Shown: positions 1 to 45,682, counted from the stretch's first letter. The stretch is DNA of 45,682 bases from Gemmatimonadota bacterium (GCA_039586365.1 JBDHKN010000031.1:1-45682); one strand, 5' to 3'. Translations and numbers: made by a program. Notes: generated by a model from the sequence alone, not told the origin.

Positions 1-2416
1 GCAGCACCACCGTACCCTGAGGCACGTCACGCGGCAGCTCTACCTCGATGCGCACTTCGTCGGGCTTGTAGAGCGCGGTGTCCGCCCTCACGCTGTCGAG
101 GCCGGCTCGTACCGAGTCGGCGTGACCTCTGATCGCCTGGGCACGGGCACGGGCTTGCTCCGCGACCCTGAGCAGTGAGTCCGCCTTGATGGCTACCGAG
201 TCTGCTATCAGGCCGTTGAGTTTGGCCGTGAGTGAGTCTGGTACCTCGGCTGTAGCCTTCGCGAGGCTGTCCACCACACCGCGGGTGGCTTTGAGGCTGT
301 CGAGGATCGCCCGCGCCCTGAGAGCCTGCGCCACCTTATCGCGCATATCCTGCGCGGTGCTGTCCTCTATAGCCTCCATGCGGCTCAGGTCGTAGGTGAG
401 GAACGCATTGGCGATCGCCCAGTGCACTCGCTCGCCGTCAGCGCTCCACCACGGAAACTCGCCGCCGATCTCGGTGAGTTTCCTCACCCGTACCGGAGCG
501 GAGTTCGGGTTGGCGACCGAGATCGTGGGAGTCGGACCACCCACCTCCGGGATGTCGACGGTGTAGATGTGGCTGCCGACTTGCGCTACTGCGCGCCCAC
601 CGGTCGGCGAGATCATCACGAGACCCGCCGGTGGCGGCTGAGGTCCGCCTTCGGCCACGTCAGCTTCCGAAATCATCTCCTGCTTGAACGTCGGGAAGAC
701 ACGGCGCGGCAGCTGCACCCACTCCTCCTCGTGCGGGGATCCAAAACCTGGTGGAGGCGCGCCACGCACTTGGAGATGCCGTTTCACATCCGTTCCATCC
801 CAGCGGAACGATACCAGGCCTTCCGCCGGACTGTACGCATAGATGCGCTCGGGCTGGTCATTCCGGAAATGGGCCACGTCGCGAGTGCCGATTGGCGCTA
901 TGAGAGTCACGTCACCACCGGTGGCCGGCACCCACACGAACTCGCCGCCGAGCGGGCCAAAGAAGATGTCGGGCGCCTTCTTCAGCTCACGCGCCGCTCC
1001 GCGAGTGGCTACGATGCGCTCACCCTCGGGTGACCATGCGAGGTTGTAGTACAGTGCCGCAGTGTTCGTGAGCCGCTGCGGCTCCCCGGAGCCGTCGGCC
1101 GGCACTTTGGTTATGTGACCGCCTGCGCTGTCACCCCAGGTGACGAACGCCACCCATGCGCCGTCCGGCGACCAGATCGGGTGATACTCGCCGAGTTCGC
1201 CATCTGTGAGTCGTCGCGGCTCGCCGCCCGGCAACGCCTTGACCCACACGCGGTCGAACGCGGTGAACGCGATGCTCGTACCGTCGGGCGACGGCACCGG
1301 ACTCCTGATCTGTCGCGCCGTCACCACTGCTGTCGTGTCCACCCGAAAGTCGAACTTGACCTCGGGACCCACGTCCAGCTCGACATCCGCCTCGAACGGG
1401 ATCTGCGTCGGCTCGCTGCCGTCGGTCGGCACGCGCCAGATCTCGCCCCCGTAGGATACGACGATGGCCCTGGAGTCGGGCGTGAAGCTGTACCCAGGCA
1501 GAACGTCGAGTGGGGCCCGAGACTCCATGTCATCCCGCTGCACCGGATAGGCGAGCCATTGTTCAGTCCCGGTCTCGAGGTTGCGTATCCTCAATCCCGT
1601 CTCAGCATTCTCCCGAGTGCCGTAGACGAGCCACCGGCCGTCGGGTGAGATGGCAGGACGGAACGCCGAGCCGTAGCGATTCGTCATCCGCGTCGACTGC
1701 CCCGTCTCGCGGTCGTACCGGTAGAGCTGTAGTTGAGGGAAGAGAGCGTTGTAGGACCAGTCTCCCGTGCGCCCGGCATACCAGATGCAACGGCCGTCCG
1801 GCGCGGGAGCTGCACCGAGCGTCTTGAGGTTGGCCGGGGTCCGGATGACGGGAAGCGGACGATTCCGGTCGACCGCAATCATCTCCAGCTTTGCCGCACC
1901 ACCCAATCCCCCCGAGCGACTCACGACGATGTAGTCGCCGTCGGGCATCCACTCGGGTGACACATAGAGATTCGTGTTACCCCGGGTCACCTGAGTCGTG
2001 TCGGTGAAATCGAGGCGTATGATCCAGACATTGTCGCCGCCACTGCGGTCGGAGACGAATACGATCGATTCGCCGTCGGGACTGAACCGAGGCTGTGCGT
2101 CGAATGCCATGCCCTCCGTGATCCGGGTAGCCTTGCCGCCCTCGATCGGCAGCGTGTAGAGGTCTCCCAGTAGATCGAACACGATGGTCTGACCGTCGGG
2201 ACTCACATCGAGCGACATCCATGTGCCCTTCGTGGCCGTGAACTCGGCTTTGCGCTCCGCCTTGAGCGGAAGTGGCGGCCTGCGATCATCGCCGCGGGGG
2301 CTACCCTGCCCCAACGCGGGAGTCACAGCGAGTATCAGAGCTGAGGCCACAGCACACCCGGCGTTCGTTGAAACCGTCAGCGCGGCCCTCCAGGTCCTCA
2401 CTCCAATGTTGGTCAT
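1..2416 (-). CDS. PD40/TolB-like beta-propeller + amidohydrolase family protein (3' end runs off the window)
   Basis: Absent from the ORF track because no stop lies in the window. Read manually: ATG at 2416 preceded by GGAGG and overlapping the upstream stop (ATGA). Translates MTNIGVRTW...GTWMSLDVSPDGQTIVFDLLGDLYTLPIEGG...RDVPQGTVVL, co-linear with the 2413..5814 paralogue. Confidence 0.9.
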   Translation of the reverse strand, partial: MTNIGVRTWRAALTVSTNAGCAVASALILAVTPALGQGSPRGDDRRPPLPLKAERKAEFTATKGTWMSLDVSPDGQTIVFDLLGDLYTLPIEGGKATRITEGMAFDAQPRFSPDGESIVFVSDRSGGDNVWIIRLDFTDTTQVTRGNTNLYVSPEWMPDGDYIVVSRSGGLGGAAKLEMIAVDRNRPLPVIRTPANLKTLGAAPAPDGRCIWYAGRTGDWSYNALFPQLQLYRYDRETGQSTRMTNRYGSAFRPAISPDGRWLVYGTRENAETGLRIRNLETGTEQWLAYPVQRDDMESRAPLDVLPGYSFTPDSRAIVVSYGGEIWRVPTDGSEPTQIPFEADVELDVGPEVKFDFRVDTTAVVTARQIRSPVPSPDGTSIAFTAFDRVWVKALPGGEPRRLTDGELGEYHPIWSPDGAWVAFVTWGDSAGGHITKVPADGSGEPQRLTNTAALYYNLAWSPEGERIVATRGAARELKKAPDIFFGPLGGEFVWVPATGGDVTLIAPIGTRDVAHFRNDQPERIYAYSPAEGLVSFRWDGTDVKRHLQVRGAPPPGFGSPHEEEWVQLPRRVFPTFKQEMISEADVAEGGPQPPPAGLVMISPTGGRAVAQVGSHIYTVDIPEVGGPTPTISVANPNSAPVRVRKLTEIGGEFPWWSADGERVHWAIANAFLTYDLSRMEAIEDSTAQDMRDKVAQALRARAILDSLKATRGVVDSLAKATAEVPDSLTAKLNGLIADSVAIKADSLLRVAEQARARAQAIRGHADSVRAGLDSVRADTALYKPDEVRIEVELPRDVPQGTVVL

Positions 2417-5400
2417 CGGGCACCTCCTCTCACCCCAGCATTGACATTGGGAGCAGTGTGCCGCCACGGCTCGTCGGGGGCAGGCACTTCGCGCGGCCAG
2501 ATCTCAGCGAGCGTGTCGCCGTCATAGATGCGACCGTTCTTCATCACGTACCTGATGGTGTTGCTGTTTCTGATGTCGTCCAGCGGATTTGCGTCGAGCA
2601 CGATCAGGTCGGCGAGCTTGCCGGGCTCGATGGACCCGAGATCTCTACCCAGGCCGATCGCCTCGGCGCCGAGAATCGTGGCGGCACGCAGCGCGTCGTG
2701 ATTGCTCATGCCGCCGCTCTGGAGTGACCACAGCTCCCAGTGGAAGCCGAGGCCTTGCAGCTGCCCGTGGCTGCCGACTGCCGTCCGGCCGCCTGCCTCC
2801 ACCAGATCCTTGAGCCACGCCGAGTGTTTCTTGAACACGTACTCGTCTTCCATGAACCATGCCGCGGGGCCCGGACCGGGGTTCCGGCGTCGCGCTTTGG
2901 CGTCGATCTCCGCTTTCGGCGTGAAGTGGGCGAGCTTCGTGTCGCCCACAACGTCCTCGTGCGTGTAGAAGTAGTTCTCGGCCCACGGTCCCCCGTAGGT
3001 GACGATCAATGTCGGCGTGTTGGTGGTCTGTGAGGTCTTGAACAGCTCGATCACGTCGCCGTACGCCGGGATGATCGGCAAGTTGTGCTCGATACCCGGA
3101 TAGCCGTCCATCGCGTGCGTCAGATCGAGCCTGTAGTCGAGTCCGCCCTCAGTAGTGGGCATCAGCCCCAGCTCGCGCGCCGCCATTATGAGCCACTGGC
3201 GCTGCCTACGATGACCGGACATGTACATCTTGAATGTCTTGGTGTCGTAGTAGTCGCTGTAGCGGCGCAACACGTCGCGCGCGTGATCCAGACTGTTGAT
3301 GCCCTCACTGGAGAAGACACCCGGCCCTGTGGAATACACCCGCGGACCTGGGATATGTCCCGCGTCGACTCTGTCACCGTACACGAGGACGTCGGTGGTG
3401 GAAGTCTGGGGGTCACGAGTCGTAGTGACTCCGTATGCGAGGTTGGCCAGGTAGATCCAAGGACGCTTCCAGTGAAGCCCCCAGAGATTCCACATGTGGG
3501 AGTGCGTGTCCACGAATCCCGGAATGATCGTATTTCCGCTGACGTCGATGATCGTAGCCCCGGCCGGGACTTCGCCCTGGCGTCCGACACTGACCACCCT
3601 GTTGTTCTCGACGACTATGTCGGCGTTCTCGATCACCTCGCTGCCGCGCATCGTGACGACGCGCGCGCCGCGCAGCACGGCGGTGCCTTGCGGTGTGTCG
3701 CGCTGGGCCTGGATCTCGACGCGAAGCTGTTCCGGTCGATACGCCGCGTCCCGCATTGCCGCCGAGTCCGCCCCGGCTTGGCGCAGACTGTCGTCCACCG
3801 CCTCGGCCCGATTGAGGTCGTAGGATAGGAACGCGTTTCCTATGGACCAATGAACCGTACGTCCGTCCGCGCTCCAGGCGGGGAATTCGCCGCCGATATC
3901 GGTGAGCTTGCTGACCGGCATCGCCGCGCTGTCAGGTTTGGTGACCAGGACGCTCGGCACACTGCCGCCCGTCTGCGGAACGGTGATGACGTAGACGTCG
4001 CTCAGTACCTGGGTCAAAGCCTGATCGCCTTCAGGAGCCATCATCACGAGGCCCGCCGACGCCTGCGGTATGACCTCGCGACGGCCCTCCTTGGCATAGT
4101 CACGGGGCATGAGGATGTGCGAACCGGGGTCGAACGCTTCATAGCCGCCAGCGAAGATCGGGAGCCGCCAGGTCACCCGCAGGTGGTACTTCAGGTCCGT
4201 GTTGTCCCAGCGGGTCGAGACCAGGGCCACCGTGGGGGTCTGTCCGTCAGTCTCCGGCGCAGAACCATAGCTGTAGATGCGGTCCGGGTGAGCCGAAGTG
4301 AAGTGCGGCTTCCGCCGTCCACCGGTTGGCCCGATTACCGTGACGTCACCGCCCTCGGCCGGCACCCAGACGAACTCAGCGTCGAGTCCGTCGCGCACGA
4401 ACGGATCGATCGACTCGTGCAGGTTCCGCGCATCCGATCGGATCGCGGCGATGCGGGCACCGTCGGGAGACCACGCGGTCTGCTGATAGTACGCCGAGGA
4501 CGGGGTCAACCTCGTGGGGCTCCCGCCGGTGGTGCGCACGCGCACGATGTGACCCTCGTTGTCGTCCCAGGTCACGTAGGCGATGGAGTTGCCGTCGGGA
4601 GACCACGTGGGGTAGTACTCTCCGACATCCTGGTTGGTGAGTCGACGGGGAGTCCCGTCAGGCAGGTCCATCACGTAGAGCCGGTCGAGCGCCGTGAACG
4701 CGAGCATGGTACCGTCGGGTGAGGGCACGGCATCTCTTATCTGTTTCACGGTGAACGTCGGCGTGTCTTCGATCGGATACTCGAACTTGAGCTCCGGCCC
4801 GACCGCGACCTCCGCGGCCACCGTGAACGGGATCGGGGTGGGATCTGACCCATCGAGCGGCACGCTCCAGATCCGACCGCCGTACGAGATGACTACGGCG
4901 CGCGAGTCTGGGGTAAAGGAGTAGCCCGGGAGCACGTCCATGCTGGCGTAGGATTCCTGCTCGTCCCACTGAACCGGATAGGCGAGCCACCGTTCCTCTC
5001 CGGTCGCGAGATCTCGCAACACCAGCCCCGTTTCCGCGTCGTGCCTCGTGCCGTACGTCAGCCACCTGCCGTCTGGCGACAGAGCCGGCCTGAACGCCGA
5101 ACCATACCGCGAGCTCATGACGGTGTGTGTGCCGGCCTCACGGTCGTAGACTCCGATCTGGAATTGCGGCAGGACCGCATTGTAGCTCCATGCCCCGTTG
5201 CGCCGCGCGTACCAGACGTACCGATCGTCTGGACCGAACGCCGGTCCCAGCAAGCGCTGTGCGTTGGGCCCGGGAGTCATGTCGATGCCCGTTCCACCAC
5301 GCTTGTGATACAGCCAGATCTTTTCGAGTCCCCTGAGCGGAGCTTGGCGCGAGACCACGATGTAGTCTCCGTCCGGCGTCCATTCGGGCGACACGTATGC

Positions 5401-5814
5401 GCTACCGACACCCTTCGTTAGAGGCCGGATGTCACTCCCGTCGGCAGCCATCAGCCAGATGTTGTCGTCACCGCTCCGGTCGGACACGAACACGATTTCC
5501 TCGCCGTCGACACTGAACCGAGGTTGCATGTCGTGTGCGAGACCGTGAGTGAGCCGAGTGGCCGCACCGCCCTCGATCGGGAGGGTGTACAGATCGCCGA
5601 GCAGGTCGAAGACGATCGTCCGCCCATCAGGACTCACATCGAGTGAGATCCAGGTGCCCTCCGTGGCAGTGAAGCGGGCCCACCGCGTGGGCTCCAGCGG
5701 AAGGCCTTCCGCTACCGATCTGTTCTCCTGGGCCTCGAGCGTCCAGGGCAGGATCGAGACAGCGAGTATCGTGAAAGCAGCACGCGAGACGCTGCGACAC
5801 CGGTCCGAACACAT
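2413..5814 (-). CDS. Secreted PD40/TolB-like beta-propeller + amidohydrolase family protein
   Basis: Signal peptide; repeated SPDG/WSPDG motifs; C-terminal IIPGFVDTHSH metal-binding motif and GSIEPGKLADLIVLDANPL. Confidence 0.92.
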   Translation of the reverse strand: MCSDRCRSVSRAAFTILAVSILPWTLEAQENRSVAEGLPLEPTRWARFTATEGTWISLDVSPDGRTIVFDLLGDLYTLPIEGGAATRLTHGLAHDMQPRFSVDGEEIVFVSDRSGDDNIWLMAADGSDIRPLTKGVGSAYVSPEWTPDGDYIVVSRQAPLRGLEKIWLYHKRGGTGIDMTPGPNAQRLLGPAFGPDDRYVWYARRNGAWSYNAVLPQFQIGVYDREAGTHTVMSSRYGSAFRPALSPDGRWLTYGTRHDAETGLVLRDLATGEERWLAYPVQWDEQESYASMDVLPGYSFTPDSRAVVISYGGRIWSVPLDGSDPTPIPFTVAAEVAVGPELKFEYPIEDTPTFTVKQIRDAVPSPDGTMLAFTALDRLYVMDLPDGTPRRLTNQDVGEYYPTWSPDGNSIAYVTWDDNEGHIVRVRTTGGSPTRLTPSSAYYQQTAWSPDGARIAAIRSDARNLHESIDPFVRDGLDAEFVWVPAEGGDVTVIGPTGGRRKPHFTSAHPDRIYSYGSAPETDGQTPTVALVSTRWDNTDLKYHLRVTWRLPIFAGGYEAFDPGSHILMPRDYAKEGRREVIPQASAGLVMMAPEGDQALTQVLSDVYVITVPQTGGSVPSVLVTKPDSAAMPVSKLTDIGGEFPAWSADGRTVHWSIGNAFLSYDLNRAEAVDDSLRQAGADSAAMRDAAYRPEQLRVEIQAQRDTPQGTAVLRGARVVTMRGSEVIENADIVVENNRVVSVGRQGEVPAGATIIDVSGNTIIPGFVDTHSHMWNLWGLHWKRPWIYLANLAYGVTTTRDPQTSTTDVLVYGDRVDAGHIPGPRVYSTGPGVFSSEGINSLDHARDVLRRYSDYYDTKTFKMYMSGHRRQRQWLIMAARELGLMPTTEGGLDYRLDLTHAMDGYPGIEHNLPIIPAYGDVIELFKTSQTTNTPTLIVTYGGPWAENYFYTHEDVVGDTKLAHFTPKAEIDAKARRRNPGPGPAAWFMEDEYVFKKHSAWLKDLVEAGGRTAVGSHGQLQGLGFHWELWSLQSGGMSNHDALRAATILGAEAIGLGRDLGSIEPGKLADLIVLDANPLDDIRNSNTIRYVMKNGRIYDGDTLAEIWPREVPAPDEPWRHTAPNVNAGVRGGAR

Positions 5815-6016
5815 AGGCTGGCTCCGTTGCGAGTTAACCGAACTCAGAGTGACGTGGACAATGCGGCCTCACCCGAGACCGCTGGCACTGTCATTTAAGT
5901 ATGGTGTATACGTACTGTCAAGCGGCCAGGCACTCTACCCCTGTTTCCGCTGGTTCCCCATATTATGCGGCCATGTCTCCCAGGGCGGATGAATCCAACA
6001 ACGTCCCGAATGGCGG

Positions 6017-6739
6017 GTGCGAGATCTTAGTCGGAGGCCTTTGCTCACCGCCATTCTGACCGGCCAAACGGAACAGCATCTCTGCTCGGCAGCTGACACA
6101 GAGCTGCTCGGTGCTCGCGTGCACAGTGAGGCCGTGAGACCGTTCCTCCAGCTGCGGGATGAAGCGCGCCGGGCGGGTTTCGATCTCGCAATTCTGAGCG
6201 GCTTTCGAGACTTCGCGCGACAACTGGCGATTTGGAACCGCAAGGCCACCGGGCGGCAGGCGGTGCTGGACAGTAACGCCGTGCCCCTAGCCATCGAACA
6301 GTTGAGCGAGAAGGAGCTGGTCTTCGCGATTCTGCGATGGTCCGCACTGCCAGGGGCATCGCGGCATCATTGGGGCACGGACCTCGACGTATTTGATGCC
6401 GCCGCGAAGCCAGAGGGATACGAGATCGAGTTGCTTCCGGAAGAAGTGAACTCCGGCGGGATGTTCGGTCCGCTGCACGACTGGCTCGACCGGAGGATCG
6501 CCGCGCATACCGCGTTCGGTTTCTTCCGACCGTACGATCGGGACCAAAACGGCGTGGCACCTGAACGGTGGCACCTGAGCTGTGCCCCGGTCGCAACTCC
6601 CTACGAGGCTATGCTCACGACCGATGTTATCCGAGACACCATCGAGAACGCGGCTATCGAGTTGAAGGAAGTCGTGCTGTTACATCTGGACGAGATCTAC
6701 CAGCGCTTCGTGATCAACACAGGCAGCCCTGTTACATGA
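6017..6739 (+). CDS. M15 family (VanY-like) D-Ala-D-Ala carboxypeptidase
   Basis: SGFRDF, ALPGASRHHWGTDLD (SxHxxGxxxD) and ERWH motifs. Confidence 0.88.
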   Translation: MRDLSRRPLLTAILTGQTEQHLCSAADTELLGARVHSEAVRPFLQLRDEARRAGFDLAILSGFRDFARQLAIWNRKATGRQAVLDSNAVPLAIEQLSEKELVFAILRWSALPGASRHHWGTDLDVFDAAAKPEGYEIELLPEEVNSGGMFGPLHDWLDRRIAAHTAFGFFRPYDRDQNGVAPERWHLSCAPVATPYEAMLTTDVIRDTIENAAIELKEVVLLHLDEIYQRFVINTGSPVT

Positions 6740-7440
6740 AGCTGCGGCCGCGGCAGGACATCGGAACCATCCCCGGGGATCCAGACACCTACGGGCATTC
6801 ACACTTGGGCGTCCCGCTGGAAGTCTGGCGGCCGAGGGATAGATGCAGACTCCTGATACACGCTGGCATTCACGGCGAAGAGCCGGAAACGACCTTTGCG
6901 CTCTCCCGCGCACTGCGCCTGTTGCCCGAACCGTCTCCCCACTGTGCGGTGGTCCTGGCCGCGAATCCGGACGGCCTCATCCGCGGCACGCGGGGCAATG
7001 CCCGTGGTGTCGATCTGAACCGCAATTTCCCAACGCACGACTGGCAGCCGGATCCCGTGAAGCACCGCTCCACCCTCGACGATCCCAGGGATGTCGTGCT
7101 GAGTCCTGGCTCCGGTCCGGGCTCCGAAGTGGAGACCATGGCACTCATAGACCTCATCGACGAGTTGCAGCCCGAGACCGTGATCGCCCTGCATGCCCCC
7201 CTTGCCTGCATCGATGATCCGAAGCAGGGACACCTGGCCCGGTGGTTGGCCGAGCAGACCGGCTTGCCTTTGGTGCCGGACATCGGGTATCCCACGCCCG
7301 GCTCCTGCGGCACGTGGGGCGCCGAACAGGATATCGCGGTCGTCACCTATGAGTTTCCTCTCACGACAACGGATGCGTTGGTCCGCGAGCACGTGCCGGT
7401 GCTGGCGGAGCTACTCGCGGGCGGGGGCCCATGGTCCTGA
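6736..7440 (+). CDS. mpaA: Murein tripeptide amidase MpaA (M14 family, gamma-D-Glu-mDAP amidase)
   Basis: ATG 6736 overlaps the previous stop (ATGA). Motifs GIHGEE, NPDG, NARGVDLNRNFPT, LHAPLACIDDP and GYPTPGSCGTW. Confidence 0.85.
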   Translation: MKLRPRQDIGTIPGDPDTYGHSHLGVPLEVWRPRDRCRLLIHAGIHGEEPETTFALSRALRLLPEPSPHCAVVLAANPDGLIRGTRGNARGVDLNRNFPTHDWQPDPVKHRSTLDDPRDVVLSPGSGPGSEVETMALIDLIDELQPETVIALHAPLACIDDPKQGHLARWLAEQTGLPLVPDIGYPTPGSCGTWGAEQDIAVVTYEFPLTTTDALVREHVPVLAELLAGGGPWS

Positions 7441-8663
7441 ACTACATCTGGATTGCGTTCTTCCTGATCTCACTGGTGGTGGGATTCATCAAGCTGATCT
7501 TCTTCGGTGACACCGAGATCTTCACCAACATGGTCAACAGCACCTTCGAGATGGCCGGCGTCAGTGTCGAAATCTGTCTCGGCTTGATCGGAGTGCTCAC
7601 TCTGTGGCTCGGGCTCATGAAGGTTGGCGAGAGGGGTGGCGCGGTCAACATCCTGGCGAGGGTGGTGCGGCCGTTCTTTCACAAACTGTTTCCCGAGGTT
7701 CCCCAGGACCATCCGGTTCATGGGTCGATCGTGATGAACTTCGCCGCCAACATGCTCGGCCTCGACAACGCGGCAACGCCATTGGGCCTCAAAGCCATGC
7801 AGGAGCTGCAGGACCTCAATCCCGACAAAGACGCGGCTTCCAATGCCCAGATCATGTTTCTCGTGCTCAACACGTCGGGGCTGACGGTGATTCCCATCAG
7901 CATCATGGTCTATCGCGCCCAGCAGGGAGCAGCCAACCCCTCCGATGTGTTTCTTCCGATCCTGCTGACCACCTTCTTTTCAACGCTGGCGGGGTTGATC
8001 GCTGTTGCGGTCGTTCAGCGGATCAACCTCTTCGACAGGACTGTGCTGGCATATCTCGTGGGGCTCACCAGCCTCGTCGGCGCGACCATCGTCTATTTCT
8101 CTCGGCTGCCTCAGGAGCAGGTCGAGACGGTGTCCAATGTGGTCGCCAACCTGATTCTCTTCGGCGTCATCGCCGGCTTCATATCGCTGGCTATGATTCG
8201 CAAGGTCAACGTGTACGAGGCGTTCATTGATGGAGCCAAAGACGGGTTCGCGGTCGTCATCAAGATCATCCCCTATCTCGTCGCCATCCTGGTCGCCATC
8301 GGTGTGTTCCGCGCATCCGGGGCCATGGAACTCGTCGTCGCGGGCATCGAGAGAGTCTTTGTCATGCTGGGCATCAACACCGACTTTATCGAAGCAATGC
8401 CTACCGCGCTGATGAAACCACTCAGCGGTAGCGGTGCGAGAGGGATGATGCTCGATGCCATGCAGACCCACGGGGCCGATTCGTTCGTCGGCAGGCTGGC
8501 CTCCACCTTCCAGGGGGCGACCGACACGACGTTCTATGCCATTGCCCTGTATTTCGGGTCGGTTGGGGTGCGAAACACCCGCTATACCGTGCACTGCGGG
8601 TTGATCGCGGATTTCACCGCGATCGTCGCCGGCATATTCATCGCGTATCTGTTCTTCCACTAA
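7431..8663 (+). CDS. Fused SpmA/SpmB (nucleoside-recognition Gate domain) membrane protein
   Basis: MVLNYIW start; ANMLGLDNAATPLGLKAMQELQ (SpmA-like); KPLSGSGARG and TDTTFY..ALYFGSVG (SpmB-like). Confidence 0.9.
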   Translation: MVLNYIWIAFFLISLVVGFIKLIFFGDTEIFTNMVNSTFEMAGVSVEICLGLIGVLTLWLGLMKVGERGGAVNILARVVRPFFHKLFPEVPQDHPVHGSIVMNFAANMLGLDNAATPLGLKAMQELQDLNPDKDAASNAQIMFLVLNTSGLTVIPISIMVYRAQQGAANPSDVFLPILLTTFFSTLAGLIAVAVVQRINLFDRTVLAYLVGLTSLVGATIVYFSRLPQEQVETVSNVVANLILFGVIAGFISLAMIRKVNVYEAFIDGAKDGFAVVIKIIPYLVAILVAIGVFRASGAMELVVAGIERVFVMLGINTDFIEAMPTALMKPLSGSGARGMMLDAMQTHGADSFVGRLASTFQGATDTTFYAIALYFGSVGVRNTRYTVHCGLIADFTAIVAGIFIAYLFFH

Positions 8664-8953
8664 CGATTGAGGCACTCGCCGTGATGGAAGATGCAGTAGG
8701 AACTCGACGTAGTGTCTGCGTCACCGGTGGTTGTTCCTCCGGCTGTGTTTCGACGAATCCCAGCAATTCTTCGATTTGGTGGGCCGGAGGGGCCGATTTG
8801 TTGCGGCGGAACCGGGAATCAATGGATTACTCACCTGGCCCGAAGAGAATCGGTAATACGTCACATTCTTCCGCGCCCAGCTGCATTAAACTGTTCTGCC
8901 GGCGGCGGAACCGGCGCATCTGAATAGGATCGCAACACCCGGGTCAAACGCAC

Positions 8954-9415
8954 ATGACTGATTGGCTTTCAACACAGCGGCTCCAAGCCAAGGTGACCTT
9001 CGCCGAAGGCTACTCGATCGAAGGCGACCTGCATCTCCAACCCGGCACCGCCTTGCATCAGGGCGTCGAGACACCGCTGGAGATGCTGAACCGGCCGGAA
9101 GACTTCTTCGCCATGACACTGCCCTTCGGTGGTGTCACGCTCGTCGCCAAGGCCCAAACGGCATTGGTTGCTTGTCCGTCTGTGATCCCGGACCAGGATC
9201 CGGAGCGATTAGCTGCGGCCAAATCGATCTTCTTGGAAGTGGAGCTGGCCGGTGGACACGAGGTACGGGGATCCGCGCACTTGGAGCTACCCCACCCCCG
9301 CACGCGCGCCATGGACTTCATGAACATCTCTCACAGGTTCTTCGCCCTCTCGGACGACGAGACCACCTGGTATGTCAATCGAGGCCTGGTCCGCCAGGTT
9401 TTCCCAAGAGACTGA
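8954..9415 (+). CDS. Hypothetical protein with two similar beta-rich halves, upstream of pilT
   Basis: Halves GYSIEGDLHL...EMLNRPEDFFAM and GHEVRGSAHL...DFMNISHRFFAL; ends 10 bp before the pilT start. Confidence 0.7.
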   Translation: MTDWLSTQRLQAKVTFAEGYSIEGDLHLQPGTALHQGVETPLEMLNRPEDFFAMTLPFGGVTLVAKAQTALVACPSVIPDQDPERLAAAKSIFLEVELAGGHEVRGSAHLELPHPRTRAMDFMNISHRFFALSDDETTWYVNRGLVRQVFPRD

Positions 9416-9425
9416 GGACGCTCAC

Positions 9426-10895
9426 GTGGCCCAATTGGACCGTATCATCGAGATCTTGCACCGACGGCGTGGCGAATCGCTGACACTCGTGGGCGGTAAA
9501 CCGATCGGTCTAGCCGTCGGCGGGAAGACTCACGCAGTGAACAGTGAGCCTCTGAACGACACACAGGTGCTCGGCTTGCTCAGGGAGATCGCACCAGCGG
9601 AACTCAGGGCCCGGGTGGCGCCCGGTGGAGAAGTCCGGTTCTCCTACACCGCGCCATCGGGCCACGTCGCTGTCGAGCTGCAGCCCATCAACGGCAACAT
9701 GGCAGCGGCAGTGCGACCGAGTGACGCAGCGAGCAGCGAGGGCACAGCCACACATCCAAGTGCGTCTCAACCCGAGCGCGTGACGCCGGCCAGCCAGGAC
9801 GTGACGGACGCGCACGCCGAGATGGACCGGTTGCTTGCCCTACTAGTCAAGACCGGCGGTTCCGACCTTCATCTCCGGGTCGGTGAGCCACCGGTCCTGC
9901 GGAACGACGGCCAGCTGGTGCGCCTGGACGAACCCAGCCTCGAGCGAGAGCGGCTGCAGACGATGCTCGAGAGCATCATGACGGATAGAGATCGGACCAA
10001 GTTCGCCGACACCGGTGATGCAGACTACGCCTATGAGCTGGAGAACGTCTCCCGATTCCGCTGCAATGCCGCCGTCGACCGTCGCGGCCCCATGGGAGTA
10101 TTCCGCGTCATCCCCAACCAGATCCCCACGTGCGAGGAATTGGACATCAGCAAGCCGGTACAGAATCTCTGTTATCTGACCAAGGGGTTGGTGTTGGTGA
10201 CCGGTCCCACGGGTTGCGGCAAATCCACGACCTTGGCGGCGCTGGTCGATCTCATGAACCGAGAGCGGAACGACCACATCCTCACGATCGAGGACCCGAT
10301 CGAATTCGTGCACCAGAGCAAGCAGTGCCTGGTCACGCACCGCCAGGTCGGTTTGCACACTCACTCGTTCAGGGTGGGACTGCGGGCGGCCCTGCGGGAA
10401 GACCCCGACATCGTCTTGGTTGGCGAGTTGCGTGACCTGGAGACCGTGGAGACGGCCATCGAAACCGCTGAGACCGGTCACCTCGTGTTTGGCACCCTGC
10501 ATACCACGACAGCCGCCTCCACAATCGACCGCATCATCGATCAGTTCCCCCCCGATCGACAGGCTCAGATCCGGGTCATGCTGTCCGAATCATTGCGGGG
10601 CGTGATTGCTCAGATCTTGTGTCGCAAGATCGACGGCGGCCGCGTGGCAGCGCGGGAGATCCTCCTCACGAGCCCGGCCGTGAGCAACCTCGTGCGAGAA
10701 GGCAAGACCTTCCAGATCCCGTCGATCATCCAAACCAACCGAAAGATCGGAATGACGACGCTCAATGACTCACTGGTCGATTTGGTGGACCGGAACGTGA
10801 TCGAGCCCAAGGAAGCCTACATGAAGTCGGTCGACAAAGGGGGAATCCAGTCAGCACTCACCGCAAAGGGACACAGCTTGTCGTTCCTCTCATAG
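9426..10895 (+). CDS. pilT: PilT/PilU family type IV pilus retraction ATPase with N-terminal extension
   Basis: GSDLHL, Walker A GPTGCGKST, TIEDPIE, LREDPDIVLVGELRD and GHLVFGTLH. GTG at 9426 preceded by GAGGA. Confidence 0.92.
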   Translation: MAQLDRIIEILHRRRGESLTLVGGKPIGLAVGGKTHAVNSEPLNDTQVLGLLREIAPAELRARVAPGGEVRFSYTAPSGHVAVELQPINGNMAAAVRPSDAASSEGTATHPSASQPERVTPASQDVTDAHAEMDRLLALLVKTGGSDLHLRVGEPPVLRNDGQLVRLDEPSLERERLQTMLESIMTDRDRTKFADTGDADYAYELENVSRFRCNAAVDRRGPMGVFRVIPNQIPTCEELDISKPVQNLCYLTKGLVLVTGPTGCGKSTTLAALVDLMNRERNDHILTIEDPIEFVHQSKQCLVTHRQVGLHTHSFRVGLRAALREDPDIVLVGELRDLETVETAIETAETGHLVFGTLHTTTAASTIDRIIDQFPPDRQAQIRVMLSESLRGVIAQILCRKIDGGRVAAREILLTSPAVSNLVREGKTFQIPSIIQTNRKIGMTTLNDSLVDLVDRNVIEPKEAYMKSVDKGGIQSALTAKGHSLSFLS

Positions 10896-11398
10896 CAGGA
10901 TTGGAACCCCCGGGCGCTCAGGGCTTCAGGCAGTCCTTGTCCTTCCAGTTGAACCACCTTTAGCTTTCGATAGGAGGCTTGATTCGGGTTCCCCGTGTCC
11001 GCCATGTCGAGTGGGTCTTCCCGAACATCGGCCTCCTGTTCCAGGCCCCGAGCGGTCAGAACCGCTTGCGACGATTCCGGTTGGTGCTTGGGGGCCCGAA
11101 TCGTTGTTGGCAGGATCCCGCTCGGGGCTCTTGCATTTTCGCTCAGCGTGCGCTTCGAGATCTTGACACACCCTGAATGGTCGCCACTGGTCTCAAACAA
11201 CAAACATCATTGCGGCGCTGCGTCACCGTGGGCGCGGATCTGGCGCTGCGGTCCCTTCTCTTCCTGCAACGCGTACCTGCCGTCAACTTTCATAAGGCAG
11301 AGAATGCCACCCGAGGTGCAGGCTGTACGAGGCGGATCTCGTGGCCCAAGTGCAGGAACGTCACTTAGCTGACCTAGACAGACAGGAACGGGTCCGAC

Positions 11399-11647
11399 AT
11401 GAACATCTACGTAGGCCATCTGTCACACGATGTCACTGAAGAAGACTTGCGAGAGGCTTTCGAGGCGTTCGGGCAAGTTTCATCAGTCGACGTGATAAAG
11501 CACAAGTTCAGCGGCGAATCGAGAGGATTCGGCTTCGTTGAGATGCCGACCGAAACCGAAGCGAACGCTGCAATCGTGGGTCTGAACGGTAAAGAGCTGA
11601 AAGGACAAGCGCTCACCGTCGATACGGCTCGTCCTCGCAGAACGTAG
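11399..11647 (+). CDS. Single-domain RRM RNA-binding protein
   Basis: RNP2 IYVGHL and RNP1 RGFGFVEM. Confidence 0.95.
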   Translation: MNIYVGHLSHDVTEEDLREAFEAFGQVSSVDVIKHKFSGESRGFGFVEMPTETEANAAIVGLNGKELKGQALTVDTARPRRT

Positions 11648-11698
11648 CAGTGAATGTGGCTGCTGGTGGGCTCACCCATATCCCATATGTGATCTCTG

Positions 11699-11956
11699 GT
11701 GAACCGTAAGTCCGTGTCTTGGCCGACCTGGTGGACGAGCTTTCGGCGGCTCGTTCGTTGGGGAAGCACGGCTCCTCCACTGCAGGAACGTCGACACAAA
11801 GAGCGCCGGGCCGACCGCGATCGGCGATGGGTGGGCGAGCTCATAGGCGACCGTCGTCGAGTACGCTTTCCGAATGACGTGGAGCATCGAAATGGCGCAG
11901 AGCGCCGGTCCGAGGAACGTCGGTCGATCCATGACCGGCGACTAGCGCGACGGTGA
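11699..11956 (+). CDS. Small basic protein with repeated (E/D)RR motifs
   Basis: ERRHKERRADRDRR...GDRR...AERRSEERRSIHDRR. The start codon and coding status are uncertain. Confidence 0.5.
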   Translation: MNRKSVSWPTWWTSFRRLVRWGSTAPPLQERRHKERRADRDRRWVGELIGDRRRVRFPNDVEHRNGAERRSEERRSIHDRRLARR

Positions 11957-12097
11957 TACCTTCCCAACCCTCCTTGACGAGCCCGGTCGCCTGGGGCAAC
12001 GTCATTGCGTTCTGAAACGCACTCGTTTCGTCCTCATCTCTGCCGACTTGTTGAGACCGACAAGCGGGCCTAAACGCCCGTACGATAGGGGAACAAC

Positions 12098-13837
12098 ATG
12101 ACCACACGACATCGACTCACAGCTGTGCTGCTTGCCGTTCCGCTTCTTGCGTTCGTCTCCGCGCCACTTATGGCACAGGCACCGGAACTCGAGTTCGACC
12201 ACAATCACACCTATGCTGAGGTTGTCAACTACCTGGAGCAGGTGGTCAGGGCATACCCGAACATCACGAAACTGCACACCATCGGAAACAGCTACGAGGG
12301 CCGAGACCTGCTGGTACTCGAGGTCACCAATCAGAATACGGGAGATGGCCTGGCCAAACCCGGCTTCTGGATGGACGGCAATCTCCACGCGGGTGAAGTA
12401 ATGGGTACGGAAGTCTGCTTGAGGAGTATCGACCGGTTGATTGGGCAATACGGCAGCGATCCATTCGTCACCAACCTCGTGGACACCAGAACCATCTACA
12501 TAATGCCCAAGCTGAACCCGGATGGCTCCGACTACTACCTCGCCAACCCAGATGGATTGCGCAGCAGCGTGCGGCCCCACGATTCTGACCGCGACGGTGC
12601 TGTTGACGAAGACCCCCCTGAAGACCTCGATGGTGATGGGAACATCCTGCAGATGCGCGTGCGAGATGAAACGGGGCCGATGAAGGCTTCCCCCGATGAT
12701 CCCCGCCTGATGGTTCGCGCCGAGGCAGGTGAGCCGGGCGAATGGAGGATCTATTCAGAGGGAATCGACAACGACGACGACGGTGATTTCAACGAGGATG
12801 GAGTAGGGGGACTCGACATCAACCGCAACTGGCCTGCCCAGTGGCAACAGGAGCATATCCAGGGAGGAGCCGGGCCCTACCCTCTGTCTGAGCCGGAGAC
12901 CCGTGCAGTAGCCGAGTTTCTCCTGTCACACCGGAACGTCACTGGGCTCATCAACCACCACATGGCGGGCAACTTCGTGTACCGCCCCCCCACTGCGCTT
13001 CATTTCAACCCAGTAACAGGTGAAGAGGAGCCGCTGGCACCCGCGGACGAGTCGGTCTTCGAGTTCTTCGGCGACAAGTACTCCGAATTAATCAACGACC
13101 AGGACGCGGTGCCTGTCTACGGCAGGAGCGGTCCCCCGAGGTACGGGGCCATATGGGGAGTGATGATCGGCTGGGCCTACGATCACTACGGTGTTTTCAG
13201 CTGGGTACCGGAGATGGGGTCCTACGCCCCGTTCGCCGACTACGACGAGGACGGAGAGGCGTCCGAGATCGAGCGGCTGCAATGGAATGACACAGAGATG
13301 GACGGCAAGATCTTCGTCGACTGGACCCCATTCGACCATCCGCAGCTCGGCGAAGTGGAGATCGGGGGCTTCCTGCGCAAAATGTACGATCCGGAATTTG
13401 GATATTACACCAACCTGATGTGCACTCCTGGTCCAATTTTCGAGGAGTTTCTGGAGGAACACACAGAATGGAATCTGTGGCTGGCATCGATGTCGCCACA
13501 CGTCCAGGTCACGGAAGTAACCGCGACTCCCGAGGAGTCTGGCTATTCGCGGATTACTGCGAAGGTCCAGAACCAGGGCTACCTGCCCACGAACGTGACC
13601 GAGCAGGCAATACGCAACGAGACTGCCAAGACCGTGCAGGTGTCCATATCGCTCGATGGAGCGGAGTTGGTGTTCGGTGATGAGACCGTGGACGTTGGGC
13701 ACCTAGCCGGCAACCGGGCACCGCCCGTGACCGTAGAATGGATGATCAGAACCACCGGTAGAGGGCAGCCGGGCGTCGTGGTCACGGCTGCCTCCGAGAA
13801 GGGTGGCACAGACTCCAGAAGTCTGGCCCGGAGATAG
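12098..13837 (+). CDS. Secreted M14 zinc carboxypeptidase family protein
   Basis: Signal peptide; GNLHAGE, LNPDG, DINRNWP and SEPETRAV; acidic DxDxDG loops. Confidence 0.92.
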   Translation: MTTRHRLTAVLLAVPLLAFVSAPLMAQAPELEFDHNHTYAEVVNYLEQVVRAYPNITKLHTIGNSYEGRDLLVLEVTNQNTGDGLAKPGFWMDGNLHAGEVMGTEVCLRSIDRLIGQYGSDPFVTNLVDTRTIYIMPKLNPDGSDYYLANPDGLRSSVRPHDSDRDGAVDEDPPEDLDGDGNILQMRVRDETGPMKASPDDPRLMVRAEAGEPGEWRIYSEGIDNDDDGDFNEDGVGGLDINRNWPAQWQQEHIQGGAGPYPLSEPETRAVAEFLLSHRNVTGLINHHMAGNFVYRPPTALHFNPVTGEEEPLAPADESVFEFFGDKYSELINDQDAVPVYGRSGPPRYGAIWGVMIGWAYDHYGVFSWVPEMGSYAPFADYDEDGEASEIERLQWNDTEMDGKIFVDWTPFDHPQLGEVEIGGFLRKMYDPEFGYYTNLMCTPGPIFEEFLEEHTEWNLWLASMSPHVQVTEVTATPEESGYSRITAKVQNQGYLPTNVTEQAIRNETAKTVQVSISLDGAELVFGDETVDVGHLAGNRAPPVTVEWMIRTTGRGQPGVVVTAASEKGGTDSRSLARR

Positions 13838-13920
13838 CGCGTTCAGAGCGGCCGCAAGGGAGCGGCGGCGTCTCGATCTCTCGTGACTTGGGCAAAGCAG
13901 CCTATGAGGAGGTAGGACTC

Positions 13921-15246
13921 ATGCGACACAACCATCGTTCTGCAGCTCTCTGCGCGCTGGCCGTCGTCTTGTGGTCCGTGCCTCTTTCCCAAGCCAATGC
14001 CCAGGAAGCCCGGCGGCGCTGGGAGAGAATGTGTCAGATTCGCAAGGACAAGTTCGACTTGATTCTCCCCGAGGTCATGCGGGAGAACGGAATCAGCATG
14101 TGGATCACTACCGTACGAGAAGGAGATTACGGACCGCTCTATGAAGATCTGGGCCGCGGCTACCCAAGTAGTCTTGGCTTCTACGTCTTCACCGACCATG
14201 GCGGGGACCGCATCGAGAGAGCTGTTCTCGGTGTGGGCGGTTACCTGCTCGAAGAATGCGGCGCTTACGATGTCATCCAGGGTTCAGTCGATTTGGCCGC
14301 TTTTGTCGCAGAACGAGATCCCGCCAGAATCGGCGTGAACATGTCGCGCAGTATCGGCGCAGCGGATGGCCTGTCTCATACCAGCTATCAGCATCTCGTT
14401 GAGCAGCTAGGTGAGCCCTACGCCTCACGACTCGTCTCCGCTGAAAAGCTGGTTTCCGATTTTCGTTCCCGACGGGTCATGACGGAGGTCGCAGCGTTCG
14501 CCGAAGCGGGCGAGATATCCCGTGAGATCGCCGAGCGTGCATTCTCCAACGAAGTCATCACTCCCGGCGTGACGGCGCTCGAGGACGTAGCCTGGTGGAT
14601 CATGGATCAACTACTGGCCCGTGGTCTCGACACCTCGTTCGATATGCCGTCGATCTACATAACCGGTCCCACAGGGATCGAGGCAGTCTCGAACGACCGC
14701 ATCATACAGCGTGGGGACCTGCTGATGATCGATTGGGGTGTGGGATTCCTGAATCTGTATACCGACATGAAGCGGATTGCCTACGTCCTCAAACCCGGTG
14801 AGACGGAGGTGCCACCTGGCATCCAGCACGCTTTCGACCAAGGCCGACGAGTTCGGGAGATCATTCGTCAGAGCATCAGGCCCGGCCTGACGGCTGCCGA
14901 GACGCTCGATACTCTGAATCGGAGGATTGCACAGGCAGGATTCCACATCATGGAGGAATTCAACGTAACCTCGGAGACGGACAAGACTGAGGTCATGATT
15001 GGATGCCACTCAGTCGGGAACACCGGCCATGGCATCGGCCCCTCCATCGCTTGGTTCAACCCGTTGCGGCTCACGTTCGAGATCAAACCGACGAACATGT
15101 TCGTCATCGAGTTGTTCGCATACACCGCCGCCCCGGAGTTCGGTGGAGCCAAAGTGCGTATCCCGCTGGAGGACGACGCAATCGTCACGGACAGAGGAGT
15201 GGAGTGGCTGTATCCGATCAATCAGAGGATCCTGCTGATAAGATGA
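13921..15246 (+). CDS. Secreted M24 (Xaa-Pro peptidase-like) metallopeptidase
   Basis: AGGAGG RBS before ATG 13921; IQRGDLLMIDWG..YTDMKR, GHGIGP and LEDD motifs. Confidence 0.88.
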   Translation: MRHNHRSAALCALAVVLWSVPLSQANAQEARRRWERMCQIRKDKFDLILPEVMRENGISMWITTVREGDYGPLYEDLGRGYPSSLGFYVFTDHGGDRIERAVLGVGGYLLEECGAYDVIQGSVDLAAFVAERDPARIGVNMSRSIGAADGLSHTSYQHLVEQLGEPYASRLVSAEKLVSDFRSRRVMTEVAAFAEAGEISREIAERAFSNEVITPGVTALEDVAWWIMDQLLARGLDTSFDMPSIYITGPTGIEAVSNDRIIQRGDLLMIDWGVGFLNLYTDMKRIAYVLKPGETEVPPGIQHAFDQGRRVREIIRQSIRPGLTAAETLDTLNRRIAQAGFHIMEEFNVTSETDKTEVMIGCHSVGNTGHGIGPSIAWFNPLRLTFEIKPTNMFVIELFAYTAAPEFGGAKVRIPLEDDAIVTDRGVEWLYPINQRILLIR

Positions 15247-15325
15247 GTCGTTGGGGTATTGTCAAGCCAGACCATGAGCTGACAGACTCCGGTTAGTTGC
15301 CGAACGTCCCATCCAGGAGGTCCTG

Positions 15326-16444
15326 TTGCGTGCCTGCACCGTCGTCTTGGCCGCGTCTCTGCTGACTCCTGCCCTGGCTCTCGCAGCCCAGCGGTCGCAG
15401 GACTCGACCAGCGGTATCGTGGAGCAGAGTGCCATGGACGCCGGCCCGTACTTCTATCGGGGACTGCCGTACGGGACCGACGCGCACATGGGTCCCTTGG
15501 ACCTGATCATGAACAAGGGGTATGCCGTATCGGCCGCCGACGGTCCGGATCTGCGTAAGCTGTTCGAGCGCCCGTACGGTTTCGCCGGCGTGAACGATGC
15601 CCTCGCACACCCACTGGCTGCCATTGAACGCAGTGGAGGATGGTCGGAGTTCCTGCGAACGGAAGTGTTCCCCCTGAACTTCAACGGATACGACGCCAAG
15701 TGGTACGTGAACTATACCGGCCACCTGATCGAGGGAGGAATCCACTGGCGGCGCCTCAAGGAGTGGTACGAGGCCCGCGGAGTTCCCCTTGCCGGGTGGC
15801 TGTCAGGCGCGACCACCATGGCGGCATCCTATCTGAATGAAGCGTACGAGAGTGGCAGCGCAGAGCGGGGAAACGCCGCAACAGTAGCCGACCTCTACCT
15901 GTTTGACCTCGCCGGTTGCTTGCTATTCTCCTCGGATAGAATCGCCCGGTTCTTTGCTCGCACAATTCATGCAAATGTGTGGACGGGACAGGCGGCAATT
16001 ACCATTCCGGCGATCGAAATCGAGAACGTAGCCAACTACCTGCACTTCAAGATTCCGTGGGTCGTAGATGGATCATCCGTCTTCTTCTGGACTGGGCTTG
16101 GCGGCGGGTTGGGGCTCACATTCCATCGCCCGCGCGCCTTGGACCTCAGCTTCGCGCTAGGAGTCGATACCAGGCACATGCATCGTGACGCCATCACGGG
16201 TGAAGAAACAGTTGATCTCACTCTCTCGGCGGTAGCATTTCTGGATCGAAACGGTTCGCTCCTCGCGAGTGTACACGCGAGCGAAGTCCGGCATCGCCTG
16301 CTGAAAGTGAACGTGTACCCGGGCGTTCTCACCATGTTCGGCGGTGATTTCGGAGCGTTTCTCGTCGTAAGCCGTGATCTCGAACTCCGAGTTGGTATCT
16401 CGAACCGACACTGGCTCGGTGGTGGTGTGGGTCTGGGTTGGTAA
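15326..16444 (+). CDS. Secreted/outer-membrane hypothetical protein
   Basis: AGGAGG before the TTG start; signal peptide; beta-strand-rich C-terminal half ending in an aromatic residue (W). Confidence 0.7.
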   Translation: MRACTVVLAASLLTPALALAAQRSQDSTSGIVEQSAMDAGPYFYRGLPYGTDAHMGPLDLIMNKGYAVSAADGPDLRKLFERPYGFAGVNDALAHPLAAIERSGGWSEFLRTEVFPLNFNGYDAKWYVNYTGHLIEGGIHWRRLKEWYEARGVPLAGWLSGATTMAASYLNEAYESGSAERGNAATVADLYLFDLAGCLLFSSDRIARFFARTIHANVWTGQAAITIPAIEIENVANYLHFKIPWVVDGSSVFFWTGLGGGLGLTFHRPRALDLSFALGVDTRHMHRDAITGEETVDLTLSAVAFLDRNGSLLASVHASEVRHRLLKVNVYPGVLTMFGGDFGAFLVVSRDLELRVGISNRHWLGGGVGLGW

Positions 16445-16621
16445 GTATCACAGACTCGGTGCCTCTTCGCAGTATCCCGGAACGCAGCAGTTTCATTCAG
16501 GCACACACCCACCTCTATCAGCAGCCCACGCGCTGCATCTCATTCCGGCAGGACCACACCTCTATTGGCGGTCCACCTATTCGCGACATGCCTCGGCGCT
16601 TTCGTGGTGTGCACGGCACAA

Positions 16622-16642
16622 CGCCCGGTGCGGGACCGGGCG
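16622..16642 (-). terminator. Putative intrinsic terminator hairpin downstream of the DUF4440 gene
   Basis: Perfect 8-bp stem CGCCCGGT-N5-ACCGGGCG, 30 bp after the stop at 16672; U-tract weak. Confidence 0.45.
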
Positions 16643-16671
16643 GTGTGGTTCCGCAGGGAGTCGGCGAGTCG

Positions 16672-17151
16672 TCACATAGCCTCTGTGGCTGGCGGTGGTA
16701 CCGCACTCCACATGTCGCGCCACAGCTTCCATGAACCATCCGGCTGCTTTCGCAGCAGAACGAGCCACGTGCCTTCCTGCTCGCCTGCTTCTCCCTCTCC
16801 CCTCGGCGTCCAGCTTTCGCTGTAGGAGAGTCGCAGGACCCCAAGATCTCCGGCCACAACGATCTCATCGGCTTGCAGCGTGACTTGGACGTCGTTCTCG
16901 CCGAAGAATGTCTCAAGCATTGCGCGAGTATCCTGTCTGTTCATGACTGCGTCGGAGGGTGGCATGGAGAGGGGATCATCGGCATACAGGGCCAGAGCAG
17001 CTTCGATGTCCCCTGTGTTGTACGCAGCTGCACACTGCTCAACCCAGGTCCTGATTGCCTCGACATCGGGTCCAGTCGTGGTGGCCGTTTCGCCTGGCTG
17101 AGTACAGGCGACCGCTATTAGCAGCACTGGCGGGATAAGCATGCAGCGCAT
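16672..17151 (-). CDS. NTF2-like (DUF4440/SnoaL) lipoprotein
   Basis: Lipobox-like AVAC; AAAYNTGDIEAALALYADD; C-terminal RKQPDGSWKLWRDMWS. Confidence 0.88.
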   Translation of the reverse strand: MRCMLIPPVLLIAVACTQPGETATTTGPDVEAIRTWVEQCAAAYNTGDIEAALALYADDPLSMPPSDAVMNRQDTRAMLETFFGENDVQVTLQADEIVVAGDLGVLRLSYSESWTPRGEGEAGEQEGTWLVLLRKQPDGSWKLWRDMWSAVPPPATEAM

Positions 17152-17230
17152 GTTACCTCCTGGAGTAGGTGACGACGTTGTCGGAGATAGGATGAAGCTA
17201 CGGTCAGGGTCAGGGCATAGTAAGACGGAG

Positions 17231-17392
17231 GCCGAGCCAAGCGGCCCCTTTCACCTAGCCAACCCTAGTACCGAGTTTCATACTAGTACTTGCCCTCACG
17301 GCAACCGTGCTGTGGGGACAGAATGCCGGTGGCCTGTTGTGCCCCGGCGCCTGAGTAGACGCCGTAGCAGGACGCCCGCCCGACGACGAGAC
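17231..17392 (+). repeat. Intergenic repeat family A, full copy
   Basis: Aligns by eye end to end with 43844..44030 (GCCGAGC.AAGCGGCCC...CACCTAGCC...GTACC...TGCCCTCA.GGC.ACCG...GTGGCCT...CGCCTGAGTAGACG.CGTAGC.GGACGCC...CGACGACGAGAC). Confidence 0.85.
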
Positions 17393-17443
17393 GCAAGACC
17401 ACCGAGAGGAACGGCTAGTTGTAGCGTCTGGAGCGATTGCCGC

Positions 17444-18679
17444 ATGGAACTTCATAGGGGTGCTATCGCTGTGCTTCTGGGCACGGCTGCTATTGCTTGC
17501 AGTGACGGGCAGCCTCGCTGGACTGGGACCATGTCTGACAGCGCAGGTGTCACGATCGTGTCAAACACGAACGTCGGTATCTGGGCTCCAGGCGAAGAGT
17601 GGACTTTTGAGGAAGAGGTCCGCATTGGTGTTCAAGAGGGTCAGCCCGAATATCAGTTCGGAAGTGTCCATCGGATCGCAGTCGATTCGAGGCATCGGAT
17701 ATTCGTGTTGGACGATATGGAACAGCATATCCAGGTTTACTCGCCCGAAGGCGTCTACGAACAGACCGTCGGTGGTCGCGGACAAGGTCCCGGAGAGCTT
17801 CAAGCGGCGATGTTCCTGCTAATGGGACCTGGCGATACTGTTCTGGTCCCCGACGGACGGAACCTGCGGTTCAATCGCTACGCCCCGGACGGTTCCGCCA
17901 TCGGCAGTTTCAGGATGCGGCTGGAAGCGGGGCGTCCGATAACGTTCAAGGCGACGGCCTCGGGCGTGATTGCCGGACAGATCCGACTCCCGGCGCTGAC
18001 CGGCGAACGGGCGTCAGAGAACCCAACGGATGTGATCGCGCTCCTGGCGACCGACGGTACGGTCACCGACACCTTGATGACGTTCCCGTCGGGTGAGATG
18101 ATTGGCCCCAGCGGCGTCCGCGTTTTCGCACCTGAGCCGGCCTGGGACCTCACGGATGACTTGCAGCTAGCCTTCGGTGTCACTAGCGACTACCGCATCG
18201 GGCTGTACGCTGGTGGCCATCTAGAACGCGTCATCAGCAAGCTGTTCGAGCGCCATCCCGTCGGTGACCAGGATCAAGAGGCCATCATGGAAGAGATGGA
18301 GCGGCGCTGGGCTTCTGAGGCGTCCGTCTCAGAAGAGATGAAGGCCCGGCTGCGGAGTAGGTGGAGCTTCGCCGACTTCTACCCCGCGTATCAGCGTCTG
18401 GCATTCGGCCCAGTGGGCACGATCTGGGTTCAGCGAGTGCAGCCGGTCACCGAGCTCACCGAGGAGGAGCTCAAGAATTGGCAGAATGCCAGGGCACCGG
18501 AGTGGGACGTGTTCGACTCCGAGGGACGCTTCCTGGGTGCGGTCATAATGCCCCGGCGGTTCACACCCATGGAATTCCGTGGCGACAAGATCTATGGGGT
18601 GTGGCGCCACGAATCTGGGGTGGAGTACGTGGTCCGACTCCGCGTTGTCGGCGATCTTGGGGAACTAATGGCGCATTAG
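17444..18679 (+). CDS. 6-bladed beta-propeller (NHL-like) lipoprotein
   Basis: ATG 17444 after GGAG; lipobox-like AIAC; DSAGVTIVSN, GGRGQGPGEL and WDVFDSEGRFLG. Confidence 0.85.
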   Translation: MELHRGAIAVLLGTAAIACSDGQPRWTGTMSDSAGVTIVSNTNVGIWAPGEEWTFEEEVRIGVQEGQPEYQFGSVHRIAVDSRHRIFVLDDMEQHIQVYSPEGVYEQTVGGRGQGPGELQAAMFLLMGPGDTVLVPDGRNLRFNRYAPDGSAIGSFRMRLEAGRPITFKATASGVIAGQIRLPALTGERASENPTDVIALLATDGTVTDTLMTFPSGEMIGPSGVRVFAPEPAWDLTDDLQLAFGVTSDYRIGLYAGGHLERVISKLFERHPVGDQDQEAIMEEMERRWASEASVSEEMKARLRSRWSFADFYPAYQRLAFGPVGTIWVQRVQPVTELTEEELKNWQNARAPEWDVFDSEGRFLGAVIMPRRFTPMEFRGDKIYGVWRHESGVEYVVRLRVVGDLGELMAH

Positions 18680-18722
18680 CTCGTATACCGGGTATCTCGC
18701 GGCGCTCGGGGCTTTCTGCTCG

Positions 18723-18777
18723 ACCCAGCTACCCTTGTACTGCACCTCTTACTGGACGCTGCCCTCACGGCCACCGT
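18723..18777 (+). repeat. Intergenic repeat family A, left part only
   Basis: ACCCAGCTACCCTTGTAC...TGCCCTCACGGCCACCGT matches the left half of the 17231 and 43844 copies and ends at the stop of the convergent gene. Confidence 0.7.
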
Positions 18778-18778
18778 A

Positions 18779-19585
18779 CTATAGATGACAGCACCCGGGG
18801 GATTCGCGCGGTGGGGCAAACAGCGAAAGATCGGGGCGCTCGCTGCTTCCGGTGAGTGATACCATTTGATAACGGACTCGGCCGCCCCCCGTCACCGCCC
18901 ACTTCGGGACACGGAGATTCCCGAACCGCTGTAGCGGGCCAAAGCTATAGCTGTACTGAGTCGTCGCCCAGACTACCGGCTCCTTTCTGGTGTTGAGCAG
19001 GATCCAGCCGTGGATCTCCTCGTCTGGACCCCTGAACTCGAGGGCGGTGGTGCCCGGCATGTCCCTCATTGGACCGAACTGGACATGATAGAAGCCATCG
19101 CCTCGGGCAACAGCTCTGGCTAGGCGGTAGATGCTATACGGAGCGCGCTCCATGGCGTTCTCATATGCCTGATCGCTGGCATACGAAAACTCCCCGTCGA
19201 CTATGTTCCAGTAGCGATACTCCGGGCTATACGCTCGGACTCTGCTATATATCTCGCTCTCCATCGTCACGTATGAGCGTGGCCCGGTGAGATCCAGAAT
19301 CTCATTTTCCAGGTAGATGTCAGGACGGTCGAAGATGTCCCACTCATGAACGAAGTGAACACTCTCAAGCTCACGCCAGATGGTCAGACCACCCATCGCT
19401 TCCACCATCTCCTCAGCGTCCGCGATGGCGGCAGGATCTCCACGGAGACCAATCAAATCCTGCGCTTCTAGATATGCCGCGGAAGACAAGGGGGCAAACA
19501 GCAGCACGCCCGAAAGGCCGACACAACACCTCACTCCCCGATCCTCCACGAGATTGGCAAACACGGCACCACTCCGCTCATGCAT
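18779..19585 (-). CDS. Hypothetical, probably secreted protein
   Basis: GGAGGAG RBS before ATG; 268-aa ORF with a hydrophobic N-terminal segment; no family recognised. Confidence 0.7.
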   Translation of the reverse strand: MHERSGAVFANLVEDRGVRCCVGLSGVLLFAPLSSAAYLEAQDLIGLRGDPAAIADAEEMVEAMGGLTIWRELESVHFVHEWDIFDRPDIYLENEILDLTGPRSYVTMESEIYSRVRAYSPEYRYWNIVDGEFSYASDQAYENAMERAPYSIYRLARAVARGDGFYHVQFGPMRDMPGTTALEFRGPDEEIHGWILLNTRKEPVVWATTQYSYSFGPLQRFGNLRVPKWAVTGGGRVRYQMVSLTGSSERPDLSLFAPPRESPGCCHL

Positions 19586-19758
19586 GACTCCTCCGGCACG
19601 TCGCGCACTGCGATCGATACGTCACACGCGCCATTCACCTGCGATCACCGGTAGGCGATGGAAGATATTCGGAATCGGGCGCGCGGCCAGCTCAGCACAC
19701 TTGATCCTCGACCTGCTCACATTCGTTAGGGCAATTCGTAGACTACCCGCCTTCCTGG

Positions 19759-19878
19759 GACACCCGCCCGACGACGAGACCACGAGGCCATGGCCGGTTT
19801 TCGAGAATCTCTGCGTTTAAGGGTGGTGCCTCGTAGCCTCTGTCGATTACCTTGCGCAATCACCGGTACCGGAGGTCC
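19759..19878 (+). repeat. Repeat A right-end motif joined to repeat B (~96 bp)
   Basis: GACACCCGCCCGACGACGAGACC (19759-19781) followed by a segment differing from 29061..29157 at about 13 of 97 positions (manual count). Confidence 0.85.
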
Positions 19879-19883
19879 GGGCC

Positions 19884-20735
19884 CTGTCTCCACTCGCTGC
19901 CACTCCTTGGATCAAGCGTCTCGCACGGCAGATTCTTCCCTCGCGCTTGTGGACCGCACTCAGGCTGGCTCGCGGCAGGCGTGAATTGTCGCGGTTCAAG
20001 AAACACATCGTTCGCCACGATTACGGTGGGTTCCCGCTGGACCTTCTCATCGCGGACCCTCTGGCCCGAGGGTGGTACGACCATGACTGGCCGGAATTGC
20101 CCGAGATCGCACTGCTGCGACAGCATCAACTGAAGCCCGGCGCTCGGGTCTTTGACTTGGGGGCACATCAGTGTGTTGTGGCGCTGATGTTGGCAAAGGA
20201 CGTGGGACCGGACGGACTCGTTGTTGCGGTTGAGGCCAACGAGCACAACGCGGCAGTCGGCAGGAAGAACATCGAACTCAATCGCGTGTCTCAGGTAACG
20301 GTCCTTCATGCCGGTGCATCCGACCACGACGGTGAGTTGACCGTCAACAAGGGGTTGAACGCTCAGGTGGACGACGGCTCTGGAGAGTGGGGTCGCGTTT
20401 CAATACCGGCTTGGAGCGTGGACGGGTTAGCGAACCAATACGGAACGCCACAGGTGCTGTTCATCGACGTCGAGGGTTATGAGCTGCGCGTGTTGCAGGG
20501 TGCCAAGCGCACTCTCGAGACACTGCCAGATTGCTTCGTTGAGGTGCACGTCGATGATCTACCCAGGTTCGGAGGTTCCGTTAACGGAGTTCGAGCCTTC
20601 TTTCCCGCTGACAGATATTGGACGTACGCTGCCTCGGAGGCGGAGCCCCAGTTCAGGCCGTTCTCGGAATGTGCACATCTCACTTGCGAGAGGTTCTTCC
20701 TGGTGGCCATCGCACGCGGTAGCGAGGTGAGTTGA
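19884..20735 (+). CDS. FkbM family SAM-dependent methyltransferase
   Basis: VFDLGAH, VAVEAN and FIDVEGYE motifs. Start uncertain: in-frame CTG at 19884 preceded by GGAGG, or TTG at 19947. Confidence 0.88.
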   Translation: MSPLAATPWIKRLARQILPSRLWTALRLARGRRELSRFKKHIVRHDYGGFPLDLLIADPLARGWYDHDWPELPEIALLRQHQLKPGARVFDLGAHQCVVALMLAKDVGPDGLVVAVEANEHNAAVGRKNIELNRVSQVTVLHAGASDHDGELTVNKGLNAQVDDGSGEWGRVSIPAWSVDGLANQYGTPQVLFIDVEGYELRVLQGAKRTLETLPDCFVEVHVDDLPRFGGSVNGVRAFFPADRYWTYAASEAEPQFRPFSECAHLTCERFFLVAIARGSEVS

Positions 20736-20785
20736 CGTTACTGCATCGGCTTTGGTCCCGAGCACTGCACCACCCACACCACCAC

Positions 20786-20890
20786 ATTGAATCCGGTAGC
20801 CGGCGCATGTACTGCTCGTGGTCGTCGCCGAATCTCTCGACCAGATATCGCTCTTCGCTCACGGCCTGCAAGTAGGAGAACACTTCAGCA
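20786..20890 (-). pseudogene. C-terminal fragment of an isoprenylcysteine carboxylmethyltransferase (ICMT/PEMT-like) family gene
   Basis: VFSYLQAVSEERYLVERFGDDHEQYMRRLP resembles the family's EE.xL..xFG..Y..Y...xP C-terminal motif; the rest of the gene is absent. Confidence 0.6.
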
Positions 20891-21010
20891 GCGCCACCGA
20901 GTGTCACTGTGAGCCTGTGCATCGAGGTGAGCGCGAAGGTCGCGTTGCGGACAGCCGGCGTCACTTTGGGGCTGTCGAATTGGTGCCAGTGTCATAAGAT
21001 TGGTCGCACC

Positions 21011-21937
21011 ATGCGGCTCCGCAAAGCACCATTGGCAACGCGACTGGCAGCGTTGGCCGTCAAACGACTCCCCCTGGGCCGTTATCGGCTGGCGCACATG
21101 CTGTCGCGAAACCCACCCCCTCCGTTCTGGGCTCAGTTGCCAGGGTCCGTGGGCGGCTCCCGGTTCGTCTGCGATCTCCGAGACGGGATTGCGCGAGAGG
21201 TCTTCTTCACCGGCAGGTACGAACCGCAAGAAACAGCATTGGTTCGTCATCTCCTTTGTCCCGGCGCGGTATTCGTCGATGTCGGGGCAAACTGGGGCTA
21301 CTTCACGCTGCTTGCGGCATATCTGGTGGGCCCTGATGGCAGAGTTGTGGCGTTGGAGCCGGAGCCTCGTTGCCACACCACGCTGGTCGAAAACGTCACT
21401 GAAAACGGGATGGACAATGTGACTGTCCTCGATCTCGCTGCGGCGGACGGCGATGGATGTCTCACACTTCAAGGATATGACGAAGCCCTAGAGAACTACG
21501 GCACCTCCAGGATCGTGCCCTCCACTGCAAAGAAAAGCGGGACGATCCAGGTCAAGGCGAGCCGACTCGATGATGCGTTGGACGATCTCGGGCTGCCGCG
21601 AGTGGACCTAGTGAAGATGGACATCGAAGGAAGCGAAGGAGCGGCGCTGGCCGGACTCGGGCGGTACCTTGCGGCAGGCCGGATACAGCGACTCATCGTG
21701 GAAATTCACAGTTCACAGTCGGCCGAGTTGGGATATTCGCCTGCAGCGGTTGTTCAGCGAGTAATTGGAGCCGGATACACCGCTTGGAGAATCGACCACT
21801 CTCCTGCGGCCACGCGTGCTACAGCCTACGCGCGTGAGCCTGATCCAAGTCACCTCATCTCCAAGATGGGGCATTCGGATGCCCTTGATGAATGGCCTCA
21901 CCTGCTGTTCGTCCGTGAGGGATCGGATCCGGTGTGA
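21011..21937 (+). CDS. FkbM family SAM-dependent methyltransferase
   Basis: GRYEPQET, FVDVGANWGYFTL, VALEPEP and VKMDIEGSE. The start at ATG 21011 is an estimate. Confidence 0.92.
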   Translation: MRLRKAPLATRLAALAVKRLPLGRYRLAHMLSRNPPPPFWAQLPGSVGGSRFVCDLRDGIAREVFFTGRYEPQETALVRHLLCPGAVFVDVGANWGYFTLLAAYLVGPDGRVVALEPEPRCHTTLVENVTENGMDNVTVLDLAAADGDGCLTLQGYDEALENYGTSRIVPSTAKKSGTIQVKASRLDDALDDLGLPRVDLVKMDIEGSEGAALAGLGRYLAAGRIQRLIVEIHSSQSAELGYSPAAVVQRVIGAGYTAWRIDHSPAATRATAYAREPDPSHLISKMGHSDALDEWPHLLFVREGSDPV

Positions 21938-22179
21938 TGATCCGGACCGCGGGCTGCGTTGTTGGATTTAGACGGCTAGGTGGGTGATCTGCGTGCGCGC
22001 CAGCGCACGCAGCCCCCCGCAAACGACGGTGGCCTTCGTGGCTCCACCGCAACGAGCAGCCGCAGCTCCTGCCGCGACCGCCTGAGTTCAATTCACGCGA
22101 GCGGTAAGGAAGAGCCTCGAGCTCCGCCCTGGGCAACGAGAGAAGGTGCGCGTTTCCCTTGATCTAGATCGTCTCGTAC

Positions 22180-22578
22180 CTACATGACCTGACCAGCTTT
22201 GTCGGTTGTCTTCGGCTGTGCGTAGAAGTACCCGAATCCGAGGGCAAGCAGGAGGTAGATCACGACTGTCGACCAACCAAGGGCATTCATGACGCCGCCG
22301 AGTTGACCCATCAGGGATACGATGAAACCGATGCCGTCGCCAACGAACAGGGCGAGCAGAATCGCACGACGCGTGTCAGAATCGGGTGCGTTTCTGGCGG
22401 TCCACGTCAAGACGGCAAAGGCCAGGAGCGCCGCTCCGAACAGTCGCGTCACATACTCCAGCTGAGGAGTTATCTCAGGACCGTATGCTGACGTGATCTG
22501 ACCGGGCACCACGATGAATCCGACGCCAAATACCGCTGCAACCAGAGCGTTGACAACCATGAGTGTGCTGAGCTTCAT
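22180..22578 (-). CDS. Small 4-TM membrane protein
   Basis: Four hydrophobic segments; AAGGA upstream of the ATG. Confidence 0.8.
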   Translation of the reverse strand: MKLSTLMVVNALVAAVFGVGFIVVPGQITSAYGPEITPQLEYVTRLFGAALLAFAVLTWTARNAPDSDTRRAILLALFVGDGIGFIVSLMGQLGGVMNALGWSTVVIYLLLALGFGYFYAQPKTTDKAGQVM

Positions 22579-22631
22579 GGGACCATGTCCTTCCGTCTAT
22601 GAGGGTGGGCTACGGACGGGGGTCCTGTGAC

Positions 22632-22698
22632 CTCGTCGTCGGGCGGGCGTCTCCTGCTGCGTCATGCTACGGCGGCGTGGGCACGAAGGCCGCCCGGC
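22632..22698 (-). repeat. Intergenic repeat family A, right part, inverted
   Basis: Reverse complement reads GGCGGCCTTCGTGCCC...CGCCGTAGC...GACGCCCGCCCGACGACGAG. Confidence 0.7.
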
Positions 22699-22900
22699 CT
22701 TTACTACCCGTCAATTAGCTGGTGAACGACAAGATAGCTTGCAGCCGGGGACACGGGTCAGCAAGAGGTACCAGTAGTCGGCAGGCCGCGCCCTCGCTTT
22801 CCTGTTGTAGTTGAAGCAGTTTTCGTTGCGTCAGCCGCCAGTTTGCACTGCAGACTTCAGCGCGCCGTCCACGTCGACGTCTCTTCCCTGGGATAACGCA

Positions 22901-25234
22901 ATGGCACACGTCTCACACAAGCTCTCCAATGCGTTCCAGGGGGCTCTTGCTGGCGGCGGTGATCCAGCCACATCGCCACTCTACGTCTTTGGGCCGTTTC
23001 TCCGGCTGATCGTCGTTGGCGGCGTGGCGCAGGTGACGTTCGGCGCCAGCGTGTGGTTGGTGGTTTTTACGGTGTTCATGGTCTCGACCATGTACCGACT
23101 GGTCATGCGTTGGGTGGTCGACGGCAGCGGTGGGAGCGGATTGAGCGAAGAGGAGTTTGGGAGCTGGGCGGTCAAGGTGAACGCTGGGATCACCTTCGTC
23201 GAGTACACGCTGACGTTTCTCGTCAGCGTTGCTGCCCTCGTGACGTTTGTGGCGGATCGGTATCCGGTGCTCAACGATACCGTCGTGGGCATTCAGTACC
23301 GAACGCTGGTCGCCCTTGGGATCACGATCGTGACCGGGTGGGTCGTGAACCGCGGCCCCAAAACTGCGGCTGTGGCATTCGGACCGGCCACGTTCGCAGT
23401 GCTGGCCCTGCTTTGGACCATGGTCTTTGCCACCATCTGGCAACGAGGTCTCCACCTACCTGCACTCGACTTCCGAGCCTTCCGCCCCGAGTACTTGGGC
23501 TTCACGCTCGGCGGGTTTGCACGGATTCTCGCTCTCATGACGGGGATCGAGATCTTTGCCAACCTCGTGGCTGCCTACTCGGGAACGAATGCCGACAAGA
23601 GCCGGAAGGCGTTCGGGAGTCTCGTCATCGTCATGGGGACCACATGCGTCACGATGCTGGTGGTCGGGCCCGCGATCCTGGCGCTGTCGGACCCCACGAA
23701 CGAACACGTGTCGGTGTTCACGCAAACGATGGATGCGTTGCTTCCAGCGCCCCTACCGTACATCGGGACGCTCATTGGCATCATCGTGTTGGGATCGGCG
23801 GCCGCAGCGAGCGCCCAGGGGCTTCAGAACCTGGCGTTGGGGCTGCGGTTCCGACAGTACATCCCAGCGGCTTTCGGGATTCGCAATCGATTCGACGTCG
23901 CGGACAAACCGGTGTGGCTGGAAGTGCTCATCGTGTGCATCTGCTACGTTGCGTTTGGCACGCGTGAGGAGACGTACTTGGCGATCTATGCGGCCGGCGT
24001 GTTCATCCTCCTGAGCATGACTGGCTGGGCGGCTGCCAAACGGTTGGTGCGCCAATTGCGTGCGGACTTCTCCGCAGGCGGCCTGGCGACGCTGACGGGT
24101 ACTGTGATCGCCGCATTCCTCACTACCATAGCGACCGGTATCATCTTCTACGAGCGGTTTTTCGAGGGTGCCTGGACCTATCTGATCTTCCTTCCGGCGT
24201 TGTATGTGGTTTTCACGTATTACCGCGCCCGGCTCGGGAAACCGCTGCCGTTGGACGAGCACCTTGGGCGCTTCTTTGCCGGCCAATACCTTCTACCCTA
24301 TCAGCGGCAGGCGCGACCGGAGGACGAGATCGAGTTCGACGACATCGTGGTGCCGTTGGATGGATCGTCCTTTGCCGAAGACGCGCTCCCGCTTGCTGAG
24401 GTGCTAGCGCATACCGGGCGGGGGCGCATCGAGCTTGTCTCGGTTGTCCGGAGTAAGAGCGACGTCAAGGAGCACGAGGATCCTGGAGCGGATCCCAAGA
24501 GTGAGCCTGAACTCGAACGCTACCTTGCCCAGCTTGCGTGGTCGCTCGCCAAGGGGGGAGTGGAAGTCCACTATACGGTCAGGGCCGGCGGCGTGCCGGA
24601 GACGATCGACCGGGTTGTACGTGATGTGCGGGCGGATCTCATCGTCATGAGCACCCACGGGCGTACGGGCGTGGAGCGACTGGTGGCCCGAAGCACGTCG
24701 CACCACCTGACAAAGCTCAGTGACCGCCCCATCCTGGCCGTTCGACCCACCGAACAATGGACGAGTCGGTCGTCGCGGTTCAGTCGCCTACTGGTCACGC
24801 TGGACGGTTCGGAGAGCGCCGAAACCGTATTGCCGTACGTGCGTGCCATGGCACGCACGTTTGACAGTGAAATCATGCTGGTGGCCGTTCCCGAGTCCGA
24901 AGCTGAGCAGATTCAACTCGAGCAATACGTCAACAGTGTGGTACAGGCGCTGCGCGCTCGGGGGTTCAGGGTCAAAGGGATCGTCACCGGGTCTGGGGCT
25001 GCTCGCACGATTTTGGCGGTGGGCAGAGAGGAGAATGTCGACCTCATCATGATTGCGACGCGGGGGCGCGGTGGTCTTGCGACCCACGAGGGGGTCGGCA
25101 GCGTCACGGAGCGGGTCGTCGAATCGACGCACTGCCCGGTGTTCTTGGCACCCGTCCGTCCGCGGGTCTCCAGAGCCGTCGCCTCGGCAGGCGGTGAAGA
25201 CGTGACCGCGTTGTCAGCCGGTCGGCGTGCGTGA
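22901..25234 (+). CDS. APC-superfamily permease fused to two universal stress protein (USP) domains
   Basis: Multi-TM N-terminal part (GSGGSG, LMTGIEIFAN, YAAGVF); two USP motif sets, IVVPLDGS..ADLIVMSTHGRTG and LLVTLDGS..VDLIMIATRGRGG..GSVTERVV. Confidence 0.88.
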   Translation: MAHVSHKLSNAFQGALAGGGDPATSPLYVFGPFLRLIVVGGVAQVTFGASVWLVVFTVFMVSTMYRLVMRWVVDGSGGSGLSEEEFGSWAVKVNAGITFVEYTLTFLVSVAALVTFVADRYPVLNDTVVGIQYRTLVALGITIVTGWVVNRGPKTAAVAFGPATFAVLALLWTMVFATIWQRGLHLPALDFRAFRPEYLGFTLGGFARILALMTGIEIFANLVAAYSGTNADKSRKAFGSLVIVMGTTCVTMLVVGPAILALSDPTNEHVSVFTQTMDALLPAPLPYIGTLIGIIVLGSAAAASAQGLQNLALGLRFRQYIPAAFGIRNRFDVADKPVWLEVLIVCICYVAFGTREETYLAIYAAGVFILLSMTGWAAAKRLVRQLRADFSAGGLATLTGTVIAAFLTTIATGIIFYERFFEGAWTYLIFLPALYVVFTYYRARLGKPLPLDEHLGRFFAGQYLLPYQRQARPEDEIEFDDIVVPLDGSSFAEDALPLAEVLAHTGRGRIELVSVVRSKSDVKEHEDPGADPKSEPELERYLAQLAWSLAKGGVEVHYTVRAGGVPETIDRVVRDVRADLIVMSTHGRTGVERLVARSTSHHLTKLSDRPILAVRPTEQWTSRSSRFSRLLVTLDGSESAETVLPYVRAMARTFDSEIMLVAVPESEAEQIQLEQYVNSVVQALRARGFRVKGIVTGSGAARTILAVGREENVDLIMIATRGRGGLATHEGVGSVTERVVESTHCPVFLAPVRPRVSRAVASAGGEDVTALSAGRRA

Positions 25235-25365
25235 GGCAACTCTGACGATCCCGCATGGTCTTGCACCTTCCGCTCCGACAGACCGAAGGCTGCCTGCGAT
25301 CGCTGGCAGAGAAGCTCGAATTGAACATCCCGATTCCGGATCACACGACTCTGTCGCGGCGGGTC
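25232..25365 (+). pseudogene. IS5 family (IS903-like) transposase internal fragment
   Basis: EATLTIRMVLHLPLRQTEGCLRSL...IPIPDHTTLSRR matches the LPLRQTEG...PDHTTLSRR motif; no DDE domain follows. Confidence 0.8.
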
Positions 25366-25666
25366 AAGACGCCTGGTGAGATCCGTTTCGTGCGAACATC
25401 GCGAGGGAAACGAACACCGGTAACATCGGCCGAGCCCAATTGACGCTGGGGTGACGCAGCCGAATCAGGGACTGTAGCTGCGCGCATTGACACCAACAGA
25501 GGTTGGAGAAGCTGCACCCCCTGTTGCGAATGCCGGAGGGTCAGCGACGGCGAGCACGATCGAACAAGGCCTTCATCAAGCTGCTGGACAGCTTCAGGTC
25601 CGACCCACATACTTGGCGGAGGCACGAGAGAATCCTACCACGATCCTAAACCACAAGTTGATCCCC

Positions 25667-27208
25667 ATGATCCTCAAAGGCGTGACCTGTCTAGCAACCC
25701 TGGCCTTGCTGACCCTCGGGACCACCGGTTGTAATGAGCCTCGTTCCGACCAGACTGCTGATCCCCAGCCGGCGGACATCCTGATAACCGGCGGCACGAT
25801 CATCACCATGGATACTGAACGCCGGGTGCTCGAGAACGCGGCGATTGCCATCGTTGGTGACCGGATCGAGGCCATCGGGCCCACTGAAGAACTCGCAGCC
25901 ACGTTCGATGCCGAACAGGTGATTGACGCCAGCAGAACCGTGGTCATGCCCGGGCTGATCGACGGTCATGGACACGCCGGGCATGGACTGGTCAAGAGCC
26001 TGGGAACGGACACGGGTGAGTGGTACCGGGCATGCGAGCTCATCTACGCCCAAGGATCGACGGAGGGCTTCTGGCGCGCCGATGCTCTCCTCACCGCCGT
26101 CGAGCGGCTCAGATTCGGCGTGACAACCGGGCTGACCTTCTTCGGCGGTGGTGACAGCGTGATGCGCACGGACGATCCGCGGTATGGCGACGCGTACCTT
26201 CGAGCTATAGAGGATGTCGGCGTCCGGTGGTTCCTTGCTGTGGGCCCCCGTCGCCCTCCCTTTCCCCGGACATACACTCACTGGGACGGAGACAGACGCA
26301 GCGACGTACAGGTGAGCTTCGAGCAGCAGCTCGAAACCACGGAGACCCTGATCCAGCGTTGGCACGGCAAGGCCGACGGTAGAATCAACATTGCCGTGAT
26401 GTTCCCGACCCATCACCCGGAGAATGGGCCGCTCAGCGATGCCGATCTCCAGGATCTGGTCCGCCGCACGCAGGCGACGCGAGATCTCTCGAGACAATAC
26501 GGTCTGTTGTTTACCCAGGATGGACATGCCCGGGGCACCGTGAAGTTCGCCCACGAGGTCCTTGGCATCCTCGGCCCCGATGCTCTGCTGTCTCACGCTA
26601 CCGAACTCACCGATGAGGAGATCGAGATCTGCAGCCAGACCAACACTCGCATCGTCCACAATCCCAGTGCGATCGCGTCCATCAGGGGACGCTGCCCCGT
26701 GACCGAACTGCAGGCTGCAGGTGTGACTGTGATGCTAGGATCGGACGGCGTCGCGCCGGACCGTAGCTACGACATGTTCCGCCACATGTTTCAAGCCATG
26801 CGGTATCACAGGTTCCACTTCCGCGACCCGAGTTACCTGCCGGCCGGGAAGGTGCTCGAGATGGCGACAATCGATGCCGCCCGGGCCCTCGGGCTGGAAG
26901 GCGAGATCGGCTCACTCGAGCCGGGCAAGAAAGCCGACATAATATTGATCGACATGTTCCGACCCCATCTCTATCCACCCAACATGCCGCTCTATCGTGT
27001 GGCATACTTCGCCAACGGCAACGACGTGGAGACTGTAATCGTGAACGGCGAGGTATTGATGTTGAACCGGCAAGTGATGACGGTGAACGAAGTCGAGGTC
27101 CTGGAAATGGCGCAGCATGAGATCGATGCGGCCCTGGACCGAACTGGTCTGCAGCACTTGGTGGCGACACCGGAGGGCTTCTGGGGTCAGAGCGAGCTAC
27201 GGCCGTAG
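25667..27208 (+). CDS. Amidohydrolase family protein (MTA/SAH-deaminase/AtzA-like), probably exported
   Basis: MPGLIDGHGHAGH, HNPS, LGSDG and GSLEPGKKADII; N-terminal hydrophobic stretch followed by GC. Confidence 0.9.
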   Translation: MILKGVTCLATLALLTLGTTGCNEPRSDQTADPQPADILITGGTIITMDTERRVLENAAIAIVGDRIEAIGPTEELAATFDAEQVIDASRTVVMPGLIDGHGHAGHGLVKSLGTDTGEWYRACELIYAQGSTEGFWRADALLTAVERLRFGVTTGLTFFGGGDSVMRTDDPRYGDAYLRAIEDVGVRWFLAVGPRRPPFPRTYTHWDGDRRSDVQVSFEQQLETTETLIQRWHGKADGRINIAVMFPTHHPENGPLSDADLQDLVRRTQATRDLSRQYGLLFTQDGHARGTVKFAHEVLGILGPDALLSHATELTDEEIEICSQTNTRIVHNPSAIASIRGRCPVTELQAAGVTVMLGSDGVAPDRSYDMFRHMFQAMRYHRFHFRDPSYLPAGKVLEMATIDAARALGLEGEIGSLEPGKKADIILIDMFRPHLYPPNMPLYRVAYFANGNDVETVIVNGEVLMLNRQVMTVNEVEVLEMAQHEIDAALDRTGLQHLVATPEGFWGQSELRP

Positions 27209-27533
27209 GTCGGACACCCCTTCGCAACAAGAAACCCCGAGTTGATTGGAAGTCAAAGCTCTCCCACTCACGCCCGACTCGCTCCAAGGGGCCAGCTTGG
27301 CTCTCATTACAGCGCCCTGCGTGGCGCAGGGCGCGACGCCTTGCGGAATCGTCCCAGCACACAGTGCGACCGACGTGGTCTCTTCGTGTCATGGAGAATC
27401 CAGCGAGTGAGGCCCTTTCTCTAATGCGATGAAGGTGCGGGAAGAGCTGGAAGATGGCAGGACATGAAACCCCAGCAGGGTCCCGTGCGTCGTGTCATTA
27501 CGTGCCACCATTCAGCGAACTCAGTTGAGATCA

Positions 27534-28988
27534 ATGACTAGAATCGAATCTGCAATCGCGGGACTCGTGGGGCTCACCCTCCTGTCTGCGTGCGGACAGA
27601 GCGAGCGTCCTGCCGATACGCTTCTGGCTCTCACGTCCACCGAGCGACTCGCTCAACTCGAACTTCAAATCCCAGAGCTGATGGATAGCGCGGGTGTCAC
27701 CGGGCTCTCCATTACTGTAACGACTGACAGCGGCATCGTGTGGAGCCGCGGCTTCGGCGTTGCCGATTCCGTGGGCGGAGAGCCGGTGAGCGACACCAGC
27801 GTTTTCGAGGCCGCTTCGCTCAGCAAGCCGGTGTTCGCGTATGCCGTGCTGCAGCTGGTGGATCAGGGATTGATCGATCTCGACATTCCGATCGCCGACT
27901 ACTACGAGTACGAAGCGATTCTGCATGACGATCGCCATCGACAGATCACACCGCGCATGGTGTTGACTCACAGTCCCGGCTTTCCCAATTGGCGACCCAG
28001 AGGCGGTCAACTCACCATCGACCGTGAGCCGGGCTCCGAGTTCAGCTACTCCGGAGAGGGCTTCGTGTACTTGCAGCACGCTGTGATGGATTTGACGGGT
28101 GAGACTCTGGAGCAGCTGGCCCGCCGCCTCGTCTTCGATCCACTGGGCATGACGAGTAGTAGCTATCTGTGGCAGGAGTCTTTCGAGAACGTCGTGGCGC
28201 TGCCGCACGGTGCGGGTGGTGAGACCCTGCGCAAGTACAAGCCCAGCGCCGGAACCGGCAACGCGGCGGCGTCGCTCCACACCACGGCCCTGGACTATGC
28301 CCGCTTCGTGCTGGCGGTCATGCACGGTACCGGCCTGAGCGACAGCATCGCCGCAGGGATGCTCGATGCGCAGATCCGGGTTGATTCCGGTGTCACGTGG
28401 GGACTCGGGATCGGCCTGCAGGACAACGCGTACGGACGCGGCTTCTGGCATTGGGGCGACAACTCGGGCTACAAGGCATACGTCATCGGGTACCCAGAGC
28501 ACGGAATCGGTGTCGTCTGGTTCACCAACAGTCAGAACGGACAGTCGATGCTCGAGGGCATGCTGGCTCTGACCGTAGGCGGAGACCAACCGGCGGCCGC
28601 GTGGCTCGACTACGAGCAATACGACTCACCCAAGCGCGCGGTGAGAGAAGACCTCGCACAGGTCATGGAAGACGACGGCGTCGCAGCAGCCATCTCACGT
28701 TACCACGAAATGAAAGGCAGTCGACCGGCGGAAGCGTTTGACGAGACCTTGCTGAACACACTCGGCTACAGGATGTTGCGTGCCGACCGTGTGCAGGACG
28801 CGATCGCAGTCTTCGAGTTGAATGTCGCCGAGTATCCTGACGCCTCTAACCCGTACGACAGTCTGGGAGAAGCATATCTCGCCGCCGGTGATACTGCCCG
28901 CGCGATCGAGAACTACCAGCGATCGGTGGAGCTGGATCCGGGTAACACGAATGGGATCGCGGTGTTGGAACGACTGCATCGGCGCTGA
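27534..28988 (+). CDS. Beta-lactamase-family serine hydrolase with C-terminal TPR, lipoprotein
   Basis: LSAC lipobox; ASLSKP (SxxK), FSYSG and HWG; TPR LNTLGY..NPYDSLGEAY. Confidence 0.92.
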   Translation: MTRIESAIAGLVGLTLLSACGQSERPADTLLALTSTERLAQLELQIPELMDSAGVTGLSITVTTDSGIVWSRGFGVADSVGGEPVSDTSVFEAASLSKPVFAYAVLQLVDQGLIDLDIPIADYYEYEAILHDDRHRQITPRMVLTHSPGFPNWRPRGGQLTIDREPGSEFSYSGEGFVYLQHAVMDLTGETLEQLARRLVFDPLGMTSSSYLWQESFENVVALPHGAGGETLRKYKPSAGTGNAAASLHTTALDYARFVLAVMHGTGLSDSIAAGMLDAQIRVDSGVTWGLGIGLQDNAYGRGFWHWGDNSGYKAYVIGYPEHGIGVVWFTNSQNGQSMLEGMLALTVGGDQPAAAWLDYEQYDSPKRAVREDLAQVMEDDGVAAAISRYHEMKGSRPAEAFDETLLNTLGYRMLRADRVQDAIAVFELNVAEYPDASNPYDSLGEAYLAAGDTARAIENYQRSVELDPGNTNGIAVLERLHRR

Positions 28989-29060
28989 CGACGTCTGATT
29001 CCGAGCGCGGCGTTCCGCAGCCGGCGGAGCCAAGCGGTTCGGCTCATCTTGCGGTGGCCG

Positions 29061-29157
29061 CGAGACCATGGCCGGATTTCGAGAATGTCTACGTATTGGA
29101 GGTGGTGTCTCGTAGCCTTCGTCGATTACCTTGCGCAATCAACGGTACCGGAGATCC
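29061..29157 (+). repeat. Repeat B, second copy
   Basis: Near copy of 19783..19878; preceded by the repeat A fragments GAGCCAAGCGG (29027) and CGGTGGCC (29052). Confidence 0.85.
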
Positions 29158-29207
29158 TGGACGGGGGCATTGAACTTTTTTCGAAACCAGCGGTTGGGGG
29201 GCAAGTG

Positions 29208-31028
29208 ATGCGAAACAACAGTGAGCCAGTGCGACGTGTATTCGCATTCGGTCTGGTCCTGGCTGTCCTTCTCACGGCGCCCGGGGCGAGTCTCGGGCAA
29301 GCGACAGGTGATCGCGTTCCCGGCGATCATTGGATGCAGTACACGAATATCGAGCAGGCCGGCTTCGACGCTGCGAAGCTCGCAGCGGCGCGTACAACGT
29401 GGGAAGGGCTTCCGTCCTCGGCCTTTTTGGTGATCGCCGACGGCGCGGTCGTCGCTGCCTGGGGCGGAGTCGAGCGCCGTTTCATGTGTCATTCAGTGCG
29501 CAAGAGTTTCCTCACCGCCCTGTATGGGATCTACTGGGACCGCGGTGAGATCGAGCTCAACAAGACGCTGGCCGACCTCGGCATCGACGATGAGCCCGAC
29601 CCGCTGTTGGAAACCGAGAAGCGGGCCCGCATCCTCGATCTGCTAAAGGCGCGCTCCGGCGTGTTCCACCCCGCAGCTTATGCGGGTCGCACCGACTCGC
29701 GGCCCCGCGGCAGCGAGGGACCGGGTCGTTACTTCGCCTACAACAACTGGGACTTCAACACCGCGGCCACGATCTTGAAGCAGGAGACGGGAGCCGACGT
29801 GTTCGAGGCCTTCGATGAGTACTTCGGCCAGCCGCTGCAAATGGAGGACTGGCGCGTTTCGGACGGTTACTATCACTACGAACGCGACAAGTCCAAGTAC
29901 CCGGCCTACCCCTTCCGGATGTCGGCGCGCGACGCGGCTCGCTTCGGGTTGCTGTTCGCGCGCGATGGAATGTGGAGCGACGAGCGGATACTCTCCGAGA
30001 ATTGGGTCCGCCGTAGCTCGGCGCTGTACTCGATCGACAGCGACGTCATGGGGTACGGTTTCATGTGGTGGGTGATGCGCGAGCCCCGCTTCACCCGTCA
30101 CGGGATGTTCGCCGCGCTCGGTGTCGGCAACCAGATGATCGCAGTGCTACCCAAGACTGATATGGTGATCGTGAATCGTGCCAACACCTACGAGGGCGAG
30201 GGGACACCGACGCCGGCGCTGCTCGACCTCATCGAGCAGGTCCTCGAGGCACGGACGGGCACTCCGGTCGCAGACCCGACCCTCACGGCGCTCGAAGTAG
30301 GCTCCGACCCGAAGGTCACTAGTGTGTCAAACGACCGGCTAGAGGAGTTCGTGGGCGAGTGGGACTATCCTCCGTCACCGCTTGGCCTACCCTCGATCAC
30401 GAAGGGGAAGATCACTGCCGGTGCAGGTCACCTCGTGAGCTATGCCCCGACGACAGGCACCTTCAGACTCTATCTACAAGAAGACGGCACACTGCACGAG
30501 GAAGACAGTCACGAGCGCTACGTGCCGGTGCGGGACGATGCCGGTTCCTTCGCGGGGATCGCCGATGTGAGGACCATAGTGTCGGCCGCGGTCACCGCCG
30601 CAGCCGATGGTCGGAGCGACCGGGCCGCACACATTCTGGCCATGGTCGAGGGCGAAACAGGCGTGCAGGTCGGAGTTGGAAGGGCCGTCGTCGATTTTTT
30701 GGCTGGCAGGCGGGAGGCGGCGAATCGTGCAGTTCGGGAGCTGGCGGAGCGCATCGATCCGGCCGGTGTCGAGGTCGAGGTGAACGCAGTGGGTTACGCG
30801 TTACTGCGGACTGAAAGAGCGGAACAGGCGCTCGCGGTCTTTGAGCTCAACACGCGAGTGTTCCCCGACGCGTTCAACACCTGGGATAGCCTCGGTGAGG
30901 CGCACATGATTCTGGGCCACGACGACGAGGCGATCCGCGCTTACCAGCGGTCGCTGGAACTCAACCCGGACAACACTAACGCGGAGACTATGATCTCCCG
31001 GATTCGCGGAGGTCGGCCACCGAACTAG
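29208..31028 (+). CDS. Beta-lactamase-family serine hydrolase with C-terminal TPR, secreted
   Basis: HSVRKS (SxxK), YNN and SARDAARFG; TPR NAVGY..NTWDSLGEA. Confidence 0.9.
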   Translation: MRNNSEPVRRVFAFGLVLAVLLTAPGASLGQATGDRVPGDHWMQYTNIEQAGFDAAKLAAARTTWEGLPSSAFLVIADGAVVAAWGGVERRFMCHSVRKSFLTALYGIYWDRGEIELNKTLADLGIDDEPDPLLETEKRARILDLLKARSGVFHPAAYAGRTDSRPRGSEGPGRYFAYNNWDFNTAATILKQETGADVFEAFDEYFGQPLQMEDWRVSDGYYHYERDKSKYPAYPFRMSARDAARFGLLFARDGMWSDERILSENWVRRSSALYSIDSDVMGYGFMWWVMREPRFTRHGMFAALGVGNQMIAVLPKTDMVIVNRANTYEGEGTPTPALLDLIEQVLEARTGTPVADPTLTALEVGSDPKVTSVSNDRLEEFVGEWDYPPSPLGLPSITKGKITAGAGHLVSYAPTTGTFRLYLQEDGTLHEEDSHERYVPVRDDAGSFAGIADVRTIVSAAVTAAADGRSDRAAHILAMVEGETGVQVGVGRAVVDFLAGRREAANRAVRELAERIDPAGVEVEVNAVGYALLRTERAEQALAVFELNTRVFPDAFNTWDSLGEAHMILGHDDEAIRAYQRSLELNPDNTNAETMISRIRGGRPPN

Positions 31029-31085
31029 GAGTGACGGCGCGAGCGGCCGTCGCAGGGGCACGGGGAACTGGGGATGCCGTCACGT

Positions 31086-31222
31086 CAGCGCGAGAAGCGG
31101 TGAGATCGCCAGGGTCTTCCGCAGCATGATCATATCGCGCTAGACCTCGTACAGCGACGTCGCTATGTCGTCCGACGAATTCCCCGAGGGCAACTAACCG
31201 AACCCGAGGCTTCGACCACGAG
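31086..31222 (-). repeat. 137-bp duplicate of 34966..35102, containing a leader and a truncated gene start
   Basis: Ungapped alignment at offset 3880 with 9 mismatches (manual count). Encodes only MIMLRKTLAISPLLAL of the 34270..35013 gene. Confidence 0.92.
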
Positions 31223-31224
31223 CC

Positions 31225-32079
31225 TCACGTAGCCTGCCGGCCGGCGCCGGCCGTCACGCCACCCAGTAGCTCCTCGGTCTTCTCCCAGAGCGCCGGCCCG
31301 ACCTCGGCGTTCGCCTGCGCCCACACCGGCTCAATGCGCTTGAGCTTGGGACCGTAGAAGCCACTTTCGTGACCGCCCGCGGCCAGCCTTGCCATGTCAG
31401 CACCCGCCTGCTCCGGCGAGCGCGTGAACAGCCGCCCGATCGACTGAAAGAAGATCCACGCCATCGTCGTGGCCATGGTCGTCTTGGTGCGCACCAGCCC
31501 GGGGCCATAGTTGCAGAAGGTGATCCCCTTGTAGCGCTGCGCCTGCTCCTGCGTGAGCAGCTCGTTGAGCGCGGCTGACTTGCCGATCATGCCGAACTTC
31601 TTATAGTCGCGCTCGCTCTGCAGGTCGTCGAGGTCGAAGTCCTTGGCGTAGGTGCCGCCGCCGGCGACCGTCATGACGAGCGGATCCTCCGATGCGCGTA
31701 GCTGATCGAGGAGCTCCTTGGTCAGAACGTAGCGTGACAGGTACTGCAGCATGAAGGCGATCTCGAATCCTTCCTCGGTTTCCGTTCGCCGCCACGGAAA
31801 CGTTCCGCCGGCGTTGTTCACAAGCGTATCAACGCGGTCGAGCCGCCGCTTGATCTCGGCCGCGGCCCGGCGCACCTCGCGGACGGTCGAGAGGTCGGCC
31901 ACCACATAGTCCACCTGCCGGTTGCCAGTTTCGGCGATGCACTCGGCCTTTACCGTCTCGCAGCGCTCGCGATTGCGGCCGATCAGGAGCAGCCGTGCGC
32001 CCTGCCGTGCCAGCTCCTTCGCCGCCACTTTGCCCATACCGTCCGTCGCACCCGTGATGACGATGTTTCGTGCGGTCAT
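31225..32079 (-). CDS. SDR family NAD(P)-dependent oxidoreductase
   Basis: ITGATDGMG, ADLS, LVNNAGG and PGLVRT. Confidence 0.92.
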   Translation of the reverse strand: MTARNIVITGATDGMGKVAAKELARQGARLLLIGRNRERCETVKAECIAETGNRQVDYVVADLSTVREVRRAAAEIKRRLDRVDTLVNNAGGTFPWRRTETEEGFEIAFMLQYLSRYVLTKELLDQLRASEDPLVMTVAGGGTYAKDFDLDDLQSERDYKKFGMIGKSAALNELLTQEQAQRYKGITFCNYGPGLVRTKTTMATTMAWIFFQSIGRLFTRSPEQAGADMARLAAGGHESGFYGPKLKRIEPVWAQANAEVGPALWEKTEELLGGVTAGAGRQAT

Positions 32080-32267
32080 GACGGCTTGGATCTGACAGGA
32101 AGGATTGTTTCCGTGGTCGGGTTGGTCATGGTCTCCCTCCTTTGGTGTTTCCCTATAGTCAGATTACGGCGTGAATCGAAAAAGAACGCCCAGACCGATC
32201 AGAATTGAGAGCTGCAAAATGGCCATCAAACGACCCTGCGCACCCGGGTCCACATGGTGCACGGACC

Positions 32268-32840
32268 CTAGTCGGTGCGTAAAATCCTGGCAGTCAACGA
32301 CCGCAGACTCAGTGAGATCACAAGCACCCACATCCAATAGAATGCAAACTCAAACATACCGAATGTCAGCGCCGATGCCGGACTGATTCCCCTGACAAGC
32401 GGACAATCCTCCAACAACCCCCGCCTGTATATCGCGTGCAGGTGCCCCGGCAACGAGTGTAGACCCCCCAACACGGCAAGCACGATCACTGGGTGAACCG
32501 GCGCTCGTTTCGCAACCCACCAAAACAGCAGACCCAATAGGACGTGGAGAAGCCCGTACAACCACGCGCCCCACCGGACCCACGCTGGCATTACGTACTG
32601 GTAGCACGACTCCCAGGCAGCCAGCGACGCCACTCCGTAAATGAGCGTCCACACGGCAGCCGCCACACACGGAAACCACACCCGGAGCCGCGCAAATGCA
32701 TCTCGTGAGACGCGCCACCAGAGTACGCCGATCACGACGAAATCCAGCACCGCCGCGACGGCGGTTGCCTGCCACATTTGAGTGGACGTTACGGCAGGCG
32801 TTTGTAGCATCGAACTCCACATGTCGAGTCCTAGCACCAT
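32268..32840 (-). CDS. Hypothetical membrane protein
   Basis: About five hydrophobic segments; start uncertain. Confidence 0.7.
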   Translation of the reverse strand: MVLGLDMWSSMLQTPAVTSTQMWQATAVAAVLDFVVIGVLWWRVSRDAFARLRVWFPCVAAAVWTLIYGVASLAAWESCYQYVMPAWVRWGAWLYGLLHVLLGLLFWWVAKRAPVHPVIVLAVLGGLHSLPGHLHAIYRRGLLEDCPLVRGISPASALTFGMFEFAFYWMWVLVISLSLRSLTARILRTD

Positions 32841-32865
32841 GACCGGCCCAGAGTGCGCTACCGAG

Positions 32866-32919
32866 TCAGTGGCGGTCAGCGAGCACAGTAGTCAGACGGT
32901 TTGGGACATCATCGGTCAT
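32866..32919 (-). pseudogene. Ser/Thr kinase 5' stub (MTDDVPNRLTTVLADRH*)
   Basis: AAGGGGG RBS; resembles the N-terminus of the kinase fragment at 35156..35425. Confidence 0.6.
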
Positions 32920-33122
32920 ATTGCATGACCCCCTTGTAGCGTGAGCGACAGCGAATGCGACCCCAGCGAGATCGCGAGCCCAGGCGAGCGATCGAGATGA
33001 ACCCGCGACCCCCTGAGGCCCATTCGGTTCACAACACATAGCAACTACGACATCATCCCGGCATTTCTGGGCTTTGAACGTTGGCAACGACATCTTGCCG
33101 TACTTCATATTGTGCTTTGCCC

Positions 33123-34133
33123 TCACTTGCGCAGGAACTCTCGCACGGCAGAGTTGAATCTCTCCGGTTCGCACCATGGCGCTTGGTGCCCGCAATCGTT
33201 GGTCAGCCGGAGTGTGCGTGCCCCCAAGAGGCCGGCGAACTCCAGGGCGGGGCCCGGCGTCACAAGGTGGTCAGCGAGGCCCACGACGATGAAGGCCTCC
33301 GCCTGAACAAGAGACGCAGCCTGCTCCAACGAGCCGGCGAACGGCGCGGCAACGTCGTGGCCAATCATTGCGTGAAGCTGACTGCTGAGATCATATACCC
33401 TCTCTTCTGTCAGAGACGCCATCTCCAGTCGAGCTCGGGCACTTGGAAGGCTATCGCGGGGAAGGACACGCGACTGGTAGTCCGGGCCTCCCATCAAGAA
33501 GTACAATCCCTCTCGCAGCGCAGCTGGCGGCTGACAGCGGCAATCGAGAAACCAATCCAGAATTCTGAGCTCCATTTCCCAGAGGACGATGTCATAGACT
33601 GCGAGACGAGGCGAGCCGACAACTGGGACGATCTTCTCCGCGAACTCCGGATAACTCACGGCCCATTCAAACGCCTGCATGCCTCCCATCGATATTCCGA
33701 GAACTGCGTTCAGTCGGGAGACCCCGAGATACTCAGTGAGAAGCCTGTGTTGGTGCCGCACCATGTCGCGGATCGTGATACTGGGGAATGCAGCTCCACT
33801 TTGTGCAGTGCTGTTCGATGGCGATGATGAGACACCATTGCCGAAGGCGTCGACCACGATTACGAAGGACTTCGCAGGGTCGACCATGCCGTCCGGCCCG
33901 AGTAGCGAGAGAATTTGCTCGCTGGTGCCCCCGAACCAAGTCGGGAACAGCACAGCGTTCGAGCGGTCGGCACTGAGACTACCTACGCTGCGGTAGCCGA
34001 TGCGACAGTCCTCGATGACATCCCCGTTCTCAAGCTGGCAGTCACCCATCTCGGCGAACTGGAGCTCCTGCCCATCCAGACCTGCTGAGGCGGTGAAAAT
34101 GAGAAGTGCGGTGGAAGGCAGCAGTCGATGCAT
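33123..34133 (-). CDS. Alpha/beta hydrolase, homoserine O-acetyltransferase (MetX)-like, with signal peptide
   Basis: IGYRSVG..NAVLFPTWFGG, FPSITIRDMV, GISMGG nucleophile elbow and CGH. GGGAG before ATG 34133. Confidence 0.88.
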   Translation of the reverse strand: MHRLLPSTALLIFTASAGLDGQELQFAEMGDCQLENGDVIEDCRIGYRSVGSLSADRSNAVLFPTWFGGTSEQILSLLGPDGMVDPAKSFVIVVDAFGNGVSSSPSNSTAQSGAAFPSITIRDMVRHQHRLLTEYLGVSRLNAVLGISMGGMQAFEWAVSYPEFAEKIVPVVGSPRLAVYDIVLWEMELRILDWFLDCRCQPPAALREGLYFLMGGPDYQSRVLPRDSLPSARARLEMASLTEERVYDLSSQLHAMIGHDVAAPFAGSLEQAASLVQAEAFIVVGLADHLVTPGPALEFAGLLGARTLRLTNDCGHQAPWCEPERFNSAVREFLRK

Positions 34134-34217
34134 CGTCAGGCTCCCAAGGATCGAGAACAGCGGCGTGCGGAGACCGAGTGGTCTCCAGTTAGGGTCCAAG
34201 GACCAGTCAGCGCACGC

Positions 34218-34277
34218 ACGCTCGATGGTGTAGCGGTCGGCGAGGGCCTTGGTGAGACGGTCGAACACGTCAGTCAT
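34218..34277 (-). pseudogene. Ser/Thr kinase 5' stub (MTDVFDRLTKALADRYTIER)
   Basis: ATG overlaps the end of the upstream gene (ATGACTGA); reading frame continues without a stop into the 33123..34133 hydrolase. Confidence 0.8.
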
Positions 34278-35013
34278 TCCCACTACCCCCGTGAAGTGCC
34301 GCCCAGATCGGTTTGCCAAAGGCGAACACACAGGCCCATCCGGCGATGATGCCGGGCAGGAAAGCGGCCGCGAATAGGTACATCTCTCCGGTATGACTCG
34401 CCTCCTTCCACACGAAGAACGCCCCCGCGGGCACGAAGAGGACGCAACTGAGCGCCACCAAGATGAGGCCAACGGTCTGCTGGGAGGCCAACAGCAACAC
34501 TCCGATCAGGAGGCCGGTGAGCAGTACAGCGGGGATGGCGACATGCCACTCGATAGCGTAGCGGTACATGACGACGAAGAGGAAGAGGCCCAGCGCAGAA
34601 GCGATGTTCAGGATGATGGTCCAGCGCACGAGTCCCATGCGCGGACCGCTCCAGTCGGTGGCGGCCCGGCCCTCGTAGCGCTCGAACATGGCCCGGCCTG
34701 GCAGGCTTACGAGTAGCACAACCGACGCAACCAGGGCGACGGTTTGCTGTGCCAGGGGCGCTCCTGCGGGTAACCCGAAGGTGAGGACGAAGGCCCAGGG
34801 GAGCACCGCGAACGCGCCGGCGAGCGCTAGCCACCGGCTCCAGTACTTCTCCATGGCCAATCCGATGATCGTAATCCCGAGCGGGATGAGGAGCAGCCCA
34901 GTCGCCAGTACCAGTCGCGGGTTCACTCCGTATGACCCCCGCTCGAGTGTCAGGATGAGGCCGCCCAGCGCGAGAAGCGCCGAGATCGCCAGGGTCTTCC
35001 GCAGCATGATCAT
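34270..35013 (-). CDS. Hypothetical polytopic membrane protein
   Basis: About eight hydrophobic segments in two similar halves. Confidence 0.75.
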   Translation of the reverse strand: MIMLRKTLAISALLALGGLILTLERGSYGVNPRLVLATGLLLIPLGITIIGLAMEKYWSRWLALAGAFAVLPWAFVLTFGLPAGAPLAQQTVALVASVVLLVSLPGRAMFERYEGRAATDWSGPRMGLVRWTIILNIASALGLFLFVVMYRYAIEWHVAIPAVLLTGLLIGVLLLASQQTVGLILVALSCVLFVPAGAFFVWKEASHTGEMYLFAAAFLPGIIAGWACVFAFGKPIWAALHGGSGND

Positions 35014-35155
35014 ATCGCGCTAGACCTCGTACAGCGACGTCGATATGTTGTCCGACGAGCTCCCCCAGGGCAACTAGCCGAACCCGAGGCTTCGACTACG
35101 AGGCTACGACTACAAGCGCCGATCCGCCCGCCCCTACGCTCCACCATGACCAGAT

Positions 35156-35425
35156 TCACTCAGGCAACTCGAGCGGCGCGTCCGAGTCGTAAAGGGGTAG
35201 GATGCGAGGATGGTGCAGGTTGGCAGTCACCTTGATCTCTTGCAGAAACCGCTCCGAGCCGAGGGTGGCAGCCAGCTCGGGCAGGAAGACCTTGAGGGCA
35301 ACCTTGCGATCGTGCTTGAGATCGTGCGCCAGATAGACCACGGCCATGCCACCTCGGCCGATTTCGCGTTTGATCGTGTAGCGGTCGCCTAGGGCTGAAG
35401 TCAGCCGCTTCAAGTGATCAGTCAC
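35156..35425 (-). pseudogene. Truncated Hanks-type Ser/Thr protein kinase (N-lobe only)
   Basis: DRYTIKREIGRGGMAVVYLA..KVALKV..ERFLQEI..LHHPRILPLYDS followed by a stop; no HRD or DFG motif. Confidence 0.9.
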
Positions 35426-35538
35426 CAGGTGTCATCCGCGTTGATCCGCACCTATTCGCGTGGGCTCGGTTACTGGCTCAACATTCAATCTGTCCATTGT
35501 TGACCGAACGCACTAGGAGGTACTGGGGAGGTAGAGCC

Positions 35539-35567
35539 TTGAGCGAAGTCGTGAATCTAAATAGTAT
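35539..35567 (+). promoter_or_regulatory. Putative sigma70 promoter of the TA operon
   Basis: TTGAGC-17 bp-TAGTAT, overlapped by the short palindrome AGTATTACT (possible operator). Confidence 0.55.
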
Positions 35568-35584
35568 TACTAGTAGGAGTAAGA

Positions 35585-35830
35585 ATGAGGCTGACAGACA
35601 TGAAGATCACGACCAAAGGCCAGGTGACTATTCCCGCTGCCATCAGGGAAGAGCTGGGATTGCTGCCCTACACTGAGGTGGAGTTCGAAGTCACCGGTGA
35701 TGCCGTGCTGATGCGAAAGGTCGCACAGAACCGTCGCAGGGGACGTCGCCTGGTCGATCATCTGCGGGGCCGCGGCAGCGTGCGAATGTCCACAGATGAG
35801 ATCTTGAAGCTTACCAGGGACAGACGGTGA
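35585..35830 (+). CDS. vapB: AbrB/MazE/SpoVT family antitoxin
   Basis: KITTKGQVTIPAAIREELGL; alternative start at 35600; overlaps the toxin start (GTGA). Confidence 0.92.
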   Translation: MRLTDMKITTKGQVTIPAAIREELGLLPYTEVEFEVTGDAVLMRKVAQNRRRGRRLVDHLRGRGSVRMSTDEILKLTRDRR

Positions 35831-36231
35831 CCGTTGTACTCGTAGACAGCAGTGTCCTCTTGGACGTGCTGACGGAGGACCCAGCGTGGTACGATTGGTC
35901 AGCAGAAGCGCTCGAGGCACATGCGGAGTCGAGTGTGTTGGCCATCAACCCGATCATCTATGGCGAGGTGTCGATTCGATTCGAGCGGATCGAAGACGCG
36001 GAGGAGGCTCTTCCTCCGGATCTCTTTCAGCGAGCGCATCTTCCGTGGGAAGCTGCCTTCTTGGCGGGCAAGTGCTTCGTCCGTTACCGGAGGAAGGGTG
36101 GTGTGCGACGCTCACCGCTTCCGGACTTCTACATCGGTGCACACGCGGCTGTGCGTGGCTGGAAGCTGCTTACAAGAGATGCAGCTCAATACCGCACCTA
36201 CTTTCCGGGCCTCGCTCTGGCGTCGCCGTGA
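35827..36231 (+). CDS. vapC: VapC (PIN domain) toxin
   Basis: VLVDSSVLLD, IYGEVS, PLPDFYIGAHA and LLTRD. Confidence 0.93.
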   Translation: MTVVLVDSSVLLDVLTEDPAWYDWSAEALEAHAESSVLAINPIIYGEVSIRFERIEDAEEALPPDLFQRAHLPWEAAFLAGKCFVRYRRKGGVRRSPLPDFYIGAHAAVRGWKLLTRDAAQYRTYFPGLALASP

Positions 36232-36281
36232 CAGGCGGTCCGAGCAGGACAGTACGGAAAGTGTGAGACGCAGCATACACC

Positions 36282-36358
36282 CCTCCTTGCGGTTTGGAGT
36301 GCGACTCCGAGACAAGTGGGCTATCGGCGGATGGGTCAGAAGACGGCTAGGTGAGCCC
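36282..36358 (-). repeat. Leader repeat C (GACTCCGAGACAA core) feeding a gene stub MLRLTLSVLS
   Basis: Similar to 38906..38981 over ~75 bp and to 38138..38170. Confidence 0.75.
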
Positions 36359-36391
36359 TCACGGCATCTGTGAAGTTCTGACACCAACGCC

Positions 36392-36581
36392 TGTACCTGA
36401 CTCCATACTAGACGTTGCCCTCAAAGGCCACCGTGCTAAGGAGACATTAGGAGGGTCACCCGACTCATAGGAACCGGTCACCGGCAGCCAGGCCGCTGTG
36501 TAGACGCCACAGTTAGAAGCCCTCCCGACGACGAGACCGCACCGGTGGCCTTTTGTGCCCCGCCACCAGAGTAGACGCCGT
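36392..36581 (+). repeat. Intergenic repeat family A, rearranged copy with expanded hairpin loop
   Basis: Arms AAAGGCCACCGTGC (36423-36436) and GCACCGGTGGCCTTT (36539-36553) enclose ~100 bp that includes GTAGACGCCACAGT...CCCGACGACGAGACC. Confidence 0.8.
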
Positions 36582-36599
36582 TGGTCGACGCACAGGGTG

Positions 36600-37964
36600 T
36601 TATTGGTCAGACTCTTCGCGCTCGACGATGCCGAGCGGCGGCCGGTCCCTCCAGGCACCGCGTGTGAAGTCTGGCACGTCGATGGGTCGGCTGCCCCGTG
36701 CGATCGAGCGCTCGGAGAGCCCGGAGATGGCGCTCCACGCCGCTCCGTCATAGACGTCTTGGTCGGTCGGCGTCCCGTTACGCAGACACTGGATCAGCCG
36801 GTAGTCCTCGATGTAGTCCATGCCGCCGTGCCCCGCGCCCTGGGAGCGCTCCTCCAGCGCCGCCCAGATCGGGTGGTCGAACTCGGCACGGTAGGCCTCG
36901 AGATCCTCCCACTGGTGTTCCGGGCTCCGCCCCTCGATGTGGACCTTTTCATCGGGATATCGCTGCACGAGCCCCCTGGCGCCCTGGAGAGTGAGCTTGC
37001 GACTGTAGGGTCGCGGCGAGTTTGTGTCGTGGACGATCAGGATGGTCTGACCAGCGAGCGTCCGGATCAGTGTGCTCACCACGTCGCCCAGCGCGTACGA
37101 CTGCCGAGCCTCTGGGCTGTCGCTCCCGATGTGCTCCGCTGCCCAGCGGTTCAGCCCGCGTGAGTTGCTGCTCATGGAGACGAGGTAGTCGAACCGGTTG
37201 CCCCGGTTCACGTTCATGTACTGGGCAACCGGACCGAGTCCGTGGGTCGGGTAGAGGTCGCCGTTCCGCCGAATCGAGTGCTTAACGCGCCACCGACCCT
37301 CGTAGAAGTCGGTGAGTTTGAGTACGCGGAGGTCGTGCAGATACCCGCACTCCGCGTGCAACAGATCGCCGAAGAGCCCGTGGCGGACCATGTTCAGGAT
37401 CATCATTTCGAGGCGGCCGTAGCAGACGTTCTCCATCATCACACAGTGGCGCTGCGTCCGCTCCGCCACCTCCACGAGCTGCCAGCATTCCTCAACGGTG
37501 ACGGCCAGCGGGACTTCCGTGGCCGCGTGCTTGCCGCTCTCCATTGCCGCCACGCACACCGGGGCGTGCCAGTCCCACGGGGTCGCGGTGAATACGAGAT
37601 CGAGGTCGTCTCTCTCGCACAGGCGGCGGAAGTCATCGGGGCCTCGCGAGTAGCCCACCGGCTCGGGCTGCCCGGCCTCGGCGACGAGCTGCTGCATGCG
37701 CTGCACCTTGGCGGCCACGACGTCGCAAATCGCCTTGATCTCGACGCCGTCGATTCGCAGGAAGTTCTCGACGTGGCTCGACCCCTGGTGACCGACGCCG
37801 ACGAACCCCATGCGCACCGTCTCGAGCGGCGGCAGCGCGAGGCCCGCCGCCCCAGATGCGGGGCTGGGTACACCGGCGCTCAGTCGCGGAGCGGTGAGGG
37901 CGAGCCCGAGGCTCCCCGCCGCGGCCGTCTTGAGGAACTCCCTCCGACTGTATGGATCACGCAT
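36600..37964 (-). CDS. Gfo/Idh/MocA oxidoreductase, GH109 alpha-N-acetylgalactosaminidase-like, Tat-exported
   Basis: SRREFLK Tat motif; GFVGVGHQG, ATPWDWH, ATEVP, MMENVCY, YPTHGLGP and GHGGMD. Confidence 0.9.
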   Translation of the reverse strand: MRDPYSRREFLKTAAAGSLGLALTAPRLSAGVPSPASGAAGLALPPLETVRMGFVGVGHQGSSHVENFLRIDGVEIKAICDVVAAKVQRMQQLVAEAGQPEPVGYSRGPDDFRRLCERDDLDLVFTATPWDWHAPVCVAAMESGKHAATEVPLAVTVEECWQLVEVAERTQRHCVMMENVCYGRLEMMILNMVRHGLFGDLLHAECGYLHDLRVLKLTDFYEGRWRVKHSIRRNGDLYPTHGLGPVAQYMNVNRGNRFDYLVSMSSNSRGLNRWAAEHIGSDSPEARQSYALGDVVSTLIRTLAGQTILIVHDTNSPRPYSRKLTLQGARGLVQRYPDEKVHIEGRSPEHQWEDLEAYRAEFDHPIWAALEERSQGAGHGGMDYIEDYRLIQCLRNGTPTDQDVYDGAAWSAISGLSERSIARGSRPIDVPDFTRGAWRDRPPLGIVEREESDQ

Positions 37965-38028
37965 GGCTCAACTCCCGGCTTGCCGTTCATCGTGGTTTAG
38001 CACATTCGTACTTATAGTCCGGGGCACG

Positions 38029-38133
38029 TCAGCCCGCAAACGCGGCCTTCTGTTCCCCGGTAAGTTCCATGGTGGCGTGCTGCCAGACAACCAAGAAGAC
38101 AATGAGCACGGTGGCAAGTACGAGACGGCGCAT
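38029..38133 (-). pseudogene. 34-aa stub resembling the signal region of a secreted/lipoprotein gene
   Basis: MRRLVLATVLIVFLVVWQHATMELTGEQKAAFAG*, preceded by GGAAGGA and leader repeat C. Confidence 0.55.
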
Positions 38134-38240
38134 GGATCCTTCCTAGCGGTTTGGGGCGACTCCGAGACAAATCGGGCAGCGATGCATCAACAGGCCCGAC
38201 GCCTATTTGCTGTGGCGTCGCCCAGACACGCTGTCGGAGT

Positions 38241-38900
38241 CTAGCTGCCCGATCCACCGCTTGTAGGCAGTCGAAAGGCGAGACCACCATGAAGCACGAA
38301 GGACACGTCCAATGGATCTCTGACGCCGAGGTTTACGCCAGCGGATGTCACGACACTCAGCGTACTCGTCAGATAGAAGTCCAATCCCACAGTGCCGTTC
38401 ATTACTAGAGAGTTGACCGAGTTTCCTTGGTCAACAAGAGTCACACCATCACTGGGACTGAATGCCGTGTGGGCTATCCCCACACCCAAGGCACCATTGA
38501 CGGTCAGGTTCACCGGTGTGGCCGGCACAAAGTTGCCGATACCGACGATGAGCCCGAGCTGATAGTAGTCAGCCTGCCCGATCACAGCGTCGGTATCGGC
38601 GACCTTCATGTCTGCGCCGAGTGCAGCCAACCCTTGCACACCAAAGGAAATCTTCCCGAGGTGCGGACTGGGTGCGCTCGAGACGGGGAAGATAGCCCGG
38701 CCTCCGTAGGTCAAAGCGGAATTCAGCTCAACGCCGGTGGTTGATGCATCAGCATTGACAACTTGTGCGACCTCATTGCGAGAAAATCGCCAACCAAGGT
38801 GAACCTCGAGTTGTGTGACCCAGGCAGGATGTTGGGCGAGGCTCTGGGCTGGTACCACCACGGTGGCTAACAGCAGAACTGAAGCAGGGGTTGGACGCAC
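38241..38900 (-). CDS. Putative outer-membrane beta-barrel protein
   Basis: GGAGGG before GTG; signal peptide; alternating amphipathic strands ending ...GGLAFRL. Confidence 0.7.
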   Translation of the reverse strand: MRPTPASVLLLATVVVPAQSLAQHPAWVTQLEVHLGWRFSRNEVAQVVNADASTTGVELNSALTYGGRAIFPVSSAPSPHLGKISFGVQGLAALGADMKVADTDAVIGQADYYQLGLIVGIGNFVPATPVNLTVNGALGVGIAHTAFSPSDGVTLVDQGNSVNSLVMNGTVGLDFYLTSTLSVVTSAGVNLGVRDPLDVSFVLHGGLAFRLPTSGGSGS

Positions 38901-39195
38901 GGTTCCCTCCTACGGTTCGGGAGGGGGACTCCGAGACAACTGAAATATCAGCGGATGGATCAGAGGATGGAATGGTGAACCGATTGGCAACTACGCTAAG
39001 CTACGACCTGGAGTTGGAGAGGGCCAGGTTGAGCTTAGTGATTTGGGGCCGCAAATTGACGCGGCTACGGCGGATTGAAGCGGACGCAGGCGCGCAGGTC
39101 GGCACTACGACAGGCGTCCCTCGGGTCCCACCGTGCGATTGACGGGGAGCGGGCTCGGCGAGAGTGAATGACTCACACCGTCGGACCGCGAGCCC

Positions 39196-40344
39196 TCATT
39201 GGCCGGATGGGGCACGATTGAGGTAGATGATATTGGGGCCGTCGGAGTTGGCGACCGCGATCTCTGGATATTCATCGCCATCGAGGTCCCCGACCGCCAC
39301 ACCGTACGTGACGTGTTCCTCCTCGCCGAACTGCAACTCTGTGTAGGTCCGCCCGTCCCCGCTGTTGAAGAAAGCTGCGTTCGCCATCCCGGCATTCCCC
39401 ACTACGATATCCACGTCACCGTCCAGGTCCAGGTCAGCCAACGCCACGGCGTACGTCGGACCGTCTGCACGGCCAAACACCGCTCCCTCAAGGAAGGTCC
39501 CAGCACCGTCTCCGAAGAACACGCCGTTGGGCTCTCCGATGTTTGCTGCAACGATGTCCAAATGACCGTCCCCGTTCAGGTCCGCCAAGGCAACGGCTCG
39601 CGTCTCGTCCCGACCGGTGCCAAAGGGCCGGCGCTCGGCGAAGTCTGCTGCCCCACCGTTGAGGTAGACGTAGTTCGGTTGTCCTTCCCGGTTAGCTAGA
39701 GCGAGGTCAAGGTCGCCGTCATGATCCACGTCGCCAACTGCGACTGAAATCGTGGCATCGTTGACCGCCCCAAAAGGTACACGGTGAGGAAATCTCGCCG
39801 CGCCATCGTTGAGATAAATGGCGTTCTCCGATCCACGGTTAGTGACGAGGATGTCGAGGTGGCCATCGCCATTGATGTCCGCGACTGTGAGACTTCGCGC
39901 CGTGTCGTTGTCGGGGCCAAACGTCGCCCCGTCATGGAATGTACCCGTTCCATCATTGAGGTAGATTCTGCTCGGCGCCCGATCGTTGGCCACCGCGACG
40001 TCAAGATCGCCATCTCCGTCGAGATCTGCGACCGGCGCGGCGTAGCTAGTCGATCGCCTGACCGAGAGCGGTCGCGCCATGGTAAACATGCCATTGCCAT
40101 TGTTGAAGAAGATCTCGTTCTCCTGCGCCCAATGCCGACCGTTGGCCACAACTGCATCGAGGTCCCCATCACCGTCTATGTCACCAAACGTCAGAGAAGC
40201 CGATCGGTCGGTGCGCGTGCCCAGAACGAAGTAAGGATGGAAGGTGAAGACACGATCCTGCCCCATCGTGTTCTGCGAAAGCACAATCGTCCCAACTAAC
40301 GGTATCACCCATGTGGCCAGTCGATTGAAGCTCACACTAGACAC
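39196..40344 (-). CDS. FG-GAP/VCBS repeat beta-propeller protein, secreted
   Basis: Seven (A/G)D(L/I/V)(D/N)xDGxxD/E repeats. Confidence 0.93.
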   Translation of the reverse strand: MSSVSFNRLATWVIPLVGTIVLSQNTMGQDRVFTFHPYFVLGTRTDRSASLTFGDIDGDGDLDAVVANGRHWAQENEIFFNNGNGMFTMARPLSVRRSTSYAAPVADLDGDGDLDVAVANDRAPSRIYLNDGTGTFHDGATFGPDNDTARSLTVADINGDGHLDILVTNRGSENAIYLNDGAARFPHRVPFGAVNDATISVAVGDVDHDGDLDLALANREGQPNYVYLNGGAADFAERRPFGTGRDETRAVALADLNGDGHLDIVAANIGEPNGVFFGDGAGTFLEGAVFGRADGPTYAVALADLDLDGDVDIVVGNAGMANAAFFNSGDGRTYTELQFGEEEHVTYGVAVGDLDGDEYPEIAVANSDGPNIIYLNRAPSGQ

Positions 40345-40381
40345 TGGGCTATCCCAACGATGCTGGGTTCACGTGATCTCA

Positions 40382-41311
40382 TTACTTGTCCATTGGCCGC
40401 AGCGCCTTCCATCGATTGATGAACCGAACAGCGGCGTCGACGAAGTCCATTGTCTCGACCCGCCCCTGCTCGATCGACGCATCTCGGGGATCTCGTTCGC
40501 TCCATGCGCCTGTTGATGAAATCTCGCGGGCGGATGTTCCTTTGCCGGTTTCTTCTGCCTTGAACCCTTCGGCTAGGAACACCCGTGACACAGTCGGATC
40601 CTCGGCCAGCACCTCGGGCACCACCCGCTCCAAATGATCTGGCATTGTGAGTGTCGCTGTCTGCGCGTTGGCCAAATCCACGAGATCGGGCGCGAGGTAC
40701 ATCAGCCGAGACGTTTCGCTAACCCCGGCATGTCGATCGAGCACGGTCGCCGTCGGCTGTGCCGACGCTGTCATGAAGGGAGCCGCAGCCGTGGCCAGGT
40801 CTACTGCGATTCCCGCCGTCTCCTGGTTGATTCGGTCCACGAGAAAAGCTACGGTGGCTCGATTGCCGCCGTGTGCGTTGAGGATCAAGAACCGTTTGAA
40901 TCCGTGGAGAAGTAGACTCTGTACCGCCTCAAAGTAGACGGCCTGGATGGTCTCACTTCGCAAGGTGATCGTGCCTGGGAACCCCATGTGGTAGGGCGAC
41001 TGCCCGGGCATTAGGATCGGCGCGACCAGTGCGTCAGTCTCTTGGGCGATCAATTTCGCCCGCTCGACACCGCTCACGAAATCGGTGCCGATGGGAAGGT
41101 GAAGCGCGTGTTGCTCCAACGCGCCAACCGGAATGATCACCATGTCAGTCCGGGTCAGGAGGTCTTCCACCTCGGGTCGCGTCATATGGGGCAGGTAGTT
41201 CTTGATCTTCTGCTCAGACCAAAGTGGGTTGGTTTGGCCAGCAGTCCGGGTTGAGCCGATCGTAAGGGCAACGGCCTGGGCAGCCAGCACAGCAATCGCT
41301 ATAGCTTTCAT
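40382..41311 (-). CDS. Creatininase family protein with signal peptide
   Basis: PVGALEQHALHLPIGTD, SPYHMGFPGTI, NAHGGN and HAGVSETS; GAGGA before ATG 41311. Confidence 0.92.
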   Translation of the reverse strand: MKAIAIAVLAAQAVALTIGSTRTAGQTNPLWSEQKIKNYLPHMTRPEVEDLLTRTDMVIIPVGALEQHALHLPIGTDFVSGVERAKLIAQETDALVAPILMPGQSPYHMGFPGTITLRSETIQAVYFEAVQSLLLHGFKRFLILNAHGGNRATVAFLVDRINQETAGIAVDLATAAAPFMTASAQPTATVLDRHAGVSETSRLMYLAPDLVDLANAQTATLTMPDHLERVVPEVLAEDPTVSRVFLAEGFKAEETGKGTSAREISSTGAWSERDPRDASIEQGRVETMDFVDAAVRFINRWKALRPMDK

Positions 41312-41341
41312 TGTGGTCCTCTGTTGGATAGTCCTGTGGTC

Positions 41342-41413
41342 GGCACCGGCTTCGCGCTCGATGGTGTAGCGGTCGGCGAAGGCGGCCTTGAGGCGATCGA
41401 GGGCGTCAGTCAT
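41342..41413 (-). pseudogene. Ser/Thr kinase 5' stub (MTDALDRLKAAFADRYTIEREAGA)
   Basis: GGAGG RBS; in frame (34 codons upstream, no stop) with the creatininase start. Confidence 0.8.
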
Positions 41414-41466
41414 ACAAAGCCTCCGGCTGTCCGTGGCCCGCCGCATCGCTCATACTCCACCGCCGT

Positions 41467-42363
41467 TCAGTCGGATTCGACATCTCTGAAGAAATCGAGT
41501 ACAAGCCGGTTGAACTCCTCCGGTTTGTCCATGTTCATGATATGACTGGCGTCCTGCAGCACCACCTTCGTTGCGCCATCGATTGACTCCTCCATGAGAT
41601 CTGCGATCTCCTTGCAGGCATCTATGTCGTACTCGGCAGTCACTACGAGCGTAGGCACACTTATTTCACCGAGGCGCCCCCCGGCTGACGGTTCGATGTC
41701 GGTCCACGGGTCGAGGTGAGTCATATGCCACCACGAATACTCACGGTTGAATGACTTCAACCTGTTCACCGTGGTGGTGTCCAATTGTGCCATTGCAGGG
41801 TCGTCGTATACCACCTCAATGACAGCGTCTGCGCCTCCCTCTTCGAGTGCAGATGCCATCTCTGCGAACATGTCGAATAGCTCCTGTACGGCTGGGCTGT
41901 CGTAGCCATTCACCCACGGTCCGACCGACACGAGGGAGCTTGCCATCTCCGGGTGCATCAGCACGAAGTCCACTGCGATACCCGAGCCCATCGACAGACC
42001 GACAATGTGAGCCTTCTCAACTCCCAAATGCCGCGTCAGTGCGGCTAGGTCATCGTGGTGGGTGTAGGGCTCACCTTCGACCGGCAGATTCGATTTGCCG
42101 AACCCACGAACATCGTATCGAATCGTGCGGTGTCTCCTCGCAAATACCTCGAACTGGTCATCCCAGTGTCGTCGGTCAGCGAAGTTCCCATGCACTAGAA
42201 CCACTGGGTCACCCGATCCAGCGACCTCGTAGTACAGTCGCGTCCCGTTCACCTCTGCGAAGCCGGTGTCCAGTTCTGACGTAGCTTCCTCAGATCAGCC
42301 TCCACAAGCGGTGAGCAACAACGCGAGGGGAACCACGACGGACGGAATCCAACGCAACCTCAT
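41467..42363 (-). pseudogene. Alpha/beta hydrolase lipoprotein interrupted by an in-frame TGA at codon 23 (catalytic part 41467..42252 intact)
   Basis: AGGAGG-ATG 42363 gives MRLRWIPSVVVPLALLLTACGG*SEEATSELDTGFAEVNGTRLYYE; VHG, DVRGFG and GLSMG motifs follow. Confidence 0.8.
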
Positions 42364-42479
42364 GATTGCCTCCTGACGGCGAGTGGGAAGAGGCGACAAT
42401 GATCTGTCCATGGATACGGGACGGATGGCGGTCCTCAGCAATCACCTTCCGCTACCGATGCTGCTGTACCTCGGGATGC

Positions 42480-42956
42480 TCACCCCTCAGCTGCTGGCAA
42501 CGGGTCGTTCGAGTTCCAGATATCGAGCGTGATCAACCAGGACCCATCCGGTTGCTTCCTGAAGATGTGCACCCACTTGCCCTCCATAGCGACAGTGTCG
42601 GCACCCACCAGAAGCGAGAGCGAATAAGCACCTCTCGCGTAAGCGAGATCACCGTAACCGTCCACCTCAACAGGAGCCGAGGAATACGACAGGACTGGAG
42701 GAGTCGCTTCGAGATGGGCCACTTCCGCTGCCCGTCCCTCGTAGATTGCCCCATTCGGTGGCATGAAGACCGCATCAACGGCGTACGACTCTGCAGCAGT
42801 GGAGAAGTCCCCTGCGAGTGCAGCCTCGCCGAACGACTGAACTACACCCCTGATCGCTGCGACATCTTCATCGGACAGCGGTTGAGGCTGTGGCCGACAA
42901 GCGGTCAAGGTGATAGCGAACGGGAGGAGAATGAAAGGAACCCGTTGTAACCTCAT
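42480..42956 (-). CDS. NTF2-like (DUF4440/SnoaL) lipoprotein
   Basis: LTAC lipobox; LSDEDVAAIR and RKQPDGSWLITLDIWNS. Confidence 0.9.
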   Translation of the reverse strand: MRLQRVPFILLPFAITLTACRPQPQPLSDEDVAAIRGVVQSFGEAALAGDFSTAAESYAVDAVFMPPNGAIYEGRAAEVAHLEATPPVLSYSSAPVEVDGYGDLAYARGAYSLSLLVGADTVAMEGKWVHIFRKQPDGSWLITLDIWNSNDPLPAAEG

Positions 42957-43124
42957 GACTGCCTCCTAACGGCGAGTAGGGAGAGGCATAGACTAACGTG
43001 GCAAGTCTGTGGTCAAGTACGGGAGGCTGCAAGGGCCTCGCGGCGTCGGTGGAGTTCTGACGGCTTGACGTTGCTTTGACGCCTGGTAGAGAACTTAGGC
43101 ACGTAGCGCTACAAGGAGGCAGCC

Positions 43125-43835
43125 ATGCGTGCCGCTACTTTGGGTGTTCCGTTGTTCTCGCTCTTGGTTCCCCTGTTGACTCTTTCAGCTCAGGTGGAGA
43201 AACCACCGCTTCAATACGGGCAGCGGATTCGCATTGAGACGTGCACTCCTATCTGTGAGCGGCGATACGAGGGATTGCTGGTGGAGTGGACTGCTGACTC
43301 GATGGCTGTGGAAGTAGAGGGAGCCACTGTGTGGCTACCGCAGTCGGAGGTTGCGGCTATCGACGTGGGGACTCGCCGCGGTTTCAGCGGCAGTGGCGCT
43401 GCGATGGGCGCTACCATTGGGGGACTCACCTGGGCCGGTCTTGCGCTGCTGGGTGACGGAGAGGTGGCGGCTGCTGCGGCCTTTGGAGCAGGTACCGGTG
43501 CTCTCTTCGGCGGTGGTGGCAAGAGCTCTTTGAAGGCTGGTGGTGTCGGGGCGGCCATCGGTGCGCTAACCGGTGCGGTACTCGGCGCCGTGACGTACCG
43601 AGAACCAGACCCGTGCACCGGCTGGTTCTGTCTTGACCTTGGGCCGAGCGATGCCGGCGAGGCCGGTCTGTGGGGAGCGGCTGGTGGTGCCGCACTGGGT
43701 TTCTTGATTGGCGGGATCGTGGGAGCCGTGATTCCATCAGAGGACTGGGTCGCAGTACCAGGCGACTGGGTTCGGGTCAACCTGGTAACTCGCGGTAGGG
43801 ATCAGGTGGGACTCGCTGCAGCAGTGAGCTTCTAG
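43125..43835 (+). CDS. Secreted hypothetical protein with glycine-zipper-like segments
   Basis: AAGGAGG RBS; signal peptide; repeated GAAIG/GxxxG segments; C-terminal F. Confidence 0.75.
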   Translation: MRAATLGVPLFSLLVPLLTLSAQVEKPPLQYGQRIRIETCTPICERRYEGLLVEWTADSMAVEVEGATVWLPQSEVAAIDVGTRRGFSGSGAAMGATIGGLTWAGLALLGDGEVAAAAAFGAGTGALFGGGGKSSLKAGGVGAAIGALTGAVLGAVTYREPDPCTGWFCLDLGPSDAGEAGLWGAAGGAALGFLIGGIVGAVIPSEDWVAVPGDWVRVNLVTRGRDQVGLAAAVSF

Positions 43836-43843
43836 CCAAAGAA

Positions 43844-44030
43844 GCCGAGCAAAGCGGCCCTATACCCACCTAGCCGACTCTTGTACCTCACTTCACATTA
43901 GTACCTGCCCTCAAGGCCACCGCGTGTACGGACCAACACGCCAGTGGCCTTTTGTGTCCCGCCGCCTGAGTAGACGTCGTAGCTGGACGCCGTAGACGCC
44001 ACAGTAAGACGCCCGACCGACGACGAGACC
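43844..44030 (+). repeat. Intergenic repeat family A, full copy
   Basis: Homologous to 17231..17392 with ~22 extra bp of GACGCC sub-repeats; hairpin AAGGCCAC-C-GCGTGT-loop-ACACGC-CA-GTGGCCTT at 43913-43951. Confidence 0.85.
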
Positions 44031-44088
44031 GACTGACCGCCGACGAGCCAATGCAGCGACCTTTGTTCACCCAACAGGATGAAGAGCC

Positions 44089-44733
44089 ATGAAACGAGTC
44101 ACGATTCTCTCACTTACAGCGCTGGTCGGCACGGCAATGTTCGGCCCTGTTGCCACCGAGGGACAGGCCACCAAAGTCCTCCTGATCGTGCCGGAGGACA
44201 GCTCGGCCGATCTGGGGTACATGCTCTCAAAGGAAGTGGGCGTCATGACAGACCTGCTTGAGCAGGCGGACTTTAATGTGGCTGTAGCTACAGCATCGGG
44301 TGAGCCACTCGTTGCTGAAGAAACGACCCTCACGCCCGATCTCAAGTTCAGCGATGTGAAAGTGAGCGACTATGCTGGTATCGTAATGCCGTGCCTAGCC
44401 ACCGGCGACGACGCAAGATCGCTGCCGCCTGAACTTGCAGCGATGGTCCGGGAAGCCGTGGCTGAGGGGAAACCAGTGGCTGCTCAAACCGGCGGGATAA
44501 TCACACTTGCCACGGTGGGGGTTCTGTCCGGGAAGAAGTACGCCTACGTGGAGGAGTGGGCGGCAGAGGTACCCGAATTTGAAGACGCCGTCTATAGTGG
44601 TAACGGTATTGTCCAGGACGGGAACATCATCACTTCTGCTGTCTGTCCCTATGCGGCGAGGATGCTTGGTCTGCAGGACGGTACTACTGGGCTGATCCAG
44701 GCACTGATAGCTCAGATGGGGGGTCAAAAATAG
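44089..44733 (+). CDS. DJ-1/PfpI family protein with signal peptide
   Basis: KVLLIV, LTPDLKFSDVKVSDYAGIVMP, GKPVAAQ and IVQDGNIITS. Confidence 0.82.
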   Translation: MKRVTILSLTALVGTAMFGPVATEGQATKVLLIVPEDSSADLGYMLSKEVGVMTDLLEQADFNVAVATASGEPLVAEETTLTPDLKFSDVKVSDYAGIVMPCLATGDDARSLPPELAAMVREAVAEGKPVAAQTGGIITLATVGVLSGKKYAYVEEWAAEVPEFEDAVYSGNGIVQDGNIITSAVCPYAARMLGLQDGTTGLIQALIAQMGGQK

Positions 44734-44807
44734 TTCAGGCCGTTACGCCTCCAGACGATATTGAATCTCACGTCGTCAATGTCCAACGCAACAAGCGGAG
44801 GTACACC

Positions 44808-45305
44808 ATGTTACGGCGTCTTACACTCTCGGTTCTATCGATGTGTCTCGCTGTTTCCACTGGCACGCTCGGCCAGCAGCGGGGTTCGCTGGCTGGACGG
44901 TACTCGATGGTCACTCTGTCAGCGGACACGCTTCGCTCTCCAGATGGTGGTGCCGTAAACCACGTCACTTACGCGCAGAACTTCCTTACCGACGATCCAA
45001 ACAACCCGTTCAACAACACCAGTGCCCGTTGCGCGGGAACGTTGATCATGTCGGAAGAGGACACGCCCATTGCGGGGGGTGGTGGCTGCTACGCCACGGA
45101 TATGGATGGCGATGGGTATTGGTTTTGGTGGTATCTAGAAGAGGCTGGTACGCAGAACTGTCCGACCATGTGTGGAGCCTGGGGCTCCTACAACGGCCAC
45201 GGCAAGTTTGAGGGTGTGTCGAGCAATGGCACCTTCACGGTCGTCGCGAGCTTCCTGGATGGTTCCATGATAGGTACCTCAGAGGGTACTTACGAAATCA
45301 AGTGA
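44808..45305 (+). CDS. Secreted hypothetical protein (beta-rich, four Cys in the mature part)
   Basis: GGAGG RBS; signal peptide; C..DMDGD and G.GKFEGV motifs. Confidence 0.75.
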   Translation: MLRRLTLSVLSMCLAVSTGTLGQQRGSLAGRYSMVTLSADTLRSPDGGAVNHVTYAQNFLTDDPNNPFNNTSARCAGTLIMSEEDTPIAGGGGCYATDMDGDGYWFWWYLEEAGTQNCPTMCGAWGSYNGHGKFEGVSSNGTFTVVASFLDGSMIGTSEGTYEIK

Positions 45306-45344
45306 AAGCTGAAACGTTCGGCTGTTCTCTAGCGAATCGCATGT

Positions 45345-45373
45345 GCCCCGGGCGTCTCGCGGGCGCTCGGGGC
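45345..45373 (+). terminator. GC-rich hairpin (terminator/REP-like)
   Basis: GCCCCGGGCGTCT-CGC-GGGCGCTCGGGGC; related sequences at 18688-18714 and 10907-10928. Confidence 0.5.
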
Positions 45374-45382
45374 TTCACGGGG

Positions 45383-45682
45383 TGGACTTCCCCCGAAAAA
45401 GTGGACACACAGTTAAGCCCCACCCAAGATTGGAGGTGGAGGTGTGTTCATGTCCAAGGCGAGACGGCGTTACAGTGCGGAGTTCAAGATTGAGGCAACT
45501 CGAGTGGCTCGCGAGTTGGGTATTGACCGCACCATGTTGCGTCGGTGGAAGCAACAGCTTGAGGGGGATTCTGCGGTAGCGTTTCTGGGTCAGGGGCGTC
45601 GGGCTGAGGTGAGTGAGGTGGAGCGTTTGCGGGATGAGGTGGCGCGGCTGCGCCAGGAGCGTGATTTCTTAAAAAAAGCGGC
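45383..45682 (+). mobile_element. IS3 family insertion sequence, left end (truncated by the window)
   Basis: Starts TGGACTTCCCCCGAAAAAGTGGACAC (IS3-type TG terminus), followed by orfA and an A7G slippery site at 45671-45678. Confidence 0.88.
45450..45682 (+). CDS. IS3 family transposase OrfA (partial)
   Basis: Absent from the ORF track. MSKARRRYSAEFKIEATRVARELGIDRTMLRRWKQQ...EVERLRDEVARLRQERDFLKKA (HTH plus leucine zipper). Confidence 0.9.
   Translation, partial: MSKARRRYSAEFKIEATRVARELGIDRTMLRRWKQQLEGDSAVAFLGQGRRAEVSEVERLRDEVARLRQERDFLKKA

Follow-up and report, generated by a model that had tools for sequence, protein, structure and literature searches.

The part of the window that follows position 16,500 is, on balance, probably an accessory patch of a kind that recurs many times in a Gemmatimonadota genus; in such patches, single genes stand behind reusable promoter/5′-leader modules (the window being the whole 45,682-nt stretch of DNA that was analysed). 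The module set consists of leaders A, B, and C and a kinase-type promoter, and the cargo is mostly exported proteins. Sequence comparisons indicate that the modules are multi-copy, oriented, and located upstream of the ribosome-binding site (RBS), and that dozens of unrelated gene families are found behind leader A. The first-pass annotation had proposed a candidate cassette-like shuffling system at 16.5-45 kb; a self-contained system there is not supported, as the repeats are putative promoter/5′-leader modules that occur on 19 contigs and are tied to the downstream gene. The labels A, B, and C used here may not match the repeat A, repeat B, and leader C of that annotation.

The enrichment of multi-copy repeats in the spacers after ~16.5 kb is confirmed. 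An intragenomic repeat match is present in 17 of the 22 spacers longer than 100 nt after 16.4 kb, whereas the same criterion gives 416 of 2098 spacers genome-wide and 23 of 270 for the four largest contigs. No such repeats had been noticed in the first 16 kb, but two of the five spacers in the first 16.4 kb also have a match. Nor is the early part a core whose order is conserved: in the genome of a relative, G006, the genes from it are dispersed over four places, and 10913-11935 has a duplicate on contig C21. Gene orientation is mixed within the window and, as expected from the first reading, the gene order is not conserved across relatives, being lost in five congeners. Synteny is also eroded outside such patches, with blocks of 2.5-9 kb, and homology with the relatives (congeners are 66-93% identical) mostly stops at gene ends. 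Independent contigs from three studies, one run of which may be the source sample and with runs X5-X15 left out for their small shares, span five window junctions with 0-6 differences:

30970-31311, junction bridged by independent contigs
33678-34409, junction bridged by independent contigs
34975-35715, junction bridged by independent contigs
36488-36729, junction bridged by independent contigs
38104-38956, junction bridged by independent contigs

This bridging argues against an assembly chimera. Circles and alternative junctions had also been considered, and neither a circle nor an excision joint was found among the independent contigs spanning the junctions. Three further features of the window are a toxin-antitoxin pair and two transposase pieces:

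35585-36231, + strand, VapBC-type pair by Pfam: MazE_antitoxin (AbrB/MazE-like) at 35585-35830 and PIN toxin at 35827-36231
25242-25394, + strand, transposase fragment (DDE_Tnp_1_5) with many copies in the relative G002
45338-45682, + strand, terminator-like hairpin (45338-45382), followed from 45383 to the contig end by the first part of an insertion sequence (HTH_Tnp_1)

The VapBC module is present inside the region as reported; it has other neighbours in G002 and looks like one more passenger of the patch.

Leader A (repeat A) is a predicted oriented promoter plus 5′ leader and not an att-like spacer. It features a promoter-like box, a hairpin, GACGCC repeats, and a conserved 22-mer. The box has the consensus CT(A/T)GC...CA..(C/A)T and is probably a promoter; a strict promoter-like motif lies within 140 nt of 20 of 86 leader A copies, with ~0.03 expected. 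The CCGACGACG core is near-invariant in 38 copies that were found via a different motif. The number of GACGCC repeats varies from 1 to 6, with direct repeats at 12-13 nt spacing, and a peptide reading was rejected because the 12- and 13-nt units break any frame. Leader A is strand-biased, with 7.5% T versus a median of 20% in upstream windows. Its T-poor GACGCC-repeat core appears to sit in the 5′ UTR, where its likeliest role is that of a regulatory site bound by a protein. Conservation is lower in the arms than in the interior, both boundaries are fuzzy, and there is no sharp edge behind the core. Leader A does not resemble a MITE or non-autonomous insertion sequence in that it lacks well-conserved terminal inverted repeats and sharp ends. 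The window contains about ten pieces of leader A, whole or broken, where about eight had been counted; they are listed here together with the insert in one of them, and the upstream hairpin is seen at 18688-18715 and again at 45338-45382:

17255-17392, + strand, whole copy preceding a beta-propeller lipoprotein-like gene at 17444-18679 (Pfam DUF5128)
18688-18794, + strand, upstream terminator-like hairpin (18688-18715) and leader A 5′ half (18730-18794), interrupted by an inverted insert
18779-19691, - strand, gene together with the ~105 nt upstream of it, matching a cassette in the attC array of contig C13 at 86% identity, with no attC kept
19738-19780, + strand, leader A 3′ core in the same orientation as the 5′ half
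22021-22050, + strand, fragment of the leader A 5′ arm
22632-22765, - strand, whole copy before a membrane-protein gene at 22180-22578, a pairing kept in relatives
36385-36591, + strand, broken and permuted pieces in the order promoter part (36385-36449), 3′ core (36488-36537), 5′ arm (36542-36591)
43870-44030, + strand, whole copy before a DJ-1/PfpI gene at 44089-44733

The pieces at 18730-18794 and 19738-19780 probably represent one copy, which is split by the gene that has a copy in the C13 array. The window copies are 83-87% identical over 120-170 nt to leader A copies on contigs C18, C10, and C107, and whole copies are mutually ~70-88% identical.

The genome of the window (G000) contains 35 leader A loci, oriented and upstream of a gene start, and G002 has 49 core matches. 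Leader A was present in each of the 7 congeners and in 11 of the 125 genomes sampled from the family, and in none of 175 genomes outside the family. Mapping the repeats genome-wide revealed that they are clustered (another locus lies within 5 kb for 16 of the 35, where the random mean is 2.0), but they are spread over the 19 contigs and not confined to 16.5-45 kb. Head-to-tail leader-gene arrays are found on contigs C129 and C145 of G002 and on C10 and C18 of G000. For copies in other genomes, an RBS-led ORF follows within 170 nt in 61 of 79 cases. The gene upstream of the leader is co-oriented in 14 cases and divergent in 9. The 77 downstream proteins fall into 67 families, and a 19-gene cluster of non-paralogues shares the leader. 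Signal-peptide-like starts, called with our own hydrophobicity rule on our own gene calls, are found behind leader A in 15 of 20 genes versus 44 of 167 local neighbour genes (Fisher p 3e-5), and in other genomes in 45 of 61 versus 25% of G000 genes; kin and paralogues in these counts are not independent.

The export bias, the location between promoter box and RBS, the strand bias, and the variable repeat number would also suit a regulon, in which selection keeps leader A primarily as a DNA or RNA element that regulates envelope and exported proteins in cis, with an incidental patchwork. We consider this improbable. Leader A was not found in 114 of the 125 sampled family genomes, no NusG paralogue tracks it, and covariation does not support an RNA fold. 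Rfam gave no relevant match at E up to 1. The closing stem is 71% paired, with 17-188 of 500 shuffles reaching the measures, an alternative stem is at shuffle level, RNAalifold gave -1.4 kcal/mol, and arm pairing is -14.7 kcal/mol for the copies' own arms versus -14.3 ± 0.25 kcal/mol for swapped arms. These pairing, shuffle, and RNAalifold tests thus lent no support to an RNA structure. A short-motif search of the assembly found neither SRP RNA nor 16S rRNA. Even for a regulon, 150-nt homology cannot arise by convergence, so leader A must have been copied between genes.

Comparison of the copies indicates that they are recombinational mosaics of one another. Among 17 whole copies 1994 triplets were evaluated, and the 14 best-per-child triplets were permuted; in 7 of the 14, including the window copy at 43870, none of 40000 permutations reached the observed MaxChi, which uses ungapped columns only. 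A PHI-like test, on sets that included false copies, gave p values of 0.016 for G000, 0.022 for G006, 0.31 for a third mixed set, and 0.99 for the pooled copies. Additionally, alignments with relatives indicate that homologous genes carry different leaders in different genomes, as is the case for three window genes. The DJ-1 gene has homologues in G002 and G006 with another promoter allele and without the repeat core, which are too divergent for an empty-site reading; three distant loci from the DJ-1 protein search were left out of this comparison. The gene at 29208-31028 has different upstream sequence in three relatives leftwards from 29170-29175, and the alpha/beta-hydrolase gene at 33123-34133 carries a kinase-type promoter instead in G002 and in one X4 contig. 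Homologues of leader-A-led genes within G000 lack the leader in 7 of 14 cases, which may be paralogues, and keep it in the other 7, a counter-point in that the leader here travels with its gene over long times.

The proposal that genes are captured or swapped by recombination at the repeats is thus partly sustained: the copies are mosaic and the leaders of three window genes differ, but from these we infer, and did not observe, gene movement via crossover within the repeat. No single gene-moving event with an in-repeat breakpoint was found among the relatives and independent contigs. Conversion without relocation of any gene could account for the mosaicism, and identities of 70-88% are low for efficient RecA recombination.

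Leaders B and C and the truncated 5′ ends extend the patchwork beyond leader A. All seven gene-start stubs previously noted are present, four of the kinase type and those at 31086, 36276, and 38133. Leader B, as labelled here, has three copies (36281-36357, 38138-38170, and 38905-38981), and leader C has two clear copies, which are 85% identical; a third was not found in the window.

19780-19881, + strand, first copy of leader C, immediately following the leader A core
29058-29160, + strand, leader C copy 2, before the beta-lactamase-fold/TPR gene at 29208-31028
31086-31225, - strand, duplicated leader and first 16 codons of a membrane-protein gene, direct repeat of 34966-35105
34966-35105, - strand, parent copy: leader and start of the membrane-protein gene at 34270-35013
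32869-32934, - strand, kinase 5′ stub 4 with an in-frame stop, 80% identical to the start of a full kinase on contig C4
34217-34277, - strand, kinase 5′ stub that shares the reading frame of the alpha/beta-hydrolase gene at 33123-34133
35156-35425, - strand, kinase 5′ stub with ~83 codons of kinase sequence
41350-41413, - strand, kinase 5′ stub in frame with a creatininase-family gene
36247-36357, - strand, leader B and cut-off start (36276) of a DUF4440/SnoaL-type exported protein
38029-38170, - strand, leader B and 34-codon stub (38133) of a DUF4440/SnoaL-type exported protein
38905-39031, - strand, kinase-type promoter (38996-39031), then leader B, before an unrelated gene at 38241-38900
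42304-42394, - strand, head of a DUF4440 gene (leader, RBS, and signal peptide of the lipoprotein type) sharing the reading frame of an alpha/beta-hydrolase, with TGA at codon 23

The duplicated leader and its parent are 93% identical and 3.88 kb apart. The segment at 42304-42394 is 70% identical to 42897-42987 and 80% identical to the start of a DUF4440 gene in G004. Even where the mature parts of DUF4440-type genes cannot be aligned, their leader and signal peptide are 81-88% identical, and in 5 of the 7 pairs this shared head stops between +54 and +58 nt. The kinase stubs end at varying positions between nt 61 and 249, with 4 of 10 at nt 61-64 (p ~0.004, post hoc). One shared internal deletion behind the four short kinase stubs was rejected, being supported for one of the four.

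These scattered ends, the internal deletions in the kinase copies on contigs C63 and C37, the transposase pieces, the loss of homology at gene ends, and the leader kept in 7 of 14 homologues are compatible with passive decay of an island, where leaders spread only when duplicated or transferred along with their genes, deletions fuse an old promoter to the next gene and leave stubs, and the mosaics reflect conversion without gene movement. This account is doubtful, as 67 unrelated families behind one homologous leader, tandem leader-gene arrays, export bias over local controls, and clean chimeras represent more order than debris alone predicts.

For an integron or CALIN, one would look for an attC site behind each gene, an IntI integrase adjacent or elsewhere in the genome, and mostly co-oriented genes. 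G000 has a true attC array on C13, with 20 matches to an HMM made from that contig's own attC sites. The same HMM gave no match on the window contig, and a RYYYAAC...GTTRRRY motif scan of the window gave none either. A profile search for tyrosine recombinases (PF00589) found nothing on this contig. These searches agree with the earlier reading, which had found no attC consensus and no recombinase; the window also holds the two transposase pieces. IntI (TIGR02249) is above cut-off only in G003 and G006 of 8 genomes, without leader A nearby; G000 gave no such match, but at a completeness of 86% it may have an IntI that escaped assembly. Integron or CALIN membership was rejected, since attC, IntI, co-orientation, and a repeat directly after the upstream gene are all lacking. 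A decayed integron array, like an assembly chimera, is hardly credible: it would account for the gene common to the C13 array and for VapBC, and IntI-mediated insertion outside att sites is described in 10.1101/2022.09.11.507474, but the window has no attC versus 20 on C13 and its gene orientation is mixed.

A dedicated site-specific system would use the 22-mer and GACGCC repeats as core and arm sites of a putative trans-acting recombinase that inserts genes behind the promoter. The direct repeats of leader A, spaced 12-13 nt apart, look like the arm sites of integrases, and the near-invariant core, the patchy multi-copy distribution, the copy split by an insert, and the kinase stubs ending at nt 61-64 all fit. 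Such a system is nonetheless quite unlikely. No recombinase recurs within 1.6 kb upstream of leader A copies. G000 has 11 PF00589 matches, whose sequences look XerC/D-like, phage-like, or like tRNA-island integrases; one is 1 kb from a leader copy on C74, but none recurs across loci. IS110 is present in 7 of 10 leader-rich versus 5 of 10 leader-free genomes and a serine-recombinase domain in 4 of 10 versus 2 of 10, in sets picked by the leader feature itself; these two and the NusG paralogue were rejected as partners, as none tracks the leader. The IntI genes of G003 and G006 have no leader nearby, the core has no sharp boundary behind it, and leader A was absent from the viral contigs, phages, and plasmids searched. 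A tRNA-island link was rejected with 1 of 35 loci near a tRNA, as was a reverse transcriptase partner, the single one in G000 being on a contig without leader A. A check for REP/REPIN palindromes beside a Y1 transposase (RAYT) gene gave one weak Y1_Tnp match on C56, a contig without a leader A or T-hairpin copy.

For the preferred reading of accessory patches with reusable modules, the leaders and the conserved 5′ ends of the kinase and DUF4440 families would offer 60-170 nt of homology for RecA-type crossing-over or conversion, with a partner on the same chromosome or in DNA taken up from kin. A ComEC-family gene is present. The other end of the incoming gene would be joined illegitimately or by deletion, placing a new gene behind a ready promoter, sometimes with a signal peptide, and leaving 5′ stubs, direct repeats, and split or permuted leaders as by-products. 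Host recombination would suffice in this scheme, and a dedicated recombinase would not be required. In natural transformation, homology-facilitated illegitimate recombination combines one homologous anchor with one illegitimate join. It would yield the order leader, stub, and new gene. A more speculative and rather unlikely extension is that leader A anchors a selected, integrase-free gene-capture system, a 5′-anchored counterpart of the integron. The promoter, the tunable GACGCC-repeat leader, and sometimes a signal peptide would form an expression-and-export head onto which extracellular cargo is grafted by in-head recombination, and the core might be read by a putative trans recombination protein or by an RNA-binding protein coupling mRNAs to export.

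The closest known cases are putative mobile promoters and neisserial repeat arrays. The patch resembles an integron or CALIN in its gene-sized units alternating with a repeat, its toxin-antitoxin passenger, and the gene common to the C13 array, but it differs in the missing attC, the lack of IntI in G000, mixed orientation, and a leader located 5′ of the gene with a promoter-like box. Putative mobile promoters (PMPs) are homologous sequences of at least 80% identity over at least 50 nt upstream of non-paralogous genes (Nijveen, Matus-Garcia, van Passel 2012, PMC3575422). They are shared across genera and occasionally higher taxa, have no Rfam match, and mostly form families that are pairs (PMC3575422). 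Leader A has the same upstream homology, with 83-87% over 120-170 nt before non-paralogous genes, promoter activity being predicted from motif and position, and likewise no Rfam match. Unlike PMP pairs, it recurs at 35 loci of a single genome, with 49 core matches in G002, is built as a modular mosaic, forms tandem arrays, and shows an export bias. Bentley et al. 2007 (PMC1797815) describe neisserial intergenic mosaic elements (NIMEs) in dRS3 arrays as non-coding mosaic repeats beside surface- and exported-protein genes and propose that they favour the exchange of genes, whether through homologous or through site-specific recombination. As described there, the arrays keep their synteny from strain to strain and diversify the alleles resident there, and dRS3 measures 20 bp, has terminal inverted repeats, and is used by a known phage recombinase. 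Leader A is similar in its mosaic repeats and exported-protein association, but it is an oriented promoter-leader before unrelated, non-syntenic genes and no recombinase was found for it. A literature search covering mainly openly accessible papers found no earlier description of leader A.

The movement of promoters from one gene to an unrelated one, and the way in which genes gained by horizontal transfer come to be expressed, have been stated as open questions (PMC3575422). Leader A is an undescribed, strongly strand-biased 5′-leader motif from a little-studied sediment lineage, and its tens of uses per genome, mosaic structure, export bias, and arrays make promoter reuse measurable and testable.

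Past about 16.5 kb the window had been described as stand-alone genes in mixed orientation whose spacers contain shared repeats and cut-off gene starts (stubs), and this description was borne out. The genes are single units after 16.4 kb, and 17 of the 22 spacers longer than 100 nt in this part have a repeat match elsewhere in the genome (G000), compared with 416/2098 spacers genome-wide, 23/270 on the four largest contigs, and 2/5 in the first 16.4 kb. All seven stubs named in the first-pass annotation exist, and they comprise four kinase starts, two DUF4440-type starts, and a second copy of the first 16 codons of a membrane-protein gene. An eighth start, also DUF4440-type, is in frame with a hydrolase and features a TGA at codon 23. 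The kinase 5' stubs end at nt 61–64 in 4/10 cases, which is a post hoc observation. Three copies of leader C, another reused module, had been claimed; two were found and the third was not. The G000 assembly (5.44 Mb, 132 contigs) is 86% complete and the window is the entire contig C54; gene and signal-peptide calls were made with our own scripts and are approximate. Estuary and marine-sediment runs hold DNA that is near-identical to the window, and five window junctions are bridged with 0–6 differences by contigs from four runs in three studies, one of which runs may be the source; among the contig pieces listed, none covers the whole stretch.

Several other features of this DNA were observed. 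Positions 2–5814 hold two tandem PD40-propeller paralogues (65% identity over 1.4 kb), the complete one ending in an amidohydrolase domain. The gene for an RRM RNA-binding protein at 10913–11935, with its long upstream region, has a duplicate on contig C21 (77–90% DNA and 98% protein identity). The contig ends at 45383–45682 in the start of an insertion sequence, of which 112–113 nt are 99% identical to two sites in another genome, G002, and this match suggests a recent between-species transfer. Ser/Thr kinase genes are greatly expanded in G000, about 90 loci having a shared promoter that stands back to back with leader A at several loci.

Leader A, the most frequent repeat of the first-pass annotation, was mapped genome-wide as that annotation had proposed. 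An HMM gave 46 matches, representing 35 loci on 19 contigs of G000, and these are clustered: 16/35 lie 5 kb or less from another locus, compared with a mean of 2.0 and a maximum of 10 over 2000 random draws. Clustering at tRNAs was not seen, 1/35 loci being near a tRNA. From its 5' side, leader A features a promoter-like box, often with a terminator-like hairpin before it, then a variable hairpin, a GC-rich arm, one to six GACGCC repeats with 12–13 nt spacing, and a conserved 22-mer, which is followed by the RBS and the start codon. In other genomes an RBS-led ORF is located behind 61/79 copies, mostly 36–68 nt past the 22-mer. A strict promoter motif lies within 140 nt of 20/86 copies, where about 0.03 would be expected. 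The gene located 5' of leader A has the same orientation in 14 cases and is divergent in nine, as would be expected of a promoter but not of an attC site. The sense strand of the core is 7.5% T, and equally T-poor windows make up 0.24% of upstream windows. Among 45 copies recovered by the 5' motif alone, mostly from one assembly, 38 contain the 22-mer with three or fewer differences, and CCGACGACG is nearly invariant in the 22-mer of these 38. Leader A has no Rfam match, and an RNA fold was unsupported by covariation tests. Taken from its sequence, leader A is a putative promoter, and its core may have a regulatory role. Other repeats in G000 include several families of 7–10-nt tandem repeats located 5' of housekeeping-type genes on many contigs (for example C27:41782–41854, C65, C43), one family having 54 members, and a 143-nt inverted-repeat family at C131:37384–37526 and nine other places, none in the window.

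Leader A is present in 7/7 congeners. Core matches number 22 in G000, 49 in G002, 16 in G006, two in G004, and three in G020, and the reversed control gave 0. Among sampled genomes it was found in 11/125 within the family and 0/175 from other families, and 78 of 80 database loci examined (of 87 sharing the repeat) are from Gemmatimonadota. The exact 22-mer also occurs in three Longimicrobiales records, one Latescibacterota record, and one Bacteroidota record, which may be transfers or binning errors. Viral contigs, phages, and plasmids gave no match. Copies can be densely packed, with five co-oriented in 3 kb on contig C129 of G002 and five in 4.3 kb on its contig C145.

The 77 proteins downstream of leader A fall into 67 families. 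A Pfam scan of 48 leader-led proteins revealed propellers, TonB plugs, peptidases, lectin folds, and leucine-rich repeats among them, and 24/48 had no Pfam family at E 1e-5. For export, 26 leader A copies in G000 were considered, with a called downstream gene for 20. Signal-peptide-like starts were found in 15/20 of these genes versus 44/167 genes within 6 kb (p 3e-5) and 30/111 first-in-unit genes (p 7e-5), both significances being inflated by paralogues and kin. By eye, the lipoproteins led by eight loci (L044, L046, L050, L059, L079, L106, L108, L112) share a similar start before unrelated domains, namely a lipobox Cys followed by Asp and a Pro-rich tether, which is perhaps a lineage-specific export signal.

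Mosaicism was examined in 17 whole G000 copies (1994 triplets, ungapped columns) by permuting the best triplet per child. The top 60 triplets included 14 children, and for seven of them 0/40000 permutations reached the observed MaxChi (Bonferroni 0.05 at the permutation floor); by our reading these overlapping triplets would represent about three events. A further mosaic case was hand-picked, and a PHI-like test had a mixed outcome on input sets that contained false copies. Leaders also differ between homologous genes. A whole leader A precedes the DJ-1 gene in the window, and in G002 and G006 this gene has a different promoter allele that lacks the core; the gene at 29208 has leader C in the window, and three relatives share a different upstream sequence; the hydrolase at 33123 is behind a kinase stub in the window and has a kinase-type promoter in G002 and in a contig from the sequencing run X4. 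Genome-wide, homologues of leader-led genes keep the leader in 7/14 cases and lack it in 7/14. In 5/7 pairs of DUF4440-type genes the leader and signal peptide are 81–88% identical up to +54 to +58 nt, and the mature parts of the same pairs give no alignment.

Comparison with related genomes, another proposed check, determined that gene order is not conserved. Matches to 16.5–45 kb in five congeners are each at most one gene, the longest being 2.3 kb, with different neighbors; the best 40 candidates per genome were scored per search, and misses are possible. Control stretches from two large contigs are co-linear with G006 for about 9 kb and 4.5 kb, and in the first 16 kb of the window blocks of up to 5.8 kb are preserved, yet scattered over four G006 places. 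The patch does differ from the controls, to a moderate degree. In G006, the DNA surrounding leader copies matches G000 mostly in blocks of one gene, which come from many contigs.

The absence of attC sites from the window was confirmed, with 0 attC versus 20 in a canonical array on contig C13 of G000 (locus L193). This whole 20-kb contig is an attC cassette array with no IntI, and fragments of its cassettes are also found on C37, C44, C54, and C124 with 80–89% identity. The window gene at 18779–19585 and its upstream DNA are 86% identical to a C13 cassette, without attC, and the gene is inverted between what are probably the two halves of one leader A copy. Among eight genomes, IntI above the cut-off was found only in G003 and G006, with no leader near it in either, and no recombinase was found to recur in the 1.6 kb upstream of leader copies. 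By the tests for an integron, the leader A system is not one. IntI is described as able to insert outside att sites (10.1101/2022.09.11.507474), which may be relevant to the single window gene that derives from a cassette. The distribution of IS110, serine recombinase, and NusG paralogues does not follow that of leader A in a comparison of 10 leader-rich with 10 leader-free genomes, which were selected by this feature. Related tyrosine integrases are located at C74:1214–2395 and C105:27557–28987 of G000, and the former, which is 1 kb away from a copy of leader A, ends next to a tRNA-like sequence that has three short direct repeats. Short ORFs whose sole match is to the first half of PF07508 (Recombinase domain) occur in leader-rich genomes, on contigs C153 and C274 of G002, in G164, and at C1:1349164 of G006.

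The leaders are reused in a set orientation with a bias toward exported products, are mosaic, and change partners. Host homologous recombination would act at leaders and conserved 5' ends, and genes may move by a crossover inside the repeat; the other end of the moved segment would arise by illegitimate joins or deletions. A ComEC-family gene is present. No earlier description of the leader A element was found in the literature searched. By its sequence, leader A qualifies as a putative mobile promoter (PMC3575422), at unusually high copy number. Neisserial repeat arrays are proposed as drivers of surface-protein gene exchange (PMC1797815), and the leader A system may work like them. The patchwork described for this region is real, and the first-pass interpretation holds in part, but it is not a local cassette system; instead, the region is a single patch in a family-restricted collection of reusable promoter-leaders that extends across the genome.
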